DNA from: Candidatus Magasanikiibacteriota bacterium
GTDB taxonomy: Bacteria > Patescibacteriota > Patescibacteriia > Magasanikbacterales > GWA2-37-8
Reading direction: 5' to 3'
DNA length: 64,000 nucleotides
Assembly: GCA_963802255.1 (NCBI GenBank)
Contig: CAWDHY010000001.1
Coordinates: 107,274-171,273 of the forward strand
Shown here: positions 1 to 64,000 of the stretch, in pieces
Position numbering within the stretch: position 1 is the stretch's first letter
How the letters are laid out: the number at the start of each line of letters is the position of its first letter
Position numbers and translations under genes: made by a program
Notes under the pieces: generated by a model
Seen by the model: the letters and a program-made list of their open reading frames with translations, nothing else
What the model was told of the DNA's origin: nothing
Databases searched by the model: none

Positions 1-4
1 ATGG

Positions 5-577
5 TTGAGAGATGCGCAAAAATTTGTTGCGTCGCTAAGCATTGTCGCCGGCATCGTCGCCGTGGTTATTTCACCGAGCTGGTGGACCATATCACTGCTG
101 GCATTACAGATTATCTTGTATTATGTATTTAAACGTTTATCTGTTGCCAAAAAGCCAAAGAATTGGGGAATTGTTTATGACAAGACAGACAAGAAACCAA
201 TTAACAGAGTTGTAGCAAGATTGTTCAGTAAACAGTTTAACAAACTGGTTGCGACCGAGGTGACGGATAATAATGGGAGATATTCATTTATGGTCGGTCC
301 GAATGAGTATTTTATAACTTTCGATAAAAACGGGTATGATAAATTGGTAAGTTCCGATATCCAAATAAAACAAAAAAATGAAGTGGTAAAGGTTGATATC
401 GGAATGGAAAAAGCGGGGTTGATGCCTAAAACACCTTCGCAAGTGAATACTCCACCGGGCATGACAACATCACCTGAATCTCCGCCACAGACGCCGTCTT
501 TGCCATCTTCGCCGACAACAGCCGCCTCAGCGTCTGAAACACCACCGGCTAATTTGCCATTGGACCCGCCAGTGTAA
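5..577 (+). CDS. hypothetical exported protein with a CarbopepD_reg-like beta-sandwich segment and a Pro/Ser/Thr-rich C-terminus; probably 5'-truncated by the window edge (track start is TTG)
   Basis: ORF track frame; motif TDNNGRYSF..GYDK resembles the carboxypeptidase-regulatory-like domain; low-complexity PxSP tail; strong terminator immediately downstream. Confidence 0.35.
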   Translation: MRDAQKFVASLSIVAGIVAVVISPSWWTISLLALQIILYYVFKRLSVAKKPKNWGIVYDKTDKKPINRVVARLFSKQFNKLVATEVTDNNGRYSFMVGPNEYFITFDKNGYDKLVSSDIQIKQKNEVVKVDIGMEKAGLMPKTPSQVNTPPGMTTSPESPPQTPSLPSSPTTAASASETPPANLPLDPPV

Positions 578-587
578 AAATAATTTA

Positions 588-615
588 AAACGCCGCCATT
601 TGGCGGCGTTTTTTA
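588..615 (+). terminator. rho-independent terminator (stem cgccgcca/tggcggcg followed by TTTTTT)
   Basis: perfect 8-bp GC-rich hairpin at 591-608 followed by a T-run. Confidence 0.7.
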
Positions 616-626
616 TACATATTATC

Positions 627-654
627 TTGACAAATATTACCGGCGGAGTATAAT
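627..654 (+). promoter_or_regulatory. sigma70-like promoter for tRNA-Ala (TTGACA, 16-nt spacer, TATAAT)
   Basis: -35 TTGACA at 627-632 and -10 TATAAT at 649-654, about 14 nt upstream of the tRNA 5' end. Confidence 0.55.
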
Positions 655-667
655 ATTTTTGCATTTC

Positions 668-744
668 GGGCCGTTAGCTCAGCTGGCTAGAGCGCTTCCA
701 TGGCATGGAAGAGGCCAAGGGTTCGAATCCCTTACGGTCCACCA
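668..744 (+). tRNA. tRNA-Ala (anticodon GGC), CCA encoded
   Basis: hand-folded cloverleaf; G3:U70 alanine identity pair; anticodon loop AUGGCAU; T-loop TTCGAAT; terminal CCA present. Confidence 0.9.
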
Positions 745-791
745 GAATGTTTAAGGAGACGCATGAGAGTGCGTCTCAAGTTATTAATATT

Positions 792-1877
792 ATGTCCTTA
801 TCCGTTGGCATCGTCGGTTTGCCGAATGTCGGCAAATCAACGCTTTTTAATGCTTTGACCCGCAGTAAGCTGGCCAATGCGCAAAATTACCCTTTTTGTA
901 CAATCGATCCAAATATCGGTGTTGTTGAAGTGCCCGATGAACGTCTGACCAAGCTGGCTGAAGTGTCAAAATCACAAAAAATTATTTCGACGACGATTGA
1001 GTTTGTGGATATCGCCGGTCTGGTTGCGGGCGCCTCGAAAGGTGAAGGTTTGGGGAATCAATTTTTATCGCATATAAGGGAAGTAGATGCCATTGTTCAG
1101 GTTGTGCGGGATTTTAAAGATTCAAATGTATTACACGTCAGCAATAAGGTTGATCCCAAAGAAGACGCAGAGATTATTAACCTTGAATTATCGCTGGCCG
1201 ATTTAGGCACAGTTAGCAAGCGTCTTGACTCAGTAAAGAAAAACGCCAAGGGCGCAGCCGCAAAGGATGCGCAGAAGGCAATTGAATTATTGGAGAGAGT
1301 CTACGCATATTTGCAAAATGGTGGAGCGGCCCGTGAACTTGAATATACAGAAGATGAAAAAAATATAATGCGAGATTTATGTCTTTTGACAATGAAGCCG
1401 ATGTTGTTTGTGCTGAATGTTGACGAGGCCGGATCAGCAAATGGCGTGCCGGTGAAAATTAATGAAGGCACAGTTCAAATTGAGATATGTGCAAAGTTGG
1501 AGTCTGAATTGGCAGACCTAAATGAAGCTGAAGCAAAAGAATATCTGAAAGGTATTGGCATGGCGGAGACAGGATTGGATAAACTGATCAGAGCGAGTTA
1601 TAATTTGTTGGATTTGGTAACATTTCTGACCAGTGGCGAACCGGAGACGCGCGCCTGGACGGTGAGAAATGGCGCAAAAGCGCCTGAAGCGGCGGGTGTT
1701 ATTCATACGGATTTTATAAAGGGTTTTATTAAGGCCGACGTAGTGAATTGGGAGGATTTTGTAAAATTTGGAGGTTGGAGTAAGATAAAGGAAACCGGGA
1801 AAATGAGATTGGAGGGTAAGGAATATATAGTTAATGATGGCGATGTCATATATTTTCATATCAATACCGTTAAATAA
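792..1877 (+). CDS. ychF: ribosome-binding ATPase YchF (Obg-family GTPase)
   Basis: G1 motif GIVGLPNVGKSTLFNALT, NYPFCTIDPNxG, TGS-like C-terminus. The track ORF begins at 705 inside the tRNA; the conserved N-terminus begins at ATG 792. Confidence 0.9.
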   Translation: MSLSVGIVGLPNVGKSTLFNALTRSKLANAQNYPFCTIDPNIGVVEVPDERLTKLAEVSKSQKIISTTIEFVDIAGLVAGASKGEGLGNQFLSHIREVDAIVQVVRDFKDSNVLHVSNKVDPKEDAEIINLELSLADLGTVSKRLDSVKKNAKGAAAKDAQKAIELLERVYAYLQNGGAARELEYTEDEKNIMRDLCLLTMKPMLFVLNVDEAGSANGVPVKINEGTVQIEICAKLESELADLNEAEAKEYLKGIGMAETGLDKLIRASYNLLDLVTFLTSGEPETRAWTVRNGAKAPEAAGVIHTDFIKGFIKADVVNWEDFVKFGGWSKIKETGKMRLEGKEYIVNDGDVIYFHINTVK

Positions 1878-1936
1878 TGTACTCTGCAAATTGCCTGAAA
1901 GTGGCGCTTAACAGGGTAAATACATAAATAATATTT

Positions 1937-2929
1937 ATGAAAAAAACAATTGGCATATTGGCGTTATTTATCGTTCTTATCGCTGGGGCGATGCTGTTTA
2001 GCGGGTGCGGAAAGAAATCTGATAATTCGGATATTAAGGACGGGAATACTCAGAAAATTGAAGATCAATCTGACAATTCAGAATTTATTATCGGTAAGCC
2101 TTGGATACAAGTAGTAAAAGAAGGTGTTTTTTTAGTTGTAGCTGACGCGGAAAATAAAGTTTTGAAAACAGGGGATGAAATAGATAATGGTGCGACAATT
2201 GAAACTGACGAGCATGGCTTGGCTAATGTATTTTTTCCGGACGGATCAGTAGCCAGACTTGATTCGCAGACCAAAATTACGGTTTTAACAGGAGATTTTA
2301 ATGAAAAAACTAAAACATTAACAGTCCGGATAAAATTAGTTGCCGGAAATTTATGGTCAAAAATTATGAAGCTGGCAACGCCAGAATCTGTTTGGGAAGT
2401 TCAGACCACTAATGCAGTCGCCGCGGTTCGTGGCACAGCATTTGGCATGAGTTTTTTTGAAGGAAATACCAGAGTGATCGGATCAGAGCATAATATTGAA
2501 GTTAACCCGGTTAATCCGGAGACGGGAGATGTTATTGAAAGCCAACGCGTAGTAGTTGAGGAACAAAAATATTTGGAGATATCAGATGTTTTGGCGCTTA
2601 ATTATGCCAGTGGGGAGAAATATCTGACAGATAGCATAAAGCAAATAAATGATGTTTTACTCAGCGAAGAGTGGATAAGGAATTCGCAGGAAGCCGACCG
2701 GGAAATAAATAATCGGTTGCAGAGTTTTGAAGAAAGCGGTTTAACAAGCGATCAGGCGCTTGAAAGATATCGTGAAACAATAAAAGAATTTGAGTTGTTA
2801 AATATCGGCGATGATTCGTCTTACAGAACAATTCAAAGTGATGACAGTATTGATTTGTTAGGTGTGACTCCGACTGATACCAGTACAACGACAGAACCGG
2901 TGGTGACTGAAAGAGTGCCACAGAAATAA
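1937..2929 (+). CDS. lipoprotein with a FecR-like domain
   Basis: signal peptide plus lipobox LFSGC; segment AVAAVRGTAFGMSF is typical of the FecR/DUF4974 fold. Confidence 0.45.
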   Translation: MKKTIGILALFIVLIAGAMLFSGCGKKSDNSDIKDGNTQKIEDQSDNSEFIIGKPWIQVVKEGVFLVVADAENKVLKTGDEIDNGATIETDEHGLANVFFPDGSVARLDSQTKITVLTGDFNEKTKTLTVRIKLVAGNLWSKIMKLATPESVWEVQTTNAVAAVRGTAFGMSFFEGNTRVIGSEHNIEVNPVNPETGDVIESQRVVVEEQKYLEISDVLALNYASGEKYLTDSIKQINDVLLSEEWIRNSQEADREINNRLQSFEESGLTSDQALERYRETIKEFELLNIGDDSSYRTIQSDDSIDLLGVTPTDTSTTTEPVVTERVPQK

Positions 2930-2973
2930 AAAACGGTCCGAATGGTGGGCCGCGAAAAAACTACTGAAGACAA

Positions 2974-4170
2974 TCAATTTTTTTTGAATCGCCAAATTTC
3001 CCGTCCGACTTTTTGATTCGGACGGACATATAACAGGGAATCATTGATTCGATTCTCTGTTTTTAGTAATGCTTCAGGCGTAAAGCCGAGTGTTTTTAAA
3101 TTTTCTTTAATATTTACAGTTATCCATTCACCCCTGTCTCTGAACCTCGGAAATACAATAATAACCCGCCCGCCCTTTTTTAAAATTTTTGAAAAAGATA
3201 TAAATGCCATCCGATAAAGTACGGAGAGTTCGGATGCTTGTCTGCGTAGTTCAGTCGTGTTTTCCTTGCCGTGGAGTGGCTTTCCAAGGAATGGCTCGGT
3301 AATAATATTATCCACTAATTCAGAACCAATAATTTTTGGAAGGGACGAAACGTCGGATTCGTGCAAATCTATTTGTATATTTTCCAGCCCTACATTTTTT
3401 GAAATCAGCCAATCAATATTTGACTGTGTATCAGCAATGGCTTTTCTTGATTTATCGGCACCAATAATTTTATCTACACCCATTATCATCGCCTCAGTAA
3501 TAATGGTACCTGAACCGCAAAAAGGATCTAAAATTGTATCCCTCTTTTTGATAAATGATAAATTTAGCATTATGCGCGCCAATTTCGGCGGTAACATTCC
3601 GCTTAAGTCATCGCGTTCCGGCCGGCCAAAATCACGGTCGCCCCATTCTTTGAACGGCTGGATCACGGTTGTTTTCGCGACAAAAAAATTACTGCCTTCT
3701 TGAGAGATTAAAAATTCCCTGCCTCGTCTATCCAGACCATTTTTTTCCACAGTTACCGTTGATAAAATAGCCTCCCCATTGAAAACATAACGCGCTGAAA
3801 TCCCTGATTGTTTAAGTCGTTTTTTGACTTCTTTGCCTATTATTTCAGAAAATTTTGCGTTTCCTCCCGCACAATAGTTGCTTATTCCAAATATTACTTT
3901 TCCCGGGATAGTGTTTAAATTTTCGTAAATTTTCGTTATCAGAGATTCTTCGTCGTCTGTTGAGAAAAGGCCAGTTGCGATTTTTACTGTGCCCCCCAAT
4001 CGCTTCATTATCTCACATTCATCAAAGTTTCTTCCGCTGACAATAAAAAATGGCGGTTTGTATATACCTCCATTACCATTAAGCTCTAAAACAGCGGATA
4101 TTTCGGCGGCGGAAAGATCAGGGAACGATCCTAAAATAAACCATTTTTCATTTTCAATTGAACGCAGCAT
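2974..4170 (-). CDS. class I SAM-dependent RNA methyltransferase (UPF0020/THUMP-associated family)
   Basis: motif I LDPFCGSGT, followed by IGADKS and a downstream acidic/aromatic motif. Confidence 0.55.
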   Translation of the reverse strand: MLRSIENEKWFILGSFPDLSAAEISAVLELNGNGGIYKPPFFIVSGRNFDECEIMKRLGGTVKIATGLFSTDDEESLITKIYENLNTIPGKVIFGISNYCAGGNAKFSEIIGKEVKKRLKQSGISARYVFNGEAILSTVTVEKNGLDRRGREFLISQEGSNFFVAKTTVIQPFKEWGDRDFGRPERDDLSGMLPPKLARIMLNLSFIKKRDTILDPFCGSGTIITEAMIMGVDKIIGADKSRKAIADTQSNIDWLISKNVGLENIQIDLHESDVSSLPKIIGSELVDNIITEPFLGKPLHGKENTTELRRQASELSVLYRMAFISFSKILKKGGRVIIVFPRFRDRGEWITVNIKENLKTLGFTPEALLKTENRINDSLLYVRPNQKVGREIWRFKKN

Positions 4171-4180
4171 GAAATAGAAA

Positions 4181-4582
4181 TTAATTTATCATGTTTTCGG
4201 CCGGCTCACTTGATGTTGTCATAATAATTTCAGAAACCGGTTTTTGATCCAAATAAATATATGAATTATAAAAAAATATGTTTCTCGCTTTTTCCGGTAT
4301 TGGTGAGGTGTTATTTTTTTTATCAATAATTTCTTCTACTCGCGTTACAGCCGAAGAATTTATATCAGCTGTAACTTCTAAACCCGTTTTTTGAATGATT
4401 TTTTCATTGGTTGAATTAAACAGGCTGACTGCACGGCGATATACAGATATTCCATAAATGCAAAGACAGATGGTGATAATGATTATGACAGAAAGCGAAG
4501 AAATGAGCCAAATAATGTAATTTTTTTCGCTCGCACTTAGAGGCCTCTTTAATATGGTTTTTTTATTCTGTCGGTTGGGCAT
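4181..4582 (-). CDS. single-TM membrane protein, distal gene of the pilus operon (PilP-like position)
   Basis: one N-terminal TM helix; 4-nt overlap with the upstream pilO-like gene. Confidence 0.3.
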   Translation of the reverse strand: MPNRQNKKTILKRPLSASEKNYIIWLISSLSVIIIITICLCIYGISVYRRAVSLFNSTNEKIIQKTGLEVTADINSSAVTRVEEIIDKKNNTSPIPEKARNIFFYNSYIYLDQKPVSEIIMTTSSEPAENMIN

Positions 4583-5108
4583 ATAGAGATAAATTTAGCC
4601 GCACGTTCGCATTTATTTGTGCACTATTTTCCGCGCTTAATGAACCGGATGGTAAAAACTCAATTTTTTGGATTGATATGACATATTTATATGTTTCCAG
4701 GGCAGATAAATATTTGATCATATTAGACAGCGGACCTGACACATTTAACACAATGTCAATCCGGTTGTCGGTATAATTATCCAAATTTGAACTGACAATT
4801 TTATAAGTTACGTTATTTATTGCCGCAATGTTCTCGAAGTCTGTAATTAAGGAAAGTTCATCTCCGGTTGTGAATAAAAATTGACCGAAGCTGTCTATGC
4901 GTCCACCGACTGATTTTATCATAGCTAAACTGTCTCGCAAATTTTCAGTGCTTAAATTTCTTTTGTTTAATGACTCAATCCGGGTGGAGATAGTGTTTGA
5001 TTGAGTGCTGATTCGGTTTGAAATGTAAACTCCAGCAACAATAAGCAATATATTCGCGGTCAGCGAAATTGCGAGAAAAATAACTGTTTTTTTAACGGCG
5101 ATATTCAT
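4563..5108 (-). CDS. pilO: type IV pilus assembly protein PilO-like
   Basis: N-terminal TM helix, coiled-coil and C-terminal domain; position after pilN. Confidence 0.45.
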   Translation of the reverse strand: MNIAVKKTVIFLAISLTANILLIVAGVYISNRISTQSNTISTRIESLNKRNLSTENLRDSLAMIKSVGGRIDSFGQFLFTTGDELSLITDFENIAAINNVTYKIVSSNLDNYTDNRIDIVLNVSGPLSNMIKYLSALETYKYVISIQKIEFLPSGSLSAENSAQINANVRLNLSLYAQPTE

Positions 5109-5660
5109 TTATTTGGCGGTTAAATTATTTTCCATTTTTATCGTCAGCTGGATTTGAAATGTGACATCATTTTTTTGCAGAAGCTGGGATGTGGGCAAGT
5201 ATGTTTTTTCTACCCAAGGGAGCGCGGCTAGCCGGGCTTCATAAGCAATAAGCGCGTCTCGGGTTTTAGCCGTGCCTGGTATATTTATTGAAAAATCATT
5301 TATATCAAGAGTGATGCCTGTAATTTTTATATCCTGCGGGACTGAATTAATAATTGACCAAAAACGGGAAGTCAGCAAGCCAAAATTTTTTCCGGCAAGA
5401 TTAAGCTGCTCGGCTCGGTCATTGATTTTGCGAATTTCTTCATTATAAAATGCGTAGCGTTGGCCTGAATCCATTGATAGCTGGTTTATTATCTTAACCT
5501 GATCAAAAAATAAGAAATATATTAATCCGAGAAAACCGTCAAAAATAATTAGGATAATAAAGAGACAGCGCATAACATTGCGAATCCAGGCCGCAAAGGC
5601 GACGGTTTTGACCACTCGTCGGTCTTCGTCTTTTAAAAAATTTAGATGAATTGGCATCAT
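5109..5660 (-). CDS. pilN: type IV pilus assembly protein PilN-like
   Basis: short cytoplasmic N-terminus (binds PilM), TM helix and periplasmic domain; immediately downstream of pilM. Confidence 0.55.
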   Translation of the reverse strand: MMPIHLNFLKDEDRRVVKTVAFAAWIRNVMRCLFIILIIFDGFLGLIYFLFFDQVKIINQLSMDSGQRYAFYNEEIRKINDRAEQLNLAGKNFGLLTSRFWSIINSVPQDIKITGITLDINDFSINIPGTAKTRDALIAYEARLAALPWVEKTYLPTSQLLQKNDVTFQIQLTIKMENNLTAK

Positions 5661-5661
5661 A

Positions 5662-6753
5662 CTATTTAATAAGCGGCCATTCGGTAGCTCTCAAGGCAAG
5701 CCCGATTGCCGAAGCCATTGCCAAGCTGTCTCCCTTTTCATTATTCAAATTTGGATTAAATAAATTTTTCCACACATTACCAGGGGCGGATTCAATTTTC
5801 AGCTTGTCTGACAAAAATTTGTCCAGATTAAACATCCCGGAAAGCCCCCCGGACATAGTAATGTGAGTGACCGGGTTTGGCTCGAAGAAATGGTCGCGGT
5901 AAAAAGCTGTCGCCTGATAGATACTATCAACCAATTTTTCGCTAAGTTCAGTTATGATTTTTAAATATGCTGGATATTTGTCGCAATAGTTTAGACCGTT
6001 ATTATCTTTTAGCGCCGTTGCCGCGGCTAACTCGATTTTGAACTGCTGCATGATGGAAGTATCAATTAAATCTCCGGAAAAATTTAGTAGTGAACTGAAC
6101 TGTATGGAACCTTTGTCATAAATTATCAAGCTTGAACGGGACCCGCCCAAGTCGAGGACCGCCCTGGCTTCGCCTGAGTATTCTTTGTCTGCGGTAATCA
6201 TTGACCGAGCAATGGAGAGGTCTTCGATTTCCAAAGCTAATGGCGATAAGGAAGCTGATTTTAACAGATTTGAGTATGATTCAACAATTGTTTTCGGCGT
6301 TGCGCCGAGAAGGGCGAAGGTGGCACTGGGTTTAAGTGTTTGTCCGCGGATTATCTGCCAGTCAATATTCATTTCATTAATATCCATCGGCAAATGCTTC
6401 GCTGCTTCAAATCGTATTGTTTCGTCGCTGATTTCATTTTCCGGAGCGCTGATGCGGATTAGCTTTAGAAATGTTTTTGTAATAGGCAGGTTAGCGACTA
6501 CCCATGGCGTATGAATTGCCGGAGCGTCTTTTTGTCTGCTTAACAAAATTTTAATTTTTTCCTTGGCTAATTCAGCCTGTAAAATTTCTCCGTTTGAAAT
6601 ACAACCGGCCGGTAAAGATATCTTTCGGATATCGCGTACCGCATATCGTGGTACACGTCCAATTCTGGTTTCCTTTTCAAGGCGTACAAGTTTGAGCGAT
6701 GAATCACCGATATCAAGCCCGAAGGCGTCATTGAATGGACTATTGATAAACAT
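5662..6753 (-). CDS. pilM: type IV pilus assembly ATPase-like protein PilM (actin fold)
   Basis: actin-like ATPase motifs (LDLGGSRSSLIIYDKG, GGLSG) and operon context. Confidence 0.75.
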   Translation of the reverse strand: MFINSPFNDAFGLDIGDSSLKLVRLEKETRIGRVPRYAVRDIRKISLPAGCISNGEILQAELAKEKIKILLSRQKDAPAIHTPWVVANLPITKTFLKLIRISAPENEISDETIRFEAAKHLPMDINEMNIDWQIIRGQTLKPSATFALLGATPKTIVESYSNLLKSASLSPLALEIEDLSIARSMITADKEYSGEARAVLDLGGSRSSLIIYDKGSIQFSSLLNFSGDLIDTSIMQQFKIELAAATALKDNNGLNYCDKYPAYLKIITELSEKLVDSIYQATAFYRDHFFEPNPVTHITMSGGLSGMFNLDKFLSDKLKIESAPGNVWKNLFNPNLNNEKGDSLAMASAIGLALRATEWPLIK

Positions 6754-6757
6754 AAGT

Positions 6758-7858
6758 CTAAATATTTTGTGCCAATGAATACATTGGCATGATGACCGCT
6801 ACAGCGATGCCGGCTACTCCAAAACCAAGCAATAAAATAATTACTGGTTCAATAATGGCAGTAAAATTATTCATGGTTGTCTCCACTTCATTATTATAAT
6901 ATTCCGATAATTCCACAAGCATATTTTCCATTCGGCCTGATTGTTCGCCGACCATTATCATTTCAATTACCATAGGCGGAAAAGTTACCGGAAAACGCGA
7001 CAGCACTTCAGATAGCGCTTCGCCCCGCTTCAATGCTTCTGATGTAGCGAGCAGATTATTCCTGAATACTACATTGCCCAAAACCTCTGATGAAATTCTG
7101 ACAGCTTCGACAACCGGGATGGTTGATGCCAGAAGAGATGAGAGTGTCAATGTGAATCGCGCCAAATTAATTTTTTTTATTATGACCCCGGCGATTGGAA
7201 GACGCAAATTTAAAGAATGTACAGCGTATTTAAATGATGGAAGTTTCATCAGGCGTGCGAATGAAGCGATAATTATACCGACAATGATCAATACCAGCCA
7301 CCAATAATTCTGAGCAAATTTTGTGAGACTGATTAGAAAACGAGTGGCTAACGGGAGCTCTGCATCCATCTCGTCAAACATAACCATGATTTTTGGCAAA
7401 ATATAGAAGACAACAAATATGGAAATGCCGACCATGGCAATAATAATAATGAGCGGATAAATCATGGCGCCACGCACCTTTGATGATATTTGTTGACTTT
7501 TTTTCATCTGGTTGCTGATTTGCGTAAGCGCTTCTTCCATTTTTCCGGCTACTTCGCCGGCCGCAATCATGCTGACATAAATTTTCGGAAAAATCTTGGG
7601 ATAGTGCGCAAGTACTTCGCTCAACTGTTTCCCGGTTTCTACCTGAGCTTTAATTTCAGAAATAATTTTTTTAAGTTTTTTATTTTTTACTTCCTGACTA
7701 AGCACGTGTAAACTGGCCACAATTGAAAGTCCGGCTTTTGTCATTATCTGCAGGTGATGAACAAATAGATATTTTTCAACAAAAGGCACGCTGGTCAGGT
7801 TGTCCGTGAGCCAGAATTCTATTTTTTTCCAAAAAGTTAGCTTATTTTCGCCCTCCAT
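6758..7858 (-). CDS. pilC: type IV pilus platform protein PilC (GspF family)
   Basis: two T2SSF repeats, polytopic membrane protein; follows pilB. Confidence 0.85.
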   Translation of the reverse strand: MEGENKLTFWKKIEFWLTDNLTSVPFVEKYLFVHHLQIMTKAGLSIVASLHVLSQEVKNKKLKKIISEIKAQVETGKQLSEVLAHYPKIFPKIYVSMIAAGEVAGKMEEALTQISNQMKKSQQISSKVRGAMIYPLIIIIAMVGISIFVVFYILPKIMVMFDEMDAELPLATRFLISLTKFAQNYWWLVLIIVGIIIASFARLMKLPSFKYAVHSLNLRLPIAGVIIKKINLARFTLTLSSLLASTIPVVEAVRISSEVLGNVVFRNNLLATSEALKRGEALSEVLSRFPVTFPPMVIEMIMVGEQSGRMENMLVELSEYYNNEVETTMNNFTAIIEPVIILLLGFGVAGIAVAVIMPMYSLAQNI

Positions 7859-7864
7859 AAATAT

Positions 7865-9592
7865 TTAGTCCTTGGTTACGCGTAAAATTTCGCTAATTGT
7901 GGTGATTCCCATTTTTGCCTTAATTAAGCCGTCCTCGGACATGGTTAGCATTCCGAATTTCTGGGCAATCGTCTTAAGATCGGCTGCTGTGGCGTGTTCA
8001 TTAATTTTCTTAGTTATTTCATTATTAATTTCCAGCACTTCATATATGCCAAGACGCCCTTTATATCCTGTTTGGTTGCATTTTGTGCAACCGGTACCGC
8101 GATAAAAAGTAATTTCTTCAAGAGTTTTTTCTCCCTCGTCTAAGACGCCAGCTTGTTTAAATAAATTAATAATTTTCTCTACGCCGAATACTTTGGATAA
8201 TTCATTTAAAGAATTTTTGTCCAATTTAAATTCGGATTTGCAAAATGTGCAAATTTTTCTTAACAACCTTTGTGCGACGATCAGGTTTACGGTATAAGCA
8301 ACGAGAAATGGGGGCACCCCCATGTCAATCAAACGCGGTAGCGTGGTAGGTGCATCATTGGTGTGTAAAGTTGAGAGCACCAGGTGTCCGGTCATGGCCG
8401 CATGAACAGAAATTTCAGCTGTTTCTTGGTCTCGGATTTCTCCGACCATGATTATATTTGGATCTTGTCGTAAAAAAGAACGCAACCCGGTGGCAAAAGT
8501 GAAGCCAACTCTGGGGTTAATCTGACTTTGGTTGATACCCTTTATACGGTATTCAATCGGGTCTTCAATAGTGGAAATGTTCACACCAGGCTGGTTAAGT
8601 ATGCTTAATACGGAGTAGAGCGTGGTGGTTTTACCGGAACCAGTTGGGCCCGTAACAAGAATCATGCCGTTTGGTTTTTTTATGGCGCGTTCAAGCGCTT
8701 CTTTTGGCCCTTTAAGAAAACCAAGCTGGTCTAATGTCAGGGATTTAGCGCCCTCCGGTAAGAGACGCATTACGATTTTTTCGCCGTCGTACACCGGGAT
8801 GATGGAAACCCGGAAGGCGGTTTTTTCATTTTGAATTCTAATTTTAAAACGGCCGTCTTGCGGAGCCATATGCTCATCAAGTTTGAGGTTCGCCAGAATT
8901 TTTATTCTGGCGACAATTCCGTTTTGTAAGCTTTTTGGCAGAGTCATTATTGGTTTCAACACACCATCAATGCGATAACGAATTCCTAATTCCATTTCAC
9001 TCGGTTCGATGTGTATATCTGAAGCACCTTCATAAATGGCATGTTCCAGGATACTATTAACAACATTAACAATCGGCAGTTCTTCAGCTACTTTTTTTAG
9101 GTCTCCGCTGGAAGCGGCTTCGGCCGATTTTTCCTGAATAATTTTAAACTCCTCTTCAAAACCCGTCCGATACATGCGCAGCGCCCCTTTCATTTCAGTC
9201 GGAGATGTTACCGCAATTTTTGGTTCTAATCCGGTTTTTCGGCGGATAAACTCGGCGGCTTCAATATCCGTCGGATCTGTCATCGCGAGCAAAACCTCAT
9301 TTTTTGTCTTGTCGTAAGCAACCACATTGTGCGTCAGCGCTAGAGGATTGGGGACAAGATTGATAACATCCTGCGGGATATCGCGGCCTTTGAAGGTTAC
9401 GAATTCCAGGCCGAGATATTCAGCTATCTTCAAAAAAAGCGCGTTTTCATCTAAAATATTTGCGCCTATGGCGATCTCAACTAAGTCCTTATTTTGCGCG
9501 GTAGCGTCTTTTTTTGCCTGTTCCCATTTCTTTTCATCGCTTAAAAGACCAAATTTTTTTACAACCTCCTCTAATATATTTATTGGTAGCAT
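7865..9592 (-). CDS. pilB: type IV pilus assembly ATPase PilB (GspE family)
   Basis: N-terminal GSPII domain, Walker A GPTGSGKTTTLYS, Asp/His boxes, C-terminal CxxC...CxxC. The track start at 9631 is TTG; the first ATG is at 9592. Confidence 0.9.
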   Translation of the reverse strand: MLPINILEEVVKKFGLLSDEKKWEQAKKDATAQNKDLVEIAIGANILDENALFLKIAEYLGLEFVTFKGRDIPQDVINLVPNPLALTHNVVAYDKTKNEVLLAMTDPTDIEAAEFIRRKTGLEPKIAVTSPTEMKGALRMYRTGFEEEFKIIQEKSAEAASSGDLKKVAEELPIVNVVNSILEHAIYEGASDIHIEPSEMELGIRYRIDGVLKPIMTLPKSLQNGIVARIKILANLKLDEHMAPQDGRFKIRIQNEKTAFRVSIIPVYDGEKIVMRLLPEGAKSLTLDQLGFLKGPKEALERAIKKPNGMILVTGPTGSGKTTTLYSVLSILNQPGVNISTIEDPIEYRIKGINQSQINPRVGFTFATGLRSFLRQDPNIIMVGEIRDQETAEISVHAAMTGHLVLSTLHTNDAPTTLPRLIDMGVPPFLVAYTVNLIVAQRLLRKICTFCKSEFKLDKNSLNELSKVFGVEKIINLFKQAGVLDEGEKTLEEITFYRGTGCTKCNQTGYKGRLGIYEVLEINNEITKKINEHATAADLKTIAQKFGMLTMSEDGLIKAKMGITTISEILRVTKD

Positions 9593-9851
9593 ATTGTATA
9601 AGCAAAAAATCACCGTGAAGGTGTAATTCAAGTGTATTATAGCATATAAATTGGATATTTGCGAGAGTTATGAACCTGCTTGTTAAATATTCTTGTTTTA
9701 TCAAATTTTTGTCATTATTTAGAGAGGATTATTTGAATTACATGCAATATTTTATGGGGTTAAACTGACAAAATCCGCTAAAATGTGTGGGTTTGGCACA
9801 GTTAAAGGAAGTCTGTAATAGATGATGCTATTTGGCTGGAATTTATCAGGG

Positions 9852-9879
9852 TTGACTAATTTTACGCTTATGCTATATT
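9852..9879 (+). promoter_or_regulatory. candidate promoter for rpsF operon (TTGACT, 16-nt spacer, TATATT)
   Basis: sequence match only, in the AT-rich divergent intergenic region between pilB and rpsF. Confidence 0.35.
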
Positions 9880-9936
9880 AAATGCGCTAAAAAGGTAAAC
9901 ATTTCAGATTTACCGTAATTTGTAAAAACGTATATT

Positions 9937-10515
9937 ATGAGAAAATATGAGCTATTGCTAGTTTTGCCTGGAACGCTTGATGAAAAAGAAGCGGAGGCCA
10001 AAACAAAAGAAGTAATGGACATTGTCAATGAATTCGGTCAGGAGGCGGACGTGAATGTGATGGGAAAAAATCGTTTGGCGTATCCGATAATGCAAGTACG
10101 TTATGGCTATTTTTATACAGTTGTCTTTTCCGCTGAACCGGAAAATGTGAAGAAGATTGAAGAGAAATTAAAATTGAGTCGCGGGTTACTTCGTGGGATC
10201 GTTACTCATTTTAATAAAGCGGTAGTCGGGTCTCAAAAAATTACATATTTTAATAATGAAGTGCCGCAGGATGAACAGGCACGGACTATTGTTATTGACA
10301 AGACGGAAGAGCAGGATATGGAATCGGAGCCAGTCCTAGAGTCGACGCCGGAGAACGCCACTGAGACGGTAGAACCAATTAGTGAAAATCCGGCTGAAAT
10401 TGAGCAGGAAATGATTGAGAAACCGAAACCACCAGTGAGAGCGAAAACACTTGATTTGAAAGACATTGATAAAAAATTAGATGAAATTTTGGCCGACGAT
10501 AGTATAAATATCTAA
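9937..10515 (+). CDS. rpsF: 30S ribosomal protein S6 with a long acidic C-terminal extension
   Basis: N-terminus MRKYELLLVL..DEKEAEA; classic rpsF-ssb-rpsR synteny. Confidence 0.85.
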   Translation: MRKYELLLVLPGTLDEKEAEAKTKEVMDIVNEFGQEADVNVMGKNRLAYPIMQVRYGYFYTVVFSAEPENVKKIEEKLKLSRGLLRGIVTHFNKAVVGSQKITYFNNEVPQDEQARTIVIDKTEEQDMESEPVLESTPENATETVEPISENPAEIEQEMIEKPKPPVRAKTLDLKDIDKKLDEILADDSINI

Positions 10516-10585
10516 ATAAACTAATGTTATTACCGCGAATTTTTCTTCGCCGGTTGGCGGAGTAAATTCAGAACTATATATTTCT

Positions 10586-11023
10586 ATGGATTTAAATAAA
10601 GTGATGATCATCGGCAATATGACCCGTGATCCGGAAGTGCGTACCACTCCAACTGGCCGTTCAGTAGCTTCTTTTAGTATTGCGACCAATCGTATCTGGA
10701 CGGACGCTAATGGGCAAAAACAAAAGCAGGCAGAATTTCATAATATTGTATTTTGGGCGAAATTAGCAGATATTGCCGGGCAATATCTGAAAAAAGGACA
10801 GAAAGTTTATGTGGAGGGGCGTCTGCAGACTCGCGAATGGACGGGCCAAGATGGCATCAAGCGATATCGCACGGAAATTATCGGTGAAAATATGATAATG
10901 CTTTCGGCTAAACAAGGCGGTGGTGGTGAATGGAGCGGAGGCGGAAATACACCGGCCACGGCAGAAGAGCCAATGGGGGAAGTGTCTGAAGAAGAGATAA
11001 AAGTTGAAGATATTCCTTTTTAA
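10586..11023 (+). CDS. ssb: single-stranded DNA-binding protein
   Basis: OB-fold N-terminus, Gly-rich linker, acidic tail ending DIPF. Confidence 0.9.
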   Translation: MDLNKVMIIGNMTRDPEVRTTPTGRSVASFSIATNRIWTDANGQKQKQAEFHNIVFWAKLADIAGQYLKKGQKVYVEGRLQTREWTGQDGIKRYRTEIIGENMIMLSAKQGGGGEWSGGGNTPATAEEPMGEVSEEEIKVEDIPF

Positions 11024-11046
11024 TCAATATTTATTTTTGTTCAATT

Positions 11047-11271
11047 ATGAATTCTACGAAAGTACAAGTAAGCAAGGCATGTCATTACTGTGTGAACAAC
11101 AAGACTGCGGTTGATTATAAGGATGTCGTCAATCTTCGTCGTTTTGTTTCTTCATATATGAAGATAGCGCCCAGACGAAGAAGCGGATTGTGCGCTAAAC
11201 ATCAGCGACAGGTGTCAAGCGCGATAAAGCGCGCGCGACAGGCCTCGCTTATGCCTTTTATACCAAAGTAA
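11047..11271 (+). CDS. rpsR: 30S ribosomal protein S18
   Basis: conserved S18 core (YKDV..LRRF..KI.PRR.SGLC.KHQR). Confidence 0.9.
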   Translation: MNSTKVQVSKACHYCVNNKTAVDYKDVVNLRRFVSSYMKIAPRRRSGLCAKHQRQVSSAIKRARQASLMPFIPK

Positions 11272-11277
11272 AAAAGA

Positions 11278-11305
11278 TTACCCCGCACCTGCGGGGTAAT
11301 TTAAT
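11278..11305 (+). terminator. hairpin attaccccgc-acct-gcggggtaat after rpsR (weak T-tract)
   Basis: 10-bp perfect stem; downstream tract TTAATAAT is only partly U-rich. Confidence 0.4.
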
Positions 11306-11308
11306 AAT

Positions 11309-12346
11309 ATGTCAACCTGGTCTGATTTAAAAAATAATCCGCGTCTTCACGAAATTTACAAAAAGCGTTTAGAAATAACCCATCTAATACGCAATTTTTT
11401 TTGGTCTGAAGATTTTCAGGAAGCGGAAACACCAGTCGCCTTAAGATTACCCGGACAGGAGCCGTATTTAAATCCTATTCAGGTTCTGATTCATGATCCG
11501 CACTGTGTTGAGAATAAATTTTATCTGCAAACATCCCCTGAATTTGCCATGAAAAAATTATTGGCCGCGGGTTATGACAAAATTTTTCAGATATGTAAAT
11601 GCTTCCGGGATTTCGAACAATTCGGCGGCAATCACAACACTGAATTTACTATGATTGAATGGTACCGCGCGCCGGGAACTTTTGAAGAAATAATGGATGA
11701 TACGGAAAAATTATTTAAATATGTGGCAGCTGAGTTAAAGGTGAAAAGTGTGAAGTACAAAGATAGAGAAGTCGATATTTCAGGTGGATGGGAAAGGATG
11801 AGTATGCGTGAGGTATGGAAAAAATATTTAAATGTTGAATTAGATGAATATTTGAAAAGTGAAACGATAGCGGAGTTGGCGCGAGAGCAAGGGTATGTGG
11901 CCGAAGAAAAAGAGGCGTATGAAGACTTATTTTACAAATTATTTTTAAATGAAATTGAACCAAAGCTTGGAGTGGAAAAGCCGATAATGATTTATGATTA
12001 TCCTGAACAGATGACGTCGCTTTCACGAATATCAAAAAATGATTCACGTTATGCTGAGAGATTTGAACTGTATATTGCAGGTTTGGAATTGGCCAACGCA
12101 TTCGGTGAAATAGTTGACCCGATCGAACAAAAAAAACGGCTTGAAGCAGACAAAAATAAGCGAAAAGAGCTGGGTAAAGAGATTTGGCCGGTAGACCCAG
12201 ATTTTATTTCCGCTCTTGAATCAGGTATCGTGAGTGCCGGTGGAATCGCCCTTGGTCTTGATCGGATGATAATGCTTTTTACCGGGGCAAATGACATAAA
12301 TGAAGTGATTTTTCAGGCCGTGGGCGACCTGATAGGAAATGAGTAA
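11309..12346 (+). CDS. epmA: EF-P lysine34--(R)-beta-lysine ligase EpmA (PoxA/GenX, truncated class II LysRS paralog)
   Basis: class II aaRS catalytic core (motif 2 FTMIEWYRA, motif 3 region) without an anticodon-binding domain; about 345 aa; located next to efp. Confidence 0.65.
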   Translation: MSTWSDLKNNPRLHEIYKKRLEITHLIRNFFWSEDFQEAETPVALRLPGQEPYLNPIQVLIHDPHCVENKFYLQTSPEFAMKKLLAAGYDKIFQICKCFRDFEQFGGNHNTEFTMIEWYRAPGTFEEIMDDTEKLFKYVAAELKVKSVKYKDREVDISGGWERMSMREVWKKYLNVELDEYLKSETIAELAREQGYVAEEKEAYEDLFYKLFLNEIEPKLGVEKPIMIYDYPEQMTSLSRISKNDSRYAERFELYIAGLELANAFGEIVDPIEQKKRLEADKNKRKELGKEIWPVDPDFISALESGIVSAGGIALGLDRMIMLFTGANDINEVIFQAVGDLIGNE

Positions 12347-12465
12347 TTGGATGGCGTATAATTAGTTGTTCTTTTTATAAATACAATATATTTGGATCAG
12401 AGTTTATAACTAACAAGTGGCCCGTGACTAATATGGTTGCGGCGTCTGCAACGAAGGAGGCCTTT

Positions 12466-12654
12466 ATGGAAACTATTATTGCTATTATAATATTTTTGGT
12501 CATAATTGGATCGTTGGCCGACAGCTCGAGTAAGAAGAAAAATACCTGCAGGCGGCCCTCTATACCTGCCCCCAAAAATCGTGAATATCGCCCTGATCCG
12601 AAGTGTGACATTTGCCATGATTCACCGTGTAGTTGTAGTGCCCTGGATAGCTAG
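12466..12654 (+). CDS. small membrane-anchored Cys-rich peptide (62 aa)
   Basis: strong SD AAGGAGG 6 nt upstream of ATG 12466; TM helix IIAIIIFLVIIGSL; tail with CRRP...CDICHDSPCSCS; hairpin plus T-run downstream. Confidence 0.4.
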   Translation: METIIAIIIFLVIIGSLADSSSKKKNTCRRPSIPAPKNREYRPDPKCDICHDSPCSCSALDS

Positions 12655-12688
12655 CAGGATCAATAAGGTGGTCGTTGGTAACTTCAAC

Positions 12689-12727
12689 AGGCGAGCGCGC
12701 TTCTCAACGCCCGCCTTTTTTCTTTAA
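12689..12727 (+). terminator. GC-rich imperfect hairpin followed by TTTTTTTCTTT
   Basis: ggcgagcgcgc...gcccgcc then T-tract. Confidence 0.3.
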
Positions 12728-12767
12728 AATATAGATCGGTTTCAATTTGCATGGGTCTTACGTCTGA

Positions 12768-12796
12768 TTGACATCTTTGTAAATTTTCGCTAAAAT
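12768..12796 (+). promoter_or_regulatory. sigma70-like promoter for efp (TTGACA, 17-nt spacer, TAAAAT)
   Basis: -35 at 12768-12773 and -10 at 12791-12796, about 30 nt upstream of the efp ATG. Confidence 0.55.
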
Positions 12797-12826
12797 CCCG
12801 CTGTCTTGAATTTTAATTAAAGATAT

Positions 12827-13387
12827 ATGGCCTCAACATCAGAAATAAGAAAAGGCGTGGTTATCCGCCACCAAAATAATTTATTCGTTGTCGTTGAATT
12901 TCAACATGTTAATCCGGGCAAGGGTGCAGCTTTTGTACGCACTCGCATGAAGTCTCTTGCCACCGGCAAGGTGATGGAAATTACCTATAAAACTGTTGAA
13001 TCAGTGGATATTGTATCGGTTGATTTTATGACTATGCAGTATCTTTACAAAACCGGCGACAATTATGCGTTTATGAATATGCAGTCATATGAACAGATTG
13101 AAATGAACGGAGATTTGGCCGGCGATGACGCAAAATATTTAAAAGAAGGACTGGAGGTAATTGTCGGTATGTATAATGGCCAGCCGGTTAGTATCCAACT
13201 CCCGAAAAAAGTTCAATACAAAGTGGTTGAAGCGCCACCTGCGGTAAAAGGAGACAGTGCCTCAGGAAATGTTACCAAGGAAGTTATTTTGGAGAACGGT
13301 TTGCATGTCGCGGCTCCGATATTTATTAAAGAAGGTGAAGATATTTTGGTTAATACTGAGACAGGTGAGTATTCGGCCAGAGCGTAA
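12827..13387 (+). CDS. efp: translation elongation factor P
   Basis: N-terminal KOW domain with loop NPGKGAAFVRT (the modifiable Lys in PGKG); three-domain length. Confidence 0.9.
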   Translation: MASTSEIRKGVVIRHQNNLFVVVEFQHVNPGKGAAFVRTRMKSLATGKVMEITYKTVESVDIVSVDFMTMQYLYKTGDNYAFMNMQSYEQIEMNGDLAGDDAKYLKEGLEVIVGMYNGQPVSIQLPKKVQYKVVEAPPAVKGDSASGNVTKEVILENGLHVAAPIFIKEGEDILVNTETGEYSARA

Positions 13388-13395
13388 AGTTTTAA

Positions 13396-13431
13396 TAAAA
13401 AACACCCCGACTATTTTCGGGGTGTTTTTTA
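13396..13431. terminator. bidirectional intrinsic terminator (acaccccga / tcggggtgt, A-tract and T-tract on either side)
   Basis: 9-bp stem flanked by AAAAA and TTTTTT; placed between convergent genes. Confidence 0.65.
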
Positions 13432-13438
13432 AATTTTT

Positions 13439-13645
13439 CTACCAATCATTTTTTGCACTATCGTCGTCATCATCATCATCATCATCTTCCTCCTCGTCGT
13501 CTTCTTCGAGGGCGGTGATTTCTTCCTCTTCCTCTTCATCTTTTTCTCCGGCTGTTTCATGGAACCCCACCATTTCCTCTTCTTTCTCATCTTCAACTAA
13601 GCCGTCATTTTCGCTGTCAAACTCGTCGATGTTGTTACTCGTCAT
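13439..13645 (-). CDS. small extremely acidic protein (68 aa, about 55% Asp/Glu, poly-D/E tail)
   Basis: ATG start; ends at the bidirectional terminator; the overlapping + strand ORF is a poly-Ser antisense artefact. Confidence 0.4.
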   Translation of the reverse strand: MTSNNIDEFDSENDGLVEDEKEEEMVGFHETAGEKDEEEEEEITALEEDDEEEDDDDDDDDDSAKNDW

Positions 13646-13724
13646 AGCTTGTATAAAAGCTTAAAAATAATTAATAAATTTTTCCAGCATAATAGCATGG
13701 AAATAAAAAATTGTCAATATTATA

Positions 13725-14018
13725 TTAGCGGAAAAATATATACCAGACAAGAAATATCTGAATAGCCAGAATTGCGGCAAGTGGCGCCTGAAAACTTATT
13801 TTTTTAGTTTTATGACGAAAAATTTTCATGCCGGCAAGGGCGCCCAATGATCCGCCTATTAGTGCTAAAATAAGGAGTGTTTTTTCGCTGATACGCCTGG
13901 CGCCGGTGATGCCTGATTTGGATTTATCAAGACCATATATTAAGAAGGCCGTCAGATTAAGGGCCGCAAGATAGGCTATTATTACCCAATGATAAATAGT
14001 GAATGTTATCTGATTCAT
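13725..14018 (-). CDS. DUF1294-family small membrane protein
   Basis: pattern LIYGLDKSKSG..RISEKTLLILALIGGSLGALAGMKIFRHKTKK matches DUF1294. Confidence 0.55.
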   Translation of the reverse strand: MNQITFTIYHWVIIAYLAALNLTAFLIYGLDKSKSGITGARRISEKTLLILALIGGSLGALAGMKIFRHKTKKISFQAPLAAILAIQIFLVWYIFFR

Positions 14019-14207
14019 ATTGATACCATTATATCAAAATATTCGTTGTTTATAAATATTGACTAATTATTTGTATTTTTGTAATATATCTCCACAATAA
14101 TACTGCCAGAGATGTTATCTGGTAATGCGGGTATCATATATGGCAAAAAGCATATATGACACCCTCGTTCGGAAATGTAAAAACTTTGTTTTTCCATTTC
14201 GCTCGTT

Positions 14208-14279
14208 GCGGGTATCATATAACGGCTATTATCCCAGTTTTCCAAACTGGTGACAGGGGTTCGACTCCCCTTACCCGCT
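14208..14279 (+). tRNA. tRNA-Gly (anticodon TCC)
   Basis: cloverleaf with acceptor GCGGGTA/TACCCGC, anticodon loop UUUCCAA, T-loop TTCGACT; a 14-nt copy of its 5' end (gcgggtatcatata) lies 81 nt upstream at 14127-14140. Confidence 0.85.
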
Positions 14280-14280
14280 C

Positions 14281-14314
14281 AAAAATAATCAGGGCTGAAA
14301 GCCCTGATTATTTT
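14281..14314 (+). terminator. hairpin aatcagggc-tgaa-gccctgatt followed by ATTTTT
   Basis: 9-bp perfect stem plus U-tract directly after the tRNA. Confidence 0.55.
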
Positions 14315-14320
14315 TGAATG

Positions 14321-14486
14321 TAGTGAAGGGAGTCGAACGGGCAGAAGCGAGACGCGAAGTTTTTGCGGAAGCAAAAACAAGTTGGCGAGAGTCGTCGGAC
14401 TGCCAGTGGCAGTCCGACGCTGCCCAGGACAAGGAGACGAGACGGTTGCGGCCGGCGAGGCGACGAGGAACTCCCCTTACCGCTCA
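14321..14486 (+). repeat. family-A tRNA-appended structured element, copy 1 (candidate ncRNA or miniature mobile element)
   Basis: roughly 80-90% identical by eye to the reverse complement of 24536-24698; 5' end gggagtcgaac is the reverse complement of the tRNA-Gly(TCC) T-loop region; 3' end ctccccttaccgctca copies the tRNA 3' end; internal hairpins show compensatory changes between copies; flanked by terminators. Confidence 0.6.
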
Positions 14487-14488
14487 AA

Positions 14489-14517
14489 ACACACAGACGC
14501 CAGACTGTGTGTTTTTA
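14489..14517 (+). terminator. hairpin acacacag-acgccaga-ctgtgtgt followed by TTTTT
   Basis: 8-bp stem plus T-run directly after the element. Confidence 0.55.
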
Positions 14518-14548
14518 TTCGTCGTTTAGTGATATTATATATCATAAT

Positions 14549-17074
14549 ATGCAGTTATCTATTACATCTCAAACAATTGATTGGCTATATAAGCGTTTTG
14601 AAACTTCAGAGCAGGGATTGTTGCCGACTGAAGCCGAACTCCGCCGAAAAAAATATGGCTTGAATGAATTATCGGCTAAAGAGATAAAGTGGTGGCATAT
14701 TTTAGGCCGTCAATTTAGGTCGCCTTTTATTTATTTGTTAATTTTTGCCGCAAGTTTGGCGCTTGTGATGAGAGAATTAATTGATGGTTTAATGATTTTG
14801 GTCTTCGTGATGATAAACGCTACCTTAGGGTTTGCGGAAGAATATCATTCAGAAAGATCTTTGCGCCTGTTAAAAAAGTTTGTAGTAACGAAAGCGCGCG
14901 TCAGGCGCCACGGCCATGAAATGCTGGTTGATTCATGTCTTCTTGTACCCGGCGATGTCGTTCTTATTGAAACGGGCGATGTGGTGCCGGCAGATTTACG
15001 TTTTATTATTACAAATGGGCTTTCAATTGACGAGTCGGTTATTACAGGAGAGTCGGCACCTCAAAATAAATCTGTTGCGACTTTAAAGCACGAAGCTAAA
15101 CAATTGAGTGATGCGACAAATTTTGGTTTTATGAGTACAGTTGTTTCTGCCGGAAAGGGTGTCGGTGTGGTTGTTAACACCGGAAAAGATACCGCGGTTG
15201 GGGGAATGGCAAAATTGACATCGGAAACTGAACGTAAAAGTTCTTTTGAAAAAGGTATCGCCAGATTCAGTTCATTCATATTGCGAATGGTTGTTCTAAT
15301 AATCGTATTGTTATTCGCGGCCAATATCATTATTAAAGGGCCGGAAGCTGATTTGGGTAATTTATTATTGTTTTCTATAGCACTTGCGGTTAGTGTTATT
15401 CCGGAAGCATTACCTCTAGTTACTACATTATCTCTCTCCCGGGGAGCTTTACGTATGGCAAAAGGAAGCGTTGTAGTTAAACGCTTGTCTGCGGTTGAAG
15501 ATCTGGGTAGCATAGAAGTTTTGTGTACTGATAAAACCGGAACAATAACGGAAAATAAATTGGTGGTGAAAGAAGTGTATTCCAAGGACGAAAGAGCGTG
15601 TTTGTTGAGCGCTGGTGCGGCATCGTCATTTATTGGTGAGGGGAAGCAGGAACCAAATAATGCATTTGATTTGGCCATCTGGAATAATTTAATTGCCACG
15701 GAGAAGAAAAGCGTACTGAAGTGTGGCCGGATAAATGAAATGCCGTTTGATCCTGCCAGGCGCAGAAATAGCGTGGTGGTGAAGAACAATGGCGGCTGCC
15801 GGTTAATTGTACGGGGCGCCGCTGAATCGGTACTGCCTCTTTGCGAACATTTAGGGAATGGGGAATTAAAAAGGATACTGAAATGGGTTGCGGATAAAGG
15901 TGTGGAAGGTTGCCGCACAATAGTTGTGGCTGAGAAAAAATGTGAAGAGATGATTTCCTATGATGACGGGGCTGAAAAAAAATTGATATTTATCGGAGCA
16001 ATCGCTTTTGACGATCCGATAAAGTCGTCAACAATTTCCGCTATTGAAAAAGCTAGACGCCTGGGCGTTCAAGTTAAAATACTAACCGGCGATAGCCGGG
16101 AAGTGGCCGGCGCCGTGGCGCTAAAAGTTGGTTTAATTGATGACGCAAGCAAAATTATCACAGGAGAAGAAATTGATGTTTTACCGGAAAAAAAGCGTGC
16201 CGCGGTGATATTCGAAAATAGCGTTTTTGCCAGAGTTTCTCCGGAGCAGAAATACCGGATTATTGAAGTACTCCAAAGCAAACATGAAGTTGGCTTTTTA
16301 GGAGAAGGTATCAATGACGCGCCGGCGCTAAAATTGGCCAATGTTGCCTTAGCGGTTAACAGTGCGTCGGATATCGCGCGGGAAGCATCAGACATAGTAT
16401 TGCTTCATTCAAGTTTGGCGGTAATTATTGACGGGATAAAAAATGGCCGGGAGGTTTTTGCTAATACGGTGAAATATTTAAAGGTCACTTTAGTTTCAAA
16501 TTTTGGAAATTTTTATGCTATTGCCGCCGCGTCTCTGATCGTGCCTTTTCTGCCGATGTTGCCGGTTCAAATATTGCTTCTTAATTTGCTGTCTGATTTT
16601 CCGATGGTTGCAATCGCCACTGATAAAGTGGACAAAGAGGAACTGCGGCGGCCACGTTCGTATAATATCCGCGAGGTTGTTCTGATGGCTATTATTTTAG
16701 GTTTAGTCAGTACGATATTTGATTTTATATTTTTTGCAATATTTTTTCACCGCGAACCAGCTGTACTGCAAGCAGGGTGGTTTATCGGCAGCGTATTAAC
16801 CGAATTAATTTTAATATATTCTATTCGAACGCGGCTGGCTTTTTGGAAGGCAAAAATGCCCTCTTGGCCGCTTCTCATATTAACTGTTTCGGCTGTAATA
16901 TTCTCCGTGTTTTTACCACTTTCACATTTTGGCCGGTCCATTTTTAAATTTGGCATATTGTCACTGCGGGATATTTTCACGATATTAATCGTTGTTTTTA
17001 TCTACTTTATTATCACCGAACTATTGAAGCGTATATATTATGCAAAAATAGGTAACGGAAAATTAGCCGCTTGA
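14549..17074 (+). CDS. cation-transporting P-type ATPase (P2/P3-like, Mg2+/Ca2+ type)
   Basis: phosphorylation motif CTDKTGTITENK, TGES-like region, hinge GEGINDAPAL, ten predicted TM helices. The track ORF begins at 14363 inside the element; the first ATG with the conserved N-terminus is at 14549. Confidence 0.85.
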   Translation: MQLSITSQTIDWLYKRFETSEQGLLPTEAELRRKKYGLNELSAKEIKWWHILGRQFRSPFIYLLIFAASLALVMRELIDGLMILVFVMINATLGFAEEYHSERSLRLLKKFVVTKARVRRHGHEMLVDSCLLVPGDVVLIETGDVVPADLRFIITNGLSIDESVITGESAPQNKSVATLKHEAKQLSDATNFGFMSTVVSAGKGVGVVVNTGKDTAVGGMAKLTSETERKSSFEKGIARFSSFILRMVVLIIVLLFAANIIIKGPEADLGNLLLFSIALAVSVIPEALPLVTTLSLSRGALRMAKGSVVVKRLSAVEDLGSIEVLCTDKTGTITENKLVVKEVYSKDERACLLSAGAASSFIGEGKQEPNNAFDLAIWNNLIATEKKSVLKCGRINEMPFDPARRRNSVVVKNNGGCRLIVRGAAESVLPLCEHLGNGELKRILKWVADKGVEGCRTIVVAEKKCEEMISYDDGAEKKLIFIGAIAFDDPIKSSTISAIEKARRLGVQVKILTGDSREVAGAVALKVGLIDDASKIITGEEIDVLPEKKRAAVIFENSVFARVSPEQKYRIIEVLQSKHEVGFLGEGINDAPALKLANVALAVNSASDIAREASDIVLLHSSLAVIIDGIKNGREVFANTVKYLKVTLVSNFGNFYAIAAASLIVPFLPMLPVQILLLNLLSDFPMVAIATDKVDKEELRRPRSYNIREVVLMAIILGLVSTIFDFIFFAIFFHREPAVLQAGWFIGSVLTELILIYSIRTRLAFWKAKMPSWPLLILTVSAVIFSVFLPLSHFGRSIFKFGILSLRDIFTILIVVFIYFIITELLKRIYYAKIGNGKLAA

Positions 17075-17081
17075 TCGTTTC

Positions 17082-17110
17082 TTGACAAAATGGAGTTATT
17101 TTTGTACAAT
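17082..17110 (+). promoter_or_regulatory. sigma70-like promoter (TTGACA, 17-nt spacer, TACAAT) driving the tRNA-Gly(GCC)/tRNA-fMet cluster
   Basis: -35 at 17082-17087 and -10 at 17105-17110, just after the ATPase stop. Confidence 0.5.
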
Positions 17111-17138
17111 GTTGACACAAATACAGAGTAAATATCGC

Positions 17139-17360
17139 GCGGGTATGCTCAGGTATAGCCGCGTCGCTCGGAAACAATGAACGAGCTAGCTTATTCATTG
17201 TGTTCCTCACTCGCGGGTATACTCAGGTATATCCGCTCATTCGGAGAAAGTATACGAGTTTGCTCGTCTACTCTGCTCCTCATTTCGCGGGTATACTAAG
17301 GTATACCCACTCATTCGCGGAAAATGTCAAAATAAATTTTGCCACTTTGCCGCTCATTTC
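17139..17360 (+). repeat. three degenerate ~74-nt tandem pseudo-copies of the tRNA-Gly(GCC) 5' region
   Basis: gcgggtat(g/a)ct(c/a)aggtata recurs at 17139, 17213 and 17287 with a 74-nt period, each preceded by ctca(t)ttc as at the real tRNA; each unit begins with a hairpin gggtatac..gtataccc. Confidence 0.6.
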
Positions 17361-17432
17361 GCGGGTATAGTACAACGGTTAGTATACGTCCTTGCCAAGG
17401 ATGAGATGGCGGTTCGATTCCGCTTACCCGCT
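17361..17432 (+). tRNA. tRNA-Gly (anticodon GCC)
   Basis: cloverleaf; anticodon loop UUGCCAA; T-loop TTCGATT; acceptor GCGGGTA/TACCCGC. Confidence 0.85.
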
Positions 17433-17472
17433 CTGAATATTATTGCGGATACTTGTCCGCGATAATATTCAG
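17433..17472. other. 17-bp inverted repeat hairpin (ctgaatattattgcgga / tccgcgataatattcag) between the two tRNAs
   Basis: near-perfect 40-nt palindrome with no U-tract; likely a processing or spacer structure. Confidence 0.5.
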
Positions 17473-17482
17473 GGGAAAATAT

Positions 17483-17555
17483 AGCGGGGTAGAGCAATTG
17501 GCAGCTCGTCGGGCTCATAACCCGAAGGTTCCCGGTTCAAGTCCGGGCCCCGCAA
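17483..17555 (+). tRNA. initiator tRNA-fMet (anticodon CAT) with an A1xA72 mismatch
   Basis: three consecutive G:C pairs 29-31:39-41 in the anticodon stem, loop CUCAUAA, unpaired 1:72, discriminator A; no encoded CCA. Confidence 0.8.
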
Positions 17556-17915
17556 CAAAGTTGCGAAGGGGCAGTAACCACTGCTCTTTTGTATTTGTGC
17601 CGCGCAGGGACGCTTTGCGTCCCGTAGGCGGCTAACCATGTTTTGCGTGAATCGGTTCAAGTCCGGGCCCCGCAACAAAGTTGCGAAGGGGCAGTAACCA
17701 CTGCTCTTTTGTATTTGTGCCGCGCAGGGACGCTTTGCGTCCCGTAGGCGGCTAACCATGTTTTGCGTGAATCGGTTCAAGTCCGGGCCCCGCAACAAAG
17801 TTGCGAAGGGGCAGTAACCACTGCTCTTTTGTATTTGTGCCGCGCAGGGACGCTTTGCGTCCCGTAGGCGGCTAACCATGTTTTGCGTGAATCGGTTCAA
17901 GTCCGGGCCCCGCAA
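17556..17915 (+). repeat. 3 x 120-nt tandem array; each unit is a 94-nt structured spacer plus a 26-28-nt copy of the tRNA-fMet T-loop/acceptor 3' end
   Basis: period 120 (ggttcaa at 17534, 17654, 17774, 17894); units virtually identical; internal hairpins gcagtaaccactgc and gggacgc-ttt-gcgtccc; the track ORF 17469..17918 is a translation of this repeat. Confidence 0.85.
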
Positions 17916-17958
17916 CAACTAAAAACATCTCCGCATAAGCGGAGATGTTTTTAGTTGT
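17911..17958. terminator. bidirectional terminator with a 22-bp perfect inverted repeat (caacaactaaaaacatctccgc / gcggagatgtttttagttgttg)
   Basis: long perfect stem with U-tracts on both strands; closes the tRNA array and the convergent perM-like gene. Confidence 0.6.
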
Positions 17959-17968
17959 TGCAATGAAA

Positions 17969-19024
17969 TTATTTATTTTTATCCAAATTCTTTCGGAAAG
18001 AGTTTTCGTACATATCCCAAAATGCCATCATCAGCGCGGCAATAATCGGACCGATGATAAAACCAGAAATTCCAAATACAGCAATGCCGCCTAATGTGGA
18101 GAGTAATACTAGCAATGGGTGCATCTGCGAGTCTTTCCCAACCAATATTGGTCGTAAAAAATTATCAATAGTGCCGATTACCAGTCCGCCAAAAAGTATC
18201 ATGCCGATGCCGGTCCAAGTGTGCCCGGTGATAAGCATAACGATAGCGACCGGCAACCAAATAAAGTATGGGCCGACGCCAGGGACTGAAGACGCGAGAA
18301 CCATCAGAATGCCCCAGATAATAGCTCCGTCGATTCCGACAACAGCAAACATTAAACCGCCCAGCGCGCCCTGTATTAATCCGACAATCAGCGATCCTTT
18401 TATTGTTGCTCTTGCCGTTGAAGTGAATTTATCATAAAGCATTTTTTCATGTTCATCCCCAAGCGGGCACAGATGCATCATCTTTTTGAGAATTTTTTCT
18501 CCGTCTCGTATAAAAAAGAACAGGGTATAAAAAGAAACAAATAACATTATTAAAAATATAATAGTGTTTTGAGTGAACGACTTTGCGCTGCTGATAAGAA
18601 ATGTCGTCACGCCTTTTGTTAATTCTGAAAATTTTGCCGCCCAAAAAGCTTCGTCGATATTTAATCTTGTGGTATAAGGGTTATTTTTCACCCACTCTAT
18701 AGCATTGTGTATGCTATTGTTAATCTCTCCTCCATTTGAGGCGAGGGATGAATATAAATTAATTGATTCTTTTACGACCAGAGAGCTGACTAAAATAAGC
18801 GGAATTATTATAATGAAAAAAATGACCGTCATTGTAATGGCCGTACTTAAATTTGGGACATTCAATTTTTTATTTACTATGCGGTAGAGCGGATAAAAGA
18901 TACCGGCGATAATTGCCGCCCAGAAAATTGGATAGGCAAATGTTTTTATTATCCAAAGAAAAGCGATTGATACAATCGCGAGTAATGTTAAGAAAAGAAA
19001 GTTGCGGATTTTAGCAAAGTCCAT
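17969..19024 (-). CDS. AI-2E family transporter (PerM/UPF0118)
   Basis: about 8 TM helices with the characteristic AI-2E layout and a conserved C-terminal block. Confidence 0.55.
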   Translation of the reverse strand: MDFAKIRNFLFLTLLAIVSIAFLWIIKTFAYPIFWAAIIAGIFYPLYRIVNKKLNVPNLSTAITMTVIFFIIIIPLILVSSLVVKESINLYSSLASNGGEINNSIHNAIEWVKNNPYTTRLNIDEAFWAAKFSELTKGVTTFLISSAKSFTQNTIIFLIMLFVSFYTLFFFIRDGEKILKKMMHLCPLGDEHEKMLYDKFTSTARATIKGSLIVGLIQGALGGLMFAVVGIDGAIIWGILMVLASSVPGVGPYFIWLPVAIVMLITGHTWTGIGMILFGGLVIGTIDNFLRPILVGKDSQMHPLLVLLSTLGGIAVFGISGFIIGPIIAALMMAFWDMYENSFRKNLDKNK

Positions 19025-19074
19025 ATTAGATTATAAATAAATGATCGTGTGTTTATTGTATCAAAATGTCGGCA

Positions 19075-20496
19075 TTACATCAATTTATTTAAAAAGGGGA
19101 ATGCTTCATAAAGGGTCTGCTTTGAAATTACACGAAGAACAAGAATTAAGGCGGCGTAGATAAATATGCCCAACAATATTGAAATAAAAAGGTTTAATGG
19201 TTGCATGAAATAGACTGAAAACCCCATAATGGCGCTGGCAAATAGGATTTTTGTAAATGCTGACAAACGAGGCCAAAAACCGGAGAAAATACCGGTAATT
19301 ATCATAAGTCCGGCGCCGGCAAAAATTTCTGAACCGACGCGTACCCAGGCGGCGCCAAAGCCGCCGAATTTTGGGATTAATATGAAATAGGCGATAGTCG
19401 CGAGAATAGCGGCCGGCGCGTATATCCAAAGAGCATGTTTTTGCCGTCCGATAGCAAGATTTATGTGCCCGAAAACCATGCCAAAACAAAACCCGAAAAT
19501 CGTTAGAATTTGAATTTTAAGATATGGCCCGGATAAGATAAAATCAGGGCCTGCGACAAAGCGCATAATTGGTTCGGCGAGAACAAATGTGCCCACAGCA
19601 ATAGGAATTAAAAATAGGGCCATCAGGTCGAAACCCCGCTGTGATTGTTTTACAAAATCTTGCCGGATATTTCTTGAATATGCGAATGTGATAAGAGGCA
19701 GAAGCATTCCTATTAGCATTGAAGAAATTTGTAGGGCGATATCAATTATTCTATAGGCGGCGCCATACAAACCAACTTCTGTTTGTGTCACATAAAGAGG
19801 CAGGATAAGACGGTCACCCTGCAAATAAAAACAATTAAAAATGACCGCAAGAGCGACCGGCCATATTTTTTTGAATATGGCGCGACTGATAACACGGTCA
19901 ATCTCAATTTTTATCGGTTCGGCTTTATACCACAAAAAGCCTGTGTAGGCGATAGAGCCCAGAGTAATGACGGCCATCATAGGGAGAAAACCGGCGTTTC
20001 CGAGAGCAATGAGCGAAAGTCCGGATACGAGTACAATCCTGCCAATTACTTCGCCGATAGCCTGAATGTGAAGAGCCAGTCTGGTTTGATAAAAAGCAAC
20101 AAAAATTTGGTTGAGAGATACACCGATAAACGATATGGACATGATCACTGCGGCCCATTTAATTGGCGCGGGATAAGGGAAGAAGAAAATTGTTAACGGC
20201 ACTAAACCTTGTGTCAGCACAGCGGTGATAAGTCGCCAAGTAAAAAGATTATTCAGCAGTTTCTTCTTATCGTGTTCCGGTTCGGAAAGCATGTTGGCGG
20301 TTACAACGTGAAAACCAAAATCCGTAAATATGCCAATGAATTGCAAAAAACCGATGGCAGTAGTGTACCAGCCAAATTTTTCAACACCGAGGCTTCTGGT
20401 CATGATAGCGACGGCGGCGAGACCAAGTAAAGTGCTGACAATTTTTCCGCCCAGTTGCCAGATTGTATTATTTGCGATTTTTCTTATTTCGGACAT
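19075..20496 (-). CDS. oligosaccharide/polysaccharide flippase (MOP superfamily, Wzx/MurJ-like)
   Basis: about 12-14 TM helices; N-terminus IWQLGGKIVSTLLGLAAVAIMTRSLG is typical of Wzx-type flippases. Confidence 0.55.
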   Translation of the reverse strand: MSEIRKIANNTIWQLGGKIVSTLLGLAAVAIMTRSLGVEKFGWYTTAIGFLQFIGIFTDFGFHVVTANMLSEPEHDKKKLLNNLFTWRLITAVLTQGLVPLTIFFFPYPAPIKWAAVIMSISFIGVSLNQIFVAFYQTRLALHIQAIGEVIGRIVLVSGLSLIALGNAGFLPMMAVITLGSIAYTGFLWYKAEPIKIEIDRVISRAIFKKIWPVALAVIFNCFYLQGDRLILPLYVTQTEVGLYGAAYRIIDIALQISSMLIGMLLPLITFAYSRNIRQDFVKQSQRGFDLMALFLIPIAVGTFVLAEPIMRFVAGPDFILSGPYLKIQILTIFGFCFGMVFGHINLAIGRQKHALWIYAPAAILATIAYFILIPKFGGFGAAWVRVGSEIFAGAGLMIITGIFSGFWPRLSAFTKILFASAIMGFSVYFMQPLNLFISILLGIFIYAALILVLRVISKQTLYEAFPFLNKLM

Positions 20497-20644
20497 ATTA
20501 GGCGAATTATATCATAAAAAAGTATAAATAGTAAGAAAAATCACACAATAAAATATCTATATAATTAGCAATATAATGATTTTTTTGATATAATATTTTA
20601 GGCTGGTTACGTTTTTTGATTTGATCCGTTATTCATTACTGAAT

Positions 20645-22528
20645 ATGTTAAAAAAGCATACAATTATTTTTTCTCTGGCAGCCATTGGCGCTCTGTTTTT
20701 TGGCGTTCAAAATGCATCGGCAATTGATTTTACGCCGCCTCCATTTAGAGATTTAAATTATGCGGGGTCCTATGTCAGCCAAACAGTAGCTGACCCGGTG
20801 ACAATTGAGGCGGGGAAAAGCCGGGAGGTTACAGTAAAGATAAAAAATACCGGCAAGGCCACATGGTATAACACCGGCGCAAATTATATTTCTGTTTATA
20901 CGGTTAATCCGAATTACAGAAACAGCGCGTTTGCTTCAAGCAACTGGATGTCAAAAAATCAGGTGACAAAAATATCAGCAACAACAAAACCAGGCGAGGT
21001 CGCTGAAGTAAAAATAACTTTAACCGCACCAAGTAAAATCGGTGATTATCGCGAGGATTTTTATTTGGCCGCCGAGAATAAAACATGGATAAAAAGCAGT
21101 TATTTCTTTTTAAAAATTAAAGTCGTTCCGTCAACCGGTGCAGTTAGTGTAAACAGTGGCTCAACAGATACAGCGCAGGAAACGGCCGGGAATTCTACTG
21201 AGGGCGTAAATGATCAGGCGCAGGAAGTTGTTAATGAATATCAGGCCAACCTAGTCGCTTTTTCCTCCCGCCAAGTCACGGCACGAGGCGGTGATTTAAT
21301 TAACTTTAAGGTGAGGTACCGAAACAATGGCACTATTGCGTGGAACAATTATCTTTGGCAGGAAGCCGGAAGCAGCCGGAAAGGAGCTGATTCGGCGCGA
21401 GTAATTTTAGCCGATCAAAGCTGGGTTAATGAAAAAAAGATTTATGAAAAAACCGGTGCCGTTGTACCGGGCGGGGTAATGGAAATTAGTTACGCATTCC
21501 GGGCTCCGGCTGAGCAGGGTGAGTATGTAGCTCGTTTTCAACTGACCGCAGATGGGCATACTTTAGATGGCGGGACTTTGGAGATGCCGGTGACAGTTAC
21601 TGCCGATGCTCCGGTCGGCTATACTTCGCCGACATTCACAAATAATGCTACAAGAGCTCTGGTCCCAGAGACGAAAATACGGGTTGGTTTGTACAAGGTG
21701 GAAAAACCGGTTAAATTCCAGTCTACATATAATTACCAAATTTGGGCTGGTCTGATTTTAAAAGGAATATTGCCGGCAAATGAACTCGCCGAAATTAAAT
21801 ATTTTGATGGGATATATACTTTTACCGCCGCATCTTTGAGTTTTACCGCACGAGATTTGGTTCGGTTTGTCCCTGAAGATGCGAATGGATATTTTACGCT
21901 GACAAATTACGAACGTTATGTCAGCTGGAAGGGCGCTAAGAATTTTAATGCCTATCGCGGAACCATGGAATTTAAGTATTCGAATAATAGTGCTGCGCCA
22001 TGGGTGGTAAATGAATTACCGCTCGACACTTATGTTGCAGGTATCGCTGAAACATCAAATGGTGCGGCCATGGAATATATTAAGGCATTACTTGTTGCCG
22101 CGAGAAGTTACGCTTATTATCATATTAATAATGGCACGCCGGCTGACCAGCGAACTTTCGATGTTGTAGCAACAACGGCCGATCAGCTTTATTTGGGATA
22201 TAATTCAGAAGTGTTAATGCCACGAGTGGTTCAGGCGGCGAGGGCGACATATGGTGAAATGGTAACATATGGCGGTACACCGGTAGTGACTCCATATTTT
22301 GGCCATTCAGACGGGCGCACCAGGACATGGAAAGAAGTTTGGGGTGGTACTGATAAACCTTGGCTTATAAGTGTAGAATGCAAATATGATGCCGGACAAA
22401 GTATGTTCGGGCACGGTGTCGGGATGAGCGCGCAAGACGCTGCTTATCGCGCAGATAAAGACGCGTGGACTTATGAGCAACTGTTGAAGCATTATTATAC
22501 CGGTGTACAAGTGGAGAGAATATTTTAG
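20645..22528 (+). CDS. secreted SpoIID/LytB-domain protein (peptidoglycan lytic/amidase-enhancer family) with N-terminal Ig-like repeats
   Basis: signal peptide; C-terminal block AMEYIKALLVAARSYAYYH..FDVVATTADQLYLGYN matches the SpoIID/LytB domain. The track start at 20621 is TTG; ATG is at 20645. Confidence 0.6.
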   Translation: MLKKHTIIFSLAAIGALFFGVQNASAIDFTPPPFRDLNYAGSYVSQTVADPVTIEAGKSREVTVKIKNTGKATWYNTGANYISVYTVNPNYRNSAFASSNWMSKNQVTKISATTKPGEVAEVKITLTAPSKIGDYREDFYLAAENKTWIKSSYFFLKIKVVPSTGAVSVNSGSTDTAQETAGNSTEGVNDQAQEVVNEYQANLVAFSSRQVTARGGDLINFKVRYRNNGTIAWNNYLWQEAGSSRKGADSARVILADQSWVNEKKIYEKTGAVVPGGVMEISYAFRAPAEQGEYVARFQLTADGHTLDGGTLEMPVTVTADAPVGYTSPTFTNNATRALVPETKIRVGLYKVEKPVKFQSTYNYQIWAGLILKGILPANELAEIKYFDGIYTFTAASLSFTARDLVRFVPEDANGYFTLTNYERYVSWKGAKNFNAYRGTMEFKYSNNSAAPWVVNELPLDTYVAGIAETSNGAAMEYIKALLVAARSYAYYHINNGTPADQRTFDVVATTADQLYLGYNSEVLMPRVVQAARATYGEMVTYGGTPVVTPYFGHSDGRTRTWKEVWGGTDKPWLISVECKYDAGQSMFGHGVGMSAQDAAYRADKDAWTYEQLLKHYYTGVQVERIF

Positions 22529-22582
22529 GAACTGATTAATTAAAAATACCGGCTTTTTCGAGCCGGTATTTTTAATTATAGA

Positions 22583-23137
22583 TTATTTTTTTATTACTAC
22601 CTGTTCGCTATGATATTTTTTGTCTTCCGCCGATAAATCCAGAATCATCTCCCGTATATTATGCGGTCTTGGAATATTGTGCAGAGTAAATTTTGGTAAA
22701 GCACCTGCCGTCTGGATAATCACGCTTCCATAATTAAAAAGAGTTGCGAATACACCTTTTACTTCAGAGGTTGCGTCTTGTACTTGGTATAAATCCACCT
22801 CGGCCACCGTTCGGGAAAACAAGCTATTCTGATCAATATCGACTAGGCGATCATTTGTCATTATTAAGACATCAAGATAAAAAGTAACAAAATACGTAAA
22901 AAAATAAAGGATGACGGAAAGGTAGTAAATGCTTGCGAATAATACCAGTAATGGATATACAGTTGAACTTGTTAACCAGCTGGAAAAATTGGAACTTATC
23001 ATCCAGTATAAGCCAAAAGGCACGGCTAATAAAATGATAAGAAAACCGATTGCTGGAAGAAATGTAAACCAATGCCGGCGAAGACGGCAAATGACTTTTT
23101 CGTATGATTTTGCATGTATAAAAGAATCAATTCCCAT
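22583..23137 (-). CDS. membrane-anchored bacterial PH-domain protein (bPH_2/YdbS-like)
   Basis: two N-terminal TM helices followed by a soluble domain consistent with bPH_2. Confidence 0.4.
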   Translation of the reverse strand: MGIDSFIHAKSYEKVICRLRRHWFTFLPAIGFLIILLAVPFGLYWMISSNFSSWLTSSTVYPLLVLFASIYYLSVILYFFTYFVTFYLDVLIMTNDRLVDIDQNSLFSRTVAEVDLYQVQDATSEVKGVFATLFNYGSVIIQTAGALPKFTLHNIPRPHNIREMILDLSAEDKKYHSEQVVIKK

Positions 23138-23146
23138 ATCGTAAGA

Positions 23147-23461
23147 TTATTGAAATTTTTTAAATGACAGCAAATCACCAAACCAGGCGGTGTCAAAAAT
23201 AGTAACGCTTTGTTGCCAATCTATATCTGATAGCAGATACCAAGTCCCCCAGAGTACCAGAAGAGACACAACGATCAACATGATTGCCACTAAAATACTG
23301 GTAAATGTTAGAGCCGCAGTTTGAAACAAGTGGCCGACATTAATTAAGAAAAAAAGCCCGAATATGATTAAAAAAAGTAAAAAAATTATCAGGAAGATGT
23401 AAAGTGGAATTGATATCATATAAACAAATTCTTTATAAAAGAGTATTATTTTTTGGCTCAT
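23147..23461 (-). CDS. small polytopic membrane protein (hypothetical)
   Basis: three TM helices; ATG at 23461 (the track start is TTG at 23470). Confidence 0.3.
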
Positions 23462-24461
23462 CAAATCCAAGATGGCGATAGGCGAGAGAAGTCGCTTTTC
23501 GGCCGCGCGGAGTTCGCTCTAAAAAGCCAGTTTGCAAAAGATATGGTTCATAAACATCTTCAATCGTATCCATCTCCTCGGCTGCAGCAGCTGCAAGCGT
23601 ATTTAAACCGACCGGTCCTCCGCTAAATTTTTCAATCATGGTCGCAAGAATGCGGCGGTCGATATCGTCTAAACCATGTTCGTCGATAGAGAGAAGGGCT
23701 AAAGCGCTTTTTGCCGCAGACAAATCGATTAGGCCTTCATTGTGCACTTCGGCAAAATCACGCACGCGCTTGAGAAGACGATTTGCCACTCTTGGTGTTC
23801 TTCTGGCGCGTCCTGCAATCAGAGAGGTAGAATCCGAATCAATTTCAACATTTAAAATTGTCGCATTTCGAGAAAGGATTTTCTCAATGTCAGATGGTTC
23901 ATAAAAATTTAAATGAAAACTGTGACCGAAGCGGTCGCGGAGAGGTCCGCTGATCATACTCATTTTTGTAGTTGCGCCAATCAAGGTGAATCGATTTAGA
24001 GGCATGCGGATAGTGCGTGCGGCCGGGCCGGAACCGATAATGATATCCAAAGAATAATCTTCCATTGCCGGATATAATATTTCCTCAATCGTTTTGTTTA
24101 ATCGGTGAATTTCATCAATAAATAATATTTCACCCTCTTCCAAATTTGAGAGAATGGCGGCTAGATCACCAACTTTTTCTAAAGCCGGGCCAGAAGTCAC
24201 CTTCACGTTGGAATTCATTTCTCTGGCGATGATATGCGCAAGAGTTGTCTTGCCGAGGCCGGGATTGCCATACAATAAAACATGTTCCAGCGGTTCATTG
24301 CGCTTTTTAGCCGCCTGAATAGAAATATTTAGATTCTGTTTTATCTGCTCTTGGCCGACAAAATCTTTTAATTCGGAAGGTCGCAGTGTATTTTCGAATA
24401 CCGTTTCTTCCGGCCCGGCAGACGGTCCTGTTAAATTTTCATTATCGAATTCTTCATTCAT
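23433..24461 (-). CDS. ruvB: Holliday junction branch-migration helicase RuvB
   Basis: AAA+ Walker [16 protein letters not shown], sensor motifs and a winged-helix C-terminus. Confidence 0.9.
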
Positions 24462-24497
24462 AATGCAGGTATTGTAGTATATGCAGGACTAAAAGTC

Positions 24498-24535
24498 CAT
24501 AAAAAAATACCCCGAAGAAAGCGGGGATTTTTTTG
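24498..24535. terminator. hairpin ccccgaagaaagcgggg with U-tracts on both strands
   Basis: 5-bp GC stem with 7-nt loop; T-run on + strand, A-run on + strand (= T-run on minus strand). Confidence 0.5.
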
Positions 24536-24698
24536 TGGTCCGGGTGGGAATTACTCGTCGTCTCGCCGACCACAATCGGCTCGACTCCTTGCCCTGGGCA
24601 GCGACGGACTGCCACGGGCAGTCCGTCGACTCTCGCCAGCTCGTTTTTGCTTCCGAAAAAACTTCGCTTCTCGCTTCTGCCCGTTCGATTCCCTCGTC
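24536..24698 (-). repeat. family-A tRNA-appended structured element, copy 2 (downstream of tRNA-Leu-TAA)
   Basis: homologous to 14321-14486; 5' end (minus strand) gggaatcgaac is the reverse complement of the tRNA-Leu(TAA) T-loop region; 3' end attcccacccggaccac at 24536-24552 copies the tRNA 3' 17 nt. Confidence 0.6.
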
Positions 24699-24699
24699 T

Positions 24700-24737
24700 G
24701 ACATTTAAAAATACGGCTCCAACAAAAATTGGAACCG
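24700..24737 (-). terminator. hairpin acggttccaa-ttttt-gttggagccgt followed by ATTTTT (minus strand)
   Basis: 10-bp stem with one mismatch, directly after tRNA-Leu. Confidence 0.5.
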
Positions 24738-24748
24738 TACTATTAAAG

Positions 24749-24830
24749 TGGTCCGGGTGGGAATCGAACCCACACGCCTTGCGGCAAGGGATTTTAAGTC
24801 CCTCGTGTATACCAGTTTCACCACCGGACC
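24749..24830 (-). tRNA. tRNA-Leu (anticodon TAA)
   Basis: cloverleaf with a long variable arm (13 nt), anticodon loop CUUAAAA, T-loop TTCGATT. Confidence 0.85.
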
Positions 24831-24832
24831 AT

Positions 24833-25120
24833 TTATTGATTTTTAAATAAAACACTTGTTATTTTGTCCTTTTCTTCCTGTAATACTTGTAATTGATTTA
24901 TTAATATCGAAATTTGTTTTTTTATTTTATCTTCCTCATGAATCTGGTTAATTATTATCAAATCGTCAGTATCTGCTGTTGTGCCGGCTCTATGTTCCAA
25001 CTCCATTTTATGCGCGTTTTTTTTGGTTTCTACGATGAGCTTCTCTAAATCAATAATTTGCCGATTCACTTTTTCAAGCTGCGGTTTCATCGTTTCAAAT
25101 TGGGGCGTTCTTTCTCTCAT
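24833..25120 (-). CDS. small coiled-coil protein (hypothetical; cell-division/ZapB-like architecture)
   Basis: SD GAGGAA upstream of the ATG; heptad-rich sequence. Confidence 0.3.
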   Translation of the reverse strand: MRERTPQFETMKPQLEKVNRQIIDLEKLIVETKKNAHKMELEHRAGTTADTDDLIIINQIHEEDKIKKQISILINQLQVLQEEKDKITSVLFKNQ

Positions 25121-25191
25121 ATGGTTTCCTCATATTTTACCAGAAGCCGCGCCGTTAATCAAAACGGGTCTATGTGATATAATATATCCGC

Positions 25192-26997
25192 ATGAATGTC
25201 AAGAGGAAAAAAAATGGCGATAGCGGCTTTACATTGGTTGAAGTGATTGTGGCAATAGCCGTCTTTACATTATTCGCGCTCGGCGTTTACGAGGGCGTTC
25301 GTTATATTTACAAAATTGTTTATATGTCCAGAGTGAGAATCCTGGAAACAGCGATTTTGACCGAGGAACTGGAAATAGCCCGTAATTTGCCGTATGCAAG
25401 CGTAGGAATTTCAGGTGGCATTCCAAGTGGCCTTCTTACTCGTTCGAAAACAGTAAACCGCAACGGGATAATTTTTGATATTATCACAACTGTTAGAAAT
25501 ATTGATGATCCCTTTGACGGAATGGCCACCGGAACTGTTCCGCTCGATACATCGCCGGCAGATTATAAATTGGTAGAAATTTCTGCAATTTGTGACAGTT
25601 GTTTGCAAGGTGAACCTGTAATATTAAATACCATTATCGCTCCAAAAAATCAGGAAGGTGCAACGGAAAATGGTTCGTTGTACATTAATGTTTTTGATTC
25701 AATCGGTCTGCCGGTGCAGGGCGCAACTGTTTATATTTATAATCCCTCGACCACCCCGCCCCTTTCATTTGATGATGTAACCGATAATGATGGCTGGTTG
25801 CGTATTGTTGATCTTCCTACGAGCACTGTAAATTATCACATACTAATCTCAAAAGACGAATACTCTTCCGATTATACGGTAACTTCCACTATTCTATTGC
25901 CAAGTCCTGTAAAACTCCCGGCAACGGTTACGAGCCAAAATGTTACTGAAATATATTTTTCCATTGATCGGCTGGGGTCGCTTATGTTCCACACAATCAA
26001 CTCTAGCTGTGGAGTTTCTGGAGGTAAAGCCGTTTCTGTGCAGGGCGAAAAAATTATCGCCCGTGAGCCGGATGTATTTAAATATGACATGACACATACT
26101 ACAGACGGCAATGGAGACTATTTAATATCCGGTGCTGAGTGGGATAAATACTGGTTTAGCGCGTCCGGTACAAACTGGACCTTGGGCGGTACTGTCCCAA
26201 TGATGCCGTCGGATTTAAATGCCGGCGCAAGCCAAGAGATTTTCTTAATTGTACGTCCGTATTCTGAAAATTTTTTATTAGTAAATGTTCAGGATTCAGC
26301 CACAAAATTGCCACTGTCAGAAATTAGCGTGCGTCTGTATAAAGCCGGGTATGATAGGACGTTGGTGACCGGTCTTGGATATTCGCGCCAAACAGATTGG
26401 TCCGGTGGAGGCGGACAAGTCGATTATTTGGACGAAACAAAATATTATAGTGGTGATGGGAACCTGGAAACTTATATGCCGGCAGGGGATATCAAATTAA
26501 CAAAGATTGGGTCGGATTACCTGATGAACGGCTGGCTGGAATCATCAACTTATGATTTGGGTAGTTCTGTAAATTTTCAAAATATTATTTTTGAACCGAT
26601 TAATCAACCGTCGGAAACAGGCAACGACCCGGTCCGCTTTCAAATAGCGACAAGTAATAGCAGTACGCCTGAAGTATGGGATTTTATCGGCCCTGACGGC
26701 TCTTCGGCATCATTTTATACTGCGACCAATACTTTGATTCACGACAGCCATGACGGACAGCAATATTTAAGGTACAAAGTATTTTTGTCAACGGAAGATA
26801 CGTTGTTTACGCCAATTTTATCAGAGCTGTCATTCACTTATACGAATTTATGCGTGCCACCCGGACAAAGTTATTTTGACGGGCTGGAAGCGGCCGATTA
26901 TTATTATGATATTTCACGGACCGGCTATACAACGGTATCAGGAATCGTGACCGTAACAAGCACGCCGGTAATAAGAGTTTTAATGTCTGTTGAATAA
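25192..26997 (+). CDS. large type IV pilin-like protein (minor pilin with prepilin N-terminus, 601 aa)
   Basis: class III signal peptide KKNGDSG|FTLVEVIVAIAVF with Glu at +5; large beta-rich C-terminal region. Confidence 0.6.
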   Translation: MNVKRKKNGDSGFTLVEVIVAIAVFTLFALGVYEGVRYIYKIVYMSRVRILETAILTEELEIARNLPYASVGISGGIPSGLLTRSKTVNRNGIIFDIITTVRNIDDPFDGMATGTVPLDTSPADYKLVEISAICDSCLQGEPVILNTIIAPKNQEGATENGSLYINVFDSIGLPVQGATVYIYNPSTTPPLSFDDVTDNDGWLRIVDLPTSTVNYHILISKDEYSSDYTVTSTILLPSPVKLPATVTSQNVTEIYFSIDRLGSLMFHTINSSCGVSGGKAVSVQGEKIIAREPDVFKYDMTHTTDGNGDYLISGAEWDKYWFSASGTNWTLGGTVPMMPSDLNAGASQEIFLIVRPYSENFLLVNVQDSATKLPLSEISVRLYKAGYDRTLVTGLGYSRQTDWSGGGGQVDYLDETKYYSGDGNLETYMPAGDIKLTKIGSDYLMNGWLESSTYDLGSSVNFQNIIFEPINQPSETGNDPVRFQIATSNSSTPEVWDFIGPDGSSASFYTATNTLIHDSHDGQQYLRYKVFLSTEDTLFTPILSELSFTYTNLCVPPGQSYFDGLEAADYYYDISRTGYTTVSGIVTVTSTPVIRVLMSVE

Positions 26998-27000
26998 TTT

Positions 27001-27639
27001 ATGAGAAAATCGGGGAAGAAATTCAGAAAAAATTTATTGTCATTTTCAGAAGGATTTTCTTTGCTGGAAGTTATTATTTCAGTCAGTATTTTTTTGTTAG
27101 TGATGGGCGGCATAACAGCCCTTTTCATTTTTGGTTTTCGCTCAAGAGCAATTATTATGGAACAGCTTCTGACTCAGACTGAAGGGCGGGCTATCGTTCA
27201 AAATCTGGTAAATGAGTTAAGAAGCGCCAGGCAGTCGTCTATCGGCGCTTACTCGATTGAAAAGGCGGTTAATAATGAAATAATATTTTTTTCAAATATT
27301 GACGCCGATTCATATCGCGAACGGATAAGGTATTTTCTGGATGGGACAGATTTAAAAAAAGGGGTGACCAAACCTACAGGCAACCCGATGTCGTATAATA
27401 CTAGCACAGAATCGGTTGTGATTATTGCCCATGATGTGATTAATCCGACTTCAACGCCAGTTTTTAAATATTATGACCAGTCTTACACCGGTACACAGGA
27501 TCCATTGACGATGCCGGTAAATATTACACAAATTCGTATTGTTAATGTTCATCTGATCATGGAGGAAGACCCAAATATATCGCCGGAACCGTTCGTTGTT
27601 CAGGCGAAAGCTGAAATACGGAATTTAAAAAATAATTGA
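27001..27639 (+). CDS. type IV minor pilin-like protein
   Basis: prepilin motif SFSEG|FSLLEVIISVSIFLLV with Glu at +5. Confidence 0.6.
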   Translation: MRKSGKKFRKNLLSFSEGFSLLEVIISVSIFLLVMGGITALFIFGFRSRAIIMEQLLTQTEGRAIVQNLVNELRSARQSSIGAYSIEKAVNNEIIFFSNIDADSYRERIRYFLDGTDLKKGVTKPTGNPMSYNTSTESVVIIAHDVINPTSTPVFKYYDQSYTGTQDPLTMPVNITQIRIVNVHLIMEEDPNISPEPFVVQAKAEIRNLKNN

Positions 27640-27640
27640 T

Positions 27641-29032
27641 ATGAAAAAAAGTTTTTTCGAAAAACATAAAAGAAAAATATTCACCAATAATCGCGGGACA
27701 GTATTGTTATACGCAACTGTATTTGGTTTTATAGCTTTTTCCATTGTTGTGGGGGCGATTTCCGGATATGCCATCTCCGAGCACCGAGCTTCAGTATATA
27801 AACATGGCAGGGAAATGGCCTTTCAGATTGCCGAAGCGGGTATCAATTATTATCGTTGGCATCTGGCCCATAATAAAGAGGACTTTCAAGATGGTACCGC
27901 CACGTCCGGACCGTACATTCATATATATGAAGATAAAGATGGAACAGCGATCGGACATTTTTCTCTAAATATTATTCCACCACTGATTGGTTCCAGCATT
28001 GTTACGGTTGAGTCAACCGGCTGGTTGGATAAACAGCCAAATAGCCGACGATCAATACGTGCTTTAATTGGCTTTTCTTCTCTTACTGATTTCTCCATAT
28101 TAACAGATTCCGATATTTGGATTGGCGACGATGAAACAGTGCATGGAAATTTTCATTCAAATGGCGGCGTTCGTTTTGATGGAGTTGGTGATGCCCCGAT
28201 TACAAGCGCGGTTCCCACTTATATTTGTAAAGAGCATATTGGTTGCGGCAATATTGAAAAGCCCGGTATTTGGGGAACTGGCGGCCCTAAAGATTTTTGG
28301 GAATTTCCTGTACCGGCAAAAGACTTTGACGCAGTGACATCAAAATTGTCTGATATCAAAACCGGGGCCCAGCCGGAAAACGGCGGTTTATATTTGACAT
28401 CATCCGGTAAATCAGGCTGGAGAATACGGTTCCGTTCTGATGAAAAAATTGATGTGAATAAGGTTAAAAGCGTAAATTGCTATAATGGTAAAGATATTGG
28501 TTCAAATAAATATGTAAATTATTGCATTGATATTAAAACAGTTGATACTACCGAGACATATGATATGCCGACCAGCAGTTTTATTTATGTTGAAGATACG
28601 GTTTGGGTTGATGGAGTGGTAAGAGGAAGGGTTACTATTGGCACGGCTGAAGGAAAATCAATCATTATTAATGACAATCTAACATATTCGTCAAAGGACG
28701 GAAGCGATACTCTGGGTCTAATTGCCGATCAAAATGTATTATTGCCATATAATTCACCAAATAATTTGGAAATAAATGCCGCCATGTTAGCTCAAAATGG
28801 TGCAGCAAAGCGCTATTATTACCCTGGCAATAAGAGAGATAATTTGATTGTTTATGGTTCGGTAATTTCTTCAGGCATTTGGACTTGGACTTGGGTTTCA
28901 GGAGGCGGACAAGTCATGTCCGGCTACTCCAGCACTTCAATGATATATGATACCAATCTCACATATGGGCCGCCGCCGGGATTTCCGGTTGGTTCGGATT
29001 ATAAGCTGATCAGTTGGGAAGAAATTGACTGA
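27641..29032 (+). CDS. pilus-associated protein with a pilin-like hydrophobic N-terminus (PilX-like position)
   Basis: N-terminal basic segment plus hydrophobic helix but no Glu at +5; translationally coupled to the upstream minor pilins. Confidence 0.35.
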   Translation: MKKSFFEKHKRKIFTNNRGTVLLYATVFGFIAFSIVVGAISGYAISEHRASVYKHGREMAFQIAEAGINYYRWHLAHNKEDFQDGTATSGPYIHIYEDKDGTAIGHFSLNIIPPLIGSSIVTVESTGWLDKQPNSRRSIRALIGFSSLTDFSILTDSDIWIGDDETVHGNFHSNGGVRFDGVGDAPITSAVPTYICKEHIGCGNIEKPGIWGTGGPKDFWEFPVPAKDFDAVTSKLSDIKTGAQPENGGLYLTSSGKSGWRIRFRSDEKIDVNKVKSVNCYNGKDIGSNKYVNYCIDIKTVDTTETYDMPTSSFIYVEDTVWVDGVVRGRVTIGTAEGKSIIINDNLTYSSKDGSDTLGLIADQNVLLPYNSPNNLEINAAMLAQNGAAKRYYYPGNKRDNLIVYGSVISSGIWTWTWVSGGGQVMSGYSSTSMIYDTNLTYGPPPGFPVGSDYKLISWEEID

Positions 29033-29035
29033 TTA

Positions 29036-29066
29036 TTTGCTTATACAGGAGATTTTTTGGTATAAT
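29036..29066 (+). promoter_or_regulatory. candidate extended -10 promoter (TGgTATAAT) for galU
   Basis: TGGTATAAT at 29058-29066, about 30 nt upstream of the galU ATG. Confidence 0.4.
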
Positions 29067-29095
29067 GCAACAAATATTATTATTAAATTTCAGAT

Positions 29096-29959
29096 ATGCC
29101 TATCAGAAAAATTGTTATTCCTGTAGCCGGAGTCGGCACTCGTTTTTTGCCTGCCACAAAAGCACAGCCAAAAGAAATGTTACCTGTTGTAGATAAACCG
29201 ATTATTCAATATGTGGTTGAGGATGCCGTGCGGGCGGGAATTACTGATATTATTTTTATTACCGGGCCGTCAAAACGGGCGGTTGAAGACCACTTCAGCC
29301 CAAATTATGAGTTAATTAGTTTATTAAAAAAAACAGGTAAAGAAGATGTAGCTGAAGAAGTAAAAAAAATTGCGGACATGGCTAATTTTATTTTTATCAG
29401 GCAAAAAGGTCCGTATGGCAACGGCACACCCGTCCTTTGTTCAAAACCTATTATTGGCGATGAGCCGTTTGCGGTGATGTGGGGAGATGAGTTTTTTTAC
29501 ACGCCAAAAAAATCCCAGCTAAAGCAATTGATTGATGTATTTGATAAGTACGGCGATCCGGTACTGACCGCGCATCAGGTAGATGCTGAAGGCACAAGAA
29601 AATACGGTATCATTGACGGTATTAAACTGGAAAATAATGTATATCAGGTAAAAAATATTGTGGAAAAACCTGGGCCGGAAAATGCACCGTCCCGTTTGGC
29701 CAGTTTAGGTGGGTATATTTTAACGCCGGATATTTTTGAGGCATTAGAAAATACAAAACTTGGGAAAGGGGGAGAGCGGTGGTTGGTAGATGCAATTTTT
29801 AAGCTTTTAAAAAGGCGGCCGATTTATGCCCGTCAGATAGATGGAGAATACTATGATACGGGATCAAAACTGGGTTATTTAAAAGCGAATGTTGATTTTG
29901 CTTTACGCGATAAAAAATTGGGAAAAGAGTTTAGAAAATACCTGAAAAGTGTGATATAA
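29096..29959 (+). CDS. galU: UTP--glucose-1-phosphate uridylyltransferase GalU
   Basis: N-terminus RKIVIPVAGVGTRFLPATKAQPKEMLPVVDKPIIQY is the canonical GalU signature. Confidence 0.85.
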   Translation: MPIRKIVIPVAGVGTRFLPATKAQPKEMLPVVDKPIIQYVVEDAVRAGITDIIFITGPSKRAVEDHFSPNYELISLLKKTGKEDVAEEVKKIADMANFIFIRQKGPYGNGTPVLCSKPIIGDEPFAVMWGDEFFYTPKKSQLKQLIDVFDKYGDPVLTAHQVDAEGTRKYGIIDGIKLENNVYQVKNIVEKPGPENAPSRLASLGGYILTPDIFEALENTKLGKGGERWLVDAIFKLLKRRPIYARQIDGEYYDTGSKLGYLKANVDFALRDKKLGKEFRKYLKSVI

Positions 29960-29996
29960 TTATATTACCAATATTTGTTTGGTAATTTAGCCATAA

Positions 29997-31412
29997 ATGT
30001 CTATGGCACATAAAAAATATATAAATATTTTTGCCACCATGTTGCTTGTGGCGTTTTTGGTATTTACAGGTTTTGGCTGTAAAGGGTTAACTGCAGAGCA
30101 ACAATCAGCCACCAAACCGGTGTCCTTGGAATATTGGACAGTTTATGATGACGTTGATGCAATAAATGAATTAGTTTCAAGATACAAAGCGGAGCGTCCA
30201 TATTTAAGCATTACTGTTAAACAGTTGCGGTCGGAAGAGCTTTACGATCGTTTGCTTGAGGCGCTGGCTGAAGACAAAGGTCCGGATATTATTTCCGTGC
30301 ATGTGCGTGAACTGAAAAAATTTCAGAGTAAGCTGGCGACAATGCCGCCCAGCGTTTCAGACACGACTATGGTAAACCAGAAAAATGTTATCGGGCAAGT
30401 TGAAACGATTGTTAATATCCGGCCGGTTGCTATGCCAACTGCATTTAATATTGACAGGGAATATTTAAAGACGGTAAAAACGGACGTCATTCTTGATAAT
30501 AAGATATATGGGCTGCCCCTTTCACTTGATACGATGGCTATTTTTTATAATAAAGATTTACTAGACAGATCGCAAATAGCTGAGCCGCCGACAACATGGG
30601 CGGAATTTCAATCAGCGGTTAGAAAAATATCAAAATTTAATGCAGAGACAGGCCAAATAGTGCAATCCGGCGCCGCGTTGGGAAGTGCAAGCAATATTGT
30701 TGGGATTGATGATATTTTGTATATTTTGTTCAAACAGAGCAACGTAGAAGTAGTCAATCGGGATAATCGGGCGGTTTTTAATATCGCTCCATCAGGCTTG
30801 GGCAGTGGAGTGGAATCACCGGCCGCATCTGTCATGACTTTTTATTCTGATTTTGCCAATCCGACGCGTGACACTTATTCTTGGAACGAATCGATGGATG
30901 ATTCTTTAGAAAGTTTTATTCAGGGGAAAGTCGCATTTTTTATCGGCTATAGCTATCACAATTCGCAAATAAAAACACGGGCGCCACAACTTAATTTTGG
31001 CGTATTGCCTATGCTTCAGCTTGATCCTGAAAAACCCGCGAATGCGGCAAATTATTGGATACAAACAGTGGTGGGTAAATCAAAACATCCTGGTGAGGCG
31101 TGGGGATTGATAAATTTTTTAACGCACACAAAAGCAACCGAAGATTATTTAAATAAAACTAAACGCCCGACAGCCCTTAGGAGTCTTGTTGATAAACAAA
31201 AAGAAGATATTGATTTAAGCCCGTTCGTTTCACAGTTGTTGATTGCGGAAAATTGGTACAGGGGCACGGATTATGAAGCGGCGGTTCAGGCGTTTAAGGA
31301 CATGACGACCGAGTGGCAATCAGTGCCGCCGAATTATGCCGGCAGAGAAGCACAGTGGGGGCAGGAAGTACTGAACCGCGCTGCAGCAAAAATTAACCAG
31401 ACGCTGAAATAA
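29997..31412 (+). CDS. extracellular solute-binding lipoprotein (ABC transporter substrate-binding protein, family 1-like)
   Basis: signal peptide plus lipobox FTGFGCKG; about 470 aa; SBP-like composition. Confidence 0.5.
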   Translation: MSMAHKKYINIFATMLLVAFLVFTGFGCKGLTAEQQSATKPVSLEYWTVYDDVDAINELVSRYKAERPYLSITVKQLRSEELYDRLLEALAEDKGPDIISVHVRELKKFQSKLATMPPSVSDTTMVNQKNVIGQVETIVNIRPVAMPTAFNIDREYLKTVKTDVILDNKIYGLPLSLDTMAIFYNKDLLDRSQIAEPPTTWAEFQSAVRKISKFNAETGQIVQSGAALGSASNIVGIDDILYILFKQSNVEVVNRDNRAVFNIAPSGLGSGVESPAASVMTFYSDFANPTRDTYSWNESMDDSLESFIQGKVAFFIGYSYHNSQIKTRAPQLNFGVLPMLQLDPEKPANAANYWIQTVVGKSKHPGEAWGLINFLTHTKATEDYLNKTKRPTALRSLVDKQKEDIDLSPFVSQLLIAENWYRGTDYEAAVQAFKDMTTEWQSVPPNYAGREAQWGQEVLNRAAAKINQTLK

Positions 31413-31413
31413 T

Positions 31414-32400
31414 ATGAAGAATATTTTTAGAATATTAATTGCATCGGTTATTTTCAGTTGTTTGTTTTTGGTTGCGCAGAGCCAAGCGGCTGCTCTTTAT
31501 TGTCACGATGGCGATAACTGCTACGAAGTAAATGAATCAAATTTGGCAGATTGTGCCAATATTAGTGAGACGCCATGTTCGACTAGCAGTTCTTCCGGTG
31601 CGTCAGCACAACCGACAAGTAAAATAATTCCGGCATGTCTTTTGGGGAATAATATAGACGGAAGTTGTGATAACATAAATATTTTTATCACATTTGCCAT
31701 AAATATCGGCATATATATTTTTGGCTTTATCGGGGCATTGGCTCTTCTGATGTTTGTTTATGGCGGTTTTATTTTGATAATGTCACAGGGCAACCAGGAA
31801 AAAGTTAAAAAAGGGACGGGCGCAATCACTGCGGCGGTTATAGGGTTAGTAATTGCATTTAGCGCTTACGCGCTGATTACATTCCTGAGTAATACTATTG
31901 GTGTAAAATCAGGGAAGAGCATAAATTTTGTGGAGACAGTATTTGCACAATCTTCAGAAGAAGGTAATGGCTGTATCATTGATGGAAAATGTATAATTTT
32001 GTCTGATCCGGGTGAATTTTGTGGCGATCCATGCAATTACGATTTAGAATTATTAACCCCGGTGGAATTAAATGAAATGCAGGACGTGCTCGAAGGCGGG
32101 CAGACAAAGCCGGCACAAAAGGGTATCTCTTCACTGGTAGCGGGCGCAAAAAAATTAAATCCAATGCAAATCAGCTCTCCGTATAGTCTGCTTGCGGGTG
32201 GAGTAAATATTTTGCTTGCGTTCATGGGTTCTATTGCATTATTGTTGTATATTTATGCCGGTTTTATCTGGATGTCTGCGGGAGGATCGGCAGACAAGAT
32301 TACTAAGGCCAAAAAAATTCTCATCTGGACAACTTTCGGGATTCTCGCGATGACCGGTAGTTACATGGTTGTTAATACTATACTCAAGCAAATAGGCTAA
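31414..32400 (+). CDS. two-TM pilin-like protein (TrbC/VirB2-like), double-domain paralog 1
   Basis: signal peptide; two copies of the core (LLMFVYGGFILIMSQGNQEKVKKG..IGLVIAFSAYALITF and LLYIYAGFIWMSAGGSADKITKAKKIL..GILAMTGSYMVVNTIL) separated by a Cys-rich segment. Confidence 0.6.
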   Translation: MKNIFRILIASVIFSCLFLVAQSQAAALYCHDGDNCYEVNESNLADCANISETPCSTSSSSGASAQPTSKIIPACLLGNNIDGSCDNINIFITFAINIGIYIFGFIGALALLMFVYGGFILIMSQGNQEKVKKGTGAITAAVIGLVIAFSAYALITFLSNTIGVKSGKSINFVETVFAQSSEEGNGCIIDGKCIILSDPGEFCGDPCNYDLELLTPVELNEMQDVLEGGQTKPAQKGISSLVAGAKKLNPMQISSPYSLLAGGVNILLAFMGSIALLLYIYAGFIWMSAGGSADKITKAKKILIWTTFGILAMTGSYMVVNTILKQIG

Positions 32401-32406
32401 ACAAAT

Positions 32407-32805
32407 ATGAGACTACTTAAACAGATACTAATTTTTACACTACTGTTGAATGGCGTTATGATACTTGCACCGGTCGTATGTTTTTCAAGTGAAGTAAAAA
32501 CAGTAGATCTTGAAAACCCGATACAGTTAAAAGATAGTAAGGGTAAAGTGCTGAAAGATGAAGCGATTACCCCGGCTGTAATAATAGGTACGGTAATAAA
32601 GTCGTTTTTAGGGGTTGTCGGCGGCTTATCATTGGTAATGATGGTTTATGGAGGTTTTCAGTGGCTCACCTCTGCCGGGAATGACGAAAAGGTTAAGCGC
32701 GGCACACAAACGATGATGTGGTCAATAATCGGATTAGTGGTGGTTTTAGCCAGTTATTTACTGGTCAATACTGTTCTTAGATTTTTGGCTGGTGCAAAGT
32801 CTTGA
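32407..32805 (+). CDS. two-TM pilin-like protein, paralog 2
   Basis: core LVMMVYGGFQWLTSAGNDEKVKRGTQTM..IGLVVVLASYLLVNTVL. Confidence 0.6.
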   Translation: MRLLKQILIFTLLLNGVMILAPVVCFSSEVKTVDLENPIQLKDSKGKVLKDEAITPAVIIGTVIKSFLGVVGGLSLVMMVYGGFQWLTSAGNDEKVKRGTQTMMWSIIGLVVVLASYLLVNTVLRFLAGAKS

Positions 32806-32896
32806 TGATTGCGTAAAATATCATTTTAAGATAAAATATTTTTAAGTAATGATTATCCGGCACATAAGTGCCAATTCCTTGAAAGGGGGTGAAATT

Positions 32897-33310
32897 ATGA
32901 AAAAATTAGTAGTATTTGCAGCTTCATTTGCCTTGTTATTGGGTGGTTTTATGAGTTTCAATGTAGCTCCGGCATATGCCAGCGAAGGCGTTCTCGGTAC
33001 AGATGATTTAGGCATTGGATATGCAGCTGATACAGGTCTCGGTAGTGAAGATGTTCGTGCCACAGTTGCACGTATCATCCGAGTGGCCATGGGCCTGCTA
33101 GGTATCGTCGCTGTTGTTATTATTTTGATCGGTGGTTTTAAATGGATGACTGCCGGCGGTAATGAAGAACAGGTCGGAGAAGCTAAAAAATGGATATTCT
33201 CCGGTGTGATTGGTTTGGCTATTATTTTGTCAGCATATGCGTTAGCCAGCTTTATTATTTCTCAATTAGTCACGGCAACAACCGGGACGGGTTCCGGTAC
33301 GGGACTATAA
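32897..33310 (+). CDS. two-TM pilin-like protein, paralog 3
   Basis: SD GGGGGTG upstream of ATG 32897; core IILIGGFKWMTAGGNEEQVGEAKKWI..IGLAIILSAYALASFII. Confidence 0.6.
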   Translation: MKKLVVFAASFALLLGGFMSFNVAPAYASEGVLGTDDLGIGYAADTGLGSEDVRATVARIIRVAMGLLGIVAVVIILIGGFKWMTAGGNEEQVGEAKKWIFSGVIGLAIILSAYALASFIISQLVTATTGTGSGTGL

Positions 33311-33398
33311 GTTTTTTCTGTCAGGGGGTTCGCGCGCGCAACCCCCTGACAGAAATTCCGGTTTGGTTTTTTTAAAAAGAATCCAGACCAGAATAAAT

Positions 33399-33818
33399 AT
33401 GGCCATTAAAAGGCTTTTTCTAGTGTTGATATTAACGGGGGCATTTTTTTTGCCTGTGTTTGTTGGCGCTCAAGGAGAAATGAATGATAAATATGGTCTT
33501 GATAAAACAGCGAATAAGACTAAATTACCAACTCTTGGTATAAGCAAACAAACACCGGAAACGCTGGCTAATACTATTGTAACGACAGTTTTAATGTTCG
33601 TCGGAACGATTTTTTTCTTGTTGGTTTTGTATGCAGGATTATCCTGGATGACGGCCGGCGGATCTTCTGAAAAAGTTAATAAAGCTAAAATGATGCTGGA
33701 AACAGCGGTAATTGGCTTGTTAATTGTTGCTGCCTCATATGCTATTTCAATATTTGTATTTGAAAGGCTGACAACCCCGCCGGAAGTAACTGCTCCGGCA
33801 ACCTCAACAGCGCAATAA
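33399..33818 (+). CDS. two-TM pilin-like protein, paralog 4
   Basis: core LLVLYAGLSWMTAGGSSEKVNKAKMML..IGLLIVAASYAISIFVF. Confidence 0.55.
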   Translation: MAIKRLFLVLILTGAFFLPVFVGAQGEMNDKYGLDKTANKTKLPTLGISKQTPETLANTIVTTVLMFVGTIFFLLVLYAGLSWMTAGGSSEKVNKAKMMLETAVIGLLIVAASYAISIFVFERLTTPPEVTAPATSTAQ

Positions 33819-33821
33819 TGT

Positions 33822-34811
33822 ATGATTAAAAATTTTACAAAATTAACCGCAGCAGTTGTGGCCGCCTCGATCATGGTTGCATCATTGTGGATGGCGATAA
33901 ATGTTGTGAAGGCTCAAGGCGACGCGACATATGGCCTGCAAACAGCCGGCCAACAATCAGGTTTGGCATCAAATCAAATTTCCGCGGGTGCAGCGGGTGG
34001 AAGTATCCCGAAAGTTTTGGGTAATTTAGTATCAATTGCGTTGTCTTTAGTTGGCGTTTATTTTTTTATTTTGATTTTATACGCCGGACTTACATGGATG
34101 ACTGCCGCCGGTTCGCAGGAAAAGGTGGCATCGGCAAAAAGTCGTCTGCAGTCGGCGGCGATCGGCTTAGTTATTGTGCTTTCTGCTTATACTATTACCA
34201 GCTTTGTTTTTGATACTTTTATTCAAGAATCAGGAGAAGTATGCGCGAATACCCCGGATGGAGTATATGCTGCGGAATGTGCGGCTAAGGGCCTAAACCA
34301 AGTATGTAAAAGTCAAAAATGTGTAAGTGAGTGTGAATATGCCTTTAAAGATGCCGGAGGATCTTGTATTGATATCAATACAAAGTCATGCGAAGACAAA
34401 AAAATTATTTCAGGATTATGCAGTACTGAAGGTTTTGAATGTTGTATTCCTACTGAAGCATACGCCGCATGGGTTAGTTCTGGGGCTTCAGCGCCGGAGT
34501 CTGTGGAAAGCGGTACCTCGGAAAAAACCGCCTGTGAGAAGCAGCCGGGTTTCCAATGTGCGGAAAAATTTACTTGCGAGGACATTTTAAACGGGAAATC
34601 TTCCGACCCGCAAGGTTGCCCCACCGGGCAAGTTTGTTGTAAGAATTGTATGAAATTGGGGGGGCATTGTATTGATACTACAAGATTTGTCTGCAATAAT
34701 GAGCAAAAAAATCAGAAAAGCGGTTTTTGCTACGGAGCATATCAGGCCGCTGATTTTAAGTGTTGCATCGGCACATATGAATCGCAAGTCAGTGATATAT
34801 ATTTTAAATAA
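33822..34811 (+). CDS. two-TM pilin-like protein, paralog 5, with a ~190-aa Cys-rich C-terminal domain
   Basis: core ILILYAGLTWMTAAGSQEKVASAKSRL..IGLVIVLSAYTITSFVF; more than 20 Cys in the C-terminal region. Confidence 0.6.
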   Translation: MIKNFTKLTAAVVAASIMVASLWMAINVVKAQGDATYGLQTAGQQSGLASNQISAGAAGGSIPKVLGNLVSIALSLVGVYFFILILYAGLTWMTAAGSQEKVASAKSRLQSAAIGLVIVLSAYTITSFVFDTFIQESGEVCANTPDGVYAAECAAKGLNQVCKSQKCVSECEYAFKDAGGSCIDINTKSCEDKKIISGLCSTEGFECCIPTEAYAAWVSSGASAPESVESGTSEKTACEKQPGFQCAEKFTCEDILNGKSSDPQGCPTGQVCCKNCMKLGGHCIDTTRFVCNNEQKNQKSGFCYGAYQAADFKCCIGTYESQVSDIYFK

Positions 34812-34817
34812 TACTTT

Positions 34818-35291
34818 ATGAAAAAAATTATTGTATACATAATTGTCTCTCTGGCTATTTTGGCTCCGCAGTTTGTTTTTGCTGACGCATTGGGGACAAG
34901 TTTATTAAATAAATCAGTTGGGGGAGTTGGCCTTGAATCCAGTCTTGAGACAAGCACCGCGAATGTAATAATCGCAGTTTTGGCAGTAGTTGGGACAGTA
35001 TTTTTAGTTTTAACGGTTGTTGCCGGAATTATGTGGATGACCGCTTCCGGCAATGAAGAAAAAATTACAAAGGCAAAAAAAATTATAATTGGTGCGATTA
35101 TCGGCTTGGCAATTACGTTATTTGCCTACACCATTACCGCCTTTGTTTCTTCGCGATTAGTCCAAAGCGGCAATGTTGAAGGAACGAGTAATTGTAATCA
35201 AATGGGAGGAACTTGTGTGAGCGTCAGTACATGCCCTTCGGGTAATGTTATCGGTTCATGTCCGTCAGGAGATGTTTGCTGCAGTTTATAA
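34818..35291 (+). CDS. two-TM pilin-like protein, paralog 6, with a short Cys-rich tail
   Basis: core VVAGIMWMTASGNEEKITKAKKII..IGLAITLFAYTITAFV; tail CNQMGGTCVSVSTCPSGNVIGSCPSGDVCC. Confidence 0.6.
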   Translation: MKKIIVYIIVSLAILAPQFVFADALGTSLLNKSVGGVGLESSLETSTANVIIAVLAVVGTVFLVLTVVAGIMWMTASGNEEKITKAKKIIIGAIIGLAITLFAYTITAFVSSRLVQSGNVEGTSNCNQMGGTCVSVSTCPSGNVIGSCPSGDVCCSL

Positions 35292-35296
35292 TAATT

Positions 35297-35830
35297 ATGA
35301 AATTGCATAAAAAAATATTGGTTATTTTATTTGCACTGATTATTTTTCCTGTTTGCGTCGGCGCAGCCGATGAACCGAGAGGCCTTCAGACAGCAGGATC
35401 AAAACTCGGGAGCATACAATCATCAGTCGGTTTGTCATCAGATATATCTTCATTCACTGAAAATGCTTTGAAAGGTTTTTTCTATTTATTAGGCACGGCC
35501 TTTCTTATTTTGACCATATACGGTGGATTTGTCTGGATAAAAGCGGCCGGACGCGATGAAGAAGTAACCCGGGCAAAAAAAATTATCACCACGGCAGTTA
35601 TTGGCTTACTAATTTTGCTTTCATCATACGCCATTACTTTCTTTGTTTTATTGCGGATAGCGGGCGCACCAGTCAGCGGCGAACCTATAAGCGGGCCATC
35701 CGGCGGTAGTACCGCAGGCTTGGGGTGCTGTATGTCAACTGAAAATCCGGCTAATATTACGCCGATGTCAAAAGAGGCTTGCGTTGCAAAAGGCGGGGCA
35801 TTTATGTGGACGTCTTCACCATGCAAATAA
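35297..35830 (+). CDS. two-TM pilin-like protein, paralog 7, with a Cys-rich tail
   Basis: ATG at 35297 (the track begins at 35258); core LTIYGGFVWIKAAGRDEEVTRAKKII..IGLLILLSSYAITFFVL; tail GCCMSTENP..CVAKGG..SSPCK. Confidence 0.6.
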   Translation: MKLHKKILVILFALIIFPVCVGAADEPRGLQTAGSKLGSIQSSVGLSSDISSFTENALKGFFYLLGTAFLILTIYGGFVWIKAAGRDEEVTRAKKIITTAVIGLLILLSSYAITFFVLLRIAGAPVSGEPISGPSGGSTAGLGCCMSTENPANITPMSKEACVAKGGAFMWTSSPCK

Positions 35831-35855
35831 TCTATTAATATTTATCAGGGAAAAT

Positions 35856-36425
35856 ATGTTTAAAAAAAGATTACTGTTTATCGCAATGCTCGGTCTTTTT
35901 ATTTTTCCGATAATTGCTTATTGTGCTCCGAATATAGGGCTTGGACAGAGTGGAATGGCGCAAAATATTGCCGGTCAAGCTGGCTATGACACGAGTGGAG
36001 ATGAATACGCTTTATCGCGGACCATTGGCGGAATAATACGTGGTGTTTTATCTTTAGTTGGTGTAATTTTTTTGGTTCTAACTATTTACGCTGGCCTTCT
36101 TTGGATGACGGCATCGGGAGCGGAAGATAAAATCTCTAAAGCAAAAGATATTTTAAAATCGTCGGTTATCGGTTTAGCCATTGTTGCTTCGGCGTATGGT
36201 ATAACCGCATTGGTTATGAGTTTTGTCATCGGCGCATCGGCTCCAAGCACGGATACCGGCCAATACGGGCCAGAATCAACAATGGGCTGTTGTTATTGGG
36301 AGGCAGAAAAGAAGTGCGCCCAAACTACATCGGCGGCGACATGCGGACAAAAATGGGAAGATGCGAGGTGGTATGCCGGAGAATCATGCACTCCATATTT
36401 TGATTGTGAACATATTGAATATTAA
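35856..36425 (+). CDS. two-TM pilin-like protein, paralog 8, with a Cys-rich tail
   Basis: ATG at 35856; core LTIYAGLLWMTASGAEDKISKAKDIL..IGLAIVASAYGITALVM; tail GCCYWEAEKKC..CGQKWEDARWYAGESCTPYFDCEH. Confidence 0.6.
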   Translation: MFKKRLLFIAMLGLFIFPIIAYCAPNIGLGQSGMAQNIAGQAGYDTSGDEYALSRTIGGIIRGVLSLVGVIFLVLTIYAGLLWMTASGAEDKISKAKDILKSSVIGLAIVASAYGITALVMSFVIGASAPSTDTGQYGPESTMGCCYWEAEKKCAQTTSAATCGQKWEDARWYAGESCTPYFDCEHIEY

Positions 36426-36429
36426 TTTT

Positions 36430-36861
36430 ATGAATAAATTAAAAACAATCCTTATTTGCGGGATGTTATTATTTGGAGGTTTTTTATTTGCCAATCAAGC
36501 GACGGCAAGCCTTTCGGAAATGGAGGGTCAGTTATCGGCGGCCGCAGAGGAAGGCGCCGGTTATAGTTCACCGCAAGACCCGCGCGTTACCATAGCGACA
36601 ATTATCCGCGCCGCTCTTGGGGTGATTGGCATTATTTTTTTAGTACTGACTCTATATGCCGGCGGATTATGGATGATGTCAGGTGGCAATGAAGAACAAA
36701 TTACAAAGGCAAAAAATACCTTAAAAGCATCGATAATAGGTTTAATTATTGTAATTAGCGCTTATTCTATTACAATTTTTATTTCTTATCTGGCTATTGG
36801 CGGAAATCGCGATGCGATAAAAGTTAATCCGCCGTCAAGCCAAAATCAGCCGTTTAATTAA
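36430..36861 (+). CDS. two-TM pilin-like protein, paralog 9
   Basis: ATG at 36430; core LTLYAGGLWMMSGGNEEQITKAKNTL..IGLIIVISAYSITIFI. Confidence 0.6.
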   Translation: MNKLKTILICGMLLFGGFLFANQATASLSEMEGQLSAAAEEGAGYSSPQDPRVTIATIIRAALGVIGIIFLVLTLYAGGLWMMSGGNEEQITKAKNTLKASIIGLIIVISAYSITIFISYLAIGGNRDAIKVNPPSSQNQPFN

Positions 36862-37943
36862 TCGTTAAACGCCAGCCGCAATATTGACTCAGCAGCGTTC
36901 ATTGGAAGAATAGGAGAAGAAAATTTTAATGAACCGTTAAGGGTAAGGTCAATCAAATCAGCAATTTTATTATGGTCGGCTACCAGCCGGCCATAATTAT
37001 TTTTTTCAATAAAGCGGATGTTAGCCTTTTCTTGTCCAGGTATAGGGCTTATCAGCAATAGTGGTTTGCGCAAATGCATGCATTCGGTAATTGTTAATCC
37101 TCCCGGTTTAGTGATTACCAAATCCGCCACAGTCATAAGTTCATCAATGCGTTCAGTAAAATCAATTAAACGATAATTGATATTTTTTGGAGCTATAAGA
37201 CGGTTTAATTTTCCATAAAGGCGCCGGTTATTTTTACCGGAAATTACAATTAAATTAACATTTTTTTTATTTTTAAATATTTTTTTTACCAATGATGCGG
37301 TGTCGGCAAGTCCTGTGCCGCCAGACATAACCAGGATCGTCGGGTATTCGTTTATTAATCCAAAATCCTTTATCGTTTGATTGATATTTTTTTCTTCAAA
37401 AAATTGCGGATGTATGGGAATACCCGTAGCGAAAGCTTGGCGTCCAAGTTTTAAAATTTCTTCCGCAATGCTATTTTCCGGAGTAAAAAAATATCTGATT
37501 TTAGGATCAAGCACAATCCTGTTTAGCTCATAATCAGTAATTAGCATGTCGAGAGGGATGGTCTTGGCAAAAGATTTCAAAAATGGAGAAGCTAAAAAAT
37601 GCGTGCAAATAATCCTGTCCGGACTAAATTGTTTGACAAAGCGATGCAATTTTTTGGTATTTATCTGAAAAATTGAAGAAAAATAATTCAAAAATTTTGC
37701 CGCCATGGCTGAATCCGAACCGTCATAAAGCAAGCCATAAACATCCGGAAGATGCTTCGCTAAAAAATGATAGCTAGAAGCTGTTTTTTTGACTATACCG
37801 TCAGAATAGTCGATTAAATCAATATGACTGGCTTCAATATCCGGGTGGAATTTTACGCAAGTTAAACGCAAAGCTTCAGCAGCGCGTTTGTGTCCGGCGC
37901 CGGCTGAACAGGAAACGAAGAGAATTTTTTTTGGAGTGGCCAT
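36858..37943 (-). CDS. glycosyltransferase of the MGDG-synthase/UgtP (GT28-like) family
   Basis: N-terminus KKILFVSCSAGAGHKRAAEAL matches the MGDG_synth domain; GT-B C-terminal half. Confidence 0.55.
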   Translation of the reverse strand: MATPKKILFVSCSAGAGHKRAAEALRLTCVKFHPDIEASHIDLIDYSDGIVKKTASSYHFLAKHLPDVYGLLYDGSDSAMAAKFLNYFSSIFQINTKKLHRFVKQFSPDRIICTHFLASPFLKSFAKTIPLDMLITDYELNRIVLDPKIRYFFTPENSIAEEILKLGRQAFATGIPIHPQFFEEKNINQTIKDFGLINEYPTILVMSGGTGLADTASLVKKIFKNKKNVNLIVISGKNNRRLYGKLNRLIAPKNINYRLIDFTERIDELMTVADLVITKPGGLTITECMHLRKPLLLISPIPGQEKANIRFIEKNNYGRLVADHNKIADLIDLTLNGSLKFSSPILPMNAAESILRLAFND

Positions 37944-38084
37944 AATGTATAAATTACATTACCAAAAAAGATGTCTCTTGGCAATTTGCTTTGTTAAACC
38001 CGTTTGTCGGTGCGCAGATCATAGTTCATTTCCCGGTGAAATAAAAAAACAAGCCCAGGCATAAAGCCGGAACTTATTTTTTAG

Positions 38085-38156
38085 GGCGACTACTGGGAAT
38101 TGAACCCAGGTATCTGGTGCCACAAACCGGTGTTCTACCATTGAACTATAGCCGCC
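38085..38156 (-). tRNA. tRNA-His (anticodon GTG) with encoded G-1
   Basis: extra 5' G opposite the discriminator C; anticodon loop UUGUGGC; T-loop TTCAATT. Confidence 0.85.
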
Positions 38157-38255
38157 ATGTAATCAAAAAAGGTGAAATGATTATATCAAACTTGTTATCT
38201 TAAAGCAATAATCATTGTGCGGCGCTCAGCGTCTCAATTACAACGCTTAGCGTTG

Positions 38256-38327
38256 TGACCCCGCTAGGAATCGAACCTAGGTCCACAGCTTAGAAGGCTG
38301 TTGTTCTATCCATTGAACTACGGGGCC
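38256..38327 (-). tRNA. tRNA-Arg (anticodon TCT)
   Basis: cloverleaf; anticodon loop CUUCUAA; T-loop TTCGATT. Confidence 0.85.
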
Positions 38328-38411
38328 GATTAAGAAAACATAGCCATTTTAGCATATTTTGCCCGAAAAATCAAGATGAGGTATAATATATACTATTAAT
38401 TGATATTTTAT

Positions 38412-38888
38412 ATGTATAGAATAGTACTACTGATAGTGGCGATAGCCAGTTTGCTATTTATCGGTGTTCAAGTGCAGGCGTCTGGTTTTGGTTTAAAGGA
38501 TACGGCGACAAAAGCCGGTTATGAGACGAGTGGAGAAGCGGCATCTGTCACCGGCCGAATTCAAACTATCGTTTCAGCAATTCTTGGTTTTGTAGCCTTA
38601 TTATTTTTTGGTCTTACTTTGTATGGTGGTTTAACTTGGCTAACCGCGAGAGGCAAGGAAGACAAAATTACTGAAGCTAAAGGCATACTTGAGGCCGCAG
38701 CCATTGGTTTGGTAATAATTGCCGCATCATACGCAATAGCAAATTTCATATTAGGACGGATATCACAATCTGCTGTCGGCTGTTGTAGCTATACTACAGA
38801 AGCAGGTATGGAATTTACAAATATTTCAAAAGAAGAGTGCGACACTCACAGCGGTGATTGGTCTGCCGGAGACTGCGGTGCCATATAG
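38412..38888 (+). CDS. two-TM pilin-like protein, outlying paralog 10, with a Cys-rich tail
   Basis: TATAAT box at 38382; ATG at 38412 (the track TTG is at 38400); core LTLYGGLTWLTARGKEDKITEAKGIL..IGLVIIAASYAIANFIL; tail GCCSYTTEAGMEFTNISKEECDTHSGDWSAGDCGAI. Confidence 0.55.
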   Translation: MYRIVLLIVAIASLLFIGVQVQASGFGLKDTATKAGYETSGEAASVTGRIQTIVSAILGFVALLFFGLTLYGGLTWLTARGKEDKITEAKGILEAAAIGLVIIAASYAIANFILGRISQSAVGCCSYTTEAGMEFTNISKEECDTHSGDWSAGDCGAI

Positions 38889-39006
38889 TATCCCATTGAC
38901 AAATCGCATCATCCCTGCTATCCTGTAAGTACTTAAATAGGGGTTAAAAACCCTCCGAACCGGCAAAGCACATGCCTTTTCTGCGCTCGGTAAATGATAT
39001 GCATGT

Positions 39007-39372
39007 ATGTTAGAAACAAGAAAAAAGCAGACACTTATTAAAAAGTACGCCACTCATGACGGTGATACCGGGTCAAGTGAGGTACAAATCGCTATTTTGA
39101 CAGCGGAAATAGAGGAGTTAATTAGCCACCTAAAGACGCATCCGAAAGATCATTCGTCCAGGCGCGGTCTTTTGCGTAAAGTAAGCTCCCGCCGGCGTTT
39201 AATGAGATATTTGAAAAAGGAAAATCCGGAATCTTATGAAGTGCTTGCGAAGAAATTGAAGATCAAGCAGGCAAGATTGGCGAAAAATCCACGTCAGGCA
39301 GGTGATGAAAATGAAGACGAATCTGTTGTGGACGAAGCAGTAATTGCAAATGAAGATGAAACCCAGTCTTAA
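39007..39372 (+). CDS. rpsO: 30S ribosomal protein S15 with a ~30-aa acidic C-terminal extension
   Basis: S15 core (TGS.EVQIAILT..I..L..H...H.KDHHSRRGLL..V..RR.LL.YL); rpsO-pnp synteny. Confidence 0.85.
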   Translation: MLETRKKQTLIKKYATHDGDTGSSEVQIAILTAEIEELISHLKTHPKDHSSRRGLLRKVSSRRRLMRYLKKENPESYEVLAKKLKIKQARLAKNPRQAGDENEDESVVDEAVIANEDETQS

Positions 39373-39922
39373 TAAAAAGATAAGCTCGCTTAAGCACCCC
39401 GATCAAAGAGTTGGGGTGTTTATTGATGTTCAAAACATGTACTACAGCGCGAAAAATCTTTTTAGTTCAAAAGTTAATTTCGGTAATATTTTGAAAGAGG
39501 CTGTTGCTGGCAGAAAATTAATAAGAGCTATCGCCTATGTAGTACGGACTGAAACAAAGGAAGAGCAGCCATTTTTTGACGCACTAAACAATCTGGGTAT
39601 GGAAACCAAAGAGCGCCCGCTTCAAATCTTTTGGGGTGGAGAGAAAAAAGCTGATTGGGATGTCGGCCTGACCGTCGATGCCATTCGTCTATCAAACAGC
39701 CTAGATGCGATTGTATTGGTCTCCGGCGATGGGGATTTTTTGCCATTGATTGAATATCTGAAATATAATCAAGGCAAACAGGTTGAAGTGATGGCCTTCG
39801 GGGAAACCTCATCCGGTAAATTGCGGGATGTGGTAGATAATTTTACTGATTTAAGCGCAGATAAGGGTAAGTATTTGATTCAAGACAGAAGGTATCCGAG
39901 AGCAACCGCTAAGCCGAGATAA
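39344..39922 (+). CDS. NYN-domain (LabA-like) putative ribonuclease
   Basis: motifs VGVFIDVQN and LVSGDGDF are typical of the NYN/PIN-like fold; the start may be an internal Met (39350/39356), since the track ORF overlaps the rpsO tail. Confidence 0.55.
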   Translation: MQMKMKPSLNKKISSLKHPDQRVGVFIDVQNMYYSAKNLFSSKVNFGNILKEAVAGRKLIRAIAYVVRTETKEEQPFFDALNNLGMETKERPLQIFWGGEKKADWDVGLTVDAIRLSNSLDAIVLVSGDGDFLPLIEYLKYNQGKQVEVMAFGETSSGKLRDVVDNFTDLSADKGKYLIQDRRYPRATAKPR

Positions 39923-40019
39923 TTAATTTATTATTTATTAATGAAGCTGGTACGCGGACAGATAGACTCTTCGCAAGAGGTGTCTGCAGCTCGCGAGTCA
40001 GCTTCGGAAAGGCATTCAT

Positions 40020-42248
40020 ATGAATGTAAAAAATTGGTCCATGGAATGGGGTGGCCGCACTTTATCTGTGGAGACTGGAAAGCTTGCTTTATTAACACAA
40101 GCTTCTTGTACAGTACGCTATGGTGATACTGTTATTTTAGCAACTGCAGCTATGAGTAAGACGACCCGTGATGGGATAGATTTTTTTCCTCTGATGGTAA
40201 ATTTTGAGGAAAAACTTTATGCTGCAGGAAGAATTAAGGGTAGTCGTTTCATCAAACGTGAGGGACGTCCAAGTGAAGAGGCAACTTTATCCGGACGGAT
40301 GGTTGATCGGGCTATCAGACCTTTATTTGATAGTGATATGCGTAATGAAGTGCAGGTTATTTTAACTGCTCTATCATGGGATGGTGAAAATGATGCTCAA
40401 GTACCGGCTTTTGTCGCCACATCAATTGCATTAGCTATATCAGAAATTCCATGGAATGGCCCAATTTTTGGTGCTCGAGTCGGCAAAGTTGATGGTAATT
40501 TAATCATTAATCCAACCTTTTCTGAACGAAAAGCAGGTACATTAGATGTAGTAGTGGCTGGTACACCGGATAAGGTGGTAATGGTAGAGGCTGAGATGAA
40601 AGAGGTCCCAGAAGATGAGGTAATTTCTGCTATGGAATTTGGTGCCAAGGAATCAGCTAAAGTTTTGGATTTTATCAAAAAAATTCAGGCCGAAATTGGC
40701 CAACCAAAGATAAATTTACACGATAATCTGCCTGAAGATGAAACTAAATTACGTGAGACAGAAAAGCAAGTTAGAGATTTCATCGCGTCTCATGTAGATG
40801 ATTGGATTTTTAATACCCCTAAGGTTAGCCGGAAAGAACGGGTGATTATGGTGGAAAGATTTGAAGAAGCTATTAAGGAAAAATTAGTAGCCGAAGAGAC
40901 TGATGAAAAAATAATGAATATTATTCTCGGACGAGTCAAGATTTATGTGGAAGAATTTATTACCAAAAGAATTTTGGATAAAGATCAACGTCTTGATGGT
41001 AGAAAATTGAATGAAATTCGTGAATTATACATTGAGATCGGTCTTTTACCACGAACTCATGGTACCGGCTTGTTTCAACGTGGTGATACTCAGGTGCTTT
41101 CAGTAGTTACTCTTGGTTCACCTGGTGATGTGCAGACTTTAGATACAATGGAAACGGAAGGAAATAAGCGTTACATGCACCACTACAATGATACTCCGGC
41201 CACTTATGGTGAAACCGGACCTATTCGGGGCCTGGGGAATCGGGCTATCGGACATGGTGCCTTAGCCGAAAGAGCATTAATACCGGTATTACCGGCTGAA
41301 GCAGATTTTCCTTATGCTATTCGTGTCGTTTCTGAAGTTTTTGGTTCCAATGGTTCAAGTTCAATGGCTTCAACTTGTGGTTCATCCCTTGCTTTAATGG
41401 ATGCCGGTGTGCCAATTAAAAAACCAGTCGCCGGTATTGCTATGGGTTTAGCATCTGACAAATCAGGTAATTGGAAAATTTTGACCGACTTACAGGATAT
41501 TGAAGATGGTCCGGGTGGTATGGACTTCAAGATTACTGGTACAGTTGATGGTATTACTGCTATGCAGATGGATACTAAGACTGATGGTTTGAGCTGGGAG
41601 ATTGTCAATCAAACTTTTAAACAGTCTCGCGAAGCCAGATTAAAAATTCTTGAGGCGATGAAAAAAGTTATTGCTGAACCAAAAAAAGAAATGTCGCCGT
41701 ATGCTCCACGCATTGTGACGGTTGTGATTGACCCGGAAAAAATTCGCGATGTCGTTGGTCAGGGCGGTAAAGTAATCAACAAGATTATAGAAGAAACTGG
41801 CGTTCAAATAGATATTGAACAGGATGGTCGGGTGATTATTACTTCAAACAATGCTGAAGGATTACAGAAAGCTGTGAAAATTGTGGAGAACATTACTCAC
41901 GAAGTCGTAGCCGGTGAAGTGTATGATGGTACTGTAGTTCGAATTGAAGATTTTGGTGCTTTTGTGAACATCTTGCCAGGTAAAGACGGGTTAGTTCATG
42001 TGACTGATATGGCTTGGGGATACACTAGTAAACCTAGTGATGTGATAAATATGGGTGATATTGTAAAAGTTGTGGTAAAAGAAATTGACAGTATGGGTCG
42101 GGTTAATCTGAGTATGAAAGCTCTGTTACCAAAACCTGAAGGTTATGTTGAACGACCGCCAATGGAACGTAGAGGTGGATTCAGTGGCGGACGAGGCGGA
42201 GGCGGGCGCGACCGAAAAAGTGGCGGAGGTTTTAGAGGCGGAAGATAA
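40020..42248 (+). CDS. pnp: polynucleotide phosphorylase
   Basis: two RNase PH domains, KH and S1 domains, Gly/Arg-rich C-terminal tail. Confidence 0.95.
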   Translation: MNVKNWSMEWGGRTLSVETGKLALLTQASCTVRYGDTVILATAAMSKTTRDGIDFFPLMVNFEEKLYAAGRIKGSRFIKREGRPSEEATLSGRMVDRAIRPLFDSDMRNEVQVILTALSWDGENDAQVPAFVATSIALAISEIPWNGPIFGARVGKVDGNLIINPTFSERKAGTLDVVVAGTPDKVVMVEAEMKEVPEDEVISAMEFGAKESAKVLDFIKKIQAEIGQPKINLHDNLPEDETKLRETEKQVRDFIASHVDDWIFNTPKVSRKERVIMVERFEEAIKEKLVAEETDEKIMNIILGRVKIYVEEFITKRILDKDQRLDGRKLNEIRELYIEIGLLPRTHGTGLFQRGDTQVLSVVTLGSPGDVQTLDTMETEGNKRYMHHYNDTPATYGETGPIRGLGNRAIGHGALAERALIPVLPAEADFPYAIRVVSEVFGSNGSSSMASTCGSSLALMDAGVPIKKPVAGIAMGLASDKSGNWKILTDLQDIEDGPGGMDFKITGTVDGITAMQMDTKTDGLSWEIVNQTFKQSREARLKILEAMKKVIAEPKKEMSPYAPRIVTVVIDPEKIRDVVGQGGKVINKIIEETGVQIDIEQDGRVIITSNNAEGLQKAVKIVENITHEVVAGEVYDGTVVRIEDFGAFVNILPGKDGLVHVTDMAWGYTSKPSDVINMGDIVKVVVKEIDSMGRVNLSMKALLPKPEGYVERPPMERRGGFSGGRGGGGRDRKSGGGFRGGR

Positions 42249-42258
42249 AAAATGTAAT

Positions 42259-42295
42259 AATACAACGGGCTAACGCCCGTTGTATTGATTTATAG
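42259..42295 (+). terminator. hairpin tacaacgggc-taa-cgcccgttgta followed by TTGATTTAT
   Basis: 11-bp stem after the pnp stop. Confidence 0.5.
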
Positions 42296-42313
42296 AGGAT
42301 TTTGTGTTATATT
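42285..42313 (+). promoter_or_regulatory. candidate promoter for tRNA-Leu(TAG) (TTGATT, 17-nt spacer, TATATT)
   Basis: sequence match; overlaps the 3' side of the pnp terminator. Confidence 0.35.
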
Positions 42314-42322
42314 GTGCTGTAC

Positions 42323-42406
42323 GCCGGGGTGGTGAAATTGGTAGACACGCAGGCCTTAGGAGCCTGTTCCCGCAAGGGATTGGAGGTTCGAGTCCTCTCT
42401 CCGGCA
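42323..42406 (+). tRNA. tRNA-Leu (anticodon TAG)
   Basis: long variable arm; anticodon loop CUUAGGA; T-loop TTCGAGT; acceptor GCCGGGG/CTCCGGC. Confidence 0.85.
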
Positions 42407-42436
42407 CAAAACGAGCCAATAGTTTGGCTCGTTTTT
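42407..42436 (+). terminator. hairpin aacgagcc-aatagtt-tggctcgtt followed by TTTT
   Basis: 9-bp stem plus U-tract right after the tRNA. Confidence 0.55.
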
Positions 42437-42556
42437 AGGACGAGAACGCCGGAGCGATGTTTGACGAACTTGCAGGTGAGGCAAACCGCGAGGCGGTGAC
42501 TAGCCCGAGTAGGCGGAAGCCAACGAGAGGCGAGGTCGAGTCCTCTCCCCGGCACC
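42437..42556 (+). repeat. family-B tRNA-appended structured element, copy 1 (downstream of tRNA-Leu-TAG)
   Basis: shares cores acgccggagcgatgt and accgcgaggcggtg(a/g)ctag with the element at 56351-56506 (minus strand); 3' end ggtcgagtcctctccccggcacca at 42534-42556 copies the tRNA 3' end; 5' end aggac-gagaac resembles an inverted T-arm. Confidence 0.55.
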
Positions 42557-42577
42557 AGTAGCAACTAAATATTTTAT

Positions 42578-42606
42578 AAAAATGGCCGTAATGGTCATTT
42601 TTATTT
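42578..42606 (+). terminator. weak hairpin (atggcc/ggtcat) flanked by A-tracts and T-tracts
   Basis: imperfect stem with TTTTTATTTT downstream. Confidence 0.3.
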
Positions 42607-42710
42607 TGTGAGTCACGGGGACTTGACCTATTCGTTAATTTGTAGTATAGTTTGAGGTTCAAGAAAGTAGAAAGTTGGCTGAAAAACGTTCTTTAACAAA
42701 GGAGAAAGCG

Positions 42711-43268
42711 ATGCAAAAAGCATTATTTTTATTCATATTCGCCATGTTTGTCGGCTGTGGGGCATCTGACCGTTTTGAAGTGATTGATGGTGGTGGTAGT
42801 GATTCTGACTCGGATAACGACACCGACACAGACACCGACACAGACACCGACACAGACACAGACACCGACACAGACACCGACACAGACACCGACACCGAGA
42901 CGGAGACTGAGGCTGATGCTGGCCCTCAGACGTGTGAAACGGCTTCTGACTGCGATGAAGACGAGGTCTGTGGTTATGAAACGCAAACTTGCTATCTGCA
43001 GCCAGAGCCCGGTGCGGACCAGTATTGGTACTGCTGGGATGATGGTCCGGACAGCGAAGGCCCTAGCTGTGACTCCTTTGATTTCGGCGGTTGCGATTAT
43101 TGGTCGCCAGAGGAGTGGCATTGGACCGATGTCCATCCCGCTTGCGGCTCTAACTATCCGCCGCCAGCTTGCCCGACGCATTATCCGACCACTCCAGCCT
43201 GTTGCCTCAAAAACAACGGTGAGGATGAGGACTGCATCGGCCAGGCCTTTTTTCCCCCTATTGTATAG
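42711..43268 (+). CDS. acidic Cys-rich lipoprotein with a (DT)12-(ET)2 repeat; GC-rich and compositionally atypical
   Basis: SD AAGGAG 6 nt upstream of ATG 42711 (the track start is 42675); lipobox FVGC|G; 18 Cys; local GC well above the window background. Confidence 0.55.
   Translation: MQKALFLFIFAMFVGCGASDRFEVIDGGGSDSDSDNDTDTDTDTDTDTDTDTDTDTDTDTDTETETEADAGPQTCETASDCDEDEVCGYETQTCYLQPEPGADQYWYCWDDGPDSEGPSCDSFDFGGCDYWSPEEWHWTDVHPACGSNYPPPACPTHYPTTPACCLKNNGEDEDCIGQAFFPPIV
42819..42902 (+). repeat. hexanucleotide simple-sequence repeat (GACACN)n encoding (DT)12
   Basis: gacaccgacaca... tract inside the lipoprotein gene. Confidence 0.9.
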
Positions 43269-43384
43269 ACCTAGGTCTGCTCTTTCCCTGCCATACGCCC
43301 GGCTATCCATGCCGGGTTTTTTTTCGCTATTTTTGCATATTTATTTGGTTATTATTTATCCACATTTTGTCCCATTTCATGCTC

Positions 43385-43413
43385 TTGACAACTTTTTTAT
43401 ACTCTGTTAATAT
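43385..43413 (+). promoter_or_regulatory. sigma70-like promoter (TTGACA, 17-nt spacer, TAATAT), candidate rRNA promoter
   Basis: -35 at 43385-43390 and -10 at 43408-43413, about 360 nt upstream of the 23S 5' end. Confidence 0.45.
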
Positions 43414-43769
43414 GTGCCTACGATTAAAACCCCTTTGGGGACCACGTCCAATCTCATGGATACAAATCGTATCCGCCTGGACCTCTGGGTAAGACTTTTA
43501 CTCAATTGTAAAAGACAGGTAATGTTAACCATTATCAAACAACTCAAATCTTACTCATAGTATCCAAGCGGTTCAAACTCACAAAAATTGAGTCGCTTGT
43601 CGCGGCTCATTTTTTTATCTCACACTCCGGCCAATATATTGGCAGGAGCAATGAGACAAGAAATGGATTGCACGTTGACAATTTAAATAGTTCAACAAAA
43701 AAAGCAGATTTATATCTGCTGGGTAGAACGCAACAAAACACTGTTTGGTGTTTTCGTTGTGTGCAATTT

Positions 43770-46870
<3,101 letters not shown>

Positions 46871-46957
46871 AAGTAGTGTTTTCTCACAGAATTTTCTGTT
46901 TTACAATTGAACTATATATTAAATCCGACCAGTGTCGGAACGAACTGAGTACAGAGT

Positions 46958-47064
46958 TCAGGTGCCTTAAGCGACAGGGTCACACCCGATCCCATCCCGA
47001 ACTCGGCAGTTAAGCCTGTCAGCGCCGATGATAGCGTGACCCGCAAAAGTAGGCCGGCGCCTGA
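46958..47064 (+). rRNA. rrf: 5S ribosomal RNA
   Basis: helix I tcaggtgcc/ggcgcctga; internal cccatcccgaactcggcagttaagc; flanked by a long processing stem gaactgagtacagagttcagg/cctgaaccttgtactcagtt. Confidence 0.8.
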
Positions 47065-47188
47065 ACCTTGTACTCAGTTTTTTTGTACCTGTACATAAGA
47101 ATAAATGACGCCGGTCGCTTCTAAGATGAATGCTTCATTTTTTAGCAAGAAAATGATAAAATAGACATATAAATTAACCCGCAAATAT

Positions 47189-47848
47189 ATGCGTATTGAG
47201 AAGGGTTTAATTGAGAAGACTGCCGCTTATGTTAAAGCTAAAATGTCAGATGAACATACCGGGCATGACTGGCATCATATTCAGCGCGTCAGGAAAATGG
47301 CGAAGAGGATTCAGGAAAAAGAGGGTGGTGAACGTGATCTGATAGAACTGGCAGCCTTGTTGCACGAGTTGGGAGATTATAAATTACATGAATTCAATAA
47401 AATTAAAGGTTCTTTTGTCTTGCTTGGGATGATGGATGTGCTGGGGATTGAAGACAATTTGAAGGACCGACTTGTGAAGGTTATTGAAGAATCAAAATTT
47501 TTGGGGGACGAAACCGTCAAACCGAGGTCAATTGAAGGATGTATTTTACAGGATGCCGACTGGCTGGATAATATTGGCGCGATAGGCGTGGCCAGAACAT
47601 TTGCGACAGGTGGCAGTATGAAACGCATGATGCACAATCCTTCAAAGAAGCCCAGAGGGCATTTAAGCAAGGCGGATTATCAGTTTAGAAAAAAAGACGG
47701 CACAAGCATTAATTTTTTCTATGAAAAAGTGCTGAAATTACCGGGTATGTTTAATACGGAAACGGCAAAAAAAATTGCCAGGCATCGCGTCAAATTTCTT
47801 GAACAATTTATTAAAGAATTTTTAGCCGAATGGAGCGGCGAAAAATAA
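47189..47848 (+). CDS. HD-domain metal-dependent phosphohydrolase
   Basis: HD motif H..HI.RV..MAK...EKEGG...LIELAALLHELGD. Confidence 0.6.
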   Translation: MRIEKGLIEKTAAYVKAKMSDEHTGHDWHHIQRVRKMAKRIQEKEGGERDLIELAALLHELGDYKLHEFNKIKGSFVLLGMMDVLGIEDNLKDRLVKVIEESKFLGDETVKPRSIEGCILQDADWLDNIGAIGVARTFATGGSMKRMMHNPSKKPRGHLSKADYQFRKKDGTSINFFYEKVLKLPGMFNTETAKKIARHRVKFLEQFIKEFLAEWSGEK

Positions 47849-47849
47849 A

Positions 47850-47893
47850 CCCGGCCTCGGGGCTTGACCCGAGGCATCCGGGCGGATTTTTTA
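47850..47893 (+). terminator. GC-rich hairpin cctcggg-gcttga-cccgagg followed by TTTTTT
   Basis: 7-bp stem nested in an outer ccgg/ccgg stem, then a T-run. Confidence 0.5.
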
Positions 47894-47934
47894 GACAAGG
47901 TGTCGGCTCCGCCGACGAATATCTATACATATTG

Positions 47935-47970
47935 CCCGCTTATCCCGCGACACGTCGCGGGATAAGCGGG
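47935..47970. repeat. 36-nt perfect GC-rich palindrome (cccgcttatcccgcgac-ac-gtcgcgggataagcggg)
   Basis: 17-bp perfect inverted repeat in an AT-rich context; it is the third consecutive GC hairpin between the HD gene and lacD-like gene. Confidence 0.8.
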
Positions 47971-47987
47971 CTCCTAATAACATATAT

Positions 47988-48800
47988 ATGCTTAAATCAT
48001 TTCAAAAAGACGGCAAATATTTAATGCTTGCCCTTGATCACCGGGGCAGTTTTAAAAAATTTATTAATAAAAGCGACCCGGAATCTGTTACCGATGAGGA
48101 AATTATTAAAGTTAAAAAAATGATTATAGATGCGACAAGAGATGATTTCTCAGGCGTGCTTGTGGACCCGGACTTGGGGTTGAAGGCGTTTGAGAATCCG
48201 GACAAGCCATATCTTCTTTGTATTGAAAAAACCGGGTACAGCGAAGAAAAAGGCGAGAGGACAACACAGCTTGAATACACCGTAGAACAACTTAAAGAAA
48301 AGGGCGCGAGTGGTGTTAAAATTTTACTTTATTTTAATCCGGAAGCATCCAATTGTTCTGCTCAACTGGAAACGGCGAGAATTGTATTGAATGATTGTCG
48401 TGCATTAGATATGCCTTTATTTTTGGAAATCGTAACCTATGGCAATGAAGCAATAGCCAAAGACAGGTCAGAATGGGTTCTACGTTCAGTTGATGATTTT
48501 TTAAGAGAAAATATTGTTCCCGATGTCTTCAAATTGGAATATCCGGGTGATGCAATAGCGTGCAAGAAAATCACCTCAATGTTAGGTCGAACACCATGGA
48601 TTCTTTTAACGAGAGGTGAACCATATGAAGTATTTTTGGAACAATTAATGACTGCGTACGCGAATGGAGCTGTCGGTTTTTTGGCAGGAAGGGCGATTTG
48701 GCAGGAGGTAGCAAATTACGAAGATGATGATGAACGAGAGCGCTTTTTAAACACGATTGCGAGTGAGAGATTTAAAGAAATTTGTGATGTTGTCGCATAA
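47988..48800 (+). CDS. class I aldolase of the tagatose-1,6-bisphosphate aldolase (LacD) family
   Basis: blocks LALDHRGS, LVDPDLGL, EKTGY, VKILLYFNPE and LFLEIVTYG parallel LacD conserved blocks. Confidence 0.55.
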   Translation: MLKSFQKDGKYLMLALDHRGSFKKFINKSDPESVTDEEIIKVKKMIIDATRDDFSGVLVDPDLGLKAFENPDKPYLLCIEKTGYSEEKGERTTQLEYTVEQLKEKGASGVKILLYFNPEASNCSAQLETARIVLNDCRALDMPLFLEIVTYGNEAIAKDRSEWVLRSVDDFLRENIVPDVFKLEYPGDAIACKKITSMLGRTPWILLTRGEPYEVFLEQLMTAYANGAVGFLAGRAIWQEVANYEDDDERERFLNTIASERFKEICDVVA

Positions 48801-48891
48801 TATTTGTTTTTGTACACAGCTTGTCCACAGATCAAAAATAGATCAGAAAATAGCTAATTTTAGCGCTAATTATATTGAAATTTGAGATGTT

Positions 48892-49533
48892 ATGAGAAAT
48901 TTCGATGTCGTTTTCATTGATTTGGATGATACCGTCTATGATACCCGAAAATTGAAAGAGGATATCTATAAATTGTTTCGACCTTCGGGAATTAATCATG
49001 AGCAATTTATTCGCGCTTATCGGTTGGCGGCTGAATTGCCGACACCCGGATATTTTCATTATACTTTTGAAAAACAAATTGAGGCGGTGAAAGAATTAGG
49101 GTATAAGCCGCCTAATAATATATTGAACGATTTGAATTCTTTGCTGGATGATAACTATCTAGTGCCTGACACCAAAAATTTTATTAATTTTTTAAAAATA
49201 ATTTGCGGAAAAGTTATTTTATTAACTGCAGGAACAATAGAGTTCCAAAAAAGAAAAATTGAAGCTTCCGGGGCAGACAAATTGGTTGATGAAGTGATAC
49301 AAATTCCTGGAGGGAAAGATAAAGTATTGTCTGCATTTGTTAAAAAAAATAAAAAAATATTATTTATCAATGATAACCTGGATGAAAATATAATGATAAA
49401 TAATCTCTTTTCAGATGTTTTTGTTTTAACATTGTTTAATTTTTCATATTGGAAGGAAGAAGATTGCGAAGCAAGCGGCATTCCTTGGTTCAAATCATTG
49501 AATGACATTAAAAAATATTTGCAGTCAAATTAA
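48892..49533 (+). CDS. HAD-superfamily hydrolase
   Basis: motif I VVFIDLDDTVYDT (DxDxT). Confidence 0.6.
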   Translation: MRNFDVVFIDLDDTVYDTRKLKEDIYKLFRPSGINHEQFIRAYRLAAELPTPGYFHYTFEKQIEAVKELGYKPPNNILNDLNSLLDDNYLVPDTKNFINFLKIICGKVILLTAGTIEFQKRKIEASGADKLVDEVIQIPGGKDKVLSAFVKKNKKILFINDNLDENIMINNLFSDVFVLTLFNFSYWKEEDCEASGIPWFKSLNDIKKYLQSN

Positions 49534-49535
49534 TT

Positions 49536-50282
49536 ATGTTTAATACAAAAAAAATTGGCGTAGTTATTCTAGCTGCCGGCAAGGGAAAAAGGATGCAAAG
49601 CGAATTACCGAAAGTTATGCACCCATTGCGCGGGAAGCCTCTAATCAATTATGTAGTAAAAGCTGTTGAAGGTATAAAAATTAAACCAATTGTGATAGTG
49701 CCGGATGACAGCGATTTGGTTCGGGAATATTTAGGTAAAAGAGCGGATTATGCCGTTCAGACAGAGAGATTAGGCACTGGTCATGCTGTCCAAATGGCCG
49801 AAGAAAAACTTAGCGGTAAAGCTGATCATGTCGTAGTATTATATGGCGATATGCCTTTTATTACTGTCAGGTCCTTGCAAAATATTATTGATGACCATAT
49901 AGCCAGAAGTAACATGGTAACGCTCGCAACTGTAACAGTTCCGGACTTTCGGGATTGGCGTACGCAGTTTTATGATTTTGGGCGAATTATAAGAGATAAA
50001 AATGGCGATATTATCAAAATCGTAGAAAAAAAAGATGCGAGCCCTGCGGAATTAAATGTTAAAGAACTGAACTCGGCCTTTTTTTGCTTTAATGGAGAAT
50101 GGCTCTGGGATAATTTAAGAAATTTAAAAAATAATAATGCGGCTGGGGAATTATATTTAACCGATCTTGTAAAAATTGCCTTTGATACAGGAGCGCCGCT
50201 GTCTTCGGTAAATATAGAAGCACGTGAAGCTGTTGGTATTAACACAAAAGAGCATCTGACTAAGGCTCAGGAGATTTATTAA
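49536..50282 (+). CDS. sugar-phosphate nucleotidyltransferase (GlmU N-terminal-like, NTP_transferase)
   Basis: VVILAAGKGKRM..LPKVMHPL..KP signature of nucleotidyltransferases. Confidence 0.6.
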   Translation: MFNTKKIGVVILAAGKGKRMQSELPKVMHPLRGKPLINYVVKAVEGIKIKPIVIVPDDSDLVREYLGKRADYAVQTERLGTGHAVQMAEEKLSGKADHVVVLYGDMPFITVRSLQNIIDDHIARSNMVTLATVTVPDFRDWRTQFYDFGRIIRDKNGDIIKIVEKKDASPAELNVKELNSAFFCFNGEWLWDNLRNLKNNNAAGELYLTDLVKIAFDTGAPLSSVNIEAREAVGINTKEHLTKAQEIY

Positions 50283-50283
50283 T

Positions 50284-51240
50284 ATGGCGAAGAAAAAGAA
50301 AATTGTTGTATTAGGCGGAGGTAACGGGTCTGCAGTGGCATTGGTCTCATTAAAAAAATATATAAAAGCATTCGATATCTCAGCTGTTATTTCCATGAGT
50401 GATTCAGGTGGGTCATCCGGAAGATTGCGTAAGGAGCTTAAGACATTGCCACCGGGCGATATTTTACGCGCAGTATTGGCTCTTTCAGGATATGATTATC
50501 CGATGCTTCGCAAAATTTTTTATCAGCCTCGTTTTTCTTGCTCCGGAAAATTAAAGGGACATAATTTAGGTAATTTATTTTTAACTTTAATTGCCAAATA
50601 TTGCGGCAGTTTTACCAAAGCGTTAGAAGTACTTTCTCAAAGTGTCGGCGCGGTCGGGAAAATTTTTCCGGTAACGACAAAACCGGTAGACTTGGTAGCT
50701 GAATTGGTTAATGGAGAGATTGTCAGAACGGAGGCTTTTATTGATGAGCCAAAATATAATCACGGATCAAAAATTAAGAGAATTTGGCTTGAGCCGAAGT
50801 GCACGCTTAACCCCGAAGCCGCGAAAGCCATTAAATCAGCTGATTATATTATTTTGAGTCCGGGAAGTTTGTATACCAGTATTATTGCCACGCTTTTGCC
50901 AAAAGGGATGTTTGAGGCGATAAAAAAATCAAAAGCAAAATTGATATATGTTGCGGGGAACGCCTATCGCCTGAATGGTGAAACCGGGCCGGAACGTTTG
51001 AGTGATTTTATCTGGCAACTTGAGCAATATTTGCCTCGGCAGATTATGCTTATCGTGCATAATAGTCATGTCCCCAAAGGTCCGGAGAAAAAGTTTTATA
51101 AAGACAGAAAATGGGGAATTTTTGATTTTGACCGCAAATATTTAAAAAATCACAAAATTATAAGCAGTGATTTAGAAAGAACCGGCGGCGGGCTGTGTGA
51201 TATTAAATTAGGAAAAATATTTAAAAAAATATTAATATAA
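50284..51240 (+). CDS. YvcK/CofD-family (UPF0052) protein
   Basis: IVVLGGGNGSAV..SDSGGSSGRLR matches the YvcK gluconeogenesis-factor/CofD fold. Confidence 0.65.
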   Translation: MAKKKKIVVLGGGNGSAVALVSLKKYIKAFDISAVISMSDSGGSSGRLRKELKTLPPGDILRAVLALSGYDYPMLRKIFYQPRFSCSGKLKGHNLGNLFLTLIAKYCGSFTKALEVLSQSVGAVGKIFPVTTKPVDLVAELVNGEIVRTEAFIDEPKYNHGSKIKRIWLEPKCTLNPEAAKAIKSADYIILSPGSLYTSIIATLLPKGMFEAIKKSKAKLIYVAGNAYRLNGETGPERLSDFIWQLEQYLPRQIMLIVHNSHVPKGPEKKFYKDRKWGIFDFDRKYLKNHKIISSDLERTGGGLCDIKLGKIFKKILI

Positions 51241-51244
51241 GAAT

Positions 51245-52138
51245 ATGCTTTGTCAGCGCATCAAAATGAAAAATCCGAATATTCTTGCGGTCTGTCCTGA
51301 TGGTCATTATTCTCTTTTAGATTCCGGTGAAGGCGAAAAATTGGAGCAGTATGGAGAATATGTTTTGTCCCGTCCGGATCCGCAGGCCTTGTGGCGAAAG
51401 CGATTGCCGGTAAAAGATTGGTCACGGGCGGACGCGGTATTTCTTCGTGACGGCCGTTCCACTGAATGGAAATTAAAACCGAATTTACCTAAGCGCTGGA
51501 TTGTGGAAGTACAGGATTTAAAATTTTGGGTCAAGCCAACTTCATTCAAACATACCGGTCTTTTCCCTGAGCAGTCCAGCAATTGGTATTGGTTGACCGG
51601 TATGATTATGGCTGCCAAGAAAGAGCTGGAAGTTTTGAATTTGTTTGGCTATACTGGCGGTGCAACTCTTGCCTGCGCCAAGGCGGGCGCCAGGGTGTGT
51701 CATGTGGATGGGTCAAAAGTTGCCGTCACTTGGGCTCGCGAGAACGCTGAATTAAATGGTTTACAGAATAAACCGATCCGCTGGATAATTGATGATGCGG
51801 TAAAATTTGTTAAGCGTGAAATAAAGCGGGGGCATAAATATGACGGAATAATTATGGATCCGCCGGCATATGGGCATGGACCGGATGGAGAAATGTGGAA
51901 AATCGAAGAAAATTTTTTAGATCTACTCGATTTATGCAAACAGCTTTTGTCTGAAAAGCCGTCATTTTTTATCGTTAACGGTTATTCTTCCGGTTACTCG
52001 GCGATAGCTTATGAAAATTCATTGGGAGACCTGCTGGGGGCAGGCGGTGAGATTGAAAAAGGAGCGCTAACCATTCGCGAACGCGATACCGAACGCATTT
52101 TACCCTGTGGGATTTTTGCCCGCTGGCATGCCAAATAA
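51245..52138 (+). CDS. class I SAM-dependent methyltransferase (RlmI-like)
   Basis: motif I NLFGYTGGATLACA, motif IV IIMDPPAYG. Confidence 0.6.
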   Translation: MLCQRIKMKNPNILAVCPDGHYSLLDSGEGEKLEQYGEYVLSRPDPQALWRKRLPVKDWSRADAVFLRDGRSTEWKLKPNLPKRWIVEVQDLKFWVKPTSFKHTGLFPEQSSNWYWLTGMIMAAKKELEVLNLFGYTGGATLACAKAGARVCHVDGSKVAVTWARENAELNGLQNKPIRWIIDDAVKFVKREIKRGHKYDGIIMDPPAYGHGPDGEMWKIEENFLDLLDLCKQLLSEKPSFFIVNGYSSGYSAIAYENSLGDLLGAGGEIEKGALTIRERDTERILPCGIFARWHAK

Positions 52139-52140
52139 TT

Positions 52141-52785
52141 ATGCAGTTAAGAGTGCTTTATGAAGATAATCATCTTATTGCCGTATATAAACCGGCCGGT
52201 GTTTTAACTCAAGGAGATAAAACAGGCGATACGTGTCTGATGGATGATGTTAAAAAATATCTGAAAGAAAAATATAAGAAATCAGGAAATATTTTTTTAG
52301 GCCTTCTTCACCGGCTTGACCGGCCGGTATCAGGAATTGTGTTGTTTGCAAAAACAAGTAAAGGCGCCTCTCGTTTGTCGGAGCAGATTAGAAATCATGA
52401 ATTTAAGAAAGAATATCAGGCGCTTGTTGAGGGCGAACTCATAAAAAAAGCGATGCTAAAAAATTATCTGTTGCACGATAAAAAAACCAATAAGGCAAAA
52501 ATATTTGATTCCAAATATGAGGGGGCTTTACCGGCGGAACTATTTTATGAAGTAATTGAAAACCGCGGTAATAATACTTTGATAAAAATTAATTTAAAAA
52601 CCGGCCGGCACCATCAAATCAGATCGCAATTGGCACACATTGGACATCCGGTCGTGGGCGATATTAAATATGGTGCCAAAGCACCGCTGTCAGATCAGTC
52701 AATCGCTTTATGCGCGACTATAATAATATTTCAAACTGCCACGGGTGGTGAAAAGAAGCGGATATCAATAAATGCGCTTTTTTAA
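52141..52785 (+). CDS. RluA-family pseudouridine synthase
   Basis: catalytic motif HRLDRPVSGIVLFAKT. Confidence 0.75.
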   Translation: MQLRVLYEDNHLIAVYKPAGVLTQGDKTGDTCLMDDVKKYLKEKYKKSGNIFLGLLHRLDRPVSGIVLFAKTSKGASRLSEQIRNHEFKKEYQALVEGELIKKAMLKNYLLHDKKTNKAKIFDSKYEGALPAELFYEVIENRGNNTLIKINLKTGRHHQIRSQLAHIGHPVVGDIKYGAKAPLSDQSIALCATIIIFQTATGGEKKRISINALF

Positions 52786-52804
52786 TTTGTCTATATACAA
52801 TGTA

Positions 52805-54079
52805 ATGATTGAACAAATTATTGATTTACACATTCATTCAAAATATTCGCGTGCTTGCTCGCGTGATTTGGAGTTGCCGAATATTGCGGTAGCGTGTGAA
52901 AAAAAGGGGATTGATATTTGTGCCACAGGTGATTTTACGCATCCCGGGTGGTATGAACATATTAAAAATATTCTTACTGAAGATAAGCCTGGTATATTCA
53001 AACTAAAGGACAATAGCTCAAAAACTCGGTTTATTCTTTCAACCGAAATATCCTGCATATACAAGCATAAAGACGCCACCAGGCGTCTGCATTTGGTTAT
53101 ATTGGCTCCGAATATTGAATCAGTAGGCAAACTTAATGGCATTTTAGAGAAAAAAGGAGCAAATTTGCGTTCAGACGGGCGTCCTATTTTAGGGCTATCC
53201 GGTAAGGCAGTCCTTCAGATCATTCTGGATATTGATAAGCGTTTTATGCTAATTCCGGCTCATGCCTGGACGCCATGGTTTTCTATTTTTGGATCAAAGT
53301 CCGGTTATAATAAATTGGATGATTGTTTTGAAGAACTTACACCATATGTGCGGGCCTTAGAAACAGGTTTGTCAAGCGACCCGATTATGAATCATATGTG
53401 GAGCGCGCTGGATAATTTCACGCTTGTTTCAAATTCTGACGCGCATAGCTTGGGAAAACTTGGGCGCGAAGCAAATGTATTTGAATTTAATAATGAAAAA
53501 GAAATTACTTACGACGAGATTTGTCGGGTGATTAAGGAAGGAGATAAGAAAAAATTTAAATATACGATAGAATTTTTTCCTGAAGAAGGAAAATATCATT
53601 TTGACGGACACGCCGATTGTTGTATTTCATTTGATCCTGAAAAGACAAAAAAAGAAAATTTTTCATGTCCGAAATGCGGTAAAAAATTAACTATCGGAGT
53701 ATTAAGTAGAGTAATAGAACTGGCCGACAGAAAGGAAAGTGAAATTCCAAAAAATAAATTCATACCGCATCGTTACATTGTGCCATTAAGTGAATTGATT
53801 TCTTTTGTGCTCGGTGTGGGAGAAAAAAGTAAAAAGGTTAATAGCGAATACGAAAAATTGATAAAAATTTTTGAAAATGAGTTTAATATATTGTTGAAAA
53901 CTCCTGTGGATGAATTGGAAAGTCATGTTAGTGATAAAAATATAGCATTAGCAATTTCAAATATGAGGCAGGGGATTATTAAGGTAAGTCCCGGTTATGA
54001 TGGGGTGTTCGGCACTTTTGATTTATTGTTAAACGAAAGTAAAAAAAGCATTCTTCAAGACAGATTATGGCAGGATTAA
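52805..54079 (+). CDS. PHP-domain protein with a C-terminal Zn-ribbon (endonuclease Q-like, TIGR00375 family)
   Basis: LHIHSKYS PHP signature; CPKCGKK Zn-ribbon. The track start at 52772 overlaps the rluA-like gene; internal ATG at 52805. Confidence 0.45.
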   Translation: MIEQIIDLHIHSKYSRACSRDLELPNIAVACEKKGIDICATGDFTHPGWYEHIKNILTEDKPGIFKLKDNSSKTRFILSTEISCIYKHKDATRRLHLVILAPNIESVGKLNGILEKKGANLRSDGRPILGLSGKAVLQIILDIDKRFMLIPAHAWTPWFSIFGSKSGYNKLDDCFEELTPYVRALETGLSSDPIMNHMWSALDNFTLVSNSDAHSLGKLGREANVFEFNNEKEITYDEICRVIKEGDKKKFKYTIEFFPEEGKYHFDGHADCCISFDPEKTKKENFSCPKCGKKLTIGVLSRVIELADRKESEIPKNKFIPHRYIVPLSELISFVLGVGEKSKKVNSEYEKLIKIFENEFNILLKTPVDELESHVSDKNIALAISNMRQGIIKVSPGYDGVFGTFDLLLNESKKSILQDRLWQD

Positions 54080-54123
54080 ATAATTAAAAAATCACCCTGA
54101 TATACAGGATGATTTTTTTAAGA

Positions 54124-54243
54124 CTATTTGCGTTTTTTCGCTTTTTTAGTCTTTTTAGCTTTTTTCTTTGTGACTTTCTTGGCTACTTTCTTCTTTGTCA
54201 CTTTCTTGGCTACTCTCTTTTTTGCGACTTTCTTCTTTGCCAT
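54124..54243 (-). CDS. 39-aa lysine-rich basic protein (AKKV/TKK repeats, histone H1-like)
   Basis: perfect SD AAAGGAGGTG 7 nt upstream of ATG 54243; sequence MAKKKVAKKRVAKKVTKKKVAKKVTKKKAKKTKKAKKRK; the + strand ORF 54128..54331 is its Phe-rich antisense artefact. Confidence 0.5.
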   Translation of the reverse strand: MAKKKVAKKRVAKKVTKKKVAKKVTKKKAKKTKKAKKRK

Positions 54244-54526
54244 AGTAGACACCTCCTTTCAACTTCGCATAAATGCGAAGAAGGATGAAAATTTTTTCAA
54301 ACTCGCGATCGCGAGAAAAAATTTTTTTTAAAAAGTTTCTGCTAACAAGCATGCAGCACAAACTTCATCGACCTATATTTATTATAGAACGGTTTTTTAA
54401 ATAAGGGAAGAGTGTTAAGTAAAGTTATACACAGGTTGATGCTTGAGCAATTTATTGAGAGGCCGGAATTGACGGATTAATTTTTTTTTGTTTAAATATA
54501 GATATATATTATTGATAATTATATAT

Positions 54527-55369
54527 ATGATTACTGAAAATCATGAGCCAAATCATGATCAGGCAAAAAATTTAGCGTTCGAAATGGAAAACTCGGATAT
54601 AAGAGACATAGTTGCGTTGGGGGCGGTGGAATATTTCAAACGTGAATTTCCGGATATTAAACATTCGTTTGCAAAAAATCAAAATTGCGTCTGTTGTATT
54701 GACGAAGGAACTGCCCATAAAGATATCAATGGTGAAATGAAATTTGCCTTAGCCGGTTCTGGGATGCTATTCCCCGCCGTGAGTGAACAAGAACGGCTGG
54801 AAGCGGTGGCAAAAATTTTAATTGAACGCGGAGTAACGGATATTACGAGTCATGGAGGCTGTGGAGCAGCCGGCCTGGCATACCATCGCGATTTTCCTGA
54901 TGCTGATACGCATGATAACTTAAAAGAGAAAATTGAAAATTACTCAAAAAGCTGGGCGGACAAGTTAGCAAATAAAATTAAAGAACTTGGTCATCCGGCG
55001 GAGCGTACTCACATATTGGCGGAAGATATGGAACGTCCGGTAGAATTTCATAACGCGCGCGTGGTGTATTATGATGGTGTTGGCGGATTTAATCCGAATA
55101 AAGAAATTGGTTTACCAATGGGTTTTGTAATTGAGCGGACATACTTGCCGGTCAGTTACGCTGTTGAAGAATCAAAGGTGGCGATTAGTATTGCGTTCGG
55201 AGCTCATGGTTTTGGAGAATTATTTTCTTCCGATTTACCTTTTGTAATTATTGTTCTGGCAAAAAATGAAGAAGACCTCACCGGTTTAAAAAATGAAATT
55301 TTGGATATTTTATCGGATAATGAAAATTTCATCGCCGGGAAAATTAAAATTGACGGGTTAGTAATATAA
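54527..55369 (+). CDS. hypothetical protein (Cys/His-containing motifs CVCCIDEGTAH and TSHGGCGAAG)
   Basis: ORF track; first ATG at 54527 (the track TTG is at 54488). Confidence 0.4.
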   Translation: MITENHEPNHDQAKNLAFEMENSDIRDIVALGAVEYFKREFPDIKHSFAKNQNCVCCIDEGTAHKDINGEMKFALAGSGMLFPAVSEQERLEAVAKILIERGVTDITSHGGCGAAGLAYHRDFPDADTHDNLKEKIENYSKSWADKLANKIKELGHPAERTHILAEDMERPVEFHNARVVYYDGVGGFNPNKEIGLPMGFVIERTYLPVSYAVEESKVAISIAFGAHGFGELFSSDLPFVIIVLAKNEEDLTGLKNEILDILSDNENFIAGKIKIDGLVI

Positions 55370-55460
55370 ATTTTTTTGTATTAAACAGCTGTATATTTAT
55401 GGCTGTTTTTTTTATTAAAAAACCCGCCAGCGGTTGATGGCATGGCGGGTCGTAACGAGC

Positions 55461-56048
55461 TTAATCTTTTTTCCGCGTTAAGCGGCGGCGGAACAAAACC
55501 AGAAAAGTGATTATGCCACAGCCGATAAATAAATATATCGGATAGGTGGCAATAGCGAAATTCCATTTTTCAATGGCAAAAAGATTTAGCGTATTGCCAA
55601 GGAAAAAAAGAATCCAAGCGATGCGGTCTTCATCTTCCGGCTTCTTGTATGTCTTCCGTATGGTGGGTAAAGCGCCGGCGCAGTCTATTGTTATATTAAT
55701 AAACAGCGCGAGTAAGGGGGAATCAAATATAAACCAGAGCGCACCGCTCATTGCGGCGCAGCCAATGCATGCCCGGTCAAACCGCGTCCAGCCGCCTTCG
55801 CCAAATTTTAATGCCAGAAGAGCAGTAATAAAAGGCCCGATAACATAGCTAATAGCCACCCAAATCGTGTCTTTAGCGCCCGAAGCACTGTAGCTTGAAG
55901 CCAACATCAACCCTACAACGGTCCAAATCCACCAGGAAGCTCGGTTCGGTTTGGTTTTACCGCGCAAAATGGAAATGATGTAGGGGATAAAGGCGGCAAG
56001 TGATATAACACCAGCCACCATTCCAAATGTGGCTGTGTCAAATGTCAT
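55461..56048 (-). CDS. polytopic membrane protein, putative small-molecule transporter (7 TM)
   Basis: SD AAAGGAGAG upstream of ATG 56048; hydrophobic profile of a 7-TM transporter; the track ORF extends to 56099. Confidence 0.35.
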   Translation of the reverse strand: MTFDTATFGMVAGVISLAAFIPYIISILRGKTKPNRASWWIWTVVGLMLASSYSASGAKDTIWVAISYVIGPFITALLALKFGEGGWTRFDRACIGCAAMSGALWFIFDSPLLALFINITIDCAGALPTIRKTYKKPEDEDRIAWILFFLGNTLNLFAIEKWNFAIATYPIYLFIGCGIITFLVLFRRRLTRKKD

Positions 56049-56176
56049 CTTACTCTCCTTTTTTTGTTTAGATTTTAAAGAACGGATTAATCTAATCATA
56101 AAGCGCTGGTCTTGTCAATTATTCGGTCTGCAATCTTGATTATTTATCAATTTTGTGATATACTGTTTTGTGCTGC

Positions 56177-56248
56177 GCCCCTATAGTTTAATGGATAGAA
56201 TATCAGGCTTCGAACCTGAAGATGGGAGTTCAATCCTCTCTGGGGGCA
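56177..56248 (+). tRNA. tRNA-Arg (anticodon TCG)
   Basis: cloverleaf; anticodon loop CUUCGAA; T-loop TTCAATC. Confidence 0.8.
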
Positions 56249-56249
56249 C

Positions 56250-56281
56250 AAAAAAATAAGGGTCATGCCTTATTTTTTTTG
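56250..56281. terminator. bidirectional terminator (aaaaaataagg-gtcatg-ccttatttttt)
   Basis: palindromic hairpin with A-tracts and T-tracts. Confidence 0.5.
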
Positions 56282-56350
56282 CATCTTTAATTATTTGGTC
56301 GCTTCGCCCCAACAAAACAAAAAAGCCCCCAAAGGGGTTCTTTTGTTTTT

Positions 56351-56506
56351 GTGGGTCGCCAGGGATTCGGCTTCAACTAAAATTTTCTTCCAAAAATTTT
56401 GTCTAGCCACCGCCTCGCGGTCGCGCTCGCTCTTTTGCATCGCGCGACATCGCTCCGGCGTCCGAATCCCTGTCGCGACCAAAACTGTTTGGTCGCTTCG
56501 CCCAAA
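56351..56506 (-). repeat. family-B tRNA-appended structured element, copy 2 (downstream of tRNA-Lys-CTT)
   Basis: minus-strand 3' end ccgaatccctggcgacccac (56351-56370) copies the tRNA-Lys 3' 20 nt exactly; 5' end cagggattcggac is an inverted copy of the Lys T-arm; family-B core motifs; the box tttggtcgcttcgccc plus a terminator module is duplicated at 56294-56345 and 56488-56537. Confidence 0.55.
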
Positions 56507-56539
56507 CAAAAAAATCCCTGACGGGACTTTTTTGTTTTG

Positions 56540-56612
56540 TGGGTCGCCAGGGATTCGGACCCTGGACCTTGTCCTTAAGAGGGACCTGCTCTACCAACTG
56601 AGCTAGCGACCC
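56540..56612 (-). tRNA. tRNA-Lys (anticodon CTT)
   Basis: cloverleaf; anticodon loop CUCUUAA; T-loop TCCGAAT; acceptor GGGTCGC/GCGACCC. Confidence 0.85.
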
Positions 56613-56625
56613 ATGAGAGCTTTTT

Positions 56626-57390
56626 TTACAAAGCATCTCCAGGCTTTCGATTAATTATTTTCACTTTTGGCCCTTTCCATTCCTTAACTTTTAAACCCAT
56701 TTCCGCGGCTTCTGTCTGTGCTTCTTGCTTGCTCATACCTTCTCCTGACGCGATCAGTTCTTTTCCAAGATATACACCAACTTTAAAATTTTTTGCATGA
56801 TCGGGTCCAACCTCTCCGAGCACTTTATATGACGGAGTTACGCCGGCCAATTCTTGCGCTGATTCCTGAAAACGGCTCTTTGCATCCATATATAAACCAT
56901 TTTCTAAAATATACGGCAGCTTGGAAATGACGGTGCGTAAGATAAATTCTTTTGCCGTTTCATATCCCCGGTCCATGTATATCGCACCGGTTACTGATTC
57001 CATAGTATTAGCCATAATATAATCACGCGCTTTTGTGCCGGCGTCTTTTGATTCTCCATGGCTTAAAAAAAGATACGGTTCCATTCCAAGTTCATAGGCG
57101 ATACTTGCCAATGTTTTGGCGTTAACCAGCGCCGCCCGCCAGTTTGTCAATTCGCCTTCGGGATTGCCGAAATGGGTGAATAAATATTCGGTGACAATCA
57201 GTTCAACCACGGCGTCGCCCAAAAATTCTAAACGCTCATTATGAGCAAGCGGAAACTCACGATGTTCATTAAGATATGAGCGGTGCACGAACGCCTGTAC
57301 GAGAACATCAGGATTAATAAATTTAACGCCAAGTTTTTTTTCAATGGCGGTAAAATCCTTACTGTTAACTTCGGGATTATCGATAACCAT
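56626..57390 (-). CDS. rnc: ribonuclease III
   Basis: signature ERLEFLGDAVVELIVTEYLF plus a dsRBD C-terminus. Confidence 0.9.
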   Translation of the reverse strand: MVIDNPEVNSKDFTAIEKKLGVKFINPDVLVQAFVHRSYLNEHREFPLAHNERLEFLGDAVVELIVTEYLFTHFGNPEGELTNWRAALVNAKTLASIAYELGMEPYLFLSHGESKDAGTKARDYIMANTMESVTGAIYMDRGYETAKEFILRTVISKLPYILENGLYMDAKSRFQESAQELAGVTPSYKVLGEVGPDHAKNFKVGVYLGKELIASGEGMSKQEAQTEAAEMGLKVKEWKGPKVKIINRKPGDAL

Positions 57391-57484
57391 ATGAATTAAT
57401 GATTACCGTGAAAGCGAGTATTCAATCATTATTGTTCTTTTGGATACCCTGTTTCACGGGGCGGCTTTTTGCCGCCCAATATAA

Positions 57485-57937
57485 TTATTTTTTTGTTTCT
57501 TTTAATGTGTCACCGCTTGTTTCCGGTGACATATTTTTGTAAATTGCTCCTAGTACGCCGTTTACAAATTTTCCGGAAGAAGGCCCGCCAAATCCCTTTG
57601 CCAATTCGATGGCCTCATTGATTGCCACTTTTGGAGGTACCTCTTTGGAAAAAGCCAGTTCGTAGATGCCTATTCGCAGAATGTTTCGGTCGATGACAGT
57701 GATTTGGTCAATTGGCCAATCAGGCGCGTATTCAGAAATAATTATGTCAATTTTTTTTAAATTTGCGATGACGCCGTTGATTAAGCTAACCGAAAATTCT
57801 TTTTCCGTCAGGTCTTCGCCAAATTCAGATAAATTGTGTTCCAGGATTGCTGTTAATCGGTCATTATCTTGTCCACGAAAATCCCACTCAAACATTGTTT
57901 GCATGGCGATACTGCGCGCCAGATGGCGGTTGGACAT
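57485..57937 (-). CDS. nusB: transcription antitermination factor NusB
   Basis: NusB fold signature (AR..A.Q.L...D) and length. Confidence 0.8.
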
Positions 57938-58033
57938 ATGTTTTTTAAATTTACCCTGTTAAATAAAATTTTGTTTTGCAAAATTTCCACCCCTAAATTT
58001 AACTTGGTTTATCCTATTGAATATTCCCCTAAA

Positions 58034-58246
58034 TTATTTTTTTGCTTTTTTTGCGGCGCGCGCGGTTTGTCGTTTTACGCTAATAACCTGTGCTCCTCGA
58101 TATGTGCCGCAAAATCCGCAGGCACGATGAGGCCTGACCGGTTTGCCGCATTTTGGGCAGAGGTTATATGTTTTTTCTGATAATGCAAAATGCGCTGCTC
58201 GGCGTCGTTTATGTGACGATGTCCGTCGATGACCTGGTAATCCCAT
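58034..58246 (-). CDS. rpmF: 50S ribosomal protein L32
   Basis: LPGHRRTSSHKRRRAAHF..CPKCG...HRACGFCGTYRG matches the L32 consensus with a CxxC...CxxC Zn ribbon. Confidence 0.75.
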   Translation of the reverse strand: MGLPGHRRTSSHKRRRAAHFALSEKTYNLCPKCGKPVRPHRACGFCGTYRGAQVISVKRQTARAAKKAKK

Positions 58247-58431
58247 ATAAATATTTCTAATTTCTCCCGGCTTAAAGCCGGGGTCCCGCCAAAGTGTCGG
58301 GATAATTTCTAATGTCTTAATCCTATATGATAGGAAAATTGGCCTCTATTGTACAATAAAACCGTATTTTTTGCAAGTTGAGTATTCTTTTGGCTTATTT
58401 TAGGTAAAAAATGTATTTTATCGCCTTACTC

Positions 58432-58460
58432 TTGACAAAAGGGTAAAAATATGCTATACT
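58432..58460 (+). promoter_or_regulatory. sigma70-like promoter (TTGACA, 17-nt spacer, TATACT) reading into the high-GC insert
   Basis: -35 at 58432-58437 and -10 at 58455-58460. Confidence 0.55.
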
Positions 58461-58492
58461 AATCCGTTATGATAATAAATGCTTTATTTCCT

Positions 58493-58551
58493 GAGAGAGG
58501 GATATAGGGCATATACGAATAGTTTTGGCCTCTCTCAAACAGAGGTTTTTT
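58493..58551 (+). promoter_or_regulatory. leader with mutually exclusive helices: GAGAGAGG/CCTCTCTC versus terminator CCTCT-ctcaaac-AGAGG followed by TTTTTT
   Basis: the sequence allows either an 8-bp antiterminator-like pairing or an intrinsic terminator at 58529-58551; about 150 nt of leader remains before the downstream ATG. Confidence 0.3.
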
Positions 58552-58702
58552 GTTCCTTACAAGAGTTTAAACGCTGAATAAAGGGTTGTAGTGTAGAGAT
58601 AGAATCTGATTGATCTGTCTAATGAATAATAATTTAACACCAACCTTTTATTGAGCGCTAAAGCTCACAAAAAACGTCCGCGTAGCGGGCAGGAGGTATG
58701 CA

Positions 58703-59125
58703 ATGAATCCGAAGATCGAAGTGGCCTGCTGCGTGTGCCAGAAAAACAAGTGCAAGGCATTCGAGGCCAGCACCTTCTCCCGCGTGAAGATCGCGGAGTC
58801 GCTCGGGCGGAAGCCCGAGGTGAAGGACCTGGTCGAGAAGTTCGCCATCTGCCCCAAGTGCCGCGAGAACGCGTTCGAGCGCTTCGAGGCGGAGGCGCAG
58901 GCCGAGAACCAGAAGTACGAGCCGCGCAACGAGCGCCGGATCGGCTGGCTCTGCCACGCGGCGAGCTGCCTCGAGGAGGAGGCGGCGTCCGTGAAGGCCA
59001 TGGCCAAACTCGGCGACCTCTTCGACTTCAAGTCGGTCGCGCCGGAGCCGGCCCCCGTGACCAAGCTGCCGGTCAAGCCGGCGGCCCCCAAGGTCCGCGG
59101 CAAGAAGGCGGTCAAGACGGGCTAA
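58703..59125 (+). CDS. foreign high-GC gene encoding a 140-aa Zn-ribbon-like protein (CCVCQKNKC ... CPKCREN)
   Basis: SD GGAGG upstream; GC3 near 90% against a genome-wide AT-rich codon bias; Cys pairs; C-terminal Pro/Ala/Lys-rich tail. Confidence 0.55.
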   Translation: MNPKIEVACCVCQKNKCKAFEASTFSRVKIAESLGRKPEVKDLVEKFAICPKCRENAFERFEAEAQAENQKYEPRNERRIGWLCHAASCLEEEAASVKAMAKLGDLFDFKSVAPEPAPVTKLPVKPAAPKVRGKKAVKTG

Positions 59126-59338
59126 CCATCGGTGGCGCCCGTCAGTGTCTCAGACAAATGAAGAAATGGAGGATCCGAATGCCCTTTCCCTAACGCTATC
59201 GCACCAAGACAGCGATACCCCCGTGTACGGGGTGAGGAGATCACATACCTCAGCCGGCAAGTTGTGAGAATCCACGCTGTGGACGCGAAGCCGAGTAACG
59301 CGTGAATCTCGGTGTTTCAACCTCAACATGTCGTACTT

Positions 59339-59372
59339 TTGCCCCCGCACAGAAATGTGCGGGGCTTTTTAT
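59339..59372 (+). terminator. hairpin gcccccgcac-agaaat-gtgcggggc followed by TTTTTATTT
   Basis: 10-bp GC-rich stem plus U-tract closing the high-GC block. Confidence 0.65.
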
Positions 59373-59379
59373 TTAGATA

Positions 59380-59408
59380 TTGACAATTTTTAAAAAAACG
59401 CGTATTAT
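59380..59408 (+). promoter_or_regulatory. sigma70-like promoter (TTGACA, 17-nt spacer, TATTAT)
   Basis: -35 at 59380-59385 and -10 at 59403-59408; downstream SD GGAGGAGG before ATG 59453. Confidence 0.5.
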
Positions 59409-59452
59409 GATGTTTCGAGAAAAAAGCAGGAAAGCAATCGGAGGAGGAATAG

Positions 59453-59737
59453 ATGTGTTCTTTAAAAAACCTGTTCACATTAGGAAAATTGGTCTTGTTG
59501 GTCCAGTCGGCCATCGCCGGCGTGATATTTTTGGCTATATCCATAACTGCGTTGGTAAATCCGGCTTTTGTTGAAACAGTGAGTTCATTTGACTGTTTCG
59601 CCCGATCCTGGATAATCGCTCAGTATTGGCTGCCAAATATGTCAACTCATGCAGTAGTTGTTTGTGCTTCGTTTTTGCTTGGAGCATTTAACACCATCAT
59701 CGTATTGGCTACATCCTGTTCCAGGATTCGCCGATAG
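59453..59737 (+). CDS. small membrane protein (94 aa, 3 TM)
   Basis: strong SD GGAGGAGG 5 nt upstream; hydrophobic helices. Confidence 0.4.
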   Translation: MCSLKNLFTLGKLVLLVQSAIAGVIFLAISITALVNPAFVETVSSFDCFARSWIIAQYWLPNMSTHAVVVCASFLLGAFNTIIVLATSCSRIRR

Positions 59738-59750
59738 AAAGGGGTAGACT

Positions 59751-60017
59751 GTGACAAATTTGATCAAAAAAATTTTTTTAACGGTTCTTTCATTATTGCT
59801 TACATTCAGTGTTGCGGTGATACAGTCAGTTGCCGTTATTTTTTTTCTGATTCTCGGTATTTGGCTTCTGAATGAAGCCTTTCAACAACCGCCCTGGATT
59901 TCCGCATTTATCACTTTCGGAAGCATGGCATGTTTTTACGGCTCTTATGCATTGTCCGATATCGATTTGCCAATGTTTCAACGGTGGCAGCATTTTGTAC
60001 AAACTCGTTTGAGATGA
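59751..60017 (+). CDS. small membrane protein (88 aa, 3 TM)
   Basis: tandem with the previous gene; hydrophobic helices. Confidence 0.35.
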   Translation: MTNLIKKIFLTVLSLLLTFSVAVIQSVAVIFFLILGIWLLNEAFQQPPWISAFITFGSMACFYGSYALSDIDLPMFQRWQHFVQTRLR

Positions 60018-60126
60018 TACGAATACTGTCCTGCATCACCGAGCGCGACTCTTCATGGAGGCGCGCTTTTTTATTTGCAATTGCTAAAATTCATCTAATA
60101 AGATAAGATTATTAAGATATATTAAT

Positions 60127-61119
60127 ATGCTTCGGATTGAAACAAAATTTGACATGGCGAATAGCTGGCTAAAAGAAAACGCGGAAAACGCGCCTTTTTG
60201 TCAGTCTTTTGAATGGGAAGAAATATTATCGCGTGAACTCAAAAATATTGAACGGCTGGTTATTTTTGATGATGAAAAACCGGTTGCTATGGCGCTTATA
60301 GAATATCATAAAATACTCTTTGGCTGGTCATACGCATTTTGTCCAAAAGGACCTGTGTACAGAACAGGTATTGAAGAAACAACTTTTAATCTGATTAATG
60401 AGGAATTGCAAAAATATTTTTCTGATAAAAAATGCGTTTTTTTCAGGATTGAACCGTCAAAGAAAATTTTTGGGTCGGAGAAGGTAAATGATTTCAATCC
60501 TCGCGCAACCATGGTTTTGGATTTGCGGATAACACCGGAAGAATTACTGAAAGGAATGCATCAGAAAACCCGGTACAATATAAATTTGGCGCAAAAAAAA
60601 GATTTGAGAGTGAGTGATGCGAAAGATGCGGACAGTTTTATTGAATTAATGAAACAAACCGGCAGGCGTGACAATTTTCGCTTGCACGCAGTCAGACATT
60701 ATCATGAAATTATTTTTTCATCGTTTTCGCATCAGCTTACCATATATTATGGGCCGAAAGCGATTGCGACTGCGGTGTTTATCGGATTTGGCGATACCTT
60801 TACATATTTATTCGGCGCATCCGACTATCAAAGCCGATCTTTAATGGCGCCATATCTGATTCAGTGGGAGGGCATCAAAATGGGGCAAAGATACGGATAC
60901 AAATATTATGATTTTTTTGGTGTTGCTCCGAAAATAGCCGGGCAGGATAATATTGAATCATATCAATATGACCTCAAGCATCAGTATGCCGGAGTGACCA
61001 GATTTAAGCAGGGTTATGGCGGTCATTATCACGAAGACCCGGGAACATTCGATCTGGTTATCGTGCCGTGGAAATATAATTTATATAAGTTTTTGCGTTT
61101 GTTGCGGCGACTGATTTAA
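60127..61119 (+). CDS. FemAB-family aminoacyltransferase (peptidoglycan cross-bridge formation)
   Basis: length and blocks typical of FemX/FemAB (N-terminal FCQSFEWEEIL, central GNAT-like fold). Confidence 0.55.
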   Translation: MLRIETKFDMANSWLKENAENAPFCQSFEWEEILSRELKNIERLVIFDDEKPVAMALIEYHKILFGWSYAFCPKGPVYRTGIEETTFNLINEELQKYFSDKKCVFFRIEPSKKIFGSEKVNDFNPRATMVLDLRITPEELLKGMHQKTRYNINLAQKKDLRVSDAKDADSFIELMKQTGRRDNFRLHAVRHYHEIIFSSFSHQLTIYYGPKAIATAVFIGFGDTFTYLFGASDYQSRSLMAPYLIQWEGIKMGQRYGYKYYDFFGVAPKIAGQDNIESYQYDLKHQYAGVTRFKQGYGGHYHEDPGTFDLVIVPWKYNLYKFLRLLRRLI

Positions 61120-61131
61120 GTAAGGTCATCA

Positions 61132-61203
61132 GTCCTCATAGTTTAATGGATAGAATATCTCCCTCCGAAGGAGACGGTCCAGGTTCGATTCCTGGTGAGG
61201 GCA
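61132..61203 (+). tRNA. tRNA-Arg (anticodon CCG)
   Basis: cloverleaf; anticodon loop CUCCGAA; T-loop TTCGATT; its D-arm is nearly identical to tRNA-Arg(TCG). Confidence 0.85.
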
Positions 61204-61220
61204 CATAACAATAATGATAT

Positions 61221-61652
61221 ATGCCGGCAAAAATAGGACAATCAAAACAAGGCCATCTGATGCATTTTACTTCAGCCGCTGTTATTAGGCGTGATGGAAA
61301 AATTTTAATGATTGACAGAAAAATATTTCCATTGGGTTTTGCCTGTATCGCCGGTCATATTGAAGAAGGCGAAACGCCTGAAGAAGCTTTGACCAGAGAA
61401 GTTGGAGAAGAAAGCGGTTTGAAAATAATTAAAAGCAAAAAAATATTTGAAGAGGAAGTTGATGAAAATGTCTGCAGCCGGGGCGTGACCGTTCATTACT
61501 GGCATGTATATGAATGCATATGCGAAGGCGAACCGGTATTGTTTCCTTTGGAAGAGAAATCAATAGGATGGTTTTCACCTGAAGAAATTCAAGTAATGAC
61601 TCTTGAACCGGTTTGGGATTATTGGCTGAAAAAAATGAAAATTATCAGTTGA
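61221..61652 (+). CDS. NUDIX hydrolase
   Basis: Nudix box GHIEEGETPEEALTREVGEESGL. Confidence 0.7.
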   Translation: MPAKIGQSKQGHLMHFTSAAVIRRDGKILMIDRKIFPLGFACIAGHIEEGETPEEALTREVGEESGLKIIKSKKIFEEEVDENVCSRGVTVHYWHVYECICEGEPVLFPLEEKSIGWFSPEEIQVMTLEPVWDYWLKKMKIIS

Positions 61653-61714
61653 AGATTATCTAAAAAACTGCCGGTTGTAAACGGCAGTTTTTTAAGTTAG
61701 AAAATTTTTATGTT

Positions 61715-64000
61715 TTATGCCAGCGTATCTCCATTGATCTCCATTACAGTTACGCTCGCAACTTTGTCATTTTCTTCTTTAAAGCGCATTAAGCGCACTC
61801 CTTGGGTGGCTCGCCCTGAAACAGAGACAGCTTTAAGAGGCATTCTGATGACTTGGCCCTTCGAGGACATCAATAATAAATCATATTTATCTTCTTTAGA
61901 CCCGTCAACCAGTCTGGCATGAATTAAATTGCCGGTTTTTTGCGTAATTTCCGCTGTTTTGATTCCACTGCCACCGCGTCCCTGCACCTTGTATTGTGAT
62001 AAAGCAGTACGTTTGCCGATTCCGTTTTCCCCGACGATCAAAAGTTCCAGATTTTTATTATTCGGGTCGACTATATCCATAGAGATAACTTCATCTTTGT
62101 CGTGCAGACGCATGCCCCGCACACCGGCCGCGTTTCTCCCCATTGGGCGTACATCGCCTTCTTCAAAACGAATGGCCTGGCCTTTAAGCGTGATAATACT
62201 GATTTCATCGTGACCGGTTGATGGTTTAACCCATTCCATAGAATCCTCGCCTTTCAATTTTAAGGCGATTAAACCGCTCCGGCGCACATTAGAAAAATCC
62301 GAAAGCGCTGTTTTTTTGATCAAACCCTTTTGGGTGACCATCACCAGATATTTAATTTCAGACAAATTGCCCATAGTTAACAGAGCAGTAACTTTTTCAT
62401 TTGGCGCAAGCTGTAGGAAATTCACCAATGCTTGCCCTTTGGCGGTCCTGCTTCCTTGCGGAATATCATAGGCAAAAAGCTGAAAAACCCGCCCGCGATT
62501 GGTAAAAAACAAGACATTGTCATGCGTGTTGGTCATTTGAAGCTGGTCAACCGATTCTTCTTCTTTTGTTGTCACACCTATTACGCCTTTTCCGCCGCGC
62601 GATTGCTGGCGAAAAGTATCCGGAGGCAAACGTTTTACATAGCCGTCGGTTGTGGTCATAATAATTGTCGGCTCATTTGGCACAAGGTCTTCAACAGTAA
62701 ATTCTTTAATACCATGAGCGACAATTTGAGTCCGGCGCGGTTGAGAATATTTGGTTTTGATTTCTTCGGTTTCAGTTTTTACAATTTTTAATATTTTCGT
62801 TTCTGAAGCAAGGATTGATTCCAATTCCTTGACTAACGACTTTTTTTCTTTCAGCTCATCTTCTATTTTTTGTCGTTCTAAGTTCGCGAGTTGCTGCAGT
62901 TTCATCTCCAAAATTGCCGTTGCCTGGCGGTCGGTAAATTTAAATTTTTTGATTAAGTTTATTTTTGCCTCTTCTTTGTCTTTTGAAGCGCGGATTGTTT
63001 TTATTACCAGTTCAATTTTATCCAATGCCATGGCGAGACCCTCTAAAATGTGCGCCCGGTCTTTGGCTTTTTCCATATCATATTCGGTGCGGCGGCGGAT
63101 GACCACTTGGCGGTGCTTGATAAATTCTTCAAGGATGGTTTTTAAATTAAGAATACGCGGTTGTATCCCGTCAACTAATGCCAGCATGTTTGAATGAAAG
63201 GTTGTCTGCAATTCGGTCATTTTAAACAACTGATTCAGAATTTTTTTCGGGTAGGAATCTTTTTTCAGTTCAATCACCACGCGAACACCGTCTTTATTTG
63301 ATTCGTCACGGAGATCTTTTATACCTTCAATTTTTTTCTCCTGCACCAAGTCGGCGATTTTTTCCAAAAGGGTCGCCTTGTTAACCTGATACGGGACTTC
63401 GGAAACTATTATCTGAAAGTGGCCGGTTTTCGTTTCGTTGATTTCTGCTTTTGCTCTAAGCACAATACCGCCTTTGCCGGTTGCATACATGGCGGCTATG
63501 TCTTTTTTATTGTAAATAATACCACCGGTGGGAAAGTCCGGGCCTTTTATTACTTCGGCCAATTCTTCAACAGTTGATTTTGGTTTTTCGATTAATAACG
63601 ACACGCCGTCGCAAAGTTCCCCCAAATTATGTGGCGGAATGGAAGTCGACATACCGACAGCAATGCCCATGGTGCCGTTTAAAAGCAAGTTTGGCACTTT
63701 GGAAGGCATTACAGTTGGTTCTTGGTGTGAACCGTCATAAGTTGGAATGTAATCAACGGTATTTTTATCAATATCTACAATCATTTCTTCAGCAAGCGAG
63801 GTGAGTTTGGCTTCGGTATAACGCATGGCCGCGGCCGGGTCACCGTCCATGGAGCCGAAGTTTCCTTGCCCGTCCACAAATACTTGCCGCATGGAGAAAT
63901 CTTGCGCCATACGAACCATAGAATCGTAGATGGCGGCGTCGCCGTGCGGATGATATTTGGCCATTACCTCACCGACCACGTGCGCCGATTTTCGGAACTT
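61715..64000 (-). CDS. gyrA: DNA gyrase subunit A (5'-partial; the N-terminus lies beyond the window end)
   Basis: [18 protein letters not shown], the GyrA-box region and C-terminal beta-pinwheel repeats; the ORF continues past position 64000. Confidence 0.9.

Follow-up and report, generated by a model that had tools for sequence, protein, structure and literature searches.

Copies of tRNA 3' ends behind five of 11 tRNA genes

Short non-coding elements that follow tRNA genes in a 64,000-nt stretch of the genome of Candidatus Magasanikiibacteriota, an ultra-small bacterium of the Patescibacteria (the whole stretch analysed, here called the window), are probably tRNA-trailer RNAs of the type represented by RtT in E. 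coli, located in the 3' trailer or spacer on the tRNA strand, with a putative function as tRNA mimics or decoys and a putative recombinational route of spread. ARAGORN detected 11 tRNAs in the window, and a script comparison of each tRNA with its flanks led to a downstream copy of the tRNA's own 3' end for five of them. At four of these loci (tRNA-Gly(TCC), Leu(TAA), Lys(CTT) and Leu(TAG)) an inverted T-arm copy was additionally found at the opposite edge of the insert, and no 3'-end or T-arm copies were detected in the flanks of tRNA-Ala, Gly(GCC), His and the three tRNA-Arg genes. By our own estimate, an exact 12-nt copy within 400 nt is expected by chance about 3e-4 times per tRNA. The preliminary description of this DNA, which had reported the five copies, the four inverted T-arms and the empty flanks of tRNA-Ala, His and Arg, was thereby confirmed, with Gly(GCC) as a further gene lacking copies.

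The inserts comprise 100-170 nt. Behind the tRNA come, in this order, a hairpin, the tRNA 3' part as reverse complement, a conserved core, the 3' part in direct orientation and a second hairpin, the copied part reaching from T-loop position 56 to C74. The flanking hairpins escape a simple terminator scanner owing to the mutual pairing of their A and T runs, and they are described here from the sequence itself. A strong hairpin with a T-run separates tRNA and element in all four window elements of families A and B (see below) and at most loci elsewhere, and the gap between tRNA and element at those loci offers no room for a promoter, so that transcription of the element there would need read-through. 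Searches of the window with Rfam at gathering score gave tRNAs, 23S and 5S rRNA only, and a search at E<=10 with the elements of tRNA-Gly(TCC) (family A) and tRNA-Leu(TAG) (family B) gave only noise, the best match being Twister-P5 (E=1.7).

Families A and C in the window

Family A is found behind tRNA-Gly(TCC) (14208..14280, forward strand; ARAGORN) and tRNA-Leu(TAA) (24748..24830, reverse strand; ARAGORN). On the forward strand, tRNA-Gly(TCC) is followed by hairpin 1 (14281..14316, read from the sequence), a terminator-like structure of A-run, GC hairpin and T-run in the bidirectional form, whose pairing A and T runs left it unflagged by the scanner. The 5' arm (14323..14338) is the reverse complement of the T-loop and the T-stem 3' strand of tRNA-Gly, including an exact 11-mer at 14328-14338 (inverted copy GGGAGTCGAAC), and leads into a core of three hairpins (14339..14469). 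The 3' arm (14470..14486; ACTCCCCTTACC-GCTCA) copies the tRNA 3' end, starting 190 nt downstream, with 12 nt exact or 17 nt with one deletion, and is followed by a second terminator-like hairpin (14487..14517, read from the sequence). The same order was observed on the reverse strand behind tRNA-Leu(TAA), with a terminator-like hairpin 1 (24706..24744, read from the sequence), a 5' arm (24683..24702, from script and sequence) as inverted tRNA 3' part that is exact over 11 nt (GGGAATCGAAC at 24693-24683) and a weaker complement further out, a core (24552..24682), a 17-nt copy of the tRNA 3' end at +197 as 3' arm (24535..24551) and a terminator-like hairpin 2 (24501..24534, read from the sequence). 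The Gly and Leu(TAA) copies share 89% identity over 144 nt, with compensatory changes present. A scan of GTDB genomes with the family A pattern gave two matches, in an Acidobacteriaceae MAG and an actinobacterial MAG, which were rejected as chance matches in coding DNA.

The initiator-type tRNA-Met (17483..17556, forward strand; ARAGORN) is followed by three identical 120-nt units designated family C (17557..17916, forward strand), forming a tandem repeat of 3.2 copies with 100% identity. Each unit starts with GTTGCG, the complement of the tRNA 3' end, and closes with a minihelix of TTGCG, an intact T-arm and then CCCCGCAAC, so that the tRNA-Met 3' end is copied three times over 24 exact nt (+97, +217 and +337). 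A terminator-like hairpin (17921..17954, forward strand; read from the sequence) stands at the end of the array.

A side observation that goes beyond the preliminary description is a leader hairpin before both tRNA-Gly genes, each derived from a copy of the tRNA 5' end. Upstream of tRNA-Gly(TCC), the hairpin (14127..14164, forward strand) is formed by a 14-nt direct copy of tRNA positions 1-14 at -81 (GCGGGTATCATATA) and its complement, and comparable acceptor-stem hairpins are present upstream of tRNA-Gly in the related loci L005, L003 and L006. The second one, from the tRNA-Gly(GCC) 5' end, lies in the leader of the Gly-Met operon (17287..17308, forward strand) and is kept in L003-L007.

Family B in the window

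Behind tRNA-Leu(TAG) (42323..42407, forward strand; ARAGORN), a hairpin termed H0 (CGAGCCAATAGTTTGGCTCG; 42408..42436) lies between an A-run and a T-run and matches in type the H0 of family B units outside the window. It is followed on the same strand by the 5' arm AGGACGAGAAC (42437..42447), a 'GAGAA' variant of the inverted T-arm that matches in 10 of 11 positions, by the core with helices P2-P5 and a three-way junction (42448..42535; 94.3 bits with our covariance model R1) and by the 3' arm (42536..42557). This copy of the tRNA 3' end, 12 nt exact (20 of 21) at +129, extends to ACCA, the tRNA-Leu(TAG) gene itself being without CCA.

The second unit follows tRNA-Lys(CTT) (56539..56612, reverse strand; ARAGORN) and is likewise on the reverse strand, beginning with a terminator-like hairpin 1 (56503..56538, read from the sequence) and H0 (GCGACCAAACAGTTTTGGTCGC; 56475..56496). 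The 3' arm of this H0, GGTCGC, equals the tRNA-Lys acceptor 5' strand and could alternatively pair with the copy; its position before the inverted T-arm had not been part of the preliminary description. The 5' arm (CAGGGATTCGGA; 56462..56473, from the flank script) belongs to a 13-nt inverted copy of T-loop and T-stem (CAGGGATTCGGAC), and then come the core (56371..56461; 95.3 bits with R1), a 20-nt copy of the tRNA-Lys 3' end at +169 as 3' arm (56351..56370) and a terminator-like hairpin 2 (56313..56350, read from the sequence). A repeat of the unit start (GGGGCGAAGCGACCAAA; 56294..56312, read from the sequence) represents a truncated further unit. Both B cores have the motifs ACGCCGGAGCGATGT and ACCGCGAGGCGGTGNCTAG in common, each present at those two window sites only. 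Together with the similarity of the two family A copies, this substantiates the earlier claim that the inserts fall into conserved families.

Family B behind tRNAs of 17 isotypes

The core pattern of family B matched on at least 120 metagenome contigs, with family B present on at least 100 metagenome contigs of Patescibacteria. The preliminary description had named absence of its families outside this window as evidence against its proposal; family B was found on more than 100 outside contigs, and A-like relatives occur in L005, L006, L003 and L111. In this sample the elements are restricted to chromosomal DNA of Patescibacteria. A full-text literature search for the core sequences and related descriptions gave no paper on the motif.

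Ninety distinct family B elements lie 24-275 nt downstream of a tRNA on the same strand. These tRNAs represent 17 isotypes and 34 anticodons, and the arms of the elements always match the neighbouring tRNA. The copy starts exactly at tRNA position 56 in 39 of 70 elements, and its median exact length is 19 nt. Wherever the tRNA gene is without CCA, the copies normally are as well; CCA on a copy next to a CCA-less gene was seen in eight of 55 cases, about twice our own chance estimate. The direct repeat, 12 to 93 nt long across the loci, frequently continues into trailer and terminator and passes the tRNA end by at least 10 nt in 15 and by at least 25 nt in seven of 70 elements. From the missing CCA and the continuation into the trailer it follows that the source of the copies was the gene or the primary transcript and not the mature tRNA.

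Some B copies lie between the tRNAs of operons, as in L041 (tRNA-Arg, 32 nt, B, 21 nt, tRNA-Lys, B) and L092 (tRNA-Val, B, tRNA-Pro, B, tRNA-Ala, a B variant, B), and must therefore be transcribed there. The core motifs are conserved on contigs of 34-60% GC. A complement of the acceptor stem just 5' of H0 (at least 6 of 7 nt) was observed in 20 of 64 elements compared to about six in non-cognate pairings, and a full acceptor stem is possible in only about a third of the B units; the arms of a further family, G, form a continuous helix of acceptor and T-stem. The 5' arm usually complements the copy perfectly instead of reproducing the 5' strands of the tRNA itself. Among the few informative cases, the G3·U70 pair of tRNA-Ala becomes A-U in the element of L121 and the 1·72 mismatch of the initiator tRNA-Met is paired in that of L091, with the G·U pairs of tRNA-Arg retained in L022. 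The complementarity of the 5' arm and the changed pairs in L121 and L091 may argue against a faithful mimicry for aminoacylation.

Structure and covariation of the core

RNAalifold analysis of the family B core led to a three-way-junction RNA of 29 pairs, 20 of which show compensatory changes. Paired cells amounted to 94.3% compared to 77.1% in shuffles and 34-50% in slid controls, and 374 double-change cells were counted compared to 118 in shuffles. In P3-P5 about 40 G·U stand against nine A·C combinations, with one G·U pair being invariant, and this excess points to the tRNA-sense strand. The corresponding counts of 55 and 19 for the closing helix are indicative only, as the script mishandled the 'GAGAA' variant. 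The core types differ, with a three-way junction in B, three hairpins in A and G and an intact T-arm in C, and model R1 matches B only, with no score on A, C, G or RtT. As A, B, C, G and RtT are not detectably homologous, their shared design could be convergent or the by-product of a process at the DNA level. A kinship with 5S rRNA, considered for the three-way junction, the GA-rich loops and the GAACGAAGUGA linker, was rejected, since the 5S model gave no match at E<=10 and no similarity to the window's own 5S was seen.

Comparison with RtT of E. coli

The closest known analogue, absent from the preliminary description, is RtT (RF00391; rttR), the 178-bp repeats distal to tyrT/tyrV. With the Rfam model, four copies were detected in E. 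coli (133-138 bits), where RtT RNA is a known processed transcript. In the Rfam consensus, GGGGAAGGAU...AUCCUUCCCC form the closing part and CACCACCA comes after them; the annotated RttR RNA has its end at that CCA. RtT and the window elements have the same design: both lie behind a tRNA gene, in its spacer or 3' trailer and on its strand, an inverted T-stem/T-loop segment opens the unit and pairs with the copy as closing helix, and the unit ends in a copy of the tRNA 3' end that is single-stranded past this helix. Furthermore, E. coli RtT uses the 'GAGAA' variant (GGGGAAGGAUGAGAA) as many B elements do, is tandemly repeated like the Met array of the window and family B in L048 and L049, and shares a purine-rich core with the present elements. 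To our knowledge, RtT is known only from the enterobacterial tyrT operon.

Differences concern the end of the RNA, which in RtT is a tRNA-like CCA and in the present copies is without CCA where the genes lack it, and the associated tRNA, which is tRNA-Tyr at the examined E. coli locus but Gly, Leu, Lys and Met in the window and any of 17 isotypes elsewhere. Unlike RtT, the elements described here have several core families and arms tailored to each tRNA, and they belong to Patescibacteria. RF00391 itself did not match the window at gathering score, nor the Gly(TCC) family A and Leu(TAG) family B elements at E<=10. Because the tyrT/tyrV repeats share the architecture, the elements appear, judged by their sequences, to be an RtT-like superfamily with tRNA-tailored arms.

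An acceptor/T-stem-like helix with a tRNA-type 3' end is also known from the tRNA-like domain of tmRNA, Y RNA/YrlA, viral tRNA-like structures and mascRNA, and by analogy the tRNA-type end of the present elements is likely to recruit tRNA-processing enzymes. Those mimics copy the tRNA shape generically, whereas here the sequence of the neighbouring tRNA is copied, and families A and B have an extension of the helix plus the core in place of the T-loop.

Spread and alternative explanations

Some form of intragenomic spread is indicated by sequence comparison, since the two cores of L041 differ at two positions yet have unrelated, tRNA-matched arms, and since occupancy differs between close relatives. 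Thus, tRNA-Met is followed by the C array in the window, by a B element in L003 and by nothing in L006, and the site upstream of a Mg-ATPase gene carries a conserved element with tRNA-Gly arms in the window, L005 and L006 and is empty in L003. Tandem arrays of B units were seen in L048 and L049; in the window, A and B elements are single units. As stated in the preliminary description, no integrase, reverse transcriptase or transposase was found among the 60 ORFs of the window. It had offered two readings, and the one as a family of tRNA-end-mimicking small RNAs is supported by the covariation of the B core on the tRNA strand, the position in tRNA operons and the RtT precedent. The other one, miniature integrase-dependent or retro-type elements, is not supported, judged by the lack of mobility genes, by zero matches of family B in IMG/VR, a plasmid collection and a phage collection, by the origin of the copies from gene or primary transcript and by the reported absence of group II introns from Patescibacteria (PMC13011429).

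Integrases with the T-arm as attB usually leave a direct repeat from T-loop to tRNA 3' end, and classical att scars, or miniature elements that depend on a T-loop-targeting tyrosine integrase acting in trans, would explain this form of the repeat and the copy start at position 56 in most cases. Nevertheless, this explanation is largely refuted and highly improbable, as one 90-nt core stands behind 17 isotypes and 34 anticodons with different repeats, for which a single integrase specificity cannot account; moreover, unlike attL/attR, the inserts of 100-170 nt have an inverted arm, a structured, covarying core common to different tRNAs and tandem arrays, and neither an integrase in the window nor a match in the viral, phage and plasmid collections was found. 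Neurospora Mauriceville/Varkud retroplasmids are the model for cDNA primed or templated by tRNA 3' ends. Such cDNA, integrated by homologous recombination, would fit the order of conserved core and tRNA 3' part, an antisense arm resembling a primer-binding site and the CCA on eight of 55 copies despite a CCA-less gene, but we consider it very unlikely: most copies are without CCA and continue into the genomic trailer or terminator, indicating an origin from DNA or primary transcript, the inverted arm spans T-loop and T-stem, often without the 3' terminus, and the window has no reverse transcriptase, with group II introns reportedly absent from Patescibacteria as cited above. Decayed tandem duplicates of tRNA genes could account for segments resembling the acceptor and T-stem 5' strands, arranged as in a tRNA but with a hairpin where the D and anticodon arms would be. 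They are disfavoured and hardly probable, however, as conservation of linker, H0 and core extends across elements of different isotypes, the 5' segments are complementary to the copy and do not reproduce the tRNA's own G·U or mismatched pairs, the complement of the T-loop 3' half stands in place of the 5' half, and no residual similarity to D-arm or anticodon arm was seen. Group I introns, frequent in Patescibacteria tRNAs, were rejected as well, as those reported interrupt the anticodon loop (PMC13011429) and the present elements lie outside intact tRNAs. Guide RNAs directed against tRNA genes (IS110 bridge, TnpB/IscB omega, TIGR-Tas or CAST homing) would likewise combine a conserved scaffold with segments that vary and match the target, and TIGR-Tas systems are present in CPR bacteria (PMC12045711); cis-regulatory leaders would agree with the Gly-armed element just upstream of the Mg-ATPase gene. 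Both are scarcely credible, since no effector gene (Nop-domain Tas, DEDD recombinase, TnpB/IscB) was found in the window or the annotated related loci, both arms cover one tRNA segment and pair mutually, the units have 110-170 nt and not 36 nt, and downstream genes vary or are convergent, with a T-run hairpin intervening.

More serious, although still unlikely, are selfish or neutral DNA palindromes without RNA function, arising by template switching at the terminator hairpin and the palindromic T-loop (TTCGAA). Switching would yield the order tRNA 3' part, terminator, inverted copy, and direct copy with terminator, the cores being passengers homogenised by gene conversion. Accordingly placed features are a single long palindrome of tRNA 3' part, terminator and 5' arm at several loci (e.g. 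L103), centred on the terminator loop, a direct repeat that often takes in trailer and terminator, a 5' arm that is a perfect complement and not a copy of the tRNA 5' strand, arm/core boundaries at the T-loop, one arrangement common to several unrelated cores and the turnover of occupancy among close relatives. Quasipalindromic template-switch products and REP/REPIN are likewise hairpin-forming intergenic repeats next to terminators with arms extended outward; here, in contrast to REP/REPIN, the arms derive from the local tRNA and not from a family consensus, no RAYT-type transposase is present and the core shows RNA covariation. The traits of MITEs or IS elements (family-wide terminal inverted repeats and a fixed short target duplication) were not found, the arms being locus-specific and matching the local tRNA. 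Against palindromes devoid of RNA function, many compensatory changes preserve the B helices and the G·U excess is strand-specific, which indicates selection on a single-stranded tRNA-sense molecule; in addition, core motifs are conserved across contigs of 34-60% GC, elements between operon tRNAs are necessarily transcribed and the genomes are strongly streamlined. As an account of origin, such template switching is compatible with tRNA-trailer RNAs; the denial of an RNA function is not.

Proposed pathway and implications

For the tRNA-trailer RNAs we propose that the element would be co-transcribed with its tRNA, partly via read-through of the intervening hairpin. One strand of the predicted closing helix consists of T-loop position 56, the T-stem 3' strand, the acceptor 3' strand, the discriminator and C74, extended by CCA in those cases where it is encoded in the gene, with its complement as the other strand and the conserved structured core as cap. 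This tRNA-like end might be matured by RNase Z or exonucleases and the CCA-adding enzyme, with a possible contribution of RNase P where an acceptor stem forms, releasing a stable RNA of about 110-170 nt that would display the acceptor/T-stem end of the cognate tRNA as mimic or decoy. Local multiplication may result from unequal recombination of a tRNA 3' end with its copy, and the step to new tRNAs may use the universally conserved T-loop as the site of recombination or of template switching during replication; the boundaries between arm and core are at T-loop positions 53/54 and 56.

The covariation-backed structures now available for this class of tRNA-end copies, alignment A1 and model R1 of which can seed a new RNA family, open the way to work on processing by RNase P, RNase Z and the CCA-adding enzyme and on binding by aminoacyl-tRNA synthetases and stringent-response factors. 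For annotation, downstream copies of tRNA 3' ends should not always be taken as integrase scars. In these compact genomes the elements fill an appreciable share of the intergenic space, which argues for a benefit or an efficient spread.

The tyrT-distal repeats of E. coli and their RtT RNA have been without an accepted function since their first description. According to a 2024 preprint, the mode of action of RtT is still unknown (10.1101/2024.07.17.603846). The same design behind tRNAs of 17 amino-acid specificities in the genome-reduced Patescibacteria speaks for a general class and not a curiosity of one operon. More tentatively, and with considerable doubt on our side, Patescibacteria may possess a large undescribed class of tRNA-addressed RNAs that act in trans as mimics, decoys or antisense switches and spread via the T-loop without a transposase, RtT being the sole relative noticed so far. 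Each of them would be a conserved structured scaffold with arms adapted to the acceptor/T-stem 3' strand of its tRNA. If so, their targets would be the cognate tRNA or the enzymes that read its acceptor end, and the class would provide a comparative framework for RtT, an orphan RNA for 40 years.

tRNA genes followed by copies of their own 3' ends

ARAGORN called 11 tRNA genes in the window, which were confirmed by Rfam, and each of them was compared by script with its own flanks. A direct copy of the tRNA's own 3' end was located downstream of five of the 11, namely tRNA-Gly(TCC) at +190 (12 nt exact; 17 nt with one deletion), tRNA-Leu(TAA) at +197 (17 nt), tRNA-Leu(TAG) at +129 (12 nt exact; 20/21), tRNA-Lys(CTT) at +169 (20 nt) and tRNA-Met, where a 24-nt copy occurs three times inside a 120-nt tandem repeat of 3.2 perfect copies. 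We estimate that, to an order of magnitude, 1e-4 such copies per tRNA would arise by chance. An inverted copy of T-loop and T-stem at the opposite edge of the insert was detected for four of these five tRNAs (GGGAGTCGAAC, GGGAATCGAAC, CAGGGATTCGGAC and AGGACGAGAAC). Neither a 3'-end copy nor an inverted arm was found in the window flanks of tRNA-Ala, tRNA-Gly(GCC), tRNA-His and the three tRNA-Arg genes. The two family A elements (behind tRNA-Gly(TCC) and tRNA-Leu(TAA)) are 89% identical across 144 nt, and the two family B cores (behind tRNA-Leu(TAG) and tRNA-Lys(CTT)) have two long motifs in common that are absent from the rest of the window; the tRNA-Met array is referred to as family C. All this agrees with the preliminary description, which had reported five copy-bearing tRNAs, inverted T-arms in four cases, none of these copies at the Ala, His and Arg genes, and at least two conserved insert families. 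Of the 11 tRNA genes, only tRNA-Ala(GGC) encodes the full CCA; the other ten have the discriminator and a single C (C74), after which the A- or T-rich trailer begins.

Read on the tRNA strand, the tRNA is followed by a GC hairpin between an A-run and a T-run, a 5' arm, the core, a 3' arm and a second hairpin with a T-run. The 5' arm is the reverse complement of the 3' half of the T-loop and the 3' strand of the T-stem, and the 3' arm repeats the tRNA from the T-loop through the discriminator and C74. As the arms pair with each other in predicted folds, the core would be closed by a helix with tRNA sequence as its 3' strand. The Lys element additionally has the acceptor 5' strand GGTCGC, 5' of the 5' arm. 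The family C unit starts with the complement of the preceding 3' end and ends as a minihelix of an intact T-arm and a short acceptor-like stem. Both tRNA-Gly leaders (window 14127-14207 and 17201-17360) contain at least one hairpin made of the tRNA 5' end and its complement, a 5'-side counterpart of the downstream elements. Such hairpins, which often terminate in CCGCTCA, the tRNA 3' end, were also observed at the related loci L005 (260-415; GCGGGTATATCAAGATATACCCGCTCA, an acceptor-stem 'microhelix'), L003 (9020-9110) and L006 (3730-3860).

Gene content of the window

The window proteins are housekeeping genes of a Patescibacteria (CPR) bacterium, and the best named relatives of its P-type ATPase are from Magasanikbacteria. 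Pfam analysis of 60 ORFs led to type IV pilus genes, pilin-like paralogues, RuvB, PNPase, RNase III, gyrase and others. At least 10 paralogous small T4SS_pilin (PF18895) genes form a run (31414-38888), in which a glycosyltransferase gene and the tRNA-His and tRNA-Arg genes are interspersed. The PNPase gene (40020-42248) ends 75 nt 5' of tRNA-Leu(TAG) and its B element, and the RNase III gene (56626-57390) directly adjoins the tRNA-Lys gene with its B element. The adjacency is probably coincidence, although structured RNA ends are substrates of both enzymes. Directly 3' of the Leu(TAG) element, an ORF starting at about 42712 contains 13.5 copies of the hexanucleotide CGACAC (42818-42898). Rfam detected a 23S-5S rRNA pair (43760-46861 and 46958-47065) and no 16S gene in the 64 kb. 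As the 23S match spans 3102 nt compared to 2925 model positions, an insertion of about 180 nt is probable. To the eye, a 0.7-kb stretch (about 58640-59360) is strongly enriched in GC relative to the genome (about 40% GC), and it looks horizontally acquired; it contains a 140-aa ORF (58703-59125) with a Cys-rich N-terminus, a Pro/Lys-rich tail and no Pfam match, and a terminator-like hairpin follows at about 59345-59370.

Family B in other Patescibacteria

When metagenomes were scanned with a pattern of two blocks from the B core, at least 120 contigs matched. About 14 of the matched contigs listed were chance matches in GC-rich coding DNA; most other matches lacking a nearby tRNA were true elements that lay at the end of a contig, formed part of a tandem array or followed a sequence that ARAGORN does not call as a tRNA. 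Among the matches listed, 90 distinct B elements had a same-strand tRNA 24-275 nt upstream, covering 17 isotypes and 34 anticodons. Wherever the case was clear, the core was followed by an exact copy of the 3' end of this tRNA (median 19 nt), starting at T-loop position 56 in 39 of 70 elements, and the sequence before the core ended in ...NNTCGAA (or ...GAGAA, ...TTGAA), the complement of its T-loop and T-stem. The copy includes CCA wherever the tRNA gene encodes it and usually lacks it where the gene lacks it too; on related contigs, CCA was present in 8 of 55 copies despite a CCA-less adjacent tRNA gene, about twice our chance estimate. Named proteins on the B contigs were from Yanofskybacteria, Parcubacteria/Minisyncoccota, Magasanikbacteria and the 'Patescibacteria group', and IMG/VR, a plasmid collection and a phage collection gave no family B match. 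The elements are restricted, in this sample, to Patescibacteria chromosomes. A confinement of families A and B to the window, considered in the preliminary description, does not hold: family B occurs on at least 100 other contigs, and A-like relatives are present at L003, L005, L006 and L111.

The consensus structure from an alignment of 70 distinct B elements has 29 pairs, and compensatory double changes occur in 20 of these. P1 is the helix of the two arms, and P2, which includes a G·U pair, is invariant because the search pattern demanded it. The remaining helices are P3, a hairpin P4 of variable sequence and a second arm P5, in which the closing pairs are GCC/GGC in some elements and CCC/GGG, GCU/AGC or others elsewhere. 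Standard pairs made up 94.3% of cells compared to 77.1% in shuffles, double-change cells numbered 374 compared to 118, and sliding the partners by 1-3 columns as a control gave 34-50% standard pairs. In P3-P5, G·U exceeded A·C (about 40 vs 9), the signature of a single-stranded, tRNA-sense molecule. Family B is therefore a structured RNA on the tRNA strand.

Some B copies are located between tRNAs with no terminator-like hairpin intervening, as at L041 (tRNA-Arg, 32 nt, B, 21 nt, tRNA-Lys) and in the L092 cluster (Val-B, Pro-B, Ala with a B variant and another B). These must be transcribed in polycistronic tRNA precursors, so that gene order indicates transcription of the elements at least in operon contexts. 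In all four A and B elements of the window, as at most loci, a strong T-run hairpin precedes the element and no promoter fits between, and expression there would depend on read-through.

A covariance model from the B alignment matched B elements only; A, C, G (an A-like core in relatives) and E. coli RtT were not found by it. The fetched loci, a sample in which B is over-represented, contain 185 tRNAs. Of these, 81 had a 3'-end copy of at least 12 nt within 400 nt, 66 of them with the exact B motif. The remaining 15 comprised the window's own three A and C elements and about three neighbouring tRNA genes with similar 3' ends; the others were B units that had diverged, or different cores flanked by the same arms. 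Relatives of the window A elements with the three-hairpin layout but a different sequence were G (L005, L006), F (L003) and one in L111.

Possible mimicry of the tRNA end

Many B units open with a conserved linker GAACGAAGUGAG that directly adjoins the preceding 3' end; then come a complement of the 3' strand of the acceptor, the conserved hairpin H0 and the T-arm complement. A complement to at least 6 of 7 acceptor nucleotides just 5' of H0 was found in 20 of 64 elements compared to about 6 with non-cognate tRNAs. In G elements the 5' arm is a continuous acceptor and T-stem strand, e.g. GGCGGTAGGGGG against CCCCTTACCCGC. So the RNA would display a helix with the acceptor and T-stem sequence of the cognate tRNA, plus its 3' end. 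Where the tRNA has a G·U pair or mismatch, the 5' arm is usually the perfect complement of the copy and not the 5' strand found in the tRNA: the element at L121 has A-U in place of Ala G3·U70, and an initiator 1·72 mismatch is paired in that at L091, with L022 as an exception. This disfavours an origin as decayed tRNA duplicates, and it also weakens the case for a faithful mimicry of tRNA identity.

The preliminary description had proposed either miniature integrase-dependent or retro-type elements or a family of tRNA-end-mimicking small RNAs. Its statement that integrase, reverse transcriptase and transposase are missing was borne out by Pfam on the 60 window ORFs, which detected none of these and no RNA-guided effector, and the integrase and retro-type readings are unsupported. 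The reading as a mimicking RNA is supported by the covariation of family B on the tRNA strand, by its position in tRNA operons and by the E. coli RtT RNA, a known processed transcript of the same design, and it is generalised.

Turnover and spread of the elements

As the earlier suggested comparison of occupied and empty loci revealed, occupancy varies between the window organism and close relatives with a 72-78% identical ATPase. The tRNA-Met gene of the window carries the C array behind it, that of L003 a B element whose arms match tRNA-Met, and that of L006 nothing; behind tRNA-Gly(TCC), the window has A, L003 has F and L005 has nothing. A tRNA-Gly-armed element directly 5' of the Mg-type P-type ATPase gene was found in the window (14323-14486), L005 (4860-4990) and L006 (950-1084), and the site is empty in L003 (6291-6443). 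In L005 the tRNA is 4.4 kb from this element; its 3' end and the distant copy flank a 4.1-kb block (DUF5320, DUF134, ParA-like, thioredoxin, YibE_F) that the window lacks between its tRNA-Gly(TCC) and ATPase genes. The two B cores behind tRNA-Arg and tRNA-Lys of L041 differ at 2 positions, and their arms are wholly different, each matching its tRNA. In 15 of 70 elements the direct repeat reaches at least 10 nt past the tRNA end into trailer and terminator, and in 7 of the 70 by at least 25 nt. Tandem arrays occur, including the Met array. Together, these observations point to local amplification by unequal recombination and to cores exchanged or copied between tRNA loci. Some loci, e.g. L103, contain one long palindrome of tRNA 3' part, terminator and 5' arm, centred on the terminator loop. 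As the boundaries lie at the conserved, partly palindromic T-loop, we infer that both arms come to match a new tRNA via recombination or replication template switching there.

Comparison with RtT of E. coli

The design itself is already known, since RtT of E. coli has the same layout of arms and core. E. coli K-12 tyrT-tyrV contains four RF00391 copies, one between the tRNA-Tyr genes and three after tyrV, each with an inverted T-arm GGGGAAGGAUGAGAA, a purine-rich core and a tRNA-Tyr 3'-end copy AUCCUUCCCCCACCACCA. The inverted T-arm is the 'GAGAA' variant seen in many B elements, the Rfam consensus structure is closed by precisely the helix between this arm and the 3'-end copy, and the annotated RttR RNA terminates at CCA. 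Nevertheless, the window elements fail the RF00391 model and are RtT-like in working but outside that family. To our knowledge, the RtT design has been an orphan of one enterobacterial operon. A literature search turned up no description of the Patescibacteria elements. The tRNA introns reported from Patescibacteria belong to group I and are located in the anticodon loop (PMC13011429), and the mode of action of RtT is still called unknown (10.1101/2024.07.17.603846).

The elements described here are RtT-like structured RNAs encoded on the tRNA strand, whose arms match the adjacent tRNA; what is new is the existence of several RtT-like core families with arms programmed for each tRNA. They may amplify by recombination between repeats and spread through the T-loop. 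tRNA-maturation enzymes would release a stable RNA displaying the cognate acceptor/T-stem end, which may act as a mimic or decoy of the cognate tRNA end.

What the first reader, a model, noticed from the sequence alone, without database searches (positions are those of the whole stretch)
14321..14486. Family-A structured element appended to tRNA-Gly(TCC), with termini copied from the tRNA
Immediately after tRNA-Gly(TCC) and its terminator lies a ~165-nt element ending in ctccccttaccgctca, a copy of the last 16-17 nt of the tRNA. Its 5' end (gggagtcgaac) is the exact reverse complement of the same tRNA's T-loop region (gttcgactccc), so the unit is bounded by inverted and direct tRNA-derived sequence. 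It has its own terminator downstream. The interior is roughly 80-90% identical by eye to a second copy at 24536-24698 (minus strand). Differences inside two hairpins (gtcgTcggactgcc..ggcagtccgAcgc versus gtcgAcggactgcc..ggcagtccgTcgc) are compensatory, and a GGAA tetraloop hairpin is conserved. This indicates selection on RNA structure rather than on the ORF the track draws across it. I cannot match it to tmRNA, SRP, 6S or RNase P RNA. It looks like either a novel tRNA-linked ncRNA or a miniature non-autonomous element that targets tRNA 3' ends.
Basis: seen in the sequence. Interest (0 to 1): 0.8.

Follow-up and report, generated by a model that had tools for sequence, protein, structure and literature searches.

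The report
Structured element welded to tRNA genes
Just downstream of many tRNA genes in the tiny-genome Patescibacteria sits a conserved, folded ~150-base element that starts with the antisense of that tRNA's T-loop and ends with a copy of that tRNA's last 19 bases; it matched no RNA family or paper in the libraries I searched, and it is most likely a miniature mobile insertion, or else a tRNA-coupled RNA.

Summary
Both window copies (14328-14486 +; 24535-24693 -) are 88.5% identical, 60-63% GC in a 41% GC window. Three of their differences are compensatory.

The 19-mer TCGAACGGGCAGAAGCGAG recovers about 160 further copies in Patescibacteria genomes and metagenomes, and none in viral, phage or plasmid collections.

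Almost every copy lies 10-60 nt after a same-strand tRNA, covering more than 20 anticodon types. Each copy has three parts:
- A 5' arm that is the reverse complement of that tRNA's G53-C63/64.
- A conserved multi-helix core.
- A direct copy of the tRNA from A58 to position 76.

Covariation is strong (95.5% of cells paired; 20 of 24 pairs change on both sides). The tRNA-sense strand is the one that folds (G.U 89 vs A.C 33).

No Rfam family matches, no linked recombinase was found, and six of ten allowed literature searches found no description.

Unrelated cores (families B and D) follow the same flank logic. Two family-B copies and a tRNA-Met tandem array are in this window.

Best reading (0.45): a non-autonomous insertion element that uses the T-loop-to-3'-end segment of tRNA genes as its attachment site, with a folded single strand as the active part. 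Main rival (0.3): a resident RNA transcribed with the tRNA. The mechanism is inferred, not shown.

The parts
14208..14280 (+). tRNA-Gly(tcc), the host gene of copy 1. Its A58->3' end segment ('X', 14264-14281) is the sequence repeated at the end of the element.
   Evidence: ARAGORN; Rfam tRNA 57.2 bits; coordinates
14281..14315 (+). Extended terminator hairpin (A-run/stem/loop/stem/T-run) between the tRNA and the element. A 12-nt spacer follows at 14316-14327.
   Evidence: Read directly. The same layout is seen in most loci.
14328..14338 (+). 5' arm GGGAGT+CGAAC, the reverse complement of tRNA positions G53-C63. GGGAGT forms helix P1 with 14470-14475.
   Evidence: P1 covaries with the tRNA's T-loop positions 59/60 across 100 sequences (UA 35, AU 32, CG 8, GC 6).
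14339..14469 (+). Conserved core. P2 is GGGCAG 14339-14344 with CTGCCC 14420-14425. The P3 hairpin with a GGAA loop lies at 14359-14378. The P4 hairpin lies at 14391-14420. The P5 hairpin lies at ~14436-14466. Purine-rich joiners (AAGCGAG, AGGACAAGGAG, GACGAGGA) carry tandem G.A motifs.
   Evidence: Consensus fold; covariance model R1 89.7 bits; pair counts
14470..14486 (+). 3' tail ACTCCCCTTACCGCTCA, a direct copy of tRNA-Gly A58->3' end with one C deleted. Its first 6 nt are the P1 3' strand.
14487..14516 (+). Second terminator-like hairpin after the tail. It is not homologous to the first.
24748..24830 (-). tRNA-Leu(taa), the host gene of copy 2.
24535..24693 (-). Copy 2 of family A. The 5' arm GGGAATCGAAC lies at 24683-24693, the core follows, and the tail ATTCCCACCCGGACCAC lies at 24535-24551. 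Terminator hairpins flank it at 24707-24741 and 24501-24534.
   Evidence: (88.5 bits)

Best explanation
The feature is one copy of a Patescibacteria-wide family of small structured elements that are physically and sequence-wise coupled to tRNA genes.

Anatomy (shown). After a tRNA gene, usually after its terminator hairpin and about 10 nt of spacer, comes:
(i) 6-8 nt plus CGAAC that are the reverse complement of that tRNA's T-stem/T-loop (positions 64/63 back to 53);
(ii) a 100-140-nt GC-rich core of four helices with tandem G.A motifs;
(iii) a direct copy of the tRNA from A58 to position 76.
The 5' arm pairs with the first 6-8 nt of the tail (helix P1) and closes the fold. The folding strand is the tRNA-sense strand.

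Mechanism (inferred). I read it as a non-autonomous insertion (integrative) element whose attachment site is the T-loop-to-3'-end segment of tRNA genes.
- Insertion leaves an intact tRNA with a terminator on the proximal side and the displaced or duplicated tRNA 3' segment on the distal side.
- Repeated insertion or unequal exchange between the direct repeats builds tandem arrays, in which distal copies decay.
- The conserved fold is the part recognised by machinery supplied in trans. It could be the read-through transcript of the tRNA gene or the transiently single-stranded DNA.
- P1 would present the attachment sequence as a short duplex, as the folded attP of CTX phage and integron attC sites do.
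- The catalyst is unknown.
For: Family and placement:
- There are 63 loci in species-representative genomes and 104 in metagenomes with an exact 19-mer, and 109 covariance-model hits in the first 100 sources.
- 60 of 85 real copies have a same-strand tRNA ending within 130 nt upstream. Most of the rest have an undetected tRNA, are second units of arrays, or were pushed away by another insertion.

tRNA-specific ends:
- The tail equals the neighbouring tRNA for more than 20 anticodon types.
- The exact direct repeat has a mode of 19-21 nt. Identity is 94-100% at 58-64, 76-90% at 65-73, and falls to 30-45% after position 76. This is the pattern of elements that regenerate a tRNA 3' end.
- The repeat copies genomic trailer bases, not an added CCA. 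So it is a DNA-level copy.

Decay and turnover:
- The acceptor part of the tail is less conserved than the P1 part. Window copy 1 has a 1-nt deletion there.
- Tandem units with degenerate distal copies occur in L004, L005/L010, L031 and L048.
- Close relatives differ at the ATPase locus: empty in L173, a different-core element in L174/L175, and family A in the window.

Multi-copy behaviour:
- Cores cluster by genome, not by tRNA.

Generic logic:
- Unrelated cores (families B and D) have the same antisense-arm/tail arrangement.
- In L173 the arm GGACTTGAAC follows the unusual T-loop GTTCAAGTCC of tRNA-Met.

Structure under selection:
- 95.5% of cells are paired against 83.5% in shuffles and 30-46% when partners are slid.
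- 260 cells have double changes, and all 8 pairs of P4 covary.
- G.U 89 vs A.C 33.
Against: - No integrase, transposase or reverse transcriptase is linked. No recurrent neighbouring ORF was found. No XerD-like protein was found among 2926 ORFs. Only four scattered large serine recombinases were seen, and they look like parts of other islands.
- No excised form, circle junction or clean filled/empty pair at one tRNA was found. The relatives I fetched lacked the tRNA as well.
- The tail matches each different tRNA while cores are shared within a genome. Left-hand terminators follow tRNA identity (the Ser loci). So it is unclear which repeat copy, if either, is carried by the element. A simple circle carrying its own tRNA 3' segment does not explain target switching.
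- RNA-type features favour a transcript: GNRA loops 17 on the + strand vs 0 on the - strand, and tandem G.A motifs.
- At least 10 loci have only 9-24 nt between the tRNA and the element, so there it must be co-transcribed.
- tRNA-Glu-element-tsaD synteny holds across 9 species whose TsaD proteins are only 34-64% identical, apart from one close pair at 91%. This fits long-term retention as well as re-insertion.
Confidence: 0.45

Rival explanations
1. Resident tRNA-coupled non-coding RNA. The element would be a host RNA gene, or a functional 3' trailer, transcribed with or just after the tRNA. Its 5' arm is antisense to the T-arm of its cognate tRNA or pre-tRNA, and its tail mimics the tRNA 3' end. 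It would act on that tRNA, for example in maturation, quality control, sequestration or as a decoy for a tRNA-binding factor. Copies would be kept alike within a genome by gene conversion.
For: - Conservation runs across the phylum, with an invariant 24-nt 5' block, strong covariation, a G.U strand bias, GNRA loops and tandem G.A motifs.
- The element is always in tRNA orientation.
- At least 10 loci have no terminator between the tRNA and the element, so it is certainly part of the precursor there.
- Synteny with tRNA-Glu and tsaD holds over deep divergence.
- In L001 the tail is 19/19 identical while the adjacent homologous terminator is about 23% diverged, by my own count of roughly 10 mismatches in 44 positions.
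- Tails remain near-perfect even when another island has separated them from the tRNA by 1.5 kb (L118 21/21, L045 17/17).
Against: - In most loci a strong terminator precedes the element, and no promoter-like site is placed to drive it.
- The acceptor part of the tail decays in many copies.
- Degenerate copies and tandem arrays occur.
- Presence and absence, and family swapping, occur between close relatives.
- Several unrelated cores share only the flank logic. That is easier to explain by a common insertion process than by a common RNA function.
Confidence: 0.3
2. Guide-bearing or catalytic RNA. The 5' arm (complement of 58-64 followed by complement of 53-57) would work like an internal guide sequence spanning the G57|A58 junction. 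This is the same order as P10 then P1 in group I introns (from my own knowledge of those introns). The tail would be a '3' exon'. The RNA would cleave, exchange or recombine the 3' segment of its cognate tRNA. Alternatively it would guide a trans-acting recombinase to both strands of the tRNA gene, as bridge RNAs do.
For: - The arm is complementary across the exact boundary where the direct repeat begins.
- CGAAC has no partner inside the element, yet it is kept in families A and D. It changes to TGAAC or CGGAC with unusual T-loops in family B.
- The core is conserved like a functional RNA.
Against: - No similarity to any ribozyme or intron model, even at E<=10.
- The core is only about 100 nt, and unrelated cores do the same job.
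- The 5' arm and the tail are complementary to each other and would self-pair.
- No recombinase partner was found.
- The tail decays in many copies.
Confidence: 0.1
3. By-product of replication template switching. The nascent strand would switch between tRNA loci at the conserved T-arm microhomology (GGTTCGAATCC and its complement). This would copy a core from a donor locus and duplicate the target's 3' segment, with no dedicated enzyme.
For: - Both junctions of the shared unit fall exactly in the T-arm sequence common to tRNAs.
- Some copies carry long inverted copies of the tRNA 3' end (L004 23 nt, L022, L059, L129).
- Some direct repeats extend through the terminator (51-97 nt).
- The tRNA-Met array is perfect.
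Against: - It does not explain why the core is conserved in sequence and structure across a phylum.
- Long inverted arms are a minority.
- Copies with long direct repeats do not consistently have long inverted arms.
Confidence: 0.08
4. Inert scar. The element would be the leftover attR arm of ordinary integrase-borne islands or prophages that integrated in the tRNA T-loop and later lost their interior.
For: - A direct repeat of the tRNA 3' segment is the classical signature of such integration (Islander paper abstract, PMC4383910, as listed).
- tRNA loci in these genomes do receive other islands.
Against: - The distance from A58 to the arm is tightly fixed, mostly 59-78 nt, rather than showing random deletion end-points.
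- No integrase remnants were found.
- The element is absent from 2.9 million viral contigs, 50,697 phages and 72,556 plasmids.
- Compensatory changes and a strand-specific G.U bias show selection on a single-stranded fold, which a double-stranded att arm does not need.
Confidence: 0.05

Closest known systems
tRNA-integrating genomic islands and prophages (tyrosine-integrase attL/attR; e.g. the Islander collection and the tycheposons of Prochlorococcus)
   Same: - Insertion is at the 3' part of a tRNA gene.
- The tRNA remains intact, and a displaced copy of its 3' segment marks the far end.
- The repeat ends at the gene's 3' end.
- Successive insertions push older ones outward (tycheposon preprint 10.1101/2020.12.28.424599; here).
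   Different: - The whole unit is about 200 bp, with no integrase and usually no cargo.
- The arm next to the repeat is a conserved single-strand fold with covariation.
- A reverse-complement T-loop arm is present.
- It was not found in any virus or plasmid collection searched.
Folded single-strand recombination sites: integron attC sites and the CTX-phage attP(+) hairpin used by XerCD (from my own knowledge; attC description also in PMC5737381)
   Same: - Structure is conserved more than sequence between families.
- Only one strand folds.
- An inverted and a direct copy of the target-like sequence pair to make the site.
- Tandem arrays form next to a fixed site.
- Units without a gene exist.
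   Different: - No RYYYAAC...GTTRRRY boxes. The 3' side reads GGAA|AWTCCC.
- The loop is a 100-140-nt four-helix domain, not a simple hairpin.
- The anchor is a tRNA gene, not attI or dif.
- No IntI or Xer gene is linked.
IS200/IS605-derived miniature elements and the omega (right-end) RNAs of TnpB/IscB (from my own knowledge)
   Same: - A structured scaffold of about 130 nt is followed at its 3' end by ~16-20 nt that equal the flanking target.
- Non-autonomous miniature copies are scattered in a genome.
- They have a single-strand lifestyle.
   Different: - No tnpA, tnpB or iscB gene is nearby.
- No Rfam hit to the corresponding RNA families.
- The target sequence is also present intact upstream, as a direct repeat, which IS200/IS605 insertion does not create.
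Group I intron internal guide sequence. Group I introns are common in Patescibacteria tRNA genes (PMC13011429).
   Same: - A 5' segment is complementary first to the downstream and then to the upstream side of a junction in a tRNA.
- The host phylum tolerates many selfish RNA elements in tRNA genes.
   Different: - The reported introns sit in the anticodon loop (35/36 and classical sites), interrupt the gene and match group I models.
- This element lies outside an intact gene, is too small, and matches no intron model.
Functional tRNA 3' trailers such as E. coli 3'ETS-leuZ (from my own knowledge)
   Same: An RNA encoded immediately after a tRNA and released from the same precursor can have its own function.
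   Different: - Those are short and unstructured, and act by pairing with sRNAs.
- They carry no copy or antisense of the tRNA itself.

Membership tests
Known housekeeping or catalogued RNAs (tmRNA, SRP, 6S, RNase P, riboswitches, ribozymes, introns; Rfam 15) | A match to the family's covariance model at or near its gathering score | tested here: not met
   The whole window at gathering thresholds gives only tRNAs, 23S and 5S. Region 14150-14560 at E<=10 gives only the tRNA and chance hits far below threshold.
tRNA-integrating island/prophage att site | A direct repeat of the tRNA 3' segment flanking the inserted DNA, with an intact tRNA on one side | tested here: met
   The exact repeat mode is 19-21 nt from A58, and identity drops after position 76. 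The tRNA is intact.
tRNA-integrating island/prophage att site | An integrase gene (tyrosine or serine recombinase) within the element, or the same att arm in an autonomous element | tested here: not met
   There is no recurrent ORF near about 60 loci. No XerD-like ORF was found among 2926 ORFs. Large serine recombinases occur in only 4 loci. There are 0 hits in IMG/VR, phage and plasmid collections. This makes the tyrosine-recombinase negative weak.
Integron attC site | R''(RYYYAAC)/R'(GTTRRRY) and L''/L' inverted boxes forming a hairpin with extrahelical bases | tested here: not met
   The 5' arm ends in ..TCGAAC, but the 3' side is GGAA|AWTCCC with no GTT box. The fold is a four-helix domain.
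Integron attC site | Recombination of one folded DNA strand by IntI | not testable with these tools
   Strand bias (G.U 89 vs A.C 33) shows that one strand folds. It cannot separate RNA from single-stranded DNA, a limitation also stated in PMC5737381.
IS200/IS605 omega-RNA or miniature element | Adjacency to, or derivation from, tnpB/iscB/tnpA, and an omega-RNA scaffold | tested here: not met
   No such recurrent ORF was found, and no Rfam hit. Only the layout of a scaffold plus a 3' target-matching tail is shared.
Group I / group II intron | A conserved catalytic core, and interruption of the host gene | tested here: not met
   There is no model match. The tRNA gene is uninterrupted. The core is about 100-140 nt.
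Conserved structured single-strand element (RNA or ssDNA) | Base pairs kept by compensatory changes beyond what relatedness and composition give | tested here: met
   95.5% of cells are paired. 0 of 500 shuffles reach any of the five measures. Slid controls give 30-46% paired. 20 of 24 pairs show double changes. The alignment was fitted to the model, so the counts lean towards the structure. An independent MAFFT/RNAalifold alignment gave the same helices.
Mobile element (any mechanism) | Filled versus empty alleles of the same site, or an excised form | tested here: inconclusive
   The orthologous ATPase-upstream region is empty in L173, holds a different-core element in L174/L175, and holds family A in the window. 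The tRNA itself is also absent in those relatives. Upstream of ruvB, the relatives lack the tRNA-Leu.

The most novel reading that the evidence does not exclude
The element encodes a programmable RNA. Its 5' arm (antisense to T-loop/T-stem 53-64) and 3' tail (sense copy of 58-76) together address both strands, or both sides of the G57|A58 junction, of one specific tRNA or tRNA gene. The conserved core is either a small ribozyme or the scaffold for an unknown protein that cuts, exchanges or recombines at the T-loop. In effect this would be a natural RNA-guided system aimed at tRNAs, either for self-insertion or for replacing a tRNA 3' segment.
Probability: 0.12. Interest if true: 0.95.

Novelty: new variant of a known kind. 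Interest (0 to 1): 0.8.

Why it matters
If it is a mobile element, it would be, as far as I know, the smallest tRNA-targeting insertion unit described. It is about 200 bp with no gene of its own, and it is abundant in genomes that are otherwise stripped to the minimum: 5 of 11 tRNAs in this window carry some appended element. It would point to an unidentified trans-acting recombination or copying activity in Patescibacteria.

If it is an RNA, it would be a phylum-wide non-coding RNA class whose two ends are written in the sequence of the neighbouring tRNA. I know of no precedent for that, and it would make a tRNA-directed RNA function directly testable.

There are practical consequences either way:
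- The elements cause gene-start mis-annotation. Here the ATPase is called at 903 aa instead of 841 aa.
- They create tRNA-fragment repeats that can confuse island finders and assemblers.
- They provide a ready covariance model for annotating CPR genomes.

Tried and rejected
**Searches that found nothing**
- Rfam, at gathering and permissive thresholds, gave nothing.
- IMG/VR, the INPHARED phage collection and PLSDB plasmids gave no copy.
- Six literature searches and three papers checked found no description. The nearest items were anticodon-loop group I introns in Patescibacteria and the tycheposons.

**Linked proteins**
- All-against-all clustering of neighbouring ORFs found only housekeeping genes.
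- The XerD phmmer search was negative, but it returned nothing even at E<=10 and may have failed.
- The serine recombinase search found 4 scattered loci.

**Empty-site comparison**
- RuvB and P-type ATPase homologues were used to fetch relatives.
- Synteny around both tRNAs is not kept, so no clean filled/empty pair was obtained.

**Ideas I dropped**
- 'Cargo genes are part of the element.' In L045/L118, and I think in L015, the genes belong to separate islands inserted between the tRNA and the element. Those islands leave only a 6-10-nt tRNA-end fragment upstream of the terminator.
- 'X-terminator-X' is one long palindrome made at insertion.' The palindrome is mostly the terminator's own A-run/T-run stem. 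Beyond it the antisense arm is short.
- 'The tail derives from mature tRNA, like a retroviral primer-binding-site footprint ending at m1A58.' No CCA is present where the gene lacks it, the repeat continues into the genomic trailer, and the left boundary differs between families: 58 in A, 55-56 in B, 52-53 in the Met array.
- 'Minus-strand gene.' G.U and GNRA counts favour the plus strand.
- A dedicated promoter. None is convincingly placed.
Full report

Yes. tRNA-Gly(tcc) lies at 14208-14280. After it come, in order:
- An extended terminator hairpin at 14281-14315.
- A 12-nt spacer.
- GGGAGTCGAAC at 14328-14338, the exact reverse complement of the tRNA's G53-C63.
- A GC-rich interior.
- ACTCCCCTTACCGCTCA at 14470-14486, the tRNA's A58-to-3'-end segment (14264-14281) minus one C.
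- A second, unrelated terminator at 14487-14516.

The second copy is on the minus strand at 24535-24693, after tRNA-Leu(taa) at 24748-24830. It has the same layout with that tRNA's own sequences: arm GGGAATCGAAC and tail ATTCCCACCCGGACCAC.

From P1 to P1' the copies are 131/148 identical with no indels. Three of the differences are double, pair-preserving changes, in P1, P4 and P5.

Their GC content is 60-63% against 41% for the window. The shared 19-mer is expected 0.01 times by chance.

The ORF that crosses copy 1 is an over-extended start of the P-type ATPase gene. The public annotation has 903 aa, while the closest homologues have 841 aa beginning at the ATG at 14549.

**2. How big is the family?**

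- The 19-mer TCGAACGGGCAGAAGCGAG occurs in 63 stretches of the one-genome-per-species collection. Four of those are chance hits inside GC-rich coding sequence in unrelated phyla. The rest are Patescibacteria: records named Moran-, Komeili-, Kerfeld-, Uhr- and Doudnabacteria, the Parcubacteria group, and Saccharibacteria. A few MAGs carry other labels that I did not verify.
- It occurs in 104 metagenome stretches.
- It occurs in none of 2.9 million viral contigs. The element has no match in phage or plasmid collections.
- A covariance model built from 32 copies finds exactly the two copies in the window. It finds 109 in the first 100 sources, including diverged copies without the 19-mer.

**3. 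Anatomy across the family**

*Position*
- The nearest upstream feature is a same-strand tRNA. 60 of 85 real copies with enough upstream sequence have one ending within 130 nt.
- The others show one of three things: an evident T-arm that ARAGORN missed, a place as second unit of an array, or only a 6-10-nt fragment of a tRNA 3' end followed by the terminator. In the last case another island has been inserted between the tRNA and the element (examples).
- More than 20 anticodon types are used.
- The distance from the tRNA's A58 to the start of the arm is tightly distributed, mostly 59-78 nt.
- A subgroup has only 9-24 nt between the tRNA end and the arm, with no terminator between them.

*Tail*
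- 91 of 173 hits have an exact direct repeat of at least 12 nt with the tRNA. The modal length is 19-21 nt.
- Position by position, tail-tRNA identity is 94-100% at 58-64, 76-90% at 65-73 and 60-78% at 74-76. It is about 30-45% beyond that. The first mismatch falls most often at position 77.
- Where the gene lacks CCA, the tail copies the genomic trailer rather than CCA.
- So the tail is a DNA-level copy of the gene's 3' segment.

*5' arm*
- Perfect complementarity to the tRNA runs a median of 7 nt beyond CGAAC (range 4-14).
- The long palindromes I first saw are mainly the terminator's own A-run/T-run stem.
- A few loci do carry near-full inverted copies: L004 (23 nt), L022, L059 and L129.

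**4. Is the fold real, and on which strand?**

An independent MAFFT/RNAalifold run and the model-based alignment agree on these helices:
- P1, the arm paired with the first 6 nt of the tail.
- P2, GGGCAG with CUGCCC.
- A short helix, GC..G with C..GC, enclosing a variable hairpin P3.
- P4.
- A variable hairpin P5.

On 100 distinct sequences:
- 95.5% of cells are standard pairs. Shuffles give 83.5% (0 of 500 reach the observed value). Slid partners give 30-46%.
- 20 of 24 pairs have changes on both sides, in 260 cells.
- All eight P4 pairs covary.
- P1 position 5 is U-A in 35 sequences, A-U in 32, C-G in 8 and G-C in 6. It tracks T-loop positions 59/60 of the host tRNA.

Strand evidence:
- G.U pairs outnumber A.C 89 to 33, and 56 to 19 when P1 is left out.
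- GNRA tetraloops number 17 on the plus strand and 0 on the minus strand.
- By my reading of the alignment, the recurring GCGAG/CGAGC strings are the two strands of helices with tandem G.A pairs at the bases of P3 and P5.

So the tRNA-sense strand folds, and the motifs look RNA-like. Sequence analysis cannot separate RNA from single-stranded DNA, a limitation also stated in PMC5737381.

**5. Dynamics**

- Cores cluster by genome, not by tRNA. The window's Gly and Leu copies are 88.5% identical. In one Moranbacteria genome the Glu and Gly(tcc) copies are about 93% identical from arm to P1' and unrelated outside that span.
- By contrast, the terminator and spacer to the left of the core are conserved among tRNA-Ser loci of different isoacceptors and genomes. 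The right-hand flank is not conserved.
- Tandem units exist, with degenerate distal copies (L004, L005/L010, L031, L048).
- tRNA-Glu-element-tsaD synteny is kept in nine species whose TsaD proteins are only 34-64% identical, apart from one close pair at 91%.
- Upstream of the ATPase gene, the closest relatives differ. One has neither tRNA nor element. Two have an element with a different core (family D) and a tRNA-Gly-type tail but no tRNA.
- No recombinase, transposase or reverse transcriptase recurs near the elements. A XerD query found nothing among 2926 ORFs.
- Large serine recombinases occur next to four distinct loci and appear to belong to other islands.

**6. The same logic with other cores**

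- Among 216 tRNAs in the fetched loci, 90 have a downstream repeat of their 3' end. 67 of these are family A and 23 are something else. This set is biased, because the loci were chosen for carrying family A.
- Family B (..GAAC GCCGGAGCGATG .. CCGYGAGGCGGYGNCTAG ..) occurs twice in this window, after tRNA-Leu(tag) and tRNA-Lys(ctt). It also occurs in L056, L062, L155 and L173.
- Its arm follows unusual T-loops: GGGATTCGGAC for tRNA-Lys GTCCGAATCCC, and GGACTTGAAC for tRNA-Met GTTCAAGTCC.
- In family B the tail starts at position 55-56, not 58.
- tRNA-Met in the window carries 3.2 perfect 120-nt units, each ending in the tRNA's 3' part.
- Five of the window's eleven tRNAs therefore carry an appended element.

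**7. Interpretation**

*For insertion at the tRNA's 3' segment*
- The direct repeat stops at the end of the gene.
- The acceptor part of the tail decays.
- There are arrays with decaying distal units, turnover between relatives, and several cores sharing one flank logic.
- This is the behaviour of tRNA-integrating islands and of the tycheposons.

*Against a classical integrase scar*
- The spacing is fixed.
- No integrase or viral counterpart was found.
- Selection acts on a single-strand fold.

My best reading (0.45) is a non-autonomous insertion element. Its conserved fold, with P1 presenting the attachment sequence as a short duplex, is recognised by machinery supplied in trans. This works like folded-strand sites such as integron attC or CTX-phage attP, but the element is not a member of those families.

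*Weak points of this reading*
- No catalyst, excised form or clean empty site was found.
- It is unclear how the tail comes to match each new tRNA.

*Main rival (0.3): a resident RNA coupled to its tRNA*
- In favour: RNA-type motifs, obligatory co-transcription in the terminator-less subgroup, deep synteny, and tails that stay perfect even when 1.5 kb from the tRNA.
- Against: decay, arrays and family swapping.

*Smaller shares*
- A guide-bearing or catalytic RNA (0.1).
- Enzyme-free template switching at T-arm microhomology (0.08).
- An inert scar (0.05).

**8. Novelty**

- No Rfam family matches. Neither the six literature searches nor the three papers I checked describe it. The library does not hold most subscription-journal papers.
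- I rate it a new variant of a known kind: insertion at tRNA 3' ends, and non-autonomous elements with folded sites.
- I give a 0.12 chance that it is categorically new, namely an RNA-programmed system aimed at tRNAs.

What is shown: the anatomy, distribution, covariation, strand and tRNA-specific ends. What is inferred: the mechanism.

Noticed in passing
window 17533-17918 (+), after tRNA-Met 17483-17556: There are 3.2 perfectly identical 120-nt tandem units. Each consists of a ~97-nt insert (terminator-like hairpin plus a GC-rich hairpin) followed by a copy of the tRNA-Met 3' part from G52/53 (copies at 17654, 17774 and 17894). There is no T-loop antisense arm. In relative L173 the same tRNA-Met carries a family-B element instead.
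   Followed up: partly
window 42437-42557 (+), after tRNA-Leu(tag) 42323-42407: A family-B appended element with a different core (GAACGCCGGAGCGATG...CCGCGAGGCGGTGACTAG). It begins AGGACGAGAAC, a near reverse complement of the T-loop, and ends TCGAGTCCTCTCCCCGGCACCA, a copy of the tRNA 3' part with one mismatch.
   Followed up: partly
window 56351-56470 (-), after tRNA-Lys(ctt) 56539-56612: A second family-B element. Its arm GGGATTCGGAC matches the unusual T-loop (GTCCGAATCCC) of this tRNA. The sequence upstream of the arm (TGGTCGCGACA) is a near-full inverted copy of the tRNA 3' end. The tail CCGAATCCCTGGCGACCCAC starts at position 55/56.
   Followed up: partly
window 14127-14140 (+): A 14-nt duplicate of the 5' end of tRNA-Gly(tcc), GCGGGTATCATATA, lies 81 nt upstream of the gene. 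It may be a remnant of another rearrangement at this tRNA.
   Followed up: no
window 14363-17074 (+): The public annotation of the P-type (Mg2+-type) ATPase gene starts at a TTG at 14363 inside the element, giving 903 aa. The closest homologues are 841 aa, which fits the ATG at 14549.
   Followed up: yes
window 43760-46861 (+): The 23S rRNA match spans 3102 nt against a 2925-position model, so roughly 180 extra bases are inserted somewhere. No intron family was reported at gathering thresholds.
   Followed up: no
L028 (also L069, L136), roughly 3816-5525 on the strand on which tRNA-Lys reads forward, counted from that end of the locus: A large serine recombinase gene lies between tRNA-Lys and a family-A element. 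It is flanked by ~50-bp inverted repeats made of the tRNA's trailer sequence. Serine recombinases also lie next to elements in L053, L090 and L157.
   Followed up: partly
L045 and L118, between tRNA-Ser and the family-A element: A second type of small island carries one cargo gene and has conserved ends: a left end ...TTTTTGGCGAAAA..GGGCAAAAGAAATTTTTT, and a right end with TCGCCAAAG and a GC-rich hairpin block ending ..GTTCGAGCTATTTYAAGAATACACCGC. It is inserted at the extreme 3' end of tRNA-Ser and pushes the family-A element 0.9-1.5 kb away.
   Followed up: partly
L173 ~2400-2430, L174 ~2215-2245, L175 ~890-920, L072 upstream of the element: A conserved motif, AAATAAAGTTCTAACNTCATTGACT, lies just before the terminator that precedes the appended elements, or before the empty site in L173. 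Its function is unknown.
   Followed up: no
L168 4582-6029: The closest relative's contig carries a reverse transcriptase (RVT_1) next to a bAvd gene, the two genes that typically mark a diversity-generating retroelement. It lies about 1 kb beyond the end of ruvB. So reverse transcriptases are available in this lineage.
   Followed up: no

What the first reader, a model, noticed from the sequence alone, without database searches (positions are those of the whole stretch)
17139..17360. Degenerate tandem pseudo-copies of the tRNA-Gly(GCC) 5' half upstream of the real gene
Three ~74-nt units beginning gcgggtat(g/a)ct(c/a)aggtata precede tRNA-Gly(GCC), which itself begins gcgggtatagtac, with the same 74-nt period. 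Each has the same junction ctca(t)ttc|gcgggta. Each begins with a hairpin (gggtatac-loop-gtataccc) but lacks the anticodon and T-arms. tRNA-Gly(TCC) at 14208 likewise has a 14-nt copy of its 5' end 81 nt upstream, at 14127-14140. So 5'-end copies accumulate upstream of tRNAs, mirroring the 3'-end copies downstream. This is a genome-wide peculiarity of tRNA loci in this organism.
Basis: seen in the sequence. Interest (0 to 1): 0.5.

Follow-up and report, generated by a model that had tools for sequence, protein, structure and literature searches.

The report
Conserved two-hairpin leader before tRNA-Gly
The three 74-base repeats in front of tRNA-Gly are not decayed tRNA copies but a conserved, undescribed two-hairpin RNA module found just before tRNA-Gly genes in many uncultured candidate-phyla (Patescibacteria) bacteria, and it probably controls how the tRNA precursor is cut.

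Summary
Three exactly 74-nt units (17139-17360) abut tRNA-Gly(GCC), and one 81-nt unit (14127-14207) abuts tRNA-Gly(TCC). ARAGORN and the Rfam tRNA model call none of them.

Each unit has two hairpins:
- Hairpin A is the first 8-14 nt of the tRNA folded onto a complement.
- Hairpin B' is about 20 bp, variable in sequence, with an invariant UC/UC internal loop.
- Only 1-3 nt stay unpaired before the next unit or before tRNA G+1.

Homologous units (1-4 copies) abut tRNA-Gly(TCC/GCC/CCC) in about 45 metagenome contigs and in Magasanikbacteria genomes. Covariation is strong: 16 of 17 B' pairs change on both sides. A covariance model built without any window sequence scores the window units at 61-82 bits. 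In the window only the two tRNA-Gly genes of 11 tRNAs carry units, so this is not genome-wide. One contig (L262) has the module before tRNA-Arg and tRNA-Ala, with hairpin A retuned to those tRNAs.

No Rfam family or paper matches. The best reading is a transcribed, cis-acting pre-tRNA leader module that sequesters the leader and so gates 5' maturation. Copy number changes by tandem duplication. The function is inferred, not shown.

The parts
17082..17110 (+). Sigma-70-type promoter (TTGACA, 17 nt, TACAAT). The expected start is about 20 nt before unit 1.
   Evidence: 11 of 12 consensus matches, the best site in 16500-18500. Related loci also have a promoter upstream of the first unit. This is a consensus match only. 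Transcription was not measured.
17139..17212 (+). Leader unit U1 (74 nt). Hairpin A is 17139-17162, spacer GTC, extended hairpin B' is 17166-17210, then TC.
   Evidence: R2 (no window sequences) scores it at 61.2 bits, E 1.6e-11. It is the most degenerate unit, with a G.G mismatch in hairpin A and a C.A at the second closing pair of B'.
17213..17286 (+). Leader unit U2 (74 nt). Hairpin A is 17213-17236, spacer TC, B' is 17239-17283 (AUUC..UCAU closing pairs around the UC/UC loop), then TTC.
   Evidence: R2 scores it at 71.9 bits, E 6.8e-14.
17287..17360 (+). Leader unit U3 (74 nt). Hairpin A is 17287-17310, spacer TC, B' is 17313-17357, then TTC, directly abutting tRNA G+1.
   Evidence: R2 scores it at 81.5 bits, E 5.1e-16.
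17361..17433 (+). tRNA-Gly(GCC), the gene the array leads into. No CCA is encoded.
   Evidence: ARAGORN. Rfam RF00005 at 63.8 bits. The identical tRNA, with 1.5 units, occurs in the syntenic relative L230.
14127..14207 (+). Single leader unit (81 nt) before tRNA-Gly(TCC). Hairpin A is 14129-14164 (nt 1-14 identical to the tRNA), B' is 14167-14206.
   Evidence: R2 scores it at 29.8 bits, E 1.5e-4. It is the same subtype as units in Magasanikbacteria genomes L052, L068, L078, L086 and L133.
14208..14280 (+). tRNA-Gly(TCC).

Best explanation
The repeats are tandem copies of a conserved, structured RNA module. It lies in the transcribed 5' leader of pre-tRNA-Gly in Patescibacteria (candidate phyla radiation) bacteria.

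Shown:
- Each unit consists of hairpin A and hairpin B'.
- Hairpin A: its 5' arm repeats the first 8-14 nt of the downstream tRNA (acceptor 5' strand plus U8). Its 3' arm is complementary to that.
- Hairpin B': about 20 bp, free in sequence but fixed in shape. It is closed by two covarying pairs (RYUC...UCRY) around an invariant UC/UC internal loop.
- Units follow one another, and the tRNA, with only 1-3 unpaired nucleotides between them.
- The module sits between the promoter and tRNA G+1.

Inferred mechanism:
- B' holds the leader base-paired up to position -2/-3.
- Hairpin A keeps a spare copy of the acceptor 5' strand locked to an anti-acceptor strand.
- RNase P would therefore have restricted access to the tRNA 5' end until B' is opened or cut, for example by a double-strand RNase.
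- Mis-partnered folds (anti-acceptor arm with the tRNA 5' end, spare copy with the tRNA 3' strand) are possible.
- The module would thus gate or order maturation of tRNA-Gly.

Copy number (1-4) changes by unequal recombination between the repeated 5' strands.
For: Structure and conservation:
- The same two-hairpin fold appears in 50+ distinct units.
- GCC-like alignment A1: 92% of cells paired, against 35-53% when partners are slid. 16 of 17 B' pairs change on both sides. The covariation score is 0.47 against 0.22 in shuffles (0 of 500 reach it).
- TCC-type alignment A2: 12 of 15 B' pairs change on both sides.
- Alignment A3, without window sequences: 22 of 27 pairs change on both sides.
- Closing pairs: A1 pair 31-76 is AU 9, GC 8, GU 1, other 2. 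A2 pair 44-84 is GC 18, AU 2, GU 1.

Strand:
- Plus-strand scores of 61-88 bits compare with 21-37 bits for the minus-strand shadows.
- G.U pairs are frequent.

Position:
- Every strong hit in about 1.65 Mb of loci abuts a tRNA-Gly or the next unit with a gap of 0-1 nt.
- Promoters lie upstream of the first unit.

Tailoring:
- In L262 the module precedes tRNA-Arg(GCG) twice and tRNA-Ala(GGC) once. The hairpin A 5' arm equals the first 9 or 8 nt of that tRNA.

Constraint hierarchy:
- Mean pairwise identity in A2 is 0.91-0.98 for the 5' arm, 0.81-0.84 for linker and tail, 0.79 for the 3' arm, 0.67 for the B stems and 0.45 for loops.

Alternative partner exchange:
- It is energetically competitive. 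The MFE of 17117-17436 swaps the hairpin A arms of U2 and U3 while the cloverleaf forms.

Published principle:
- Synthetic leaders that sequester a pre-tRNA 5' leader in a hairpin switch off RNase P cleavage in E. coli and with other RNase P types (PMC8925977).

Copy-number dynamics:
- Of 44 distinct unit-bearing tRNAs, 33 have 1 unit, 9 have 2, 1 has 3 and 1 has 4.
- The close relative L230 has 1.5 units where the window has 3.
Against: - No expression or processing data exist. The transcription start, RNase P sites and any effect on tRNA yield are all inferred.
- Co-transcriptional folding should form hairpin A and B' first, so a switch needs an unknown trigger.
- The model does not explain why the module is almost confined to tRNA-Gly.
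- It does not explain why the UC/UC loop is invariant.
- It does not explain why the hairpin A 5' arm must match the tRNA exactly while its 3' arm may drift.
- The pyrimidine-rich tail is not simply the general leader preference of these genomes. Unit-less tRNAs in the same loci have A-rich leaders.
- Related genomes with the same tRNA lack the module (L059, L064, L124, L141). It is therefore dispensable.
Confidence: 0.55

Rival explanations
1. The units are genes for small stable RNAs in their own right. RNase P cuts before every hairpin A, because each boundary looks like the tRNA's own 5' boundary. This releases tRNA-sized (about 74 nt) two-hairpin RNAs, or free minihelices. These act in trans, for example as decoys for factors that read the tRNA-Gly acceptor stem.
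For: - Hairpin A is 10-13 bp, close to the 12-bp acceptor/T-arm stack that RNase P measures (own knowledge of minihelix substrates).
- Every unit boundary repeats the tRNA boundary (..UCAYUU|GCGGGUA).
- Unit length of 70-90 nt is close to tRNA size.
- Tandem amplification would raise the dose.
Against: - No 3' RCCA follows hairpin A.
- In the TCC type, G1 and C2 are unpaired or compete with the B' closing pairs.
- The tRNA-Ala unit has G3-C70, not the G3.U70 identity pair, so it is not an aminoacylatable minihelix (own reading).
- The 3' arm drifts into mismatches.
- No free-standing units occur away from tRNA genes in 64 kb plus 1.65 Mb.
Confidence: 0.17
2. The units are selfish or neutral by-products. 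Unequal recombination or slippage duplicates the block 'leader plus tRNA 5' end'. Selection acts only to keep the extra acceptor strand harmless, by locking it in a local hairpin. The rest is a tolerated structured spacer with no function.
For: - Copy number and unit order differ between close relatives (window against L230).
- Distal units are more degenerate: L230 U-2 lacks hairpin A, and L159 U-3 and L186 U-2 are partial.
- Some genomes with the same tRNA have no unit.
- L036 has two identical units.
Against: - B' keeps its length, its bulge positions, its UC/UC loop and its covarying closing pairs across lineages. Those lineages have tRNA-Gly genes that differ in anticodon, D arm and discriminator (U73 and A73).
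- Linker and tail are more conserved than the stems.
- The same module with the same linker, B' and tail occurs before Arg and Ala tRNAs with a retuned hairpin A. That is hard to obtain without selection.
Confidence: 0.15
3. This is a DNA-level element. The palindromes and the repeated tRNA 5' end are recombination (att-like or integron attC-like) sites, or operators for a DNA-binding protein. The copies of the tRNA end are integration scars.
For: - Direct repeats of a tRNA end are the classic mark of integration at tRNA genes (own knowledge).
- The same genome has tRNA 3'-end copies downstream of the Met, Leu, Lys and Gly(TCC) genes.
Against: - The 'insert' is only about 60 nt and carries no gene. 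No integrase lies nearby.
- B' varies in sequence but keeps pairing, including G.U pairs. This fits RNA, not a protein-read DNA site.
- Scores are strongly asymmetric between strands.
- The location is always on the transcribed side of a promoter.
Confidence: 0.05
4. One reading: these are decaying pseudo-copies of the tRNA-Gly 5' half, left by tandem duplication of the tRNA gene.
For: - The first 8-14 nt are identical to the tRNA.
- The period of 74 nt is close to tRNA length.
Against: - There is no similarity to the tRNA beyond nt 9. Overall identity of 22-26/74 is chance level once the first 9 nt are removed.
- The Rfam tRNA model gives no hit even at E<=10.
- Covariation and cross-species conservation are strong.
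- Units before Gly, Arg and Ala tRNAs share linker, B' and tail. They therefore do not each derive from their own tRNA.
Confidence: 0.03

Closest known systems
Synthetic RNase P riboswitches (designed 5' leaders fused to tRNAs; PMC8925977)
   Same: A hairpin in the 5' leader immediately upstream of the tRNA sequesters the leader. This determines whether RNase P can mature the 5' end.
   Different: - Those leaders are engineered and ligand-controlled (theophylline).
- The natural module has no known ligand.
- It carries an extra acceptor-strand hairpin and occurs in tandem.
- Its effect on RNase P is untested.
Acceptor-stem minihelix / microhelix model substrates of RNase P, aminoacyl-tRNA synthetases and the CCA-adding enzyme (own knowledge)
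   Same: Hairpin A is the tRNA acceptor 5' strand closed on a complementary strand. It is 10-13 bp long with a small loop.
   Different: - It has no 3' NCCA.
- Its 3' arm is not a faithful copy of the tRNA 3' strand (the Ala unit has G3-C70, and the Arg units have C.A mismatches).
- It is embedded in a leader rather than free.
E. coli tyrT locus: 178-bp tandem repeats after tRNA-Tyr, each repeating the tRNA 3' end (rtT RNA) (own knowledge)
   Same: Tandem repeats flank a tRNA gene. Each starts with a copy of a tRNA end and is co-transcribed with the tRNA.
   Different: - Those repeats lie downstream and copy the 3' end. They resemble the 120-bp array after tRNA-Met in this window (17533-17918), not the 5' units.
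- They have no two-hairpin covarying structure.
Functional spacer RNAs of tRNA/rRNA operons (e.g. 3'ETS-leuZ sponge RNA of E. coli) (own knowledge)
   Same: A transcribed, non-tRNA part of a tRNA precursor with a conserved role of its own.
   Different: - Those act by base pairing with sRNAs via Hfq.
- They are not acceptor-stem copies and are not tandem.
tRNA-like-plus-hairpin transcripts processed by tRNA enzymes (MHV68 TMER tRNA-miRNA units; MALAT1 mascRNA) (own knowledge)
   Same: tRNA-type structure is used as a processing signal next to unrelated hairpins in one transcript.
   Different: - Those are eukaryotic or viral.
- The tRNA-like part is a full cloverleaf.
- The hairpins lie downstream and feed RNA silencing.

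Membership tests
tRNA gene or tRNA pseudogene | Cloverleaf with D, anticodon and T arms, detectable by tRNA finders or the covariance model | tested here: not met
   ARAGORN calls nothing in 17139-17360 or 14127-14207. Rfam RF00005 gives no hit there at gathering score or at E<=10.
tRNA gene or tRNA pseudogene | Sequence homology to the parent tRNA along its length | tested here: not met
   Only nt 1-9 (GCC locus) or 1-14 (TCC locus) match. Overall identity is 22-26/74, which is chance level outside the 5' end.
CRISPR array | Conserved repeats separated by unrelated unique spacers, usually with cas genes nearby | tested here: not met
   - The variable parts are homologous hairpins with compensatory changes.
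- The array always ends in a tRNA.
- The neighbouring genes are a P-type ATPase, an AI-2E transporter and a polysaccharide synthase.
- The viral-contig hits to the bare period pattern were true CRISPR arrays without tRNAs and look different.
Intrinsic terminator / attenuator | G+C-rich stem followed by a U tract | tested here: not met
   The terminator scan finds no plus-strand site in 17139-17360. Hairpins are followed by UCAYUY and the next stem, not by a U run.
T-box or other described cis-regulatory RNA (any Rfam 15 family) | Match to the family covariance model | tested here: not met
   No family other than tRNA reaches threshold. At E<=10 there is only noise (mir-57, sn2417) in 17050-17365. 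None of 7 related loci has a hit on its units.
Integration scar (attL/attR duplication of a tRNA end) | Direct repeat of the tRNA end bounding inserted foreign DNA with a recombinase, variable between strains | tested here: inconclusive
   - The direct repeat is present.
- The 'insert' is about 60 nt of conserved structured sequence with no gene.
- It sits at the same position in many species, with covariation.
RNase P minihelix-type substrate | Stem of about 10-12 bp starting at G+1, with a single-stranded 5' leader | tested here: inconclusive
   Hairpin A is 10-13 bp and starts with G. However, the preceding leader is paired in B' up to -2/-3.
RNase P minihelix-type substrate | Cleavage by RNase P at the 5' side of the stem | not testable with these tools
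   This needs an in vitro cleavage assay or 5'-end mapping.
The new leader module itself (model R2) | Hairpin A, then a 1-3 nt spacer, then B' with RYUC..UCRY closing pairs and the UC/UC loop, directly abutting a tRNA whose first 8 or more nt equal the hairpin A 5' arm | tested here: met
   All four window units meet every feature. For U1 the second closing pair is C.A.

The most novel reading that the evidence does not exclude
A previously undescribed class of natural riboregulator acts on tRNA maturation itself. It is a modular pre-tRNA leader with three elements: a 'spare acceptor strand', an 'anti-acceptor keeper' and a leader-sequestering hairpin with a UC/UC recognition loop. Together they set how much tRNA-Gly is matured. 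Alternatively, the leader yields tRNA-sized decoy RNAs. The module is retunable to other tRNAs and is specific to the reduced-genome Patescibacteria.
Probability: 0.3. Interest if true: 0.8.

Novelty: new variant of a known kind. Interest (0 to 1): 0.62.

Why it matters
Natural regulation of tRNA supply at the level of precursor processing is almost unknown in bacteria. Leader-sequestering control of RNase P has so far been shown only with engineered constructs.

A conserved leader module that copies the acceptor strand of the tRNA it precedes would be a natural example. It would also give a handle on tRNA biogenesis in candidate-phyla bacteria, which cannot yet be studied genetically.

Practically:
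- The module is an unannotated, covariation-supported RNA family that could be added to RNA family libraries.
- It explains 'pseudo-tRNA-like' repeats that could confuse annotation of these genomes.

Tried and rejected
- Scan of viral contigs for three GCGGGTAT at a 63-93 nt period. All 30 hits were CRISPR arrays or other repeats without tRNAs. They are irrelevant.
- About 75 of the 120 metagenome pattern hits were unrelated short-period repeats.
- Hairpin A as an aminoacylatable Gly minihelix. Rejected as a general idea because the Ala unit lacks G3.U70, and the TCC-type units leave G1 and C2 out of the stem.
- Extending TCC-type hairpin A by pairing G1/C2 with the linker. This is superseded by the linker-tail pairs, which covary: AC..GU in L159 and L184.
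- The tail as the genome's generic RNase P leader preference. Not supported, because unit-less tRNAs have A-rich leaders.
- A promoter inside the units (TATAAT in TCC-type hairpin A). There is no -35 element at the right spacing (own reading of the sequence).
- Linker or tail pairing with the anticodon stem, a Gly specifier codon in B', a BoxA-like antitermination site, a k-turn, or an integron attC core. None fits the sequences (own reading).
- A strict pattern scan of the window for B'-like hairpins elsewhere, for example beside the rRNA genes. It found only U2 plus three chance matches.
- Five literature searches found no description of such a leader.
- Searches for more non-Gly units with R2 found none beyond L262.

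Full report
**1. The observation**

Reading 16800-17700 shows three head-to-tail units of exactly 74 nt:
- U1, 17139-17212
- U2, 17213-17286
- U3, 17287-17360

They run straight into tRNA-Gly(GCC) at 17361-17433 (ARAGORN; Rfam tRNA). tRNA-Met follows at 17483-17556.

A near-consensus promoter (TTGACA, 17 nt, TACAAT; 17082-17110) lies just upstream. tRNA-Gly(TCC) at 14208 is preceded by one 81-nt unit (14127-14207). Its first 14 nt equal those of the tRNA.

No tRNA finder or the Rfam tRNA model calls the units, even at E<=10. Beyond the first 9 nt they match the tRNA at chance level.

**2. Anatomy**

Each unit folds into two hairpins, with z-scores of -3.8 to -6.0 against shuffles.

*Hairpin A.* In U2 it is GCGGGTATAC-TCAG-GTATATCCGC. 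It is the tRNA's acceptor 5' strand plus U8/A9, paired to a complementary arm.

*Hairpin B.* It is 37 nt and differs in sequence between units, but it has the same shape.

Comparison with relatives showed that the apparently single-stranded 'linker' (..C-R-Y-U-C) and 'tail' (U-C-R-Y-U..) pair with each other. The observed combinations are AUUC..UCAU, GUUC..UCAC, GCUC..UCGC and ACUC..UCGU. So the second hairpin is really about 20 bp (B'). An invariant symmetric UC/UC internal loop sits next to a GG/CC step.

Only 1-3 nt are left unpaired between A and B', and between B' and the next G+1. The exact window coordinates are in the parts list.

**3. Relatives**

- Most Patescibacteria tRNA-Gly genes (Saccharibacteria, Gracilibacteria, Peregrinibacteria and others) have no unit.
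- The TCC genes of Candidatus Magasanikbacteria / Magasanikiibacteriota MAGs (L052, L068, L078, L086, L133) and one 'Patescibacteria group' MAG (L036) have 1-2 units.
- Genomes with the same tRNA but no unit also exist (L059, L064, L124, L141).

- About 45 contigs carry 1-4 units abutting tRNA-Gly with anticodon TCC, GCC or CCC. Both U73 and A73 discriminators occur.
- L158 has four units.
- L230 is a close, syntenic relative of the window, with an identical tRNA-Gly(GCC). It has one full unit plus one unit lacking hairpin A.
- Copy number and order therefore change quickly.

From these matches, and from the 3.1-kb 23S rRNA with no 16S upstream, I infer that the window comes from a Magasanikbacteria-like member of the Patescibacteria. 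This was not tested directly.

**4. Statistical support**

| Alignment | Content | Key result |
|---|---|---|
| A1 | 20 GCC-like units | 92% of cells paired (35-53% when partners are slid); 16 of 17 B' pairs change on both sides; covariation score 0.47 vs 0.22 in shuffles (0 of 500 reach it) |
| A2 | 21 TCC-type units | 12 of 15 B' pairs change on both sides |
| A3 | 19 units, none from the window, including the Arg and Ala units | 22 of 27 pairs change on both sides |

Model R2, built from A3, was run over the whole window with filters off:

| Hit | Score |
|---|---|
| U3 | 81.5 bits |
| U2 | 71.9 bits |
| U1 | 61.2 bits |
| TCC unit | 29.8 bits |
| Next plus-strand hit | 18 bits |
| Minus-strand shadows of the palindromes | 21-30 bits |

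The RNA strand is therefore the tRNA strand. In about 1.65 Mb of fetched loci, every strong hit abuts a tRNA or the next unit with a gap of 0-1 nt.

The shuffle control does not correct for relatedness. The slid-partner control does, and it is equally clear.

**5. Specificity**

In the window, none of the other 9 tRNAs has a 5'-end copy or a model hit.

Over all loci, a copy of the first 8 nt lies 60-100 nt upstream of 46 of 181 tRNA-Gly genes, but of only 2 of about 185 other tRNAs. The loci were chosen through tRNA-Gly, so this is not an unbiased census. Even so, within unit-bearing loci 43 non-Gly tRNAs lack units.

The two exceptions are informative. In contig L262 the same module occurs twice before tRNA-Arg(GCG) and once before tRNA-Ala(GGC). 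It has the same linker, the same GGAAAA-type B' and the same tail. Its hairpin A 5' arm equals the first 9 or 8 nt of that tRNA.
- Hairpin A is therefore tuned to the downstream tRNA, while the rest is generic.
- The Ala unit pairs G3 with C, not U. Hairpin A therefore copies the 5' strand and merely complements it. It is not a copy of the whole acceptor stem with its identity elements.

The order of conservation is 5' arm, then linker and tail, then 3' arm, then B stems, then loops. Mismatches in hairpin A arise from changes in the 3' arm only.

**6. What it is not**

- *Not a tRNA or pseudo-tRNA*.
- *Not a CRISPR array.* The variable parts are homologous hairpins, the array ends in a tRNA, and no cas genes lie nearby.
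- *Not a terminator.* There is no U tract.
- *Not any Rfam 15 family*.
- *Not described in the searchable literature*.

**7. How it most likely works**

Shown: a conserved, plus-strand RNA structure sits between the promoter and the tRNA. It leaves 1-3 free nucleotides before G+1. It holds a duplicate of the acceptor 5' strand paired to an anti-acceptor arm.

Established elsewhere: sequestering the leader next to a tRNA in a hairpin blocks RNase P, and freeing it restores maturation. This was shown with engineered leaders (PMC8925977).

Inferred:
- B' restricts RNase P access to pre-tRNA-Gly until it is opened or cut. Its length of about 20 bp with an internal loop would suit a double-strand-specific RNase (my suggestion, untested).
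- Hairpin A keeps the duplicated acceptor strand and its complement from invading the tRNA.
- The partner-swapped fold is thermodynamically competitive. The MFE of the whole leader swaps the U2 and U3 arms. The balance between folds could therefore set the yield of mature tRNA.
- Tandem copies arise by unequal recombination between the repeated 5' strands.

I put about 0.9 on 'conserved structured leader RNA, not decay'. I put about 0.35 on the specific gating mechanism. The reported figure of 0.55 is for the combined statement.

Unexplained:
- the preference for tRNA-Gly
- the invariant UC/UC loop
- the need for exact identity of the 5' arm

**8. Rivals**

- Trans-acting unit-length RNAs released by RNase P: 0.17
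- Neutral or selfish duplication with only 'harmlessness' selected: 0.15
- DNA-level recombination or operator site: 0.05
- Decaying tRNA halves: 0.03

The evidence for and against each is given in the rival entries.

**9. Novelty and verdict**

The element is real, conserved and unannotated. In kind it is a structured leader or tRNA-mimic RNA, so I rate it a new variant of a known kind. No existing family or paper that I could find covers it.

I score interest at 0.62.

Noticed in passing
window 17533-17918 (+): A perfect (100% identical) 120-bp tandem array of 3.2 copies starts inside the T arm of tRNA-Met. Each unit begins with the last 24 nt of the tRNA (CGGTTCAAGTCCGGGCCCCGCAAC). A terminator-like hairpin follows at about 17919-17957. 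The layout recalls the 178-bp repeats after E. coli tyrT (own knowledge). Perfect identity suggests very recent amplification or an assembly effect.
   Followed up: partly
window 14316-14490 (+), 24530-24706 (-), 56345-56480 (-): - A GC-rich element of about 150 nt lies downstream of tRNA-Gly(TCC) and tRNA-Leu(TAA), after each tRNA's own terminator. The two copies are about 88% identical.
- Each copy starts with the reverse complement of that tRNA's T arm (GGGAGTCGAAC / GGGAATCGAAC). Each ends with a direct copy of that tRNA's 3' end, followed by a second terminator.
- A diverged version follows tRNA-Lys(CTT).
- The same start occurs after tRNA-Gly(TCC) in L064, L091 and L124.
- There is no Rfam match.
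- The Gly copy overlaps the mechanical 5' extension of the P-type ATPase ORF.
   Followed up: partly
L262 2736-3129 (-): The leader module occurs before tRNA-Arg(GCG) (two units) and tRNA-Ala(GGC) (one unit), with hairpin A matching those tRNAs. These are the only non-Gly cases found.
   Followed up: yes
L133 about 6105-6280 (+): Upstream of the leader unit in a Magasanikiibacteriota MAG lies a tRNA-Gly(TCC)-like 5' two-thirds. Three GC-rich insertions interrupt it: after nt 10, after the D arm, and in the anticodon loop. The T arm and 3' acceptor strand are missing.
   Followed up: no
window 43760-46861 and 46958-47065 (+): The 23S rRNA match spans 3102 nt for a 2925-nt model, so it probably has an insertion. 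It is followed by 5S. No 16S gene lies upstream within the window, so the rRNA genes seem unlinked.
   Followed up: no
window, all 11 tRNA genes: Ten of 11 tRNA genes lack an encoded CCA. In eight of those the base after the discriminator is C, often followed by A (for example A-CAAAA).
   Followed up: no
L081 617-640 (+): A Saccharibacteria MAG has a second copy of the tRNA-Gly(CCC) 3' end (CCTCCCTCTACCCGCACCAA) about 170 nt downstream of the gene. This is the same 3'-copy phenomenon in another lineage.
   Followed up: no
window 42818-42898 (+): A hexamer repeat (CGACAC, 13.5 copies) lies between tRNA-Leu(TAG) and the 23S rRNA gene.
   Followed up: no
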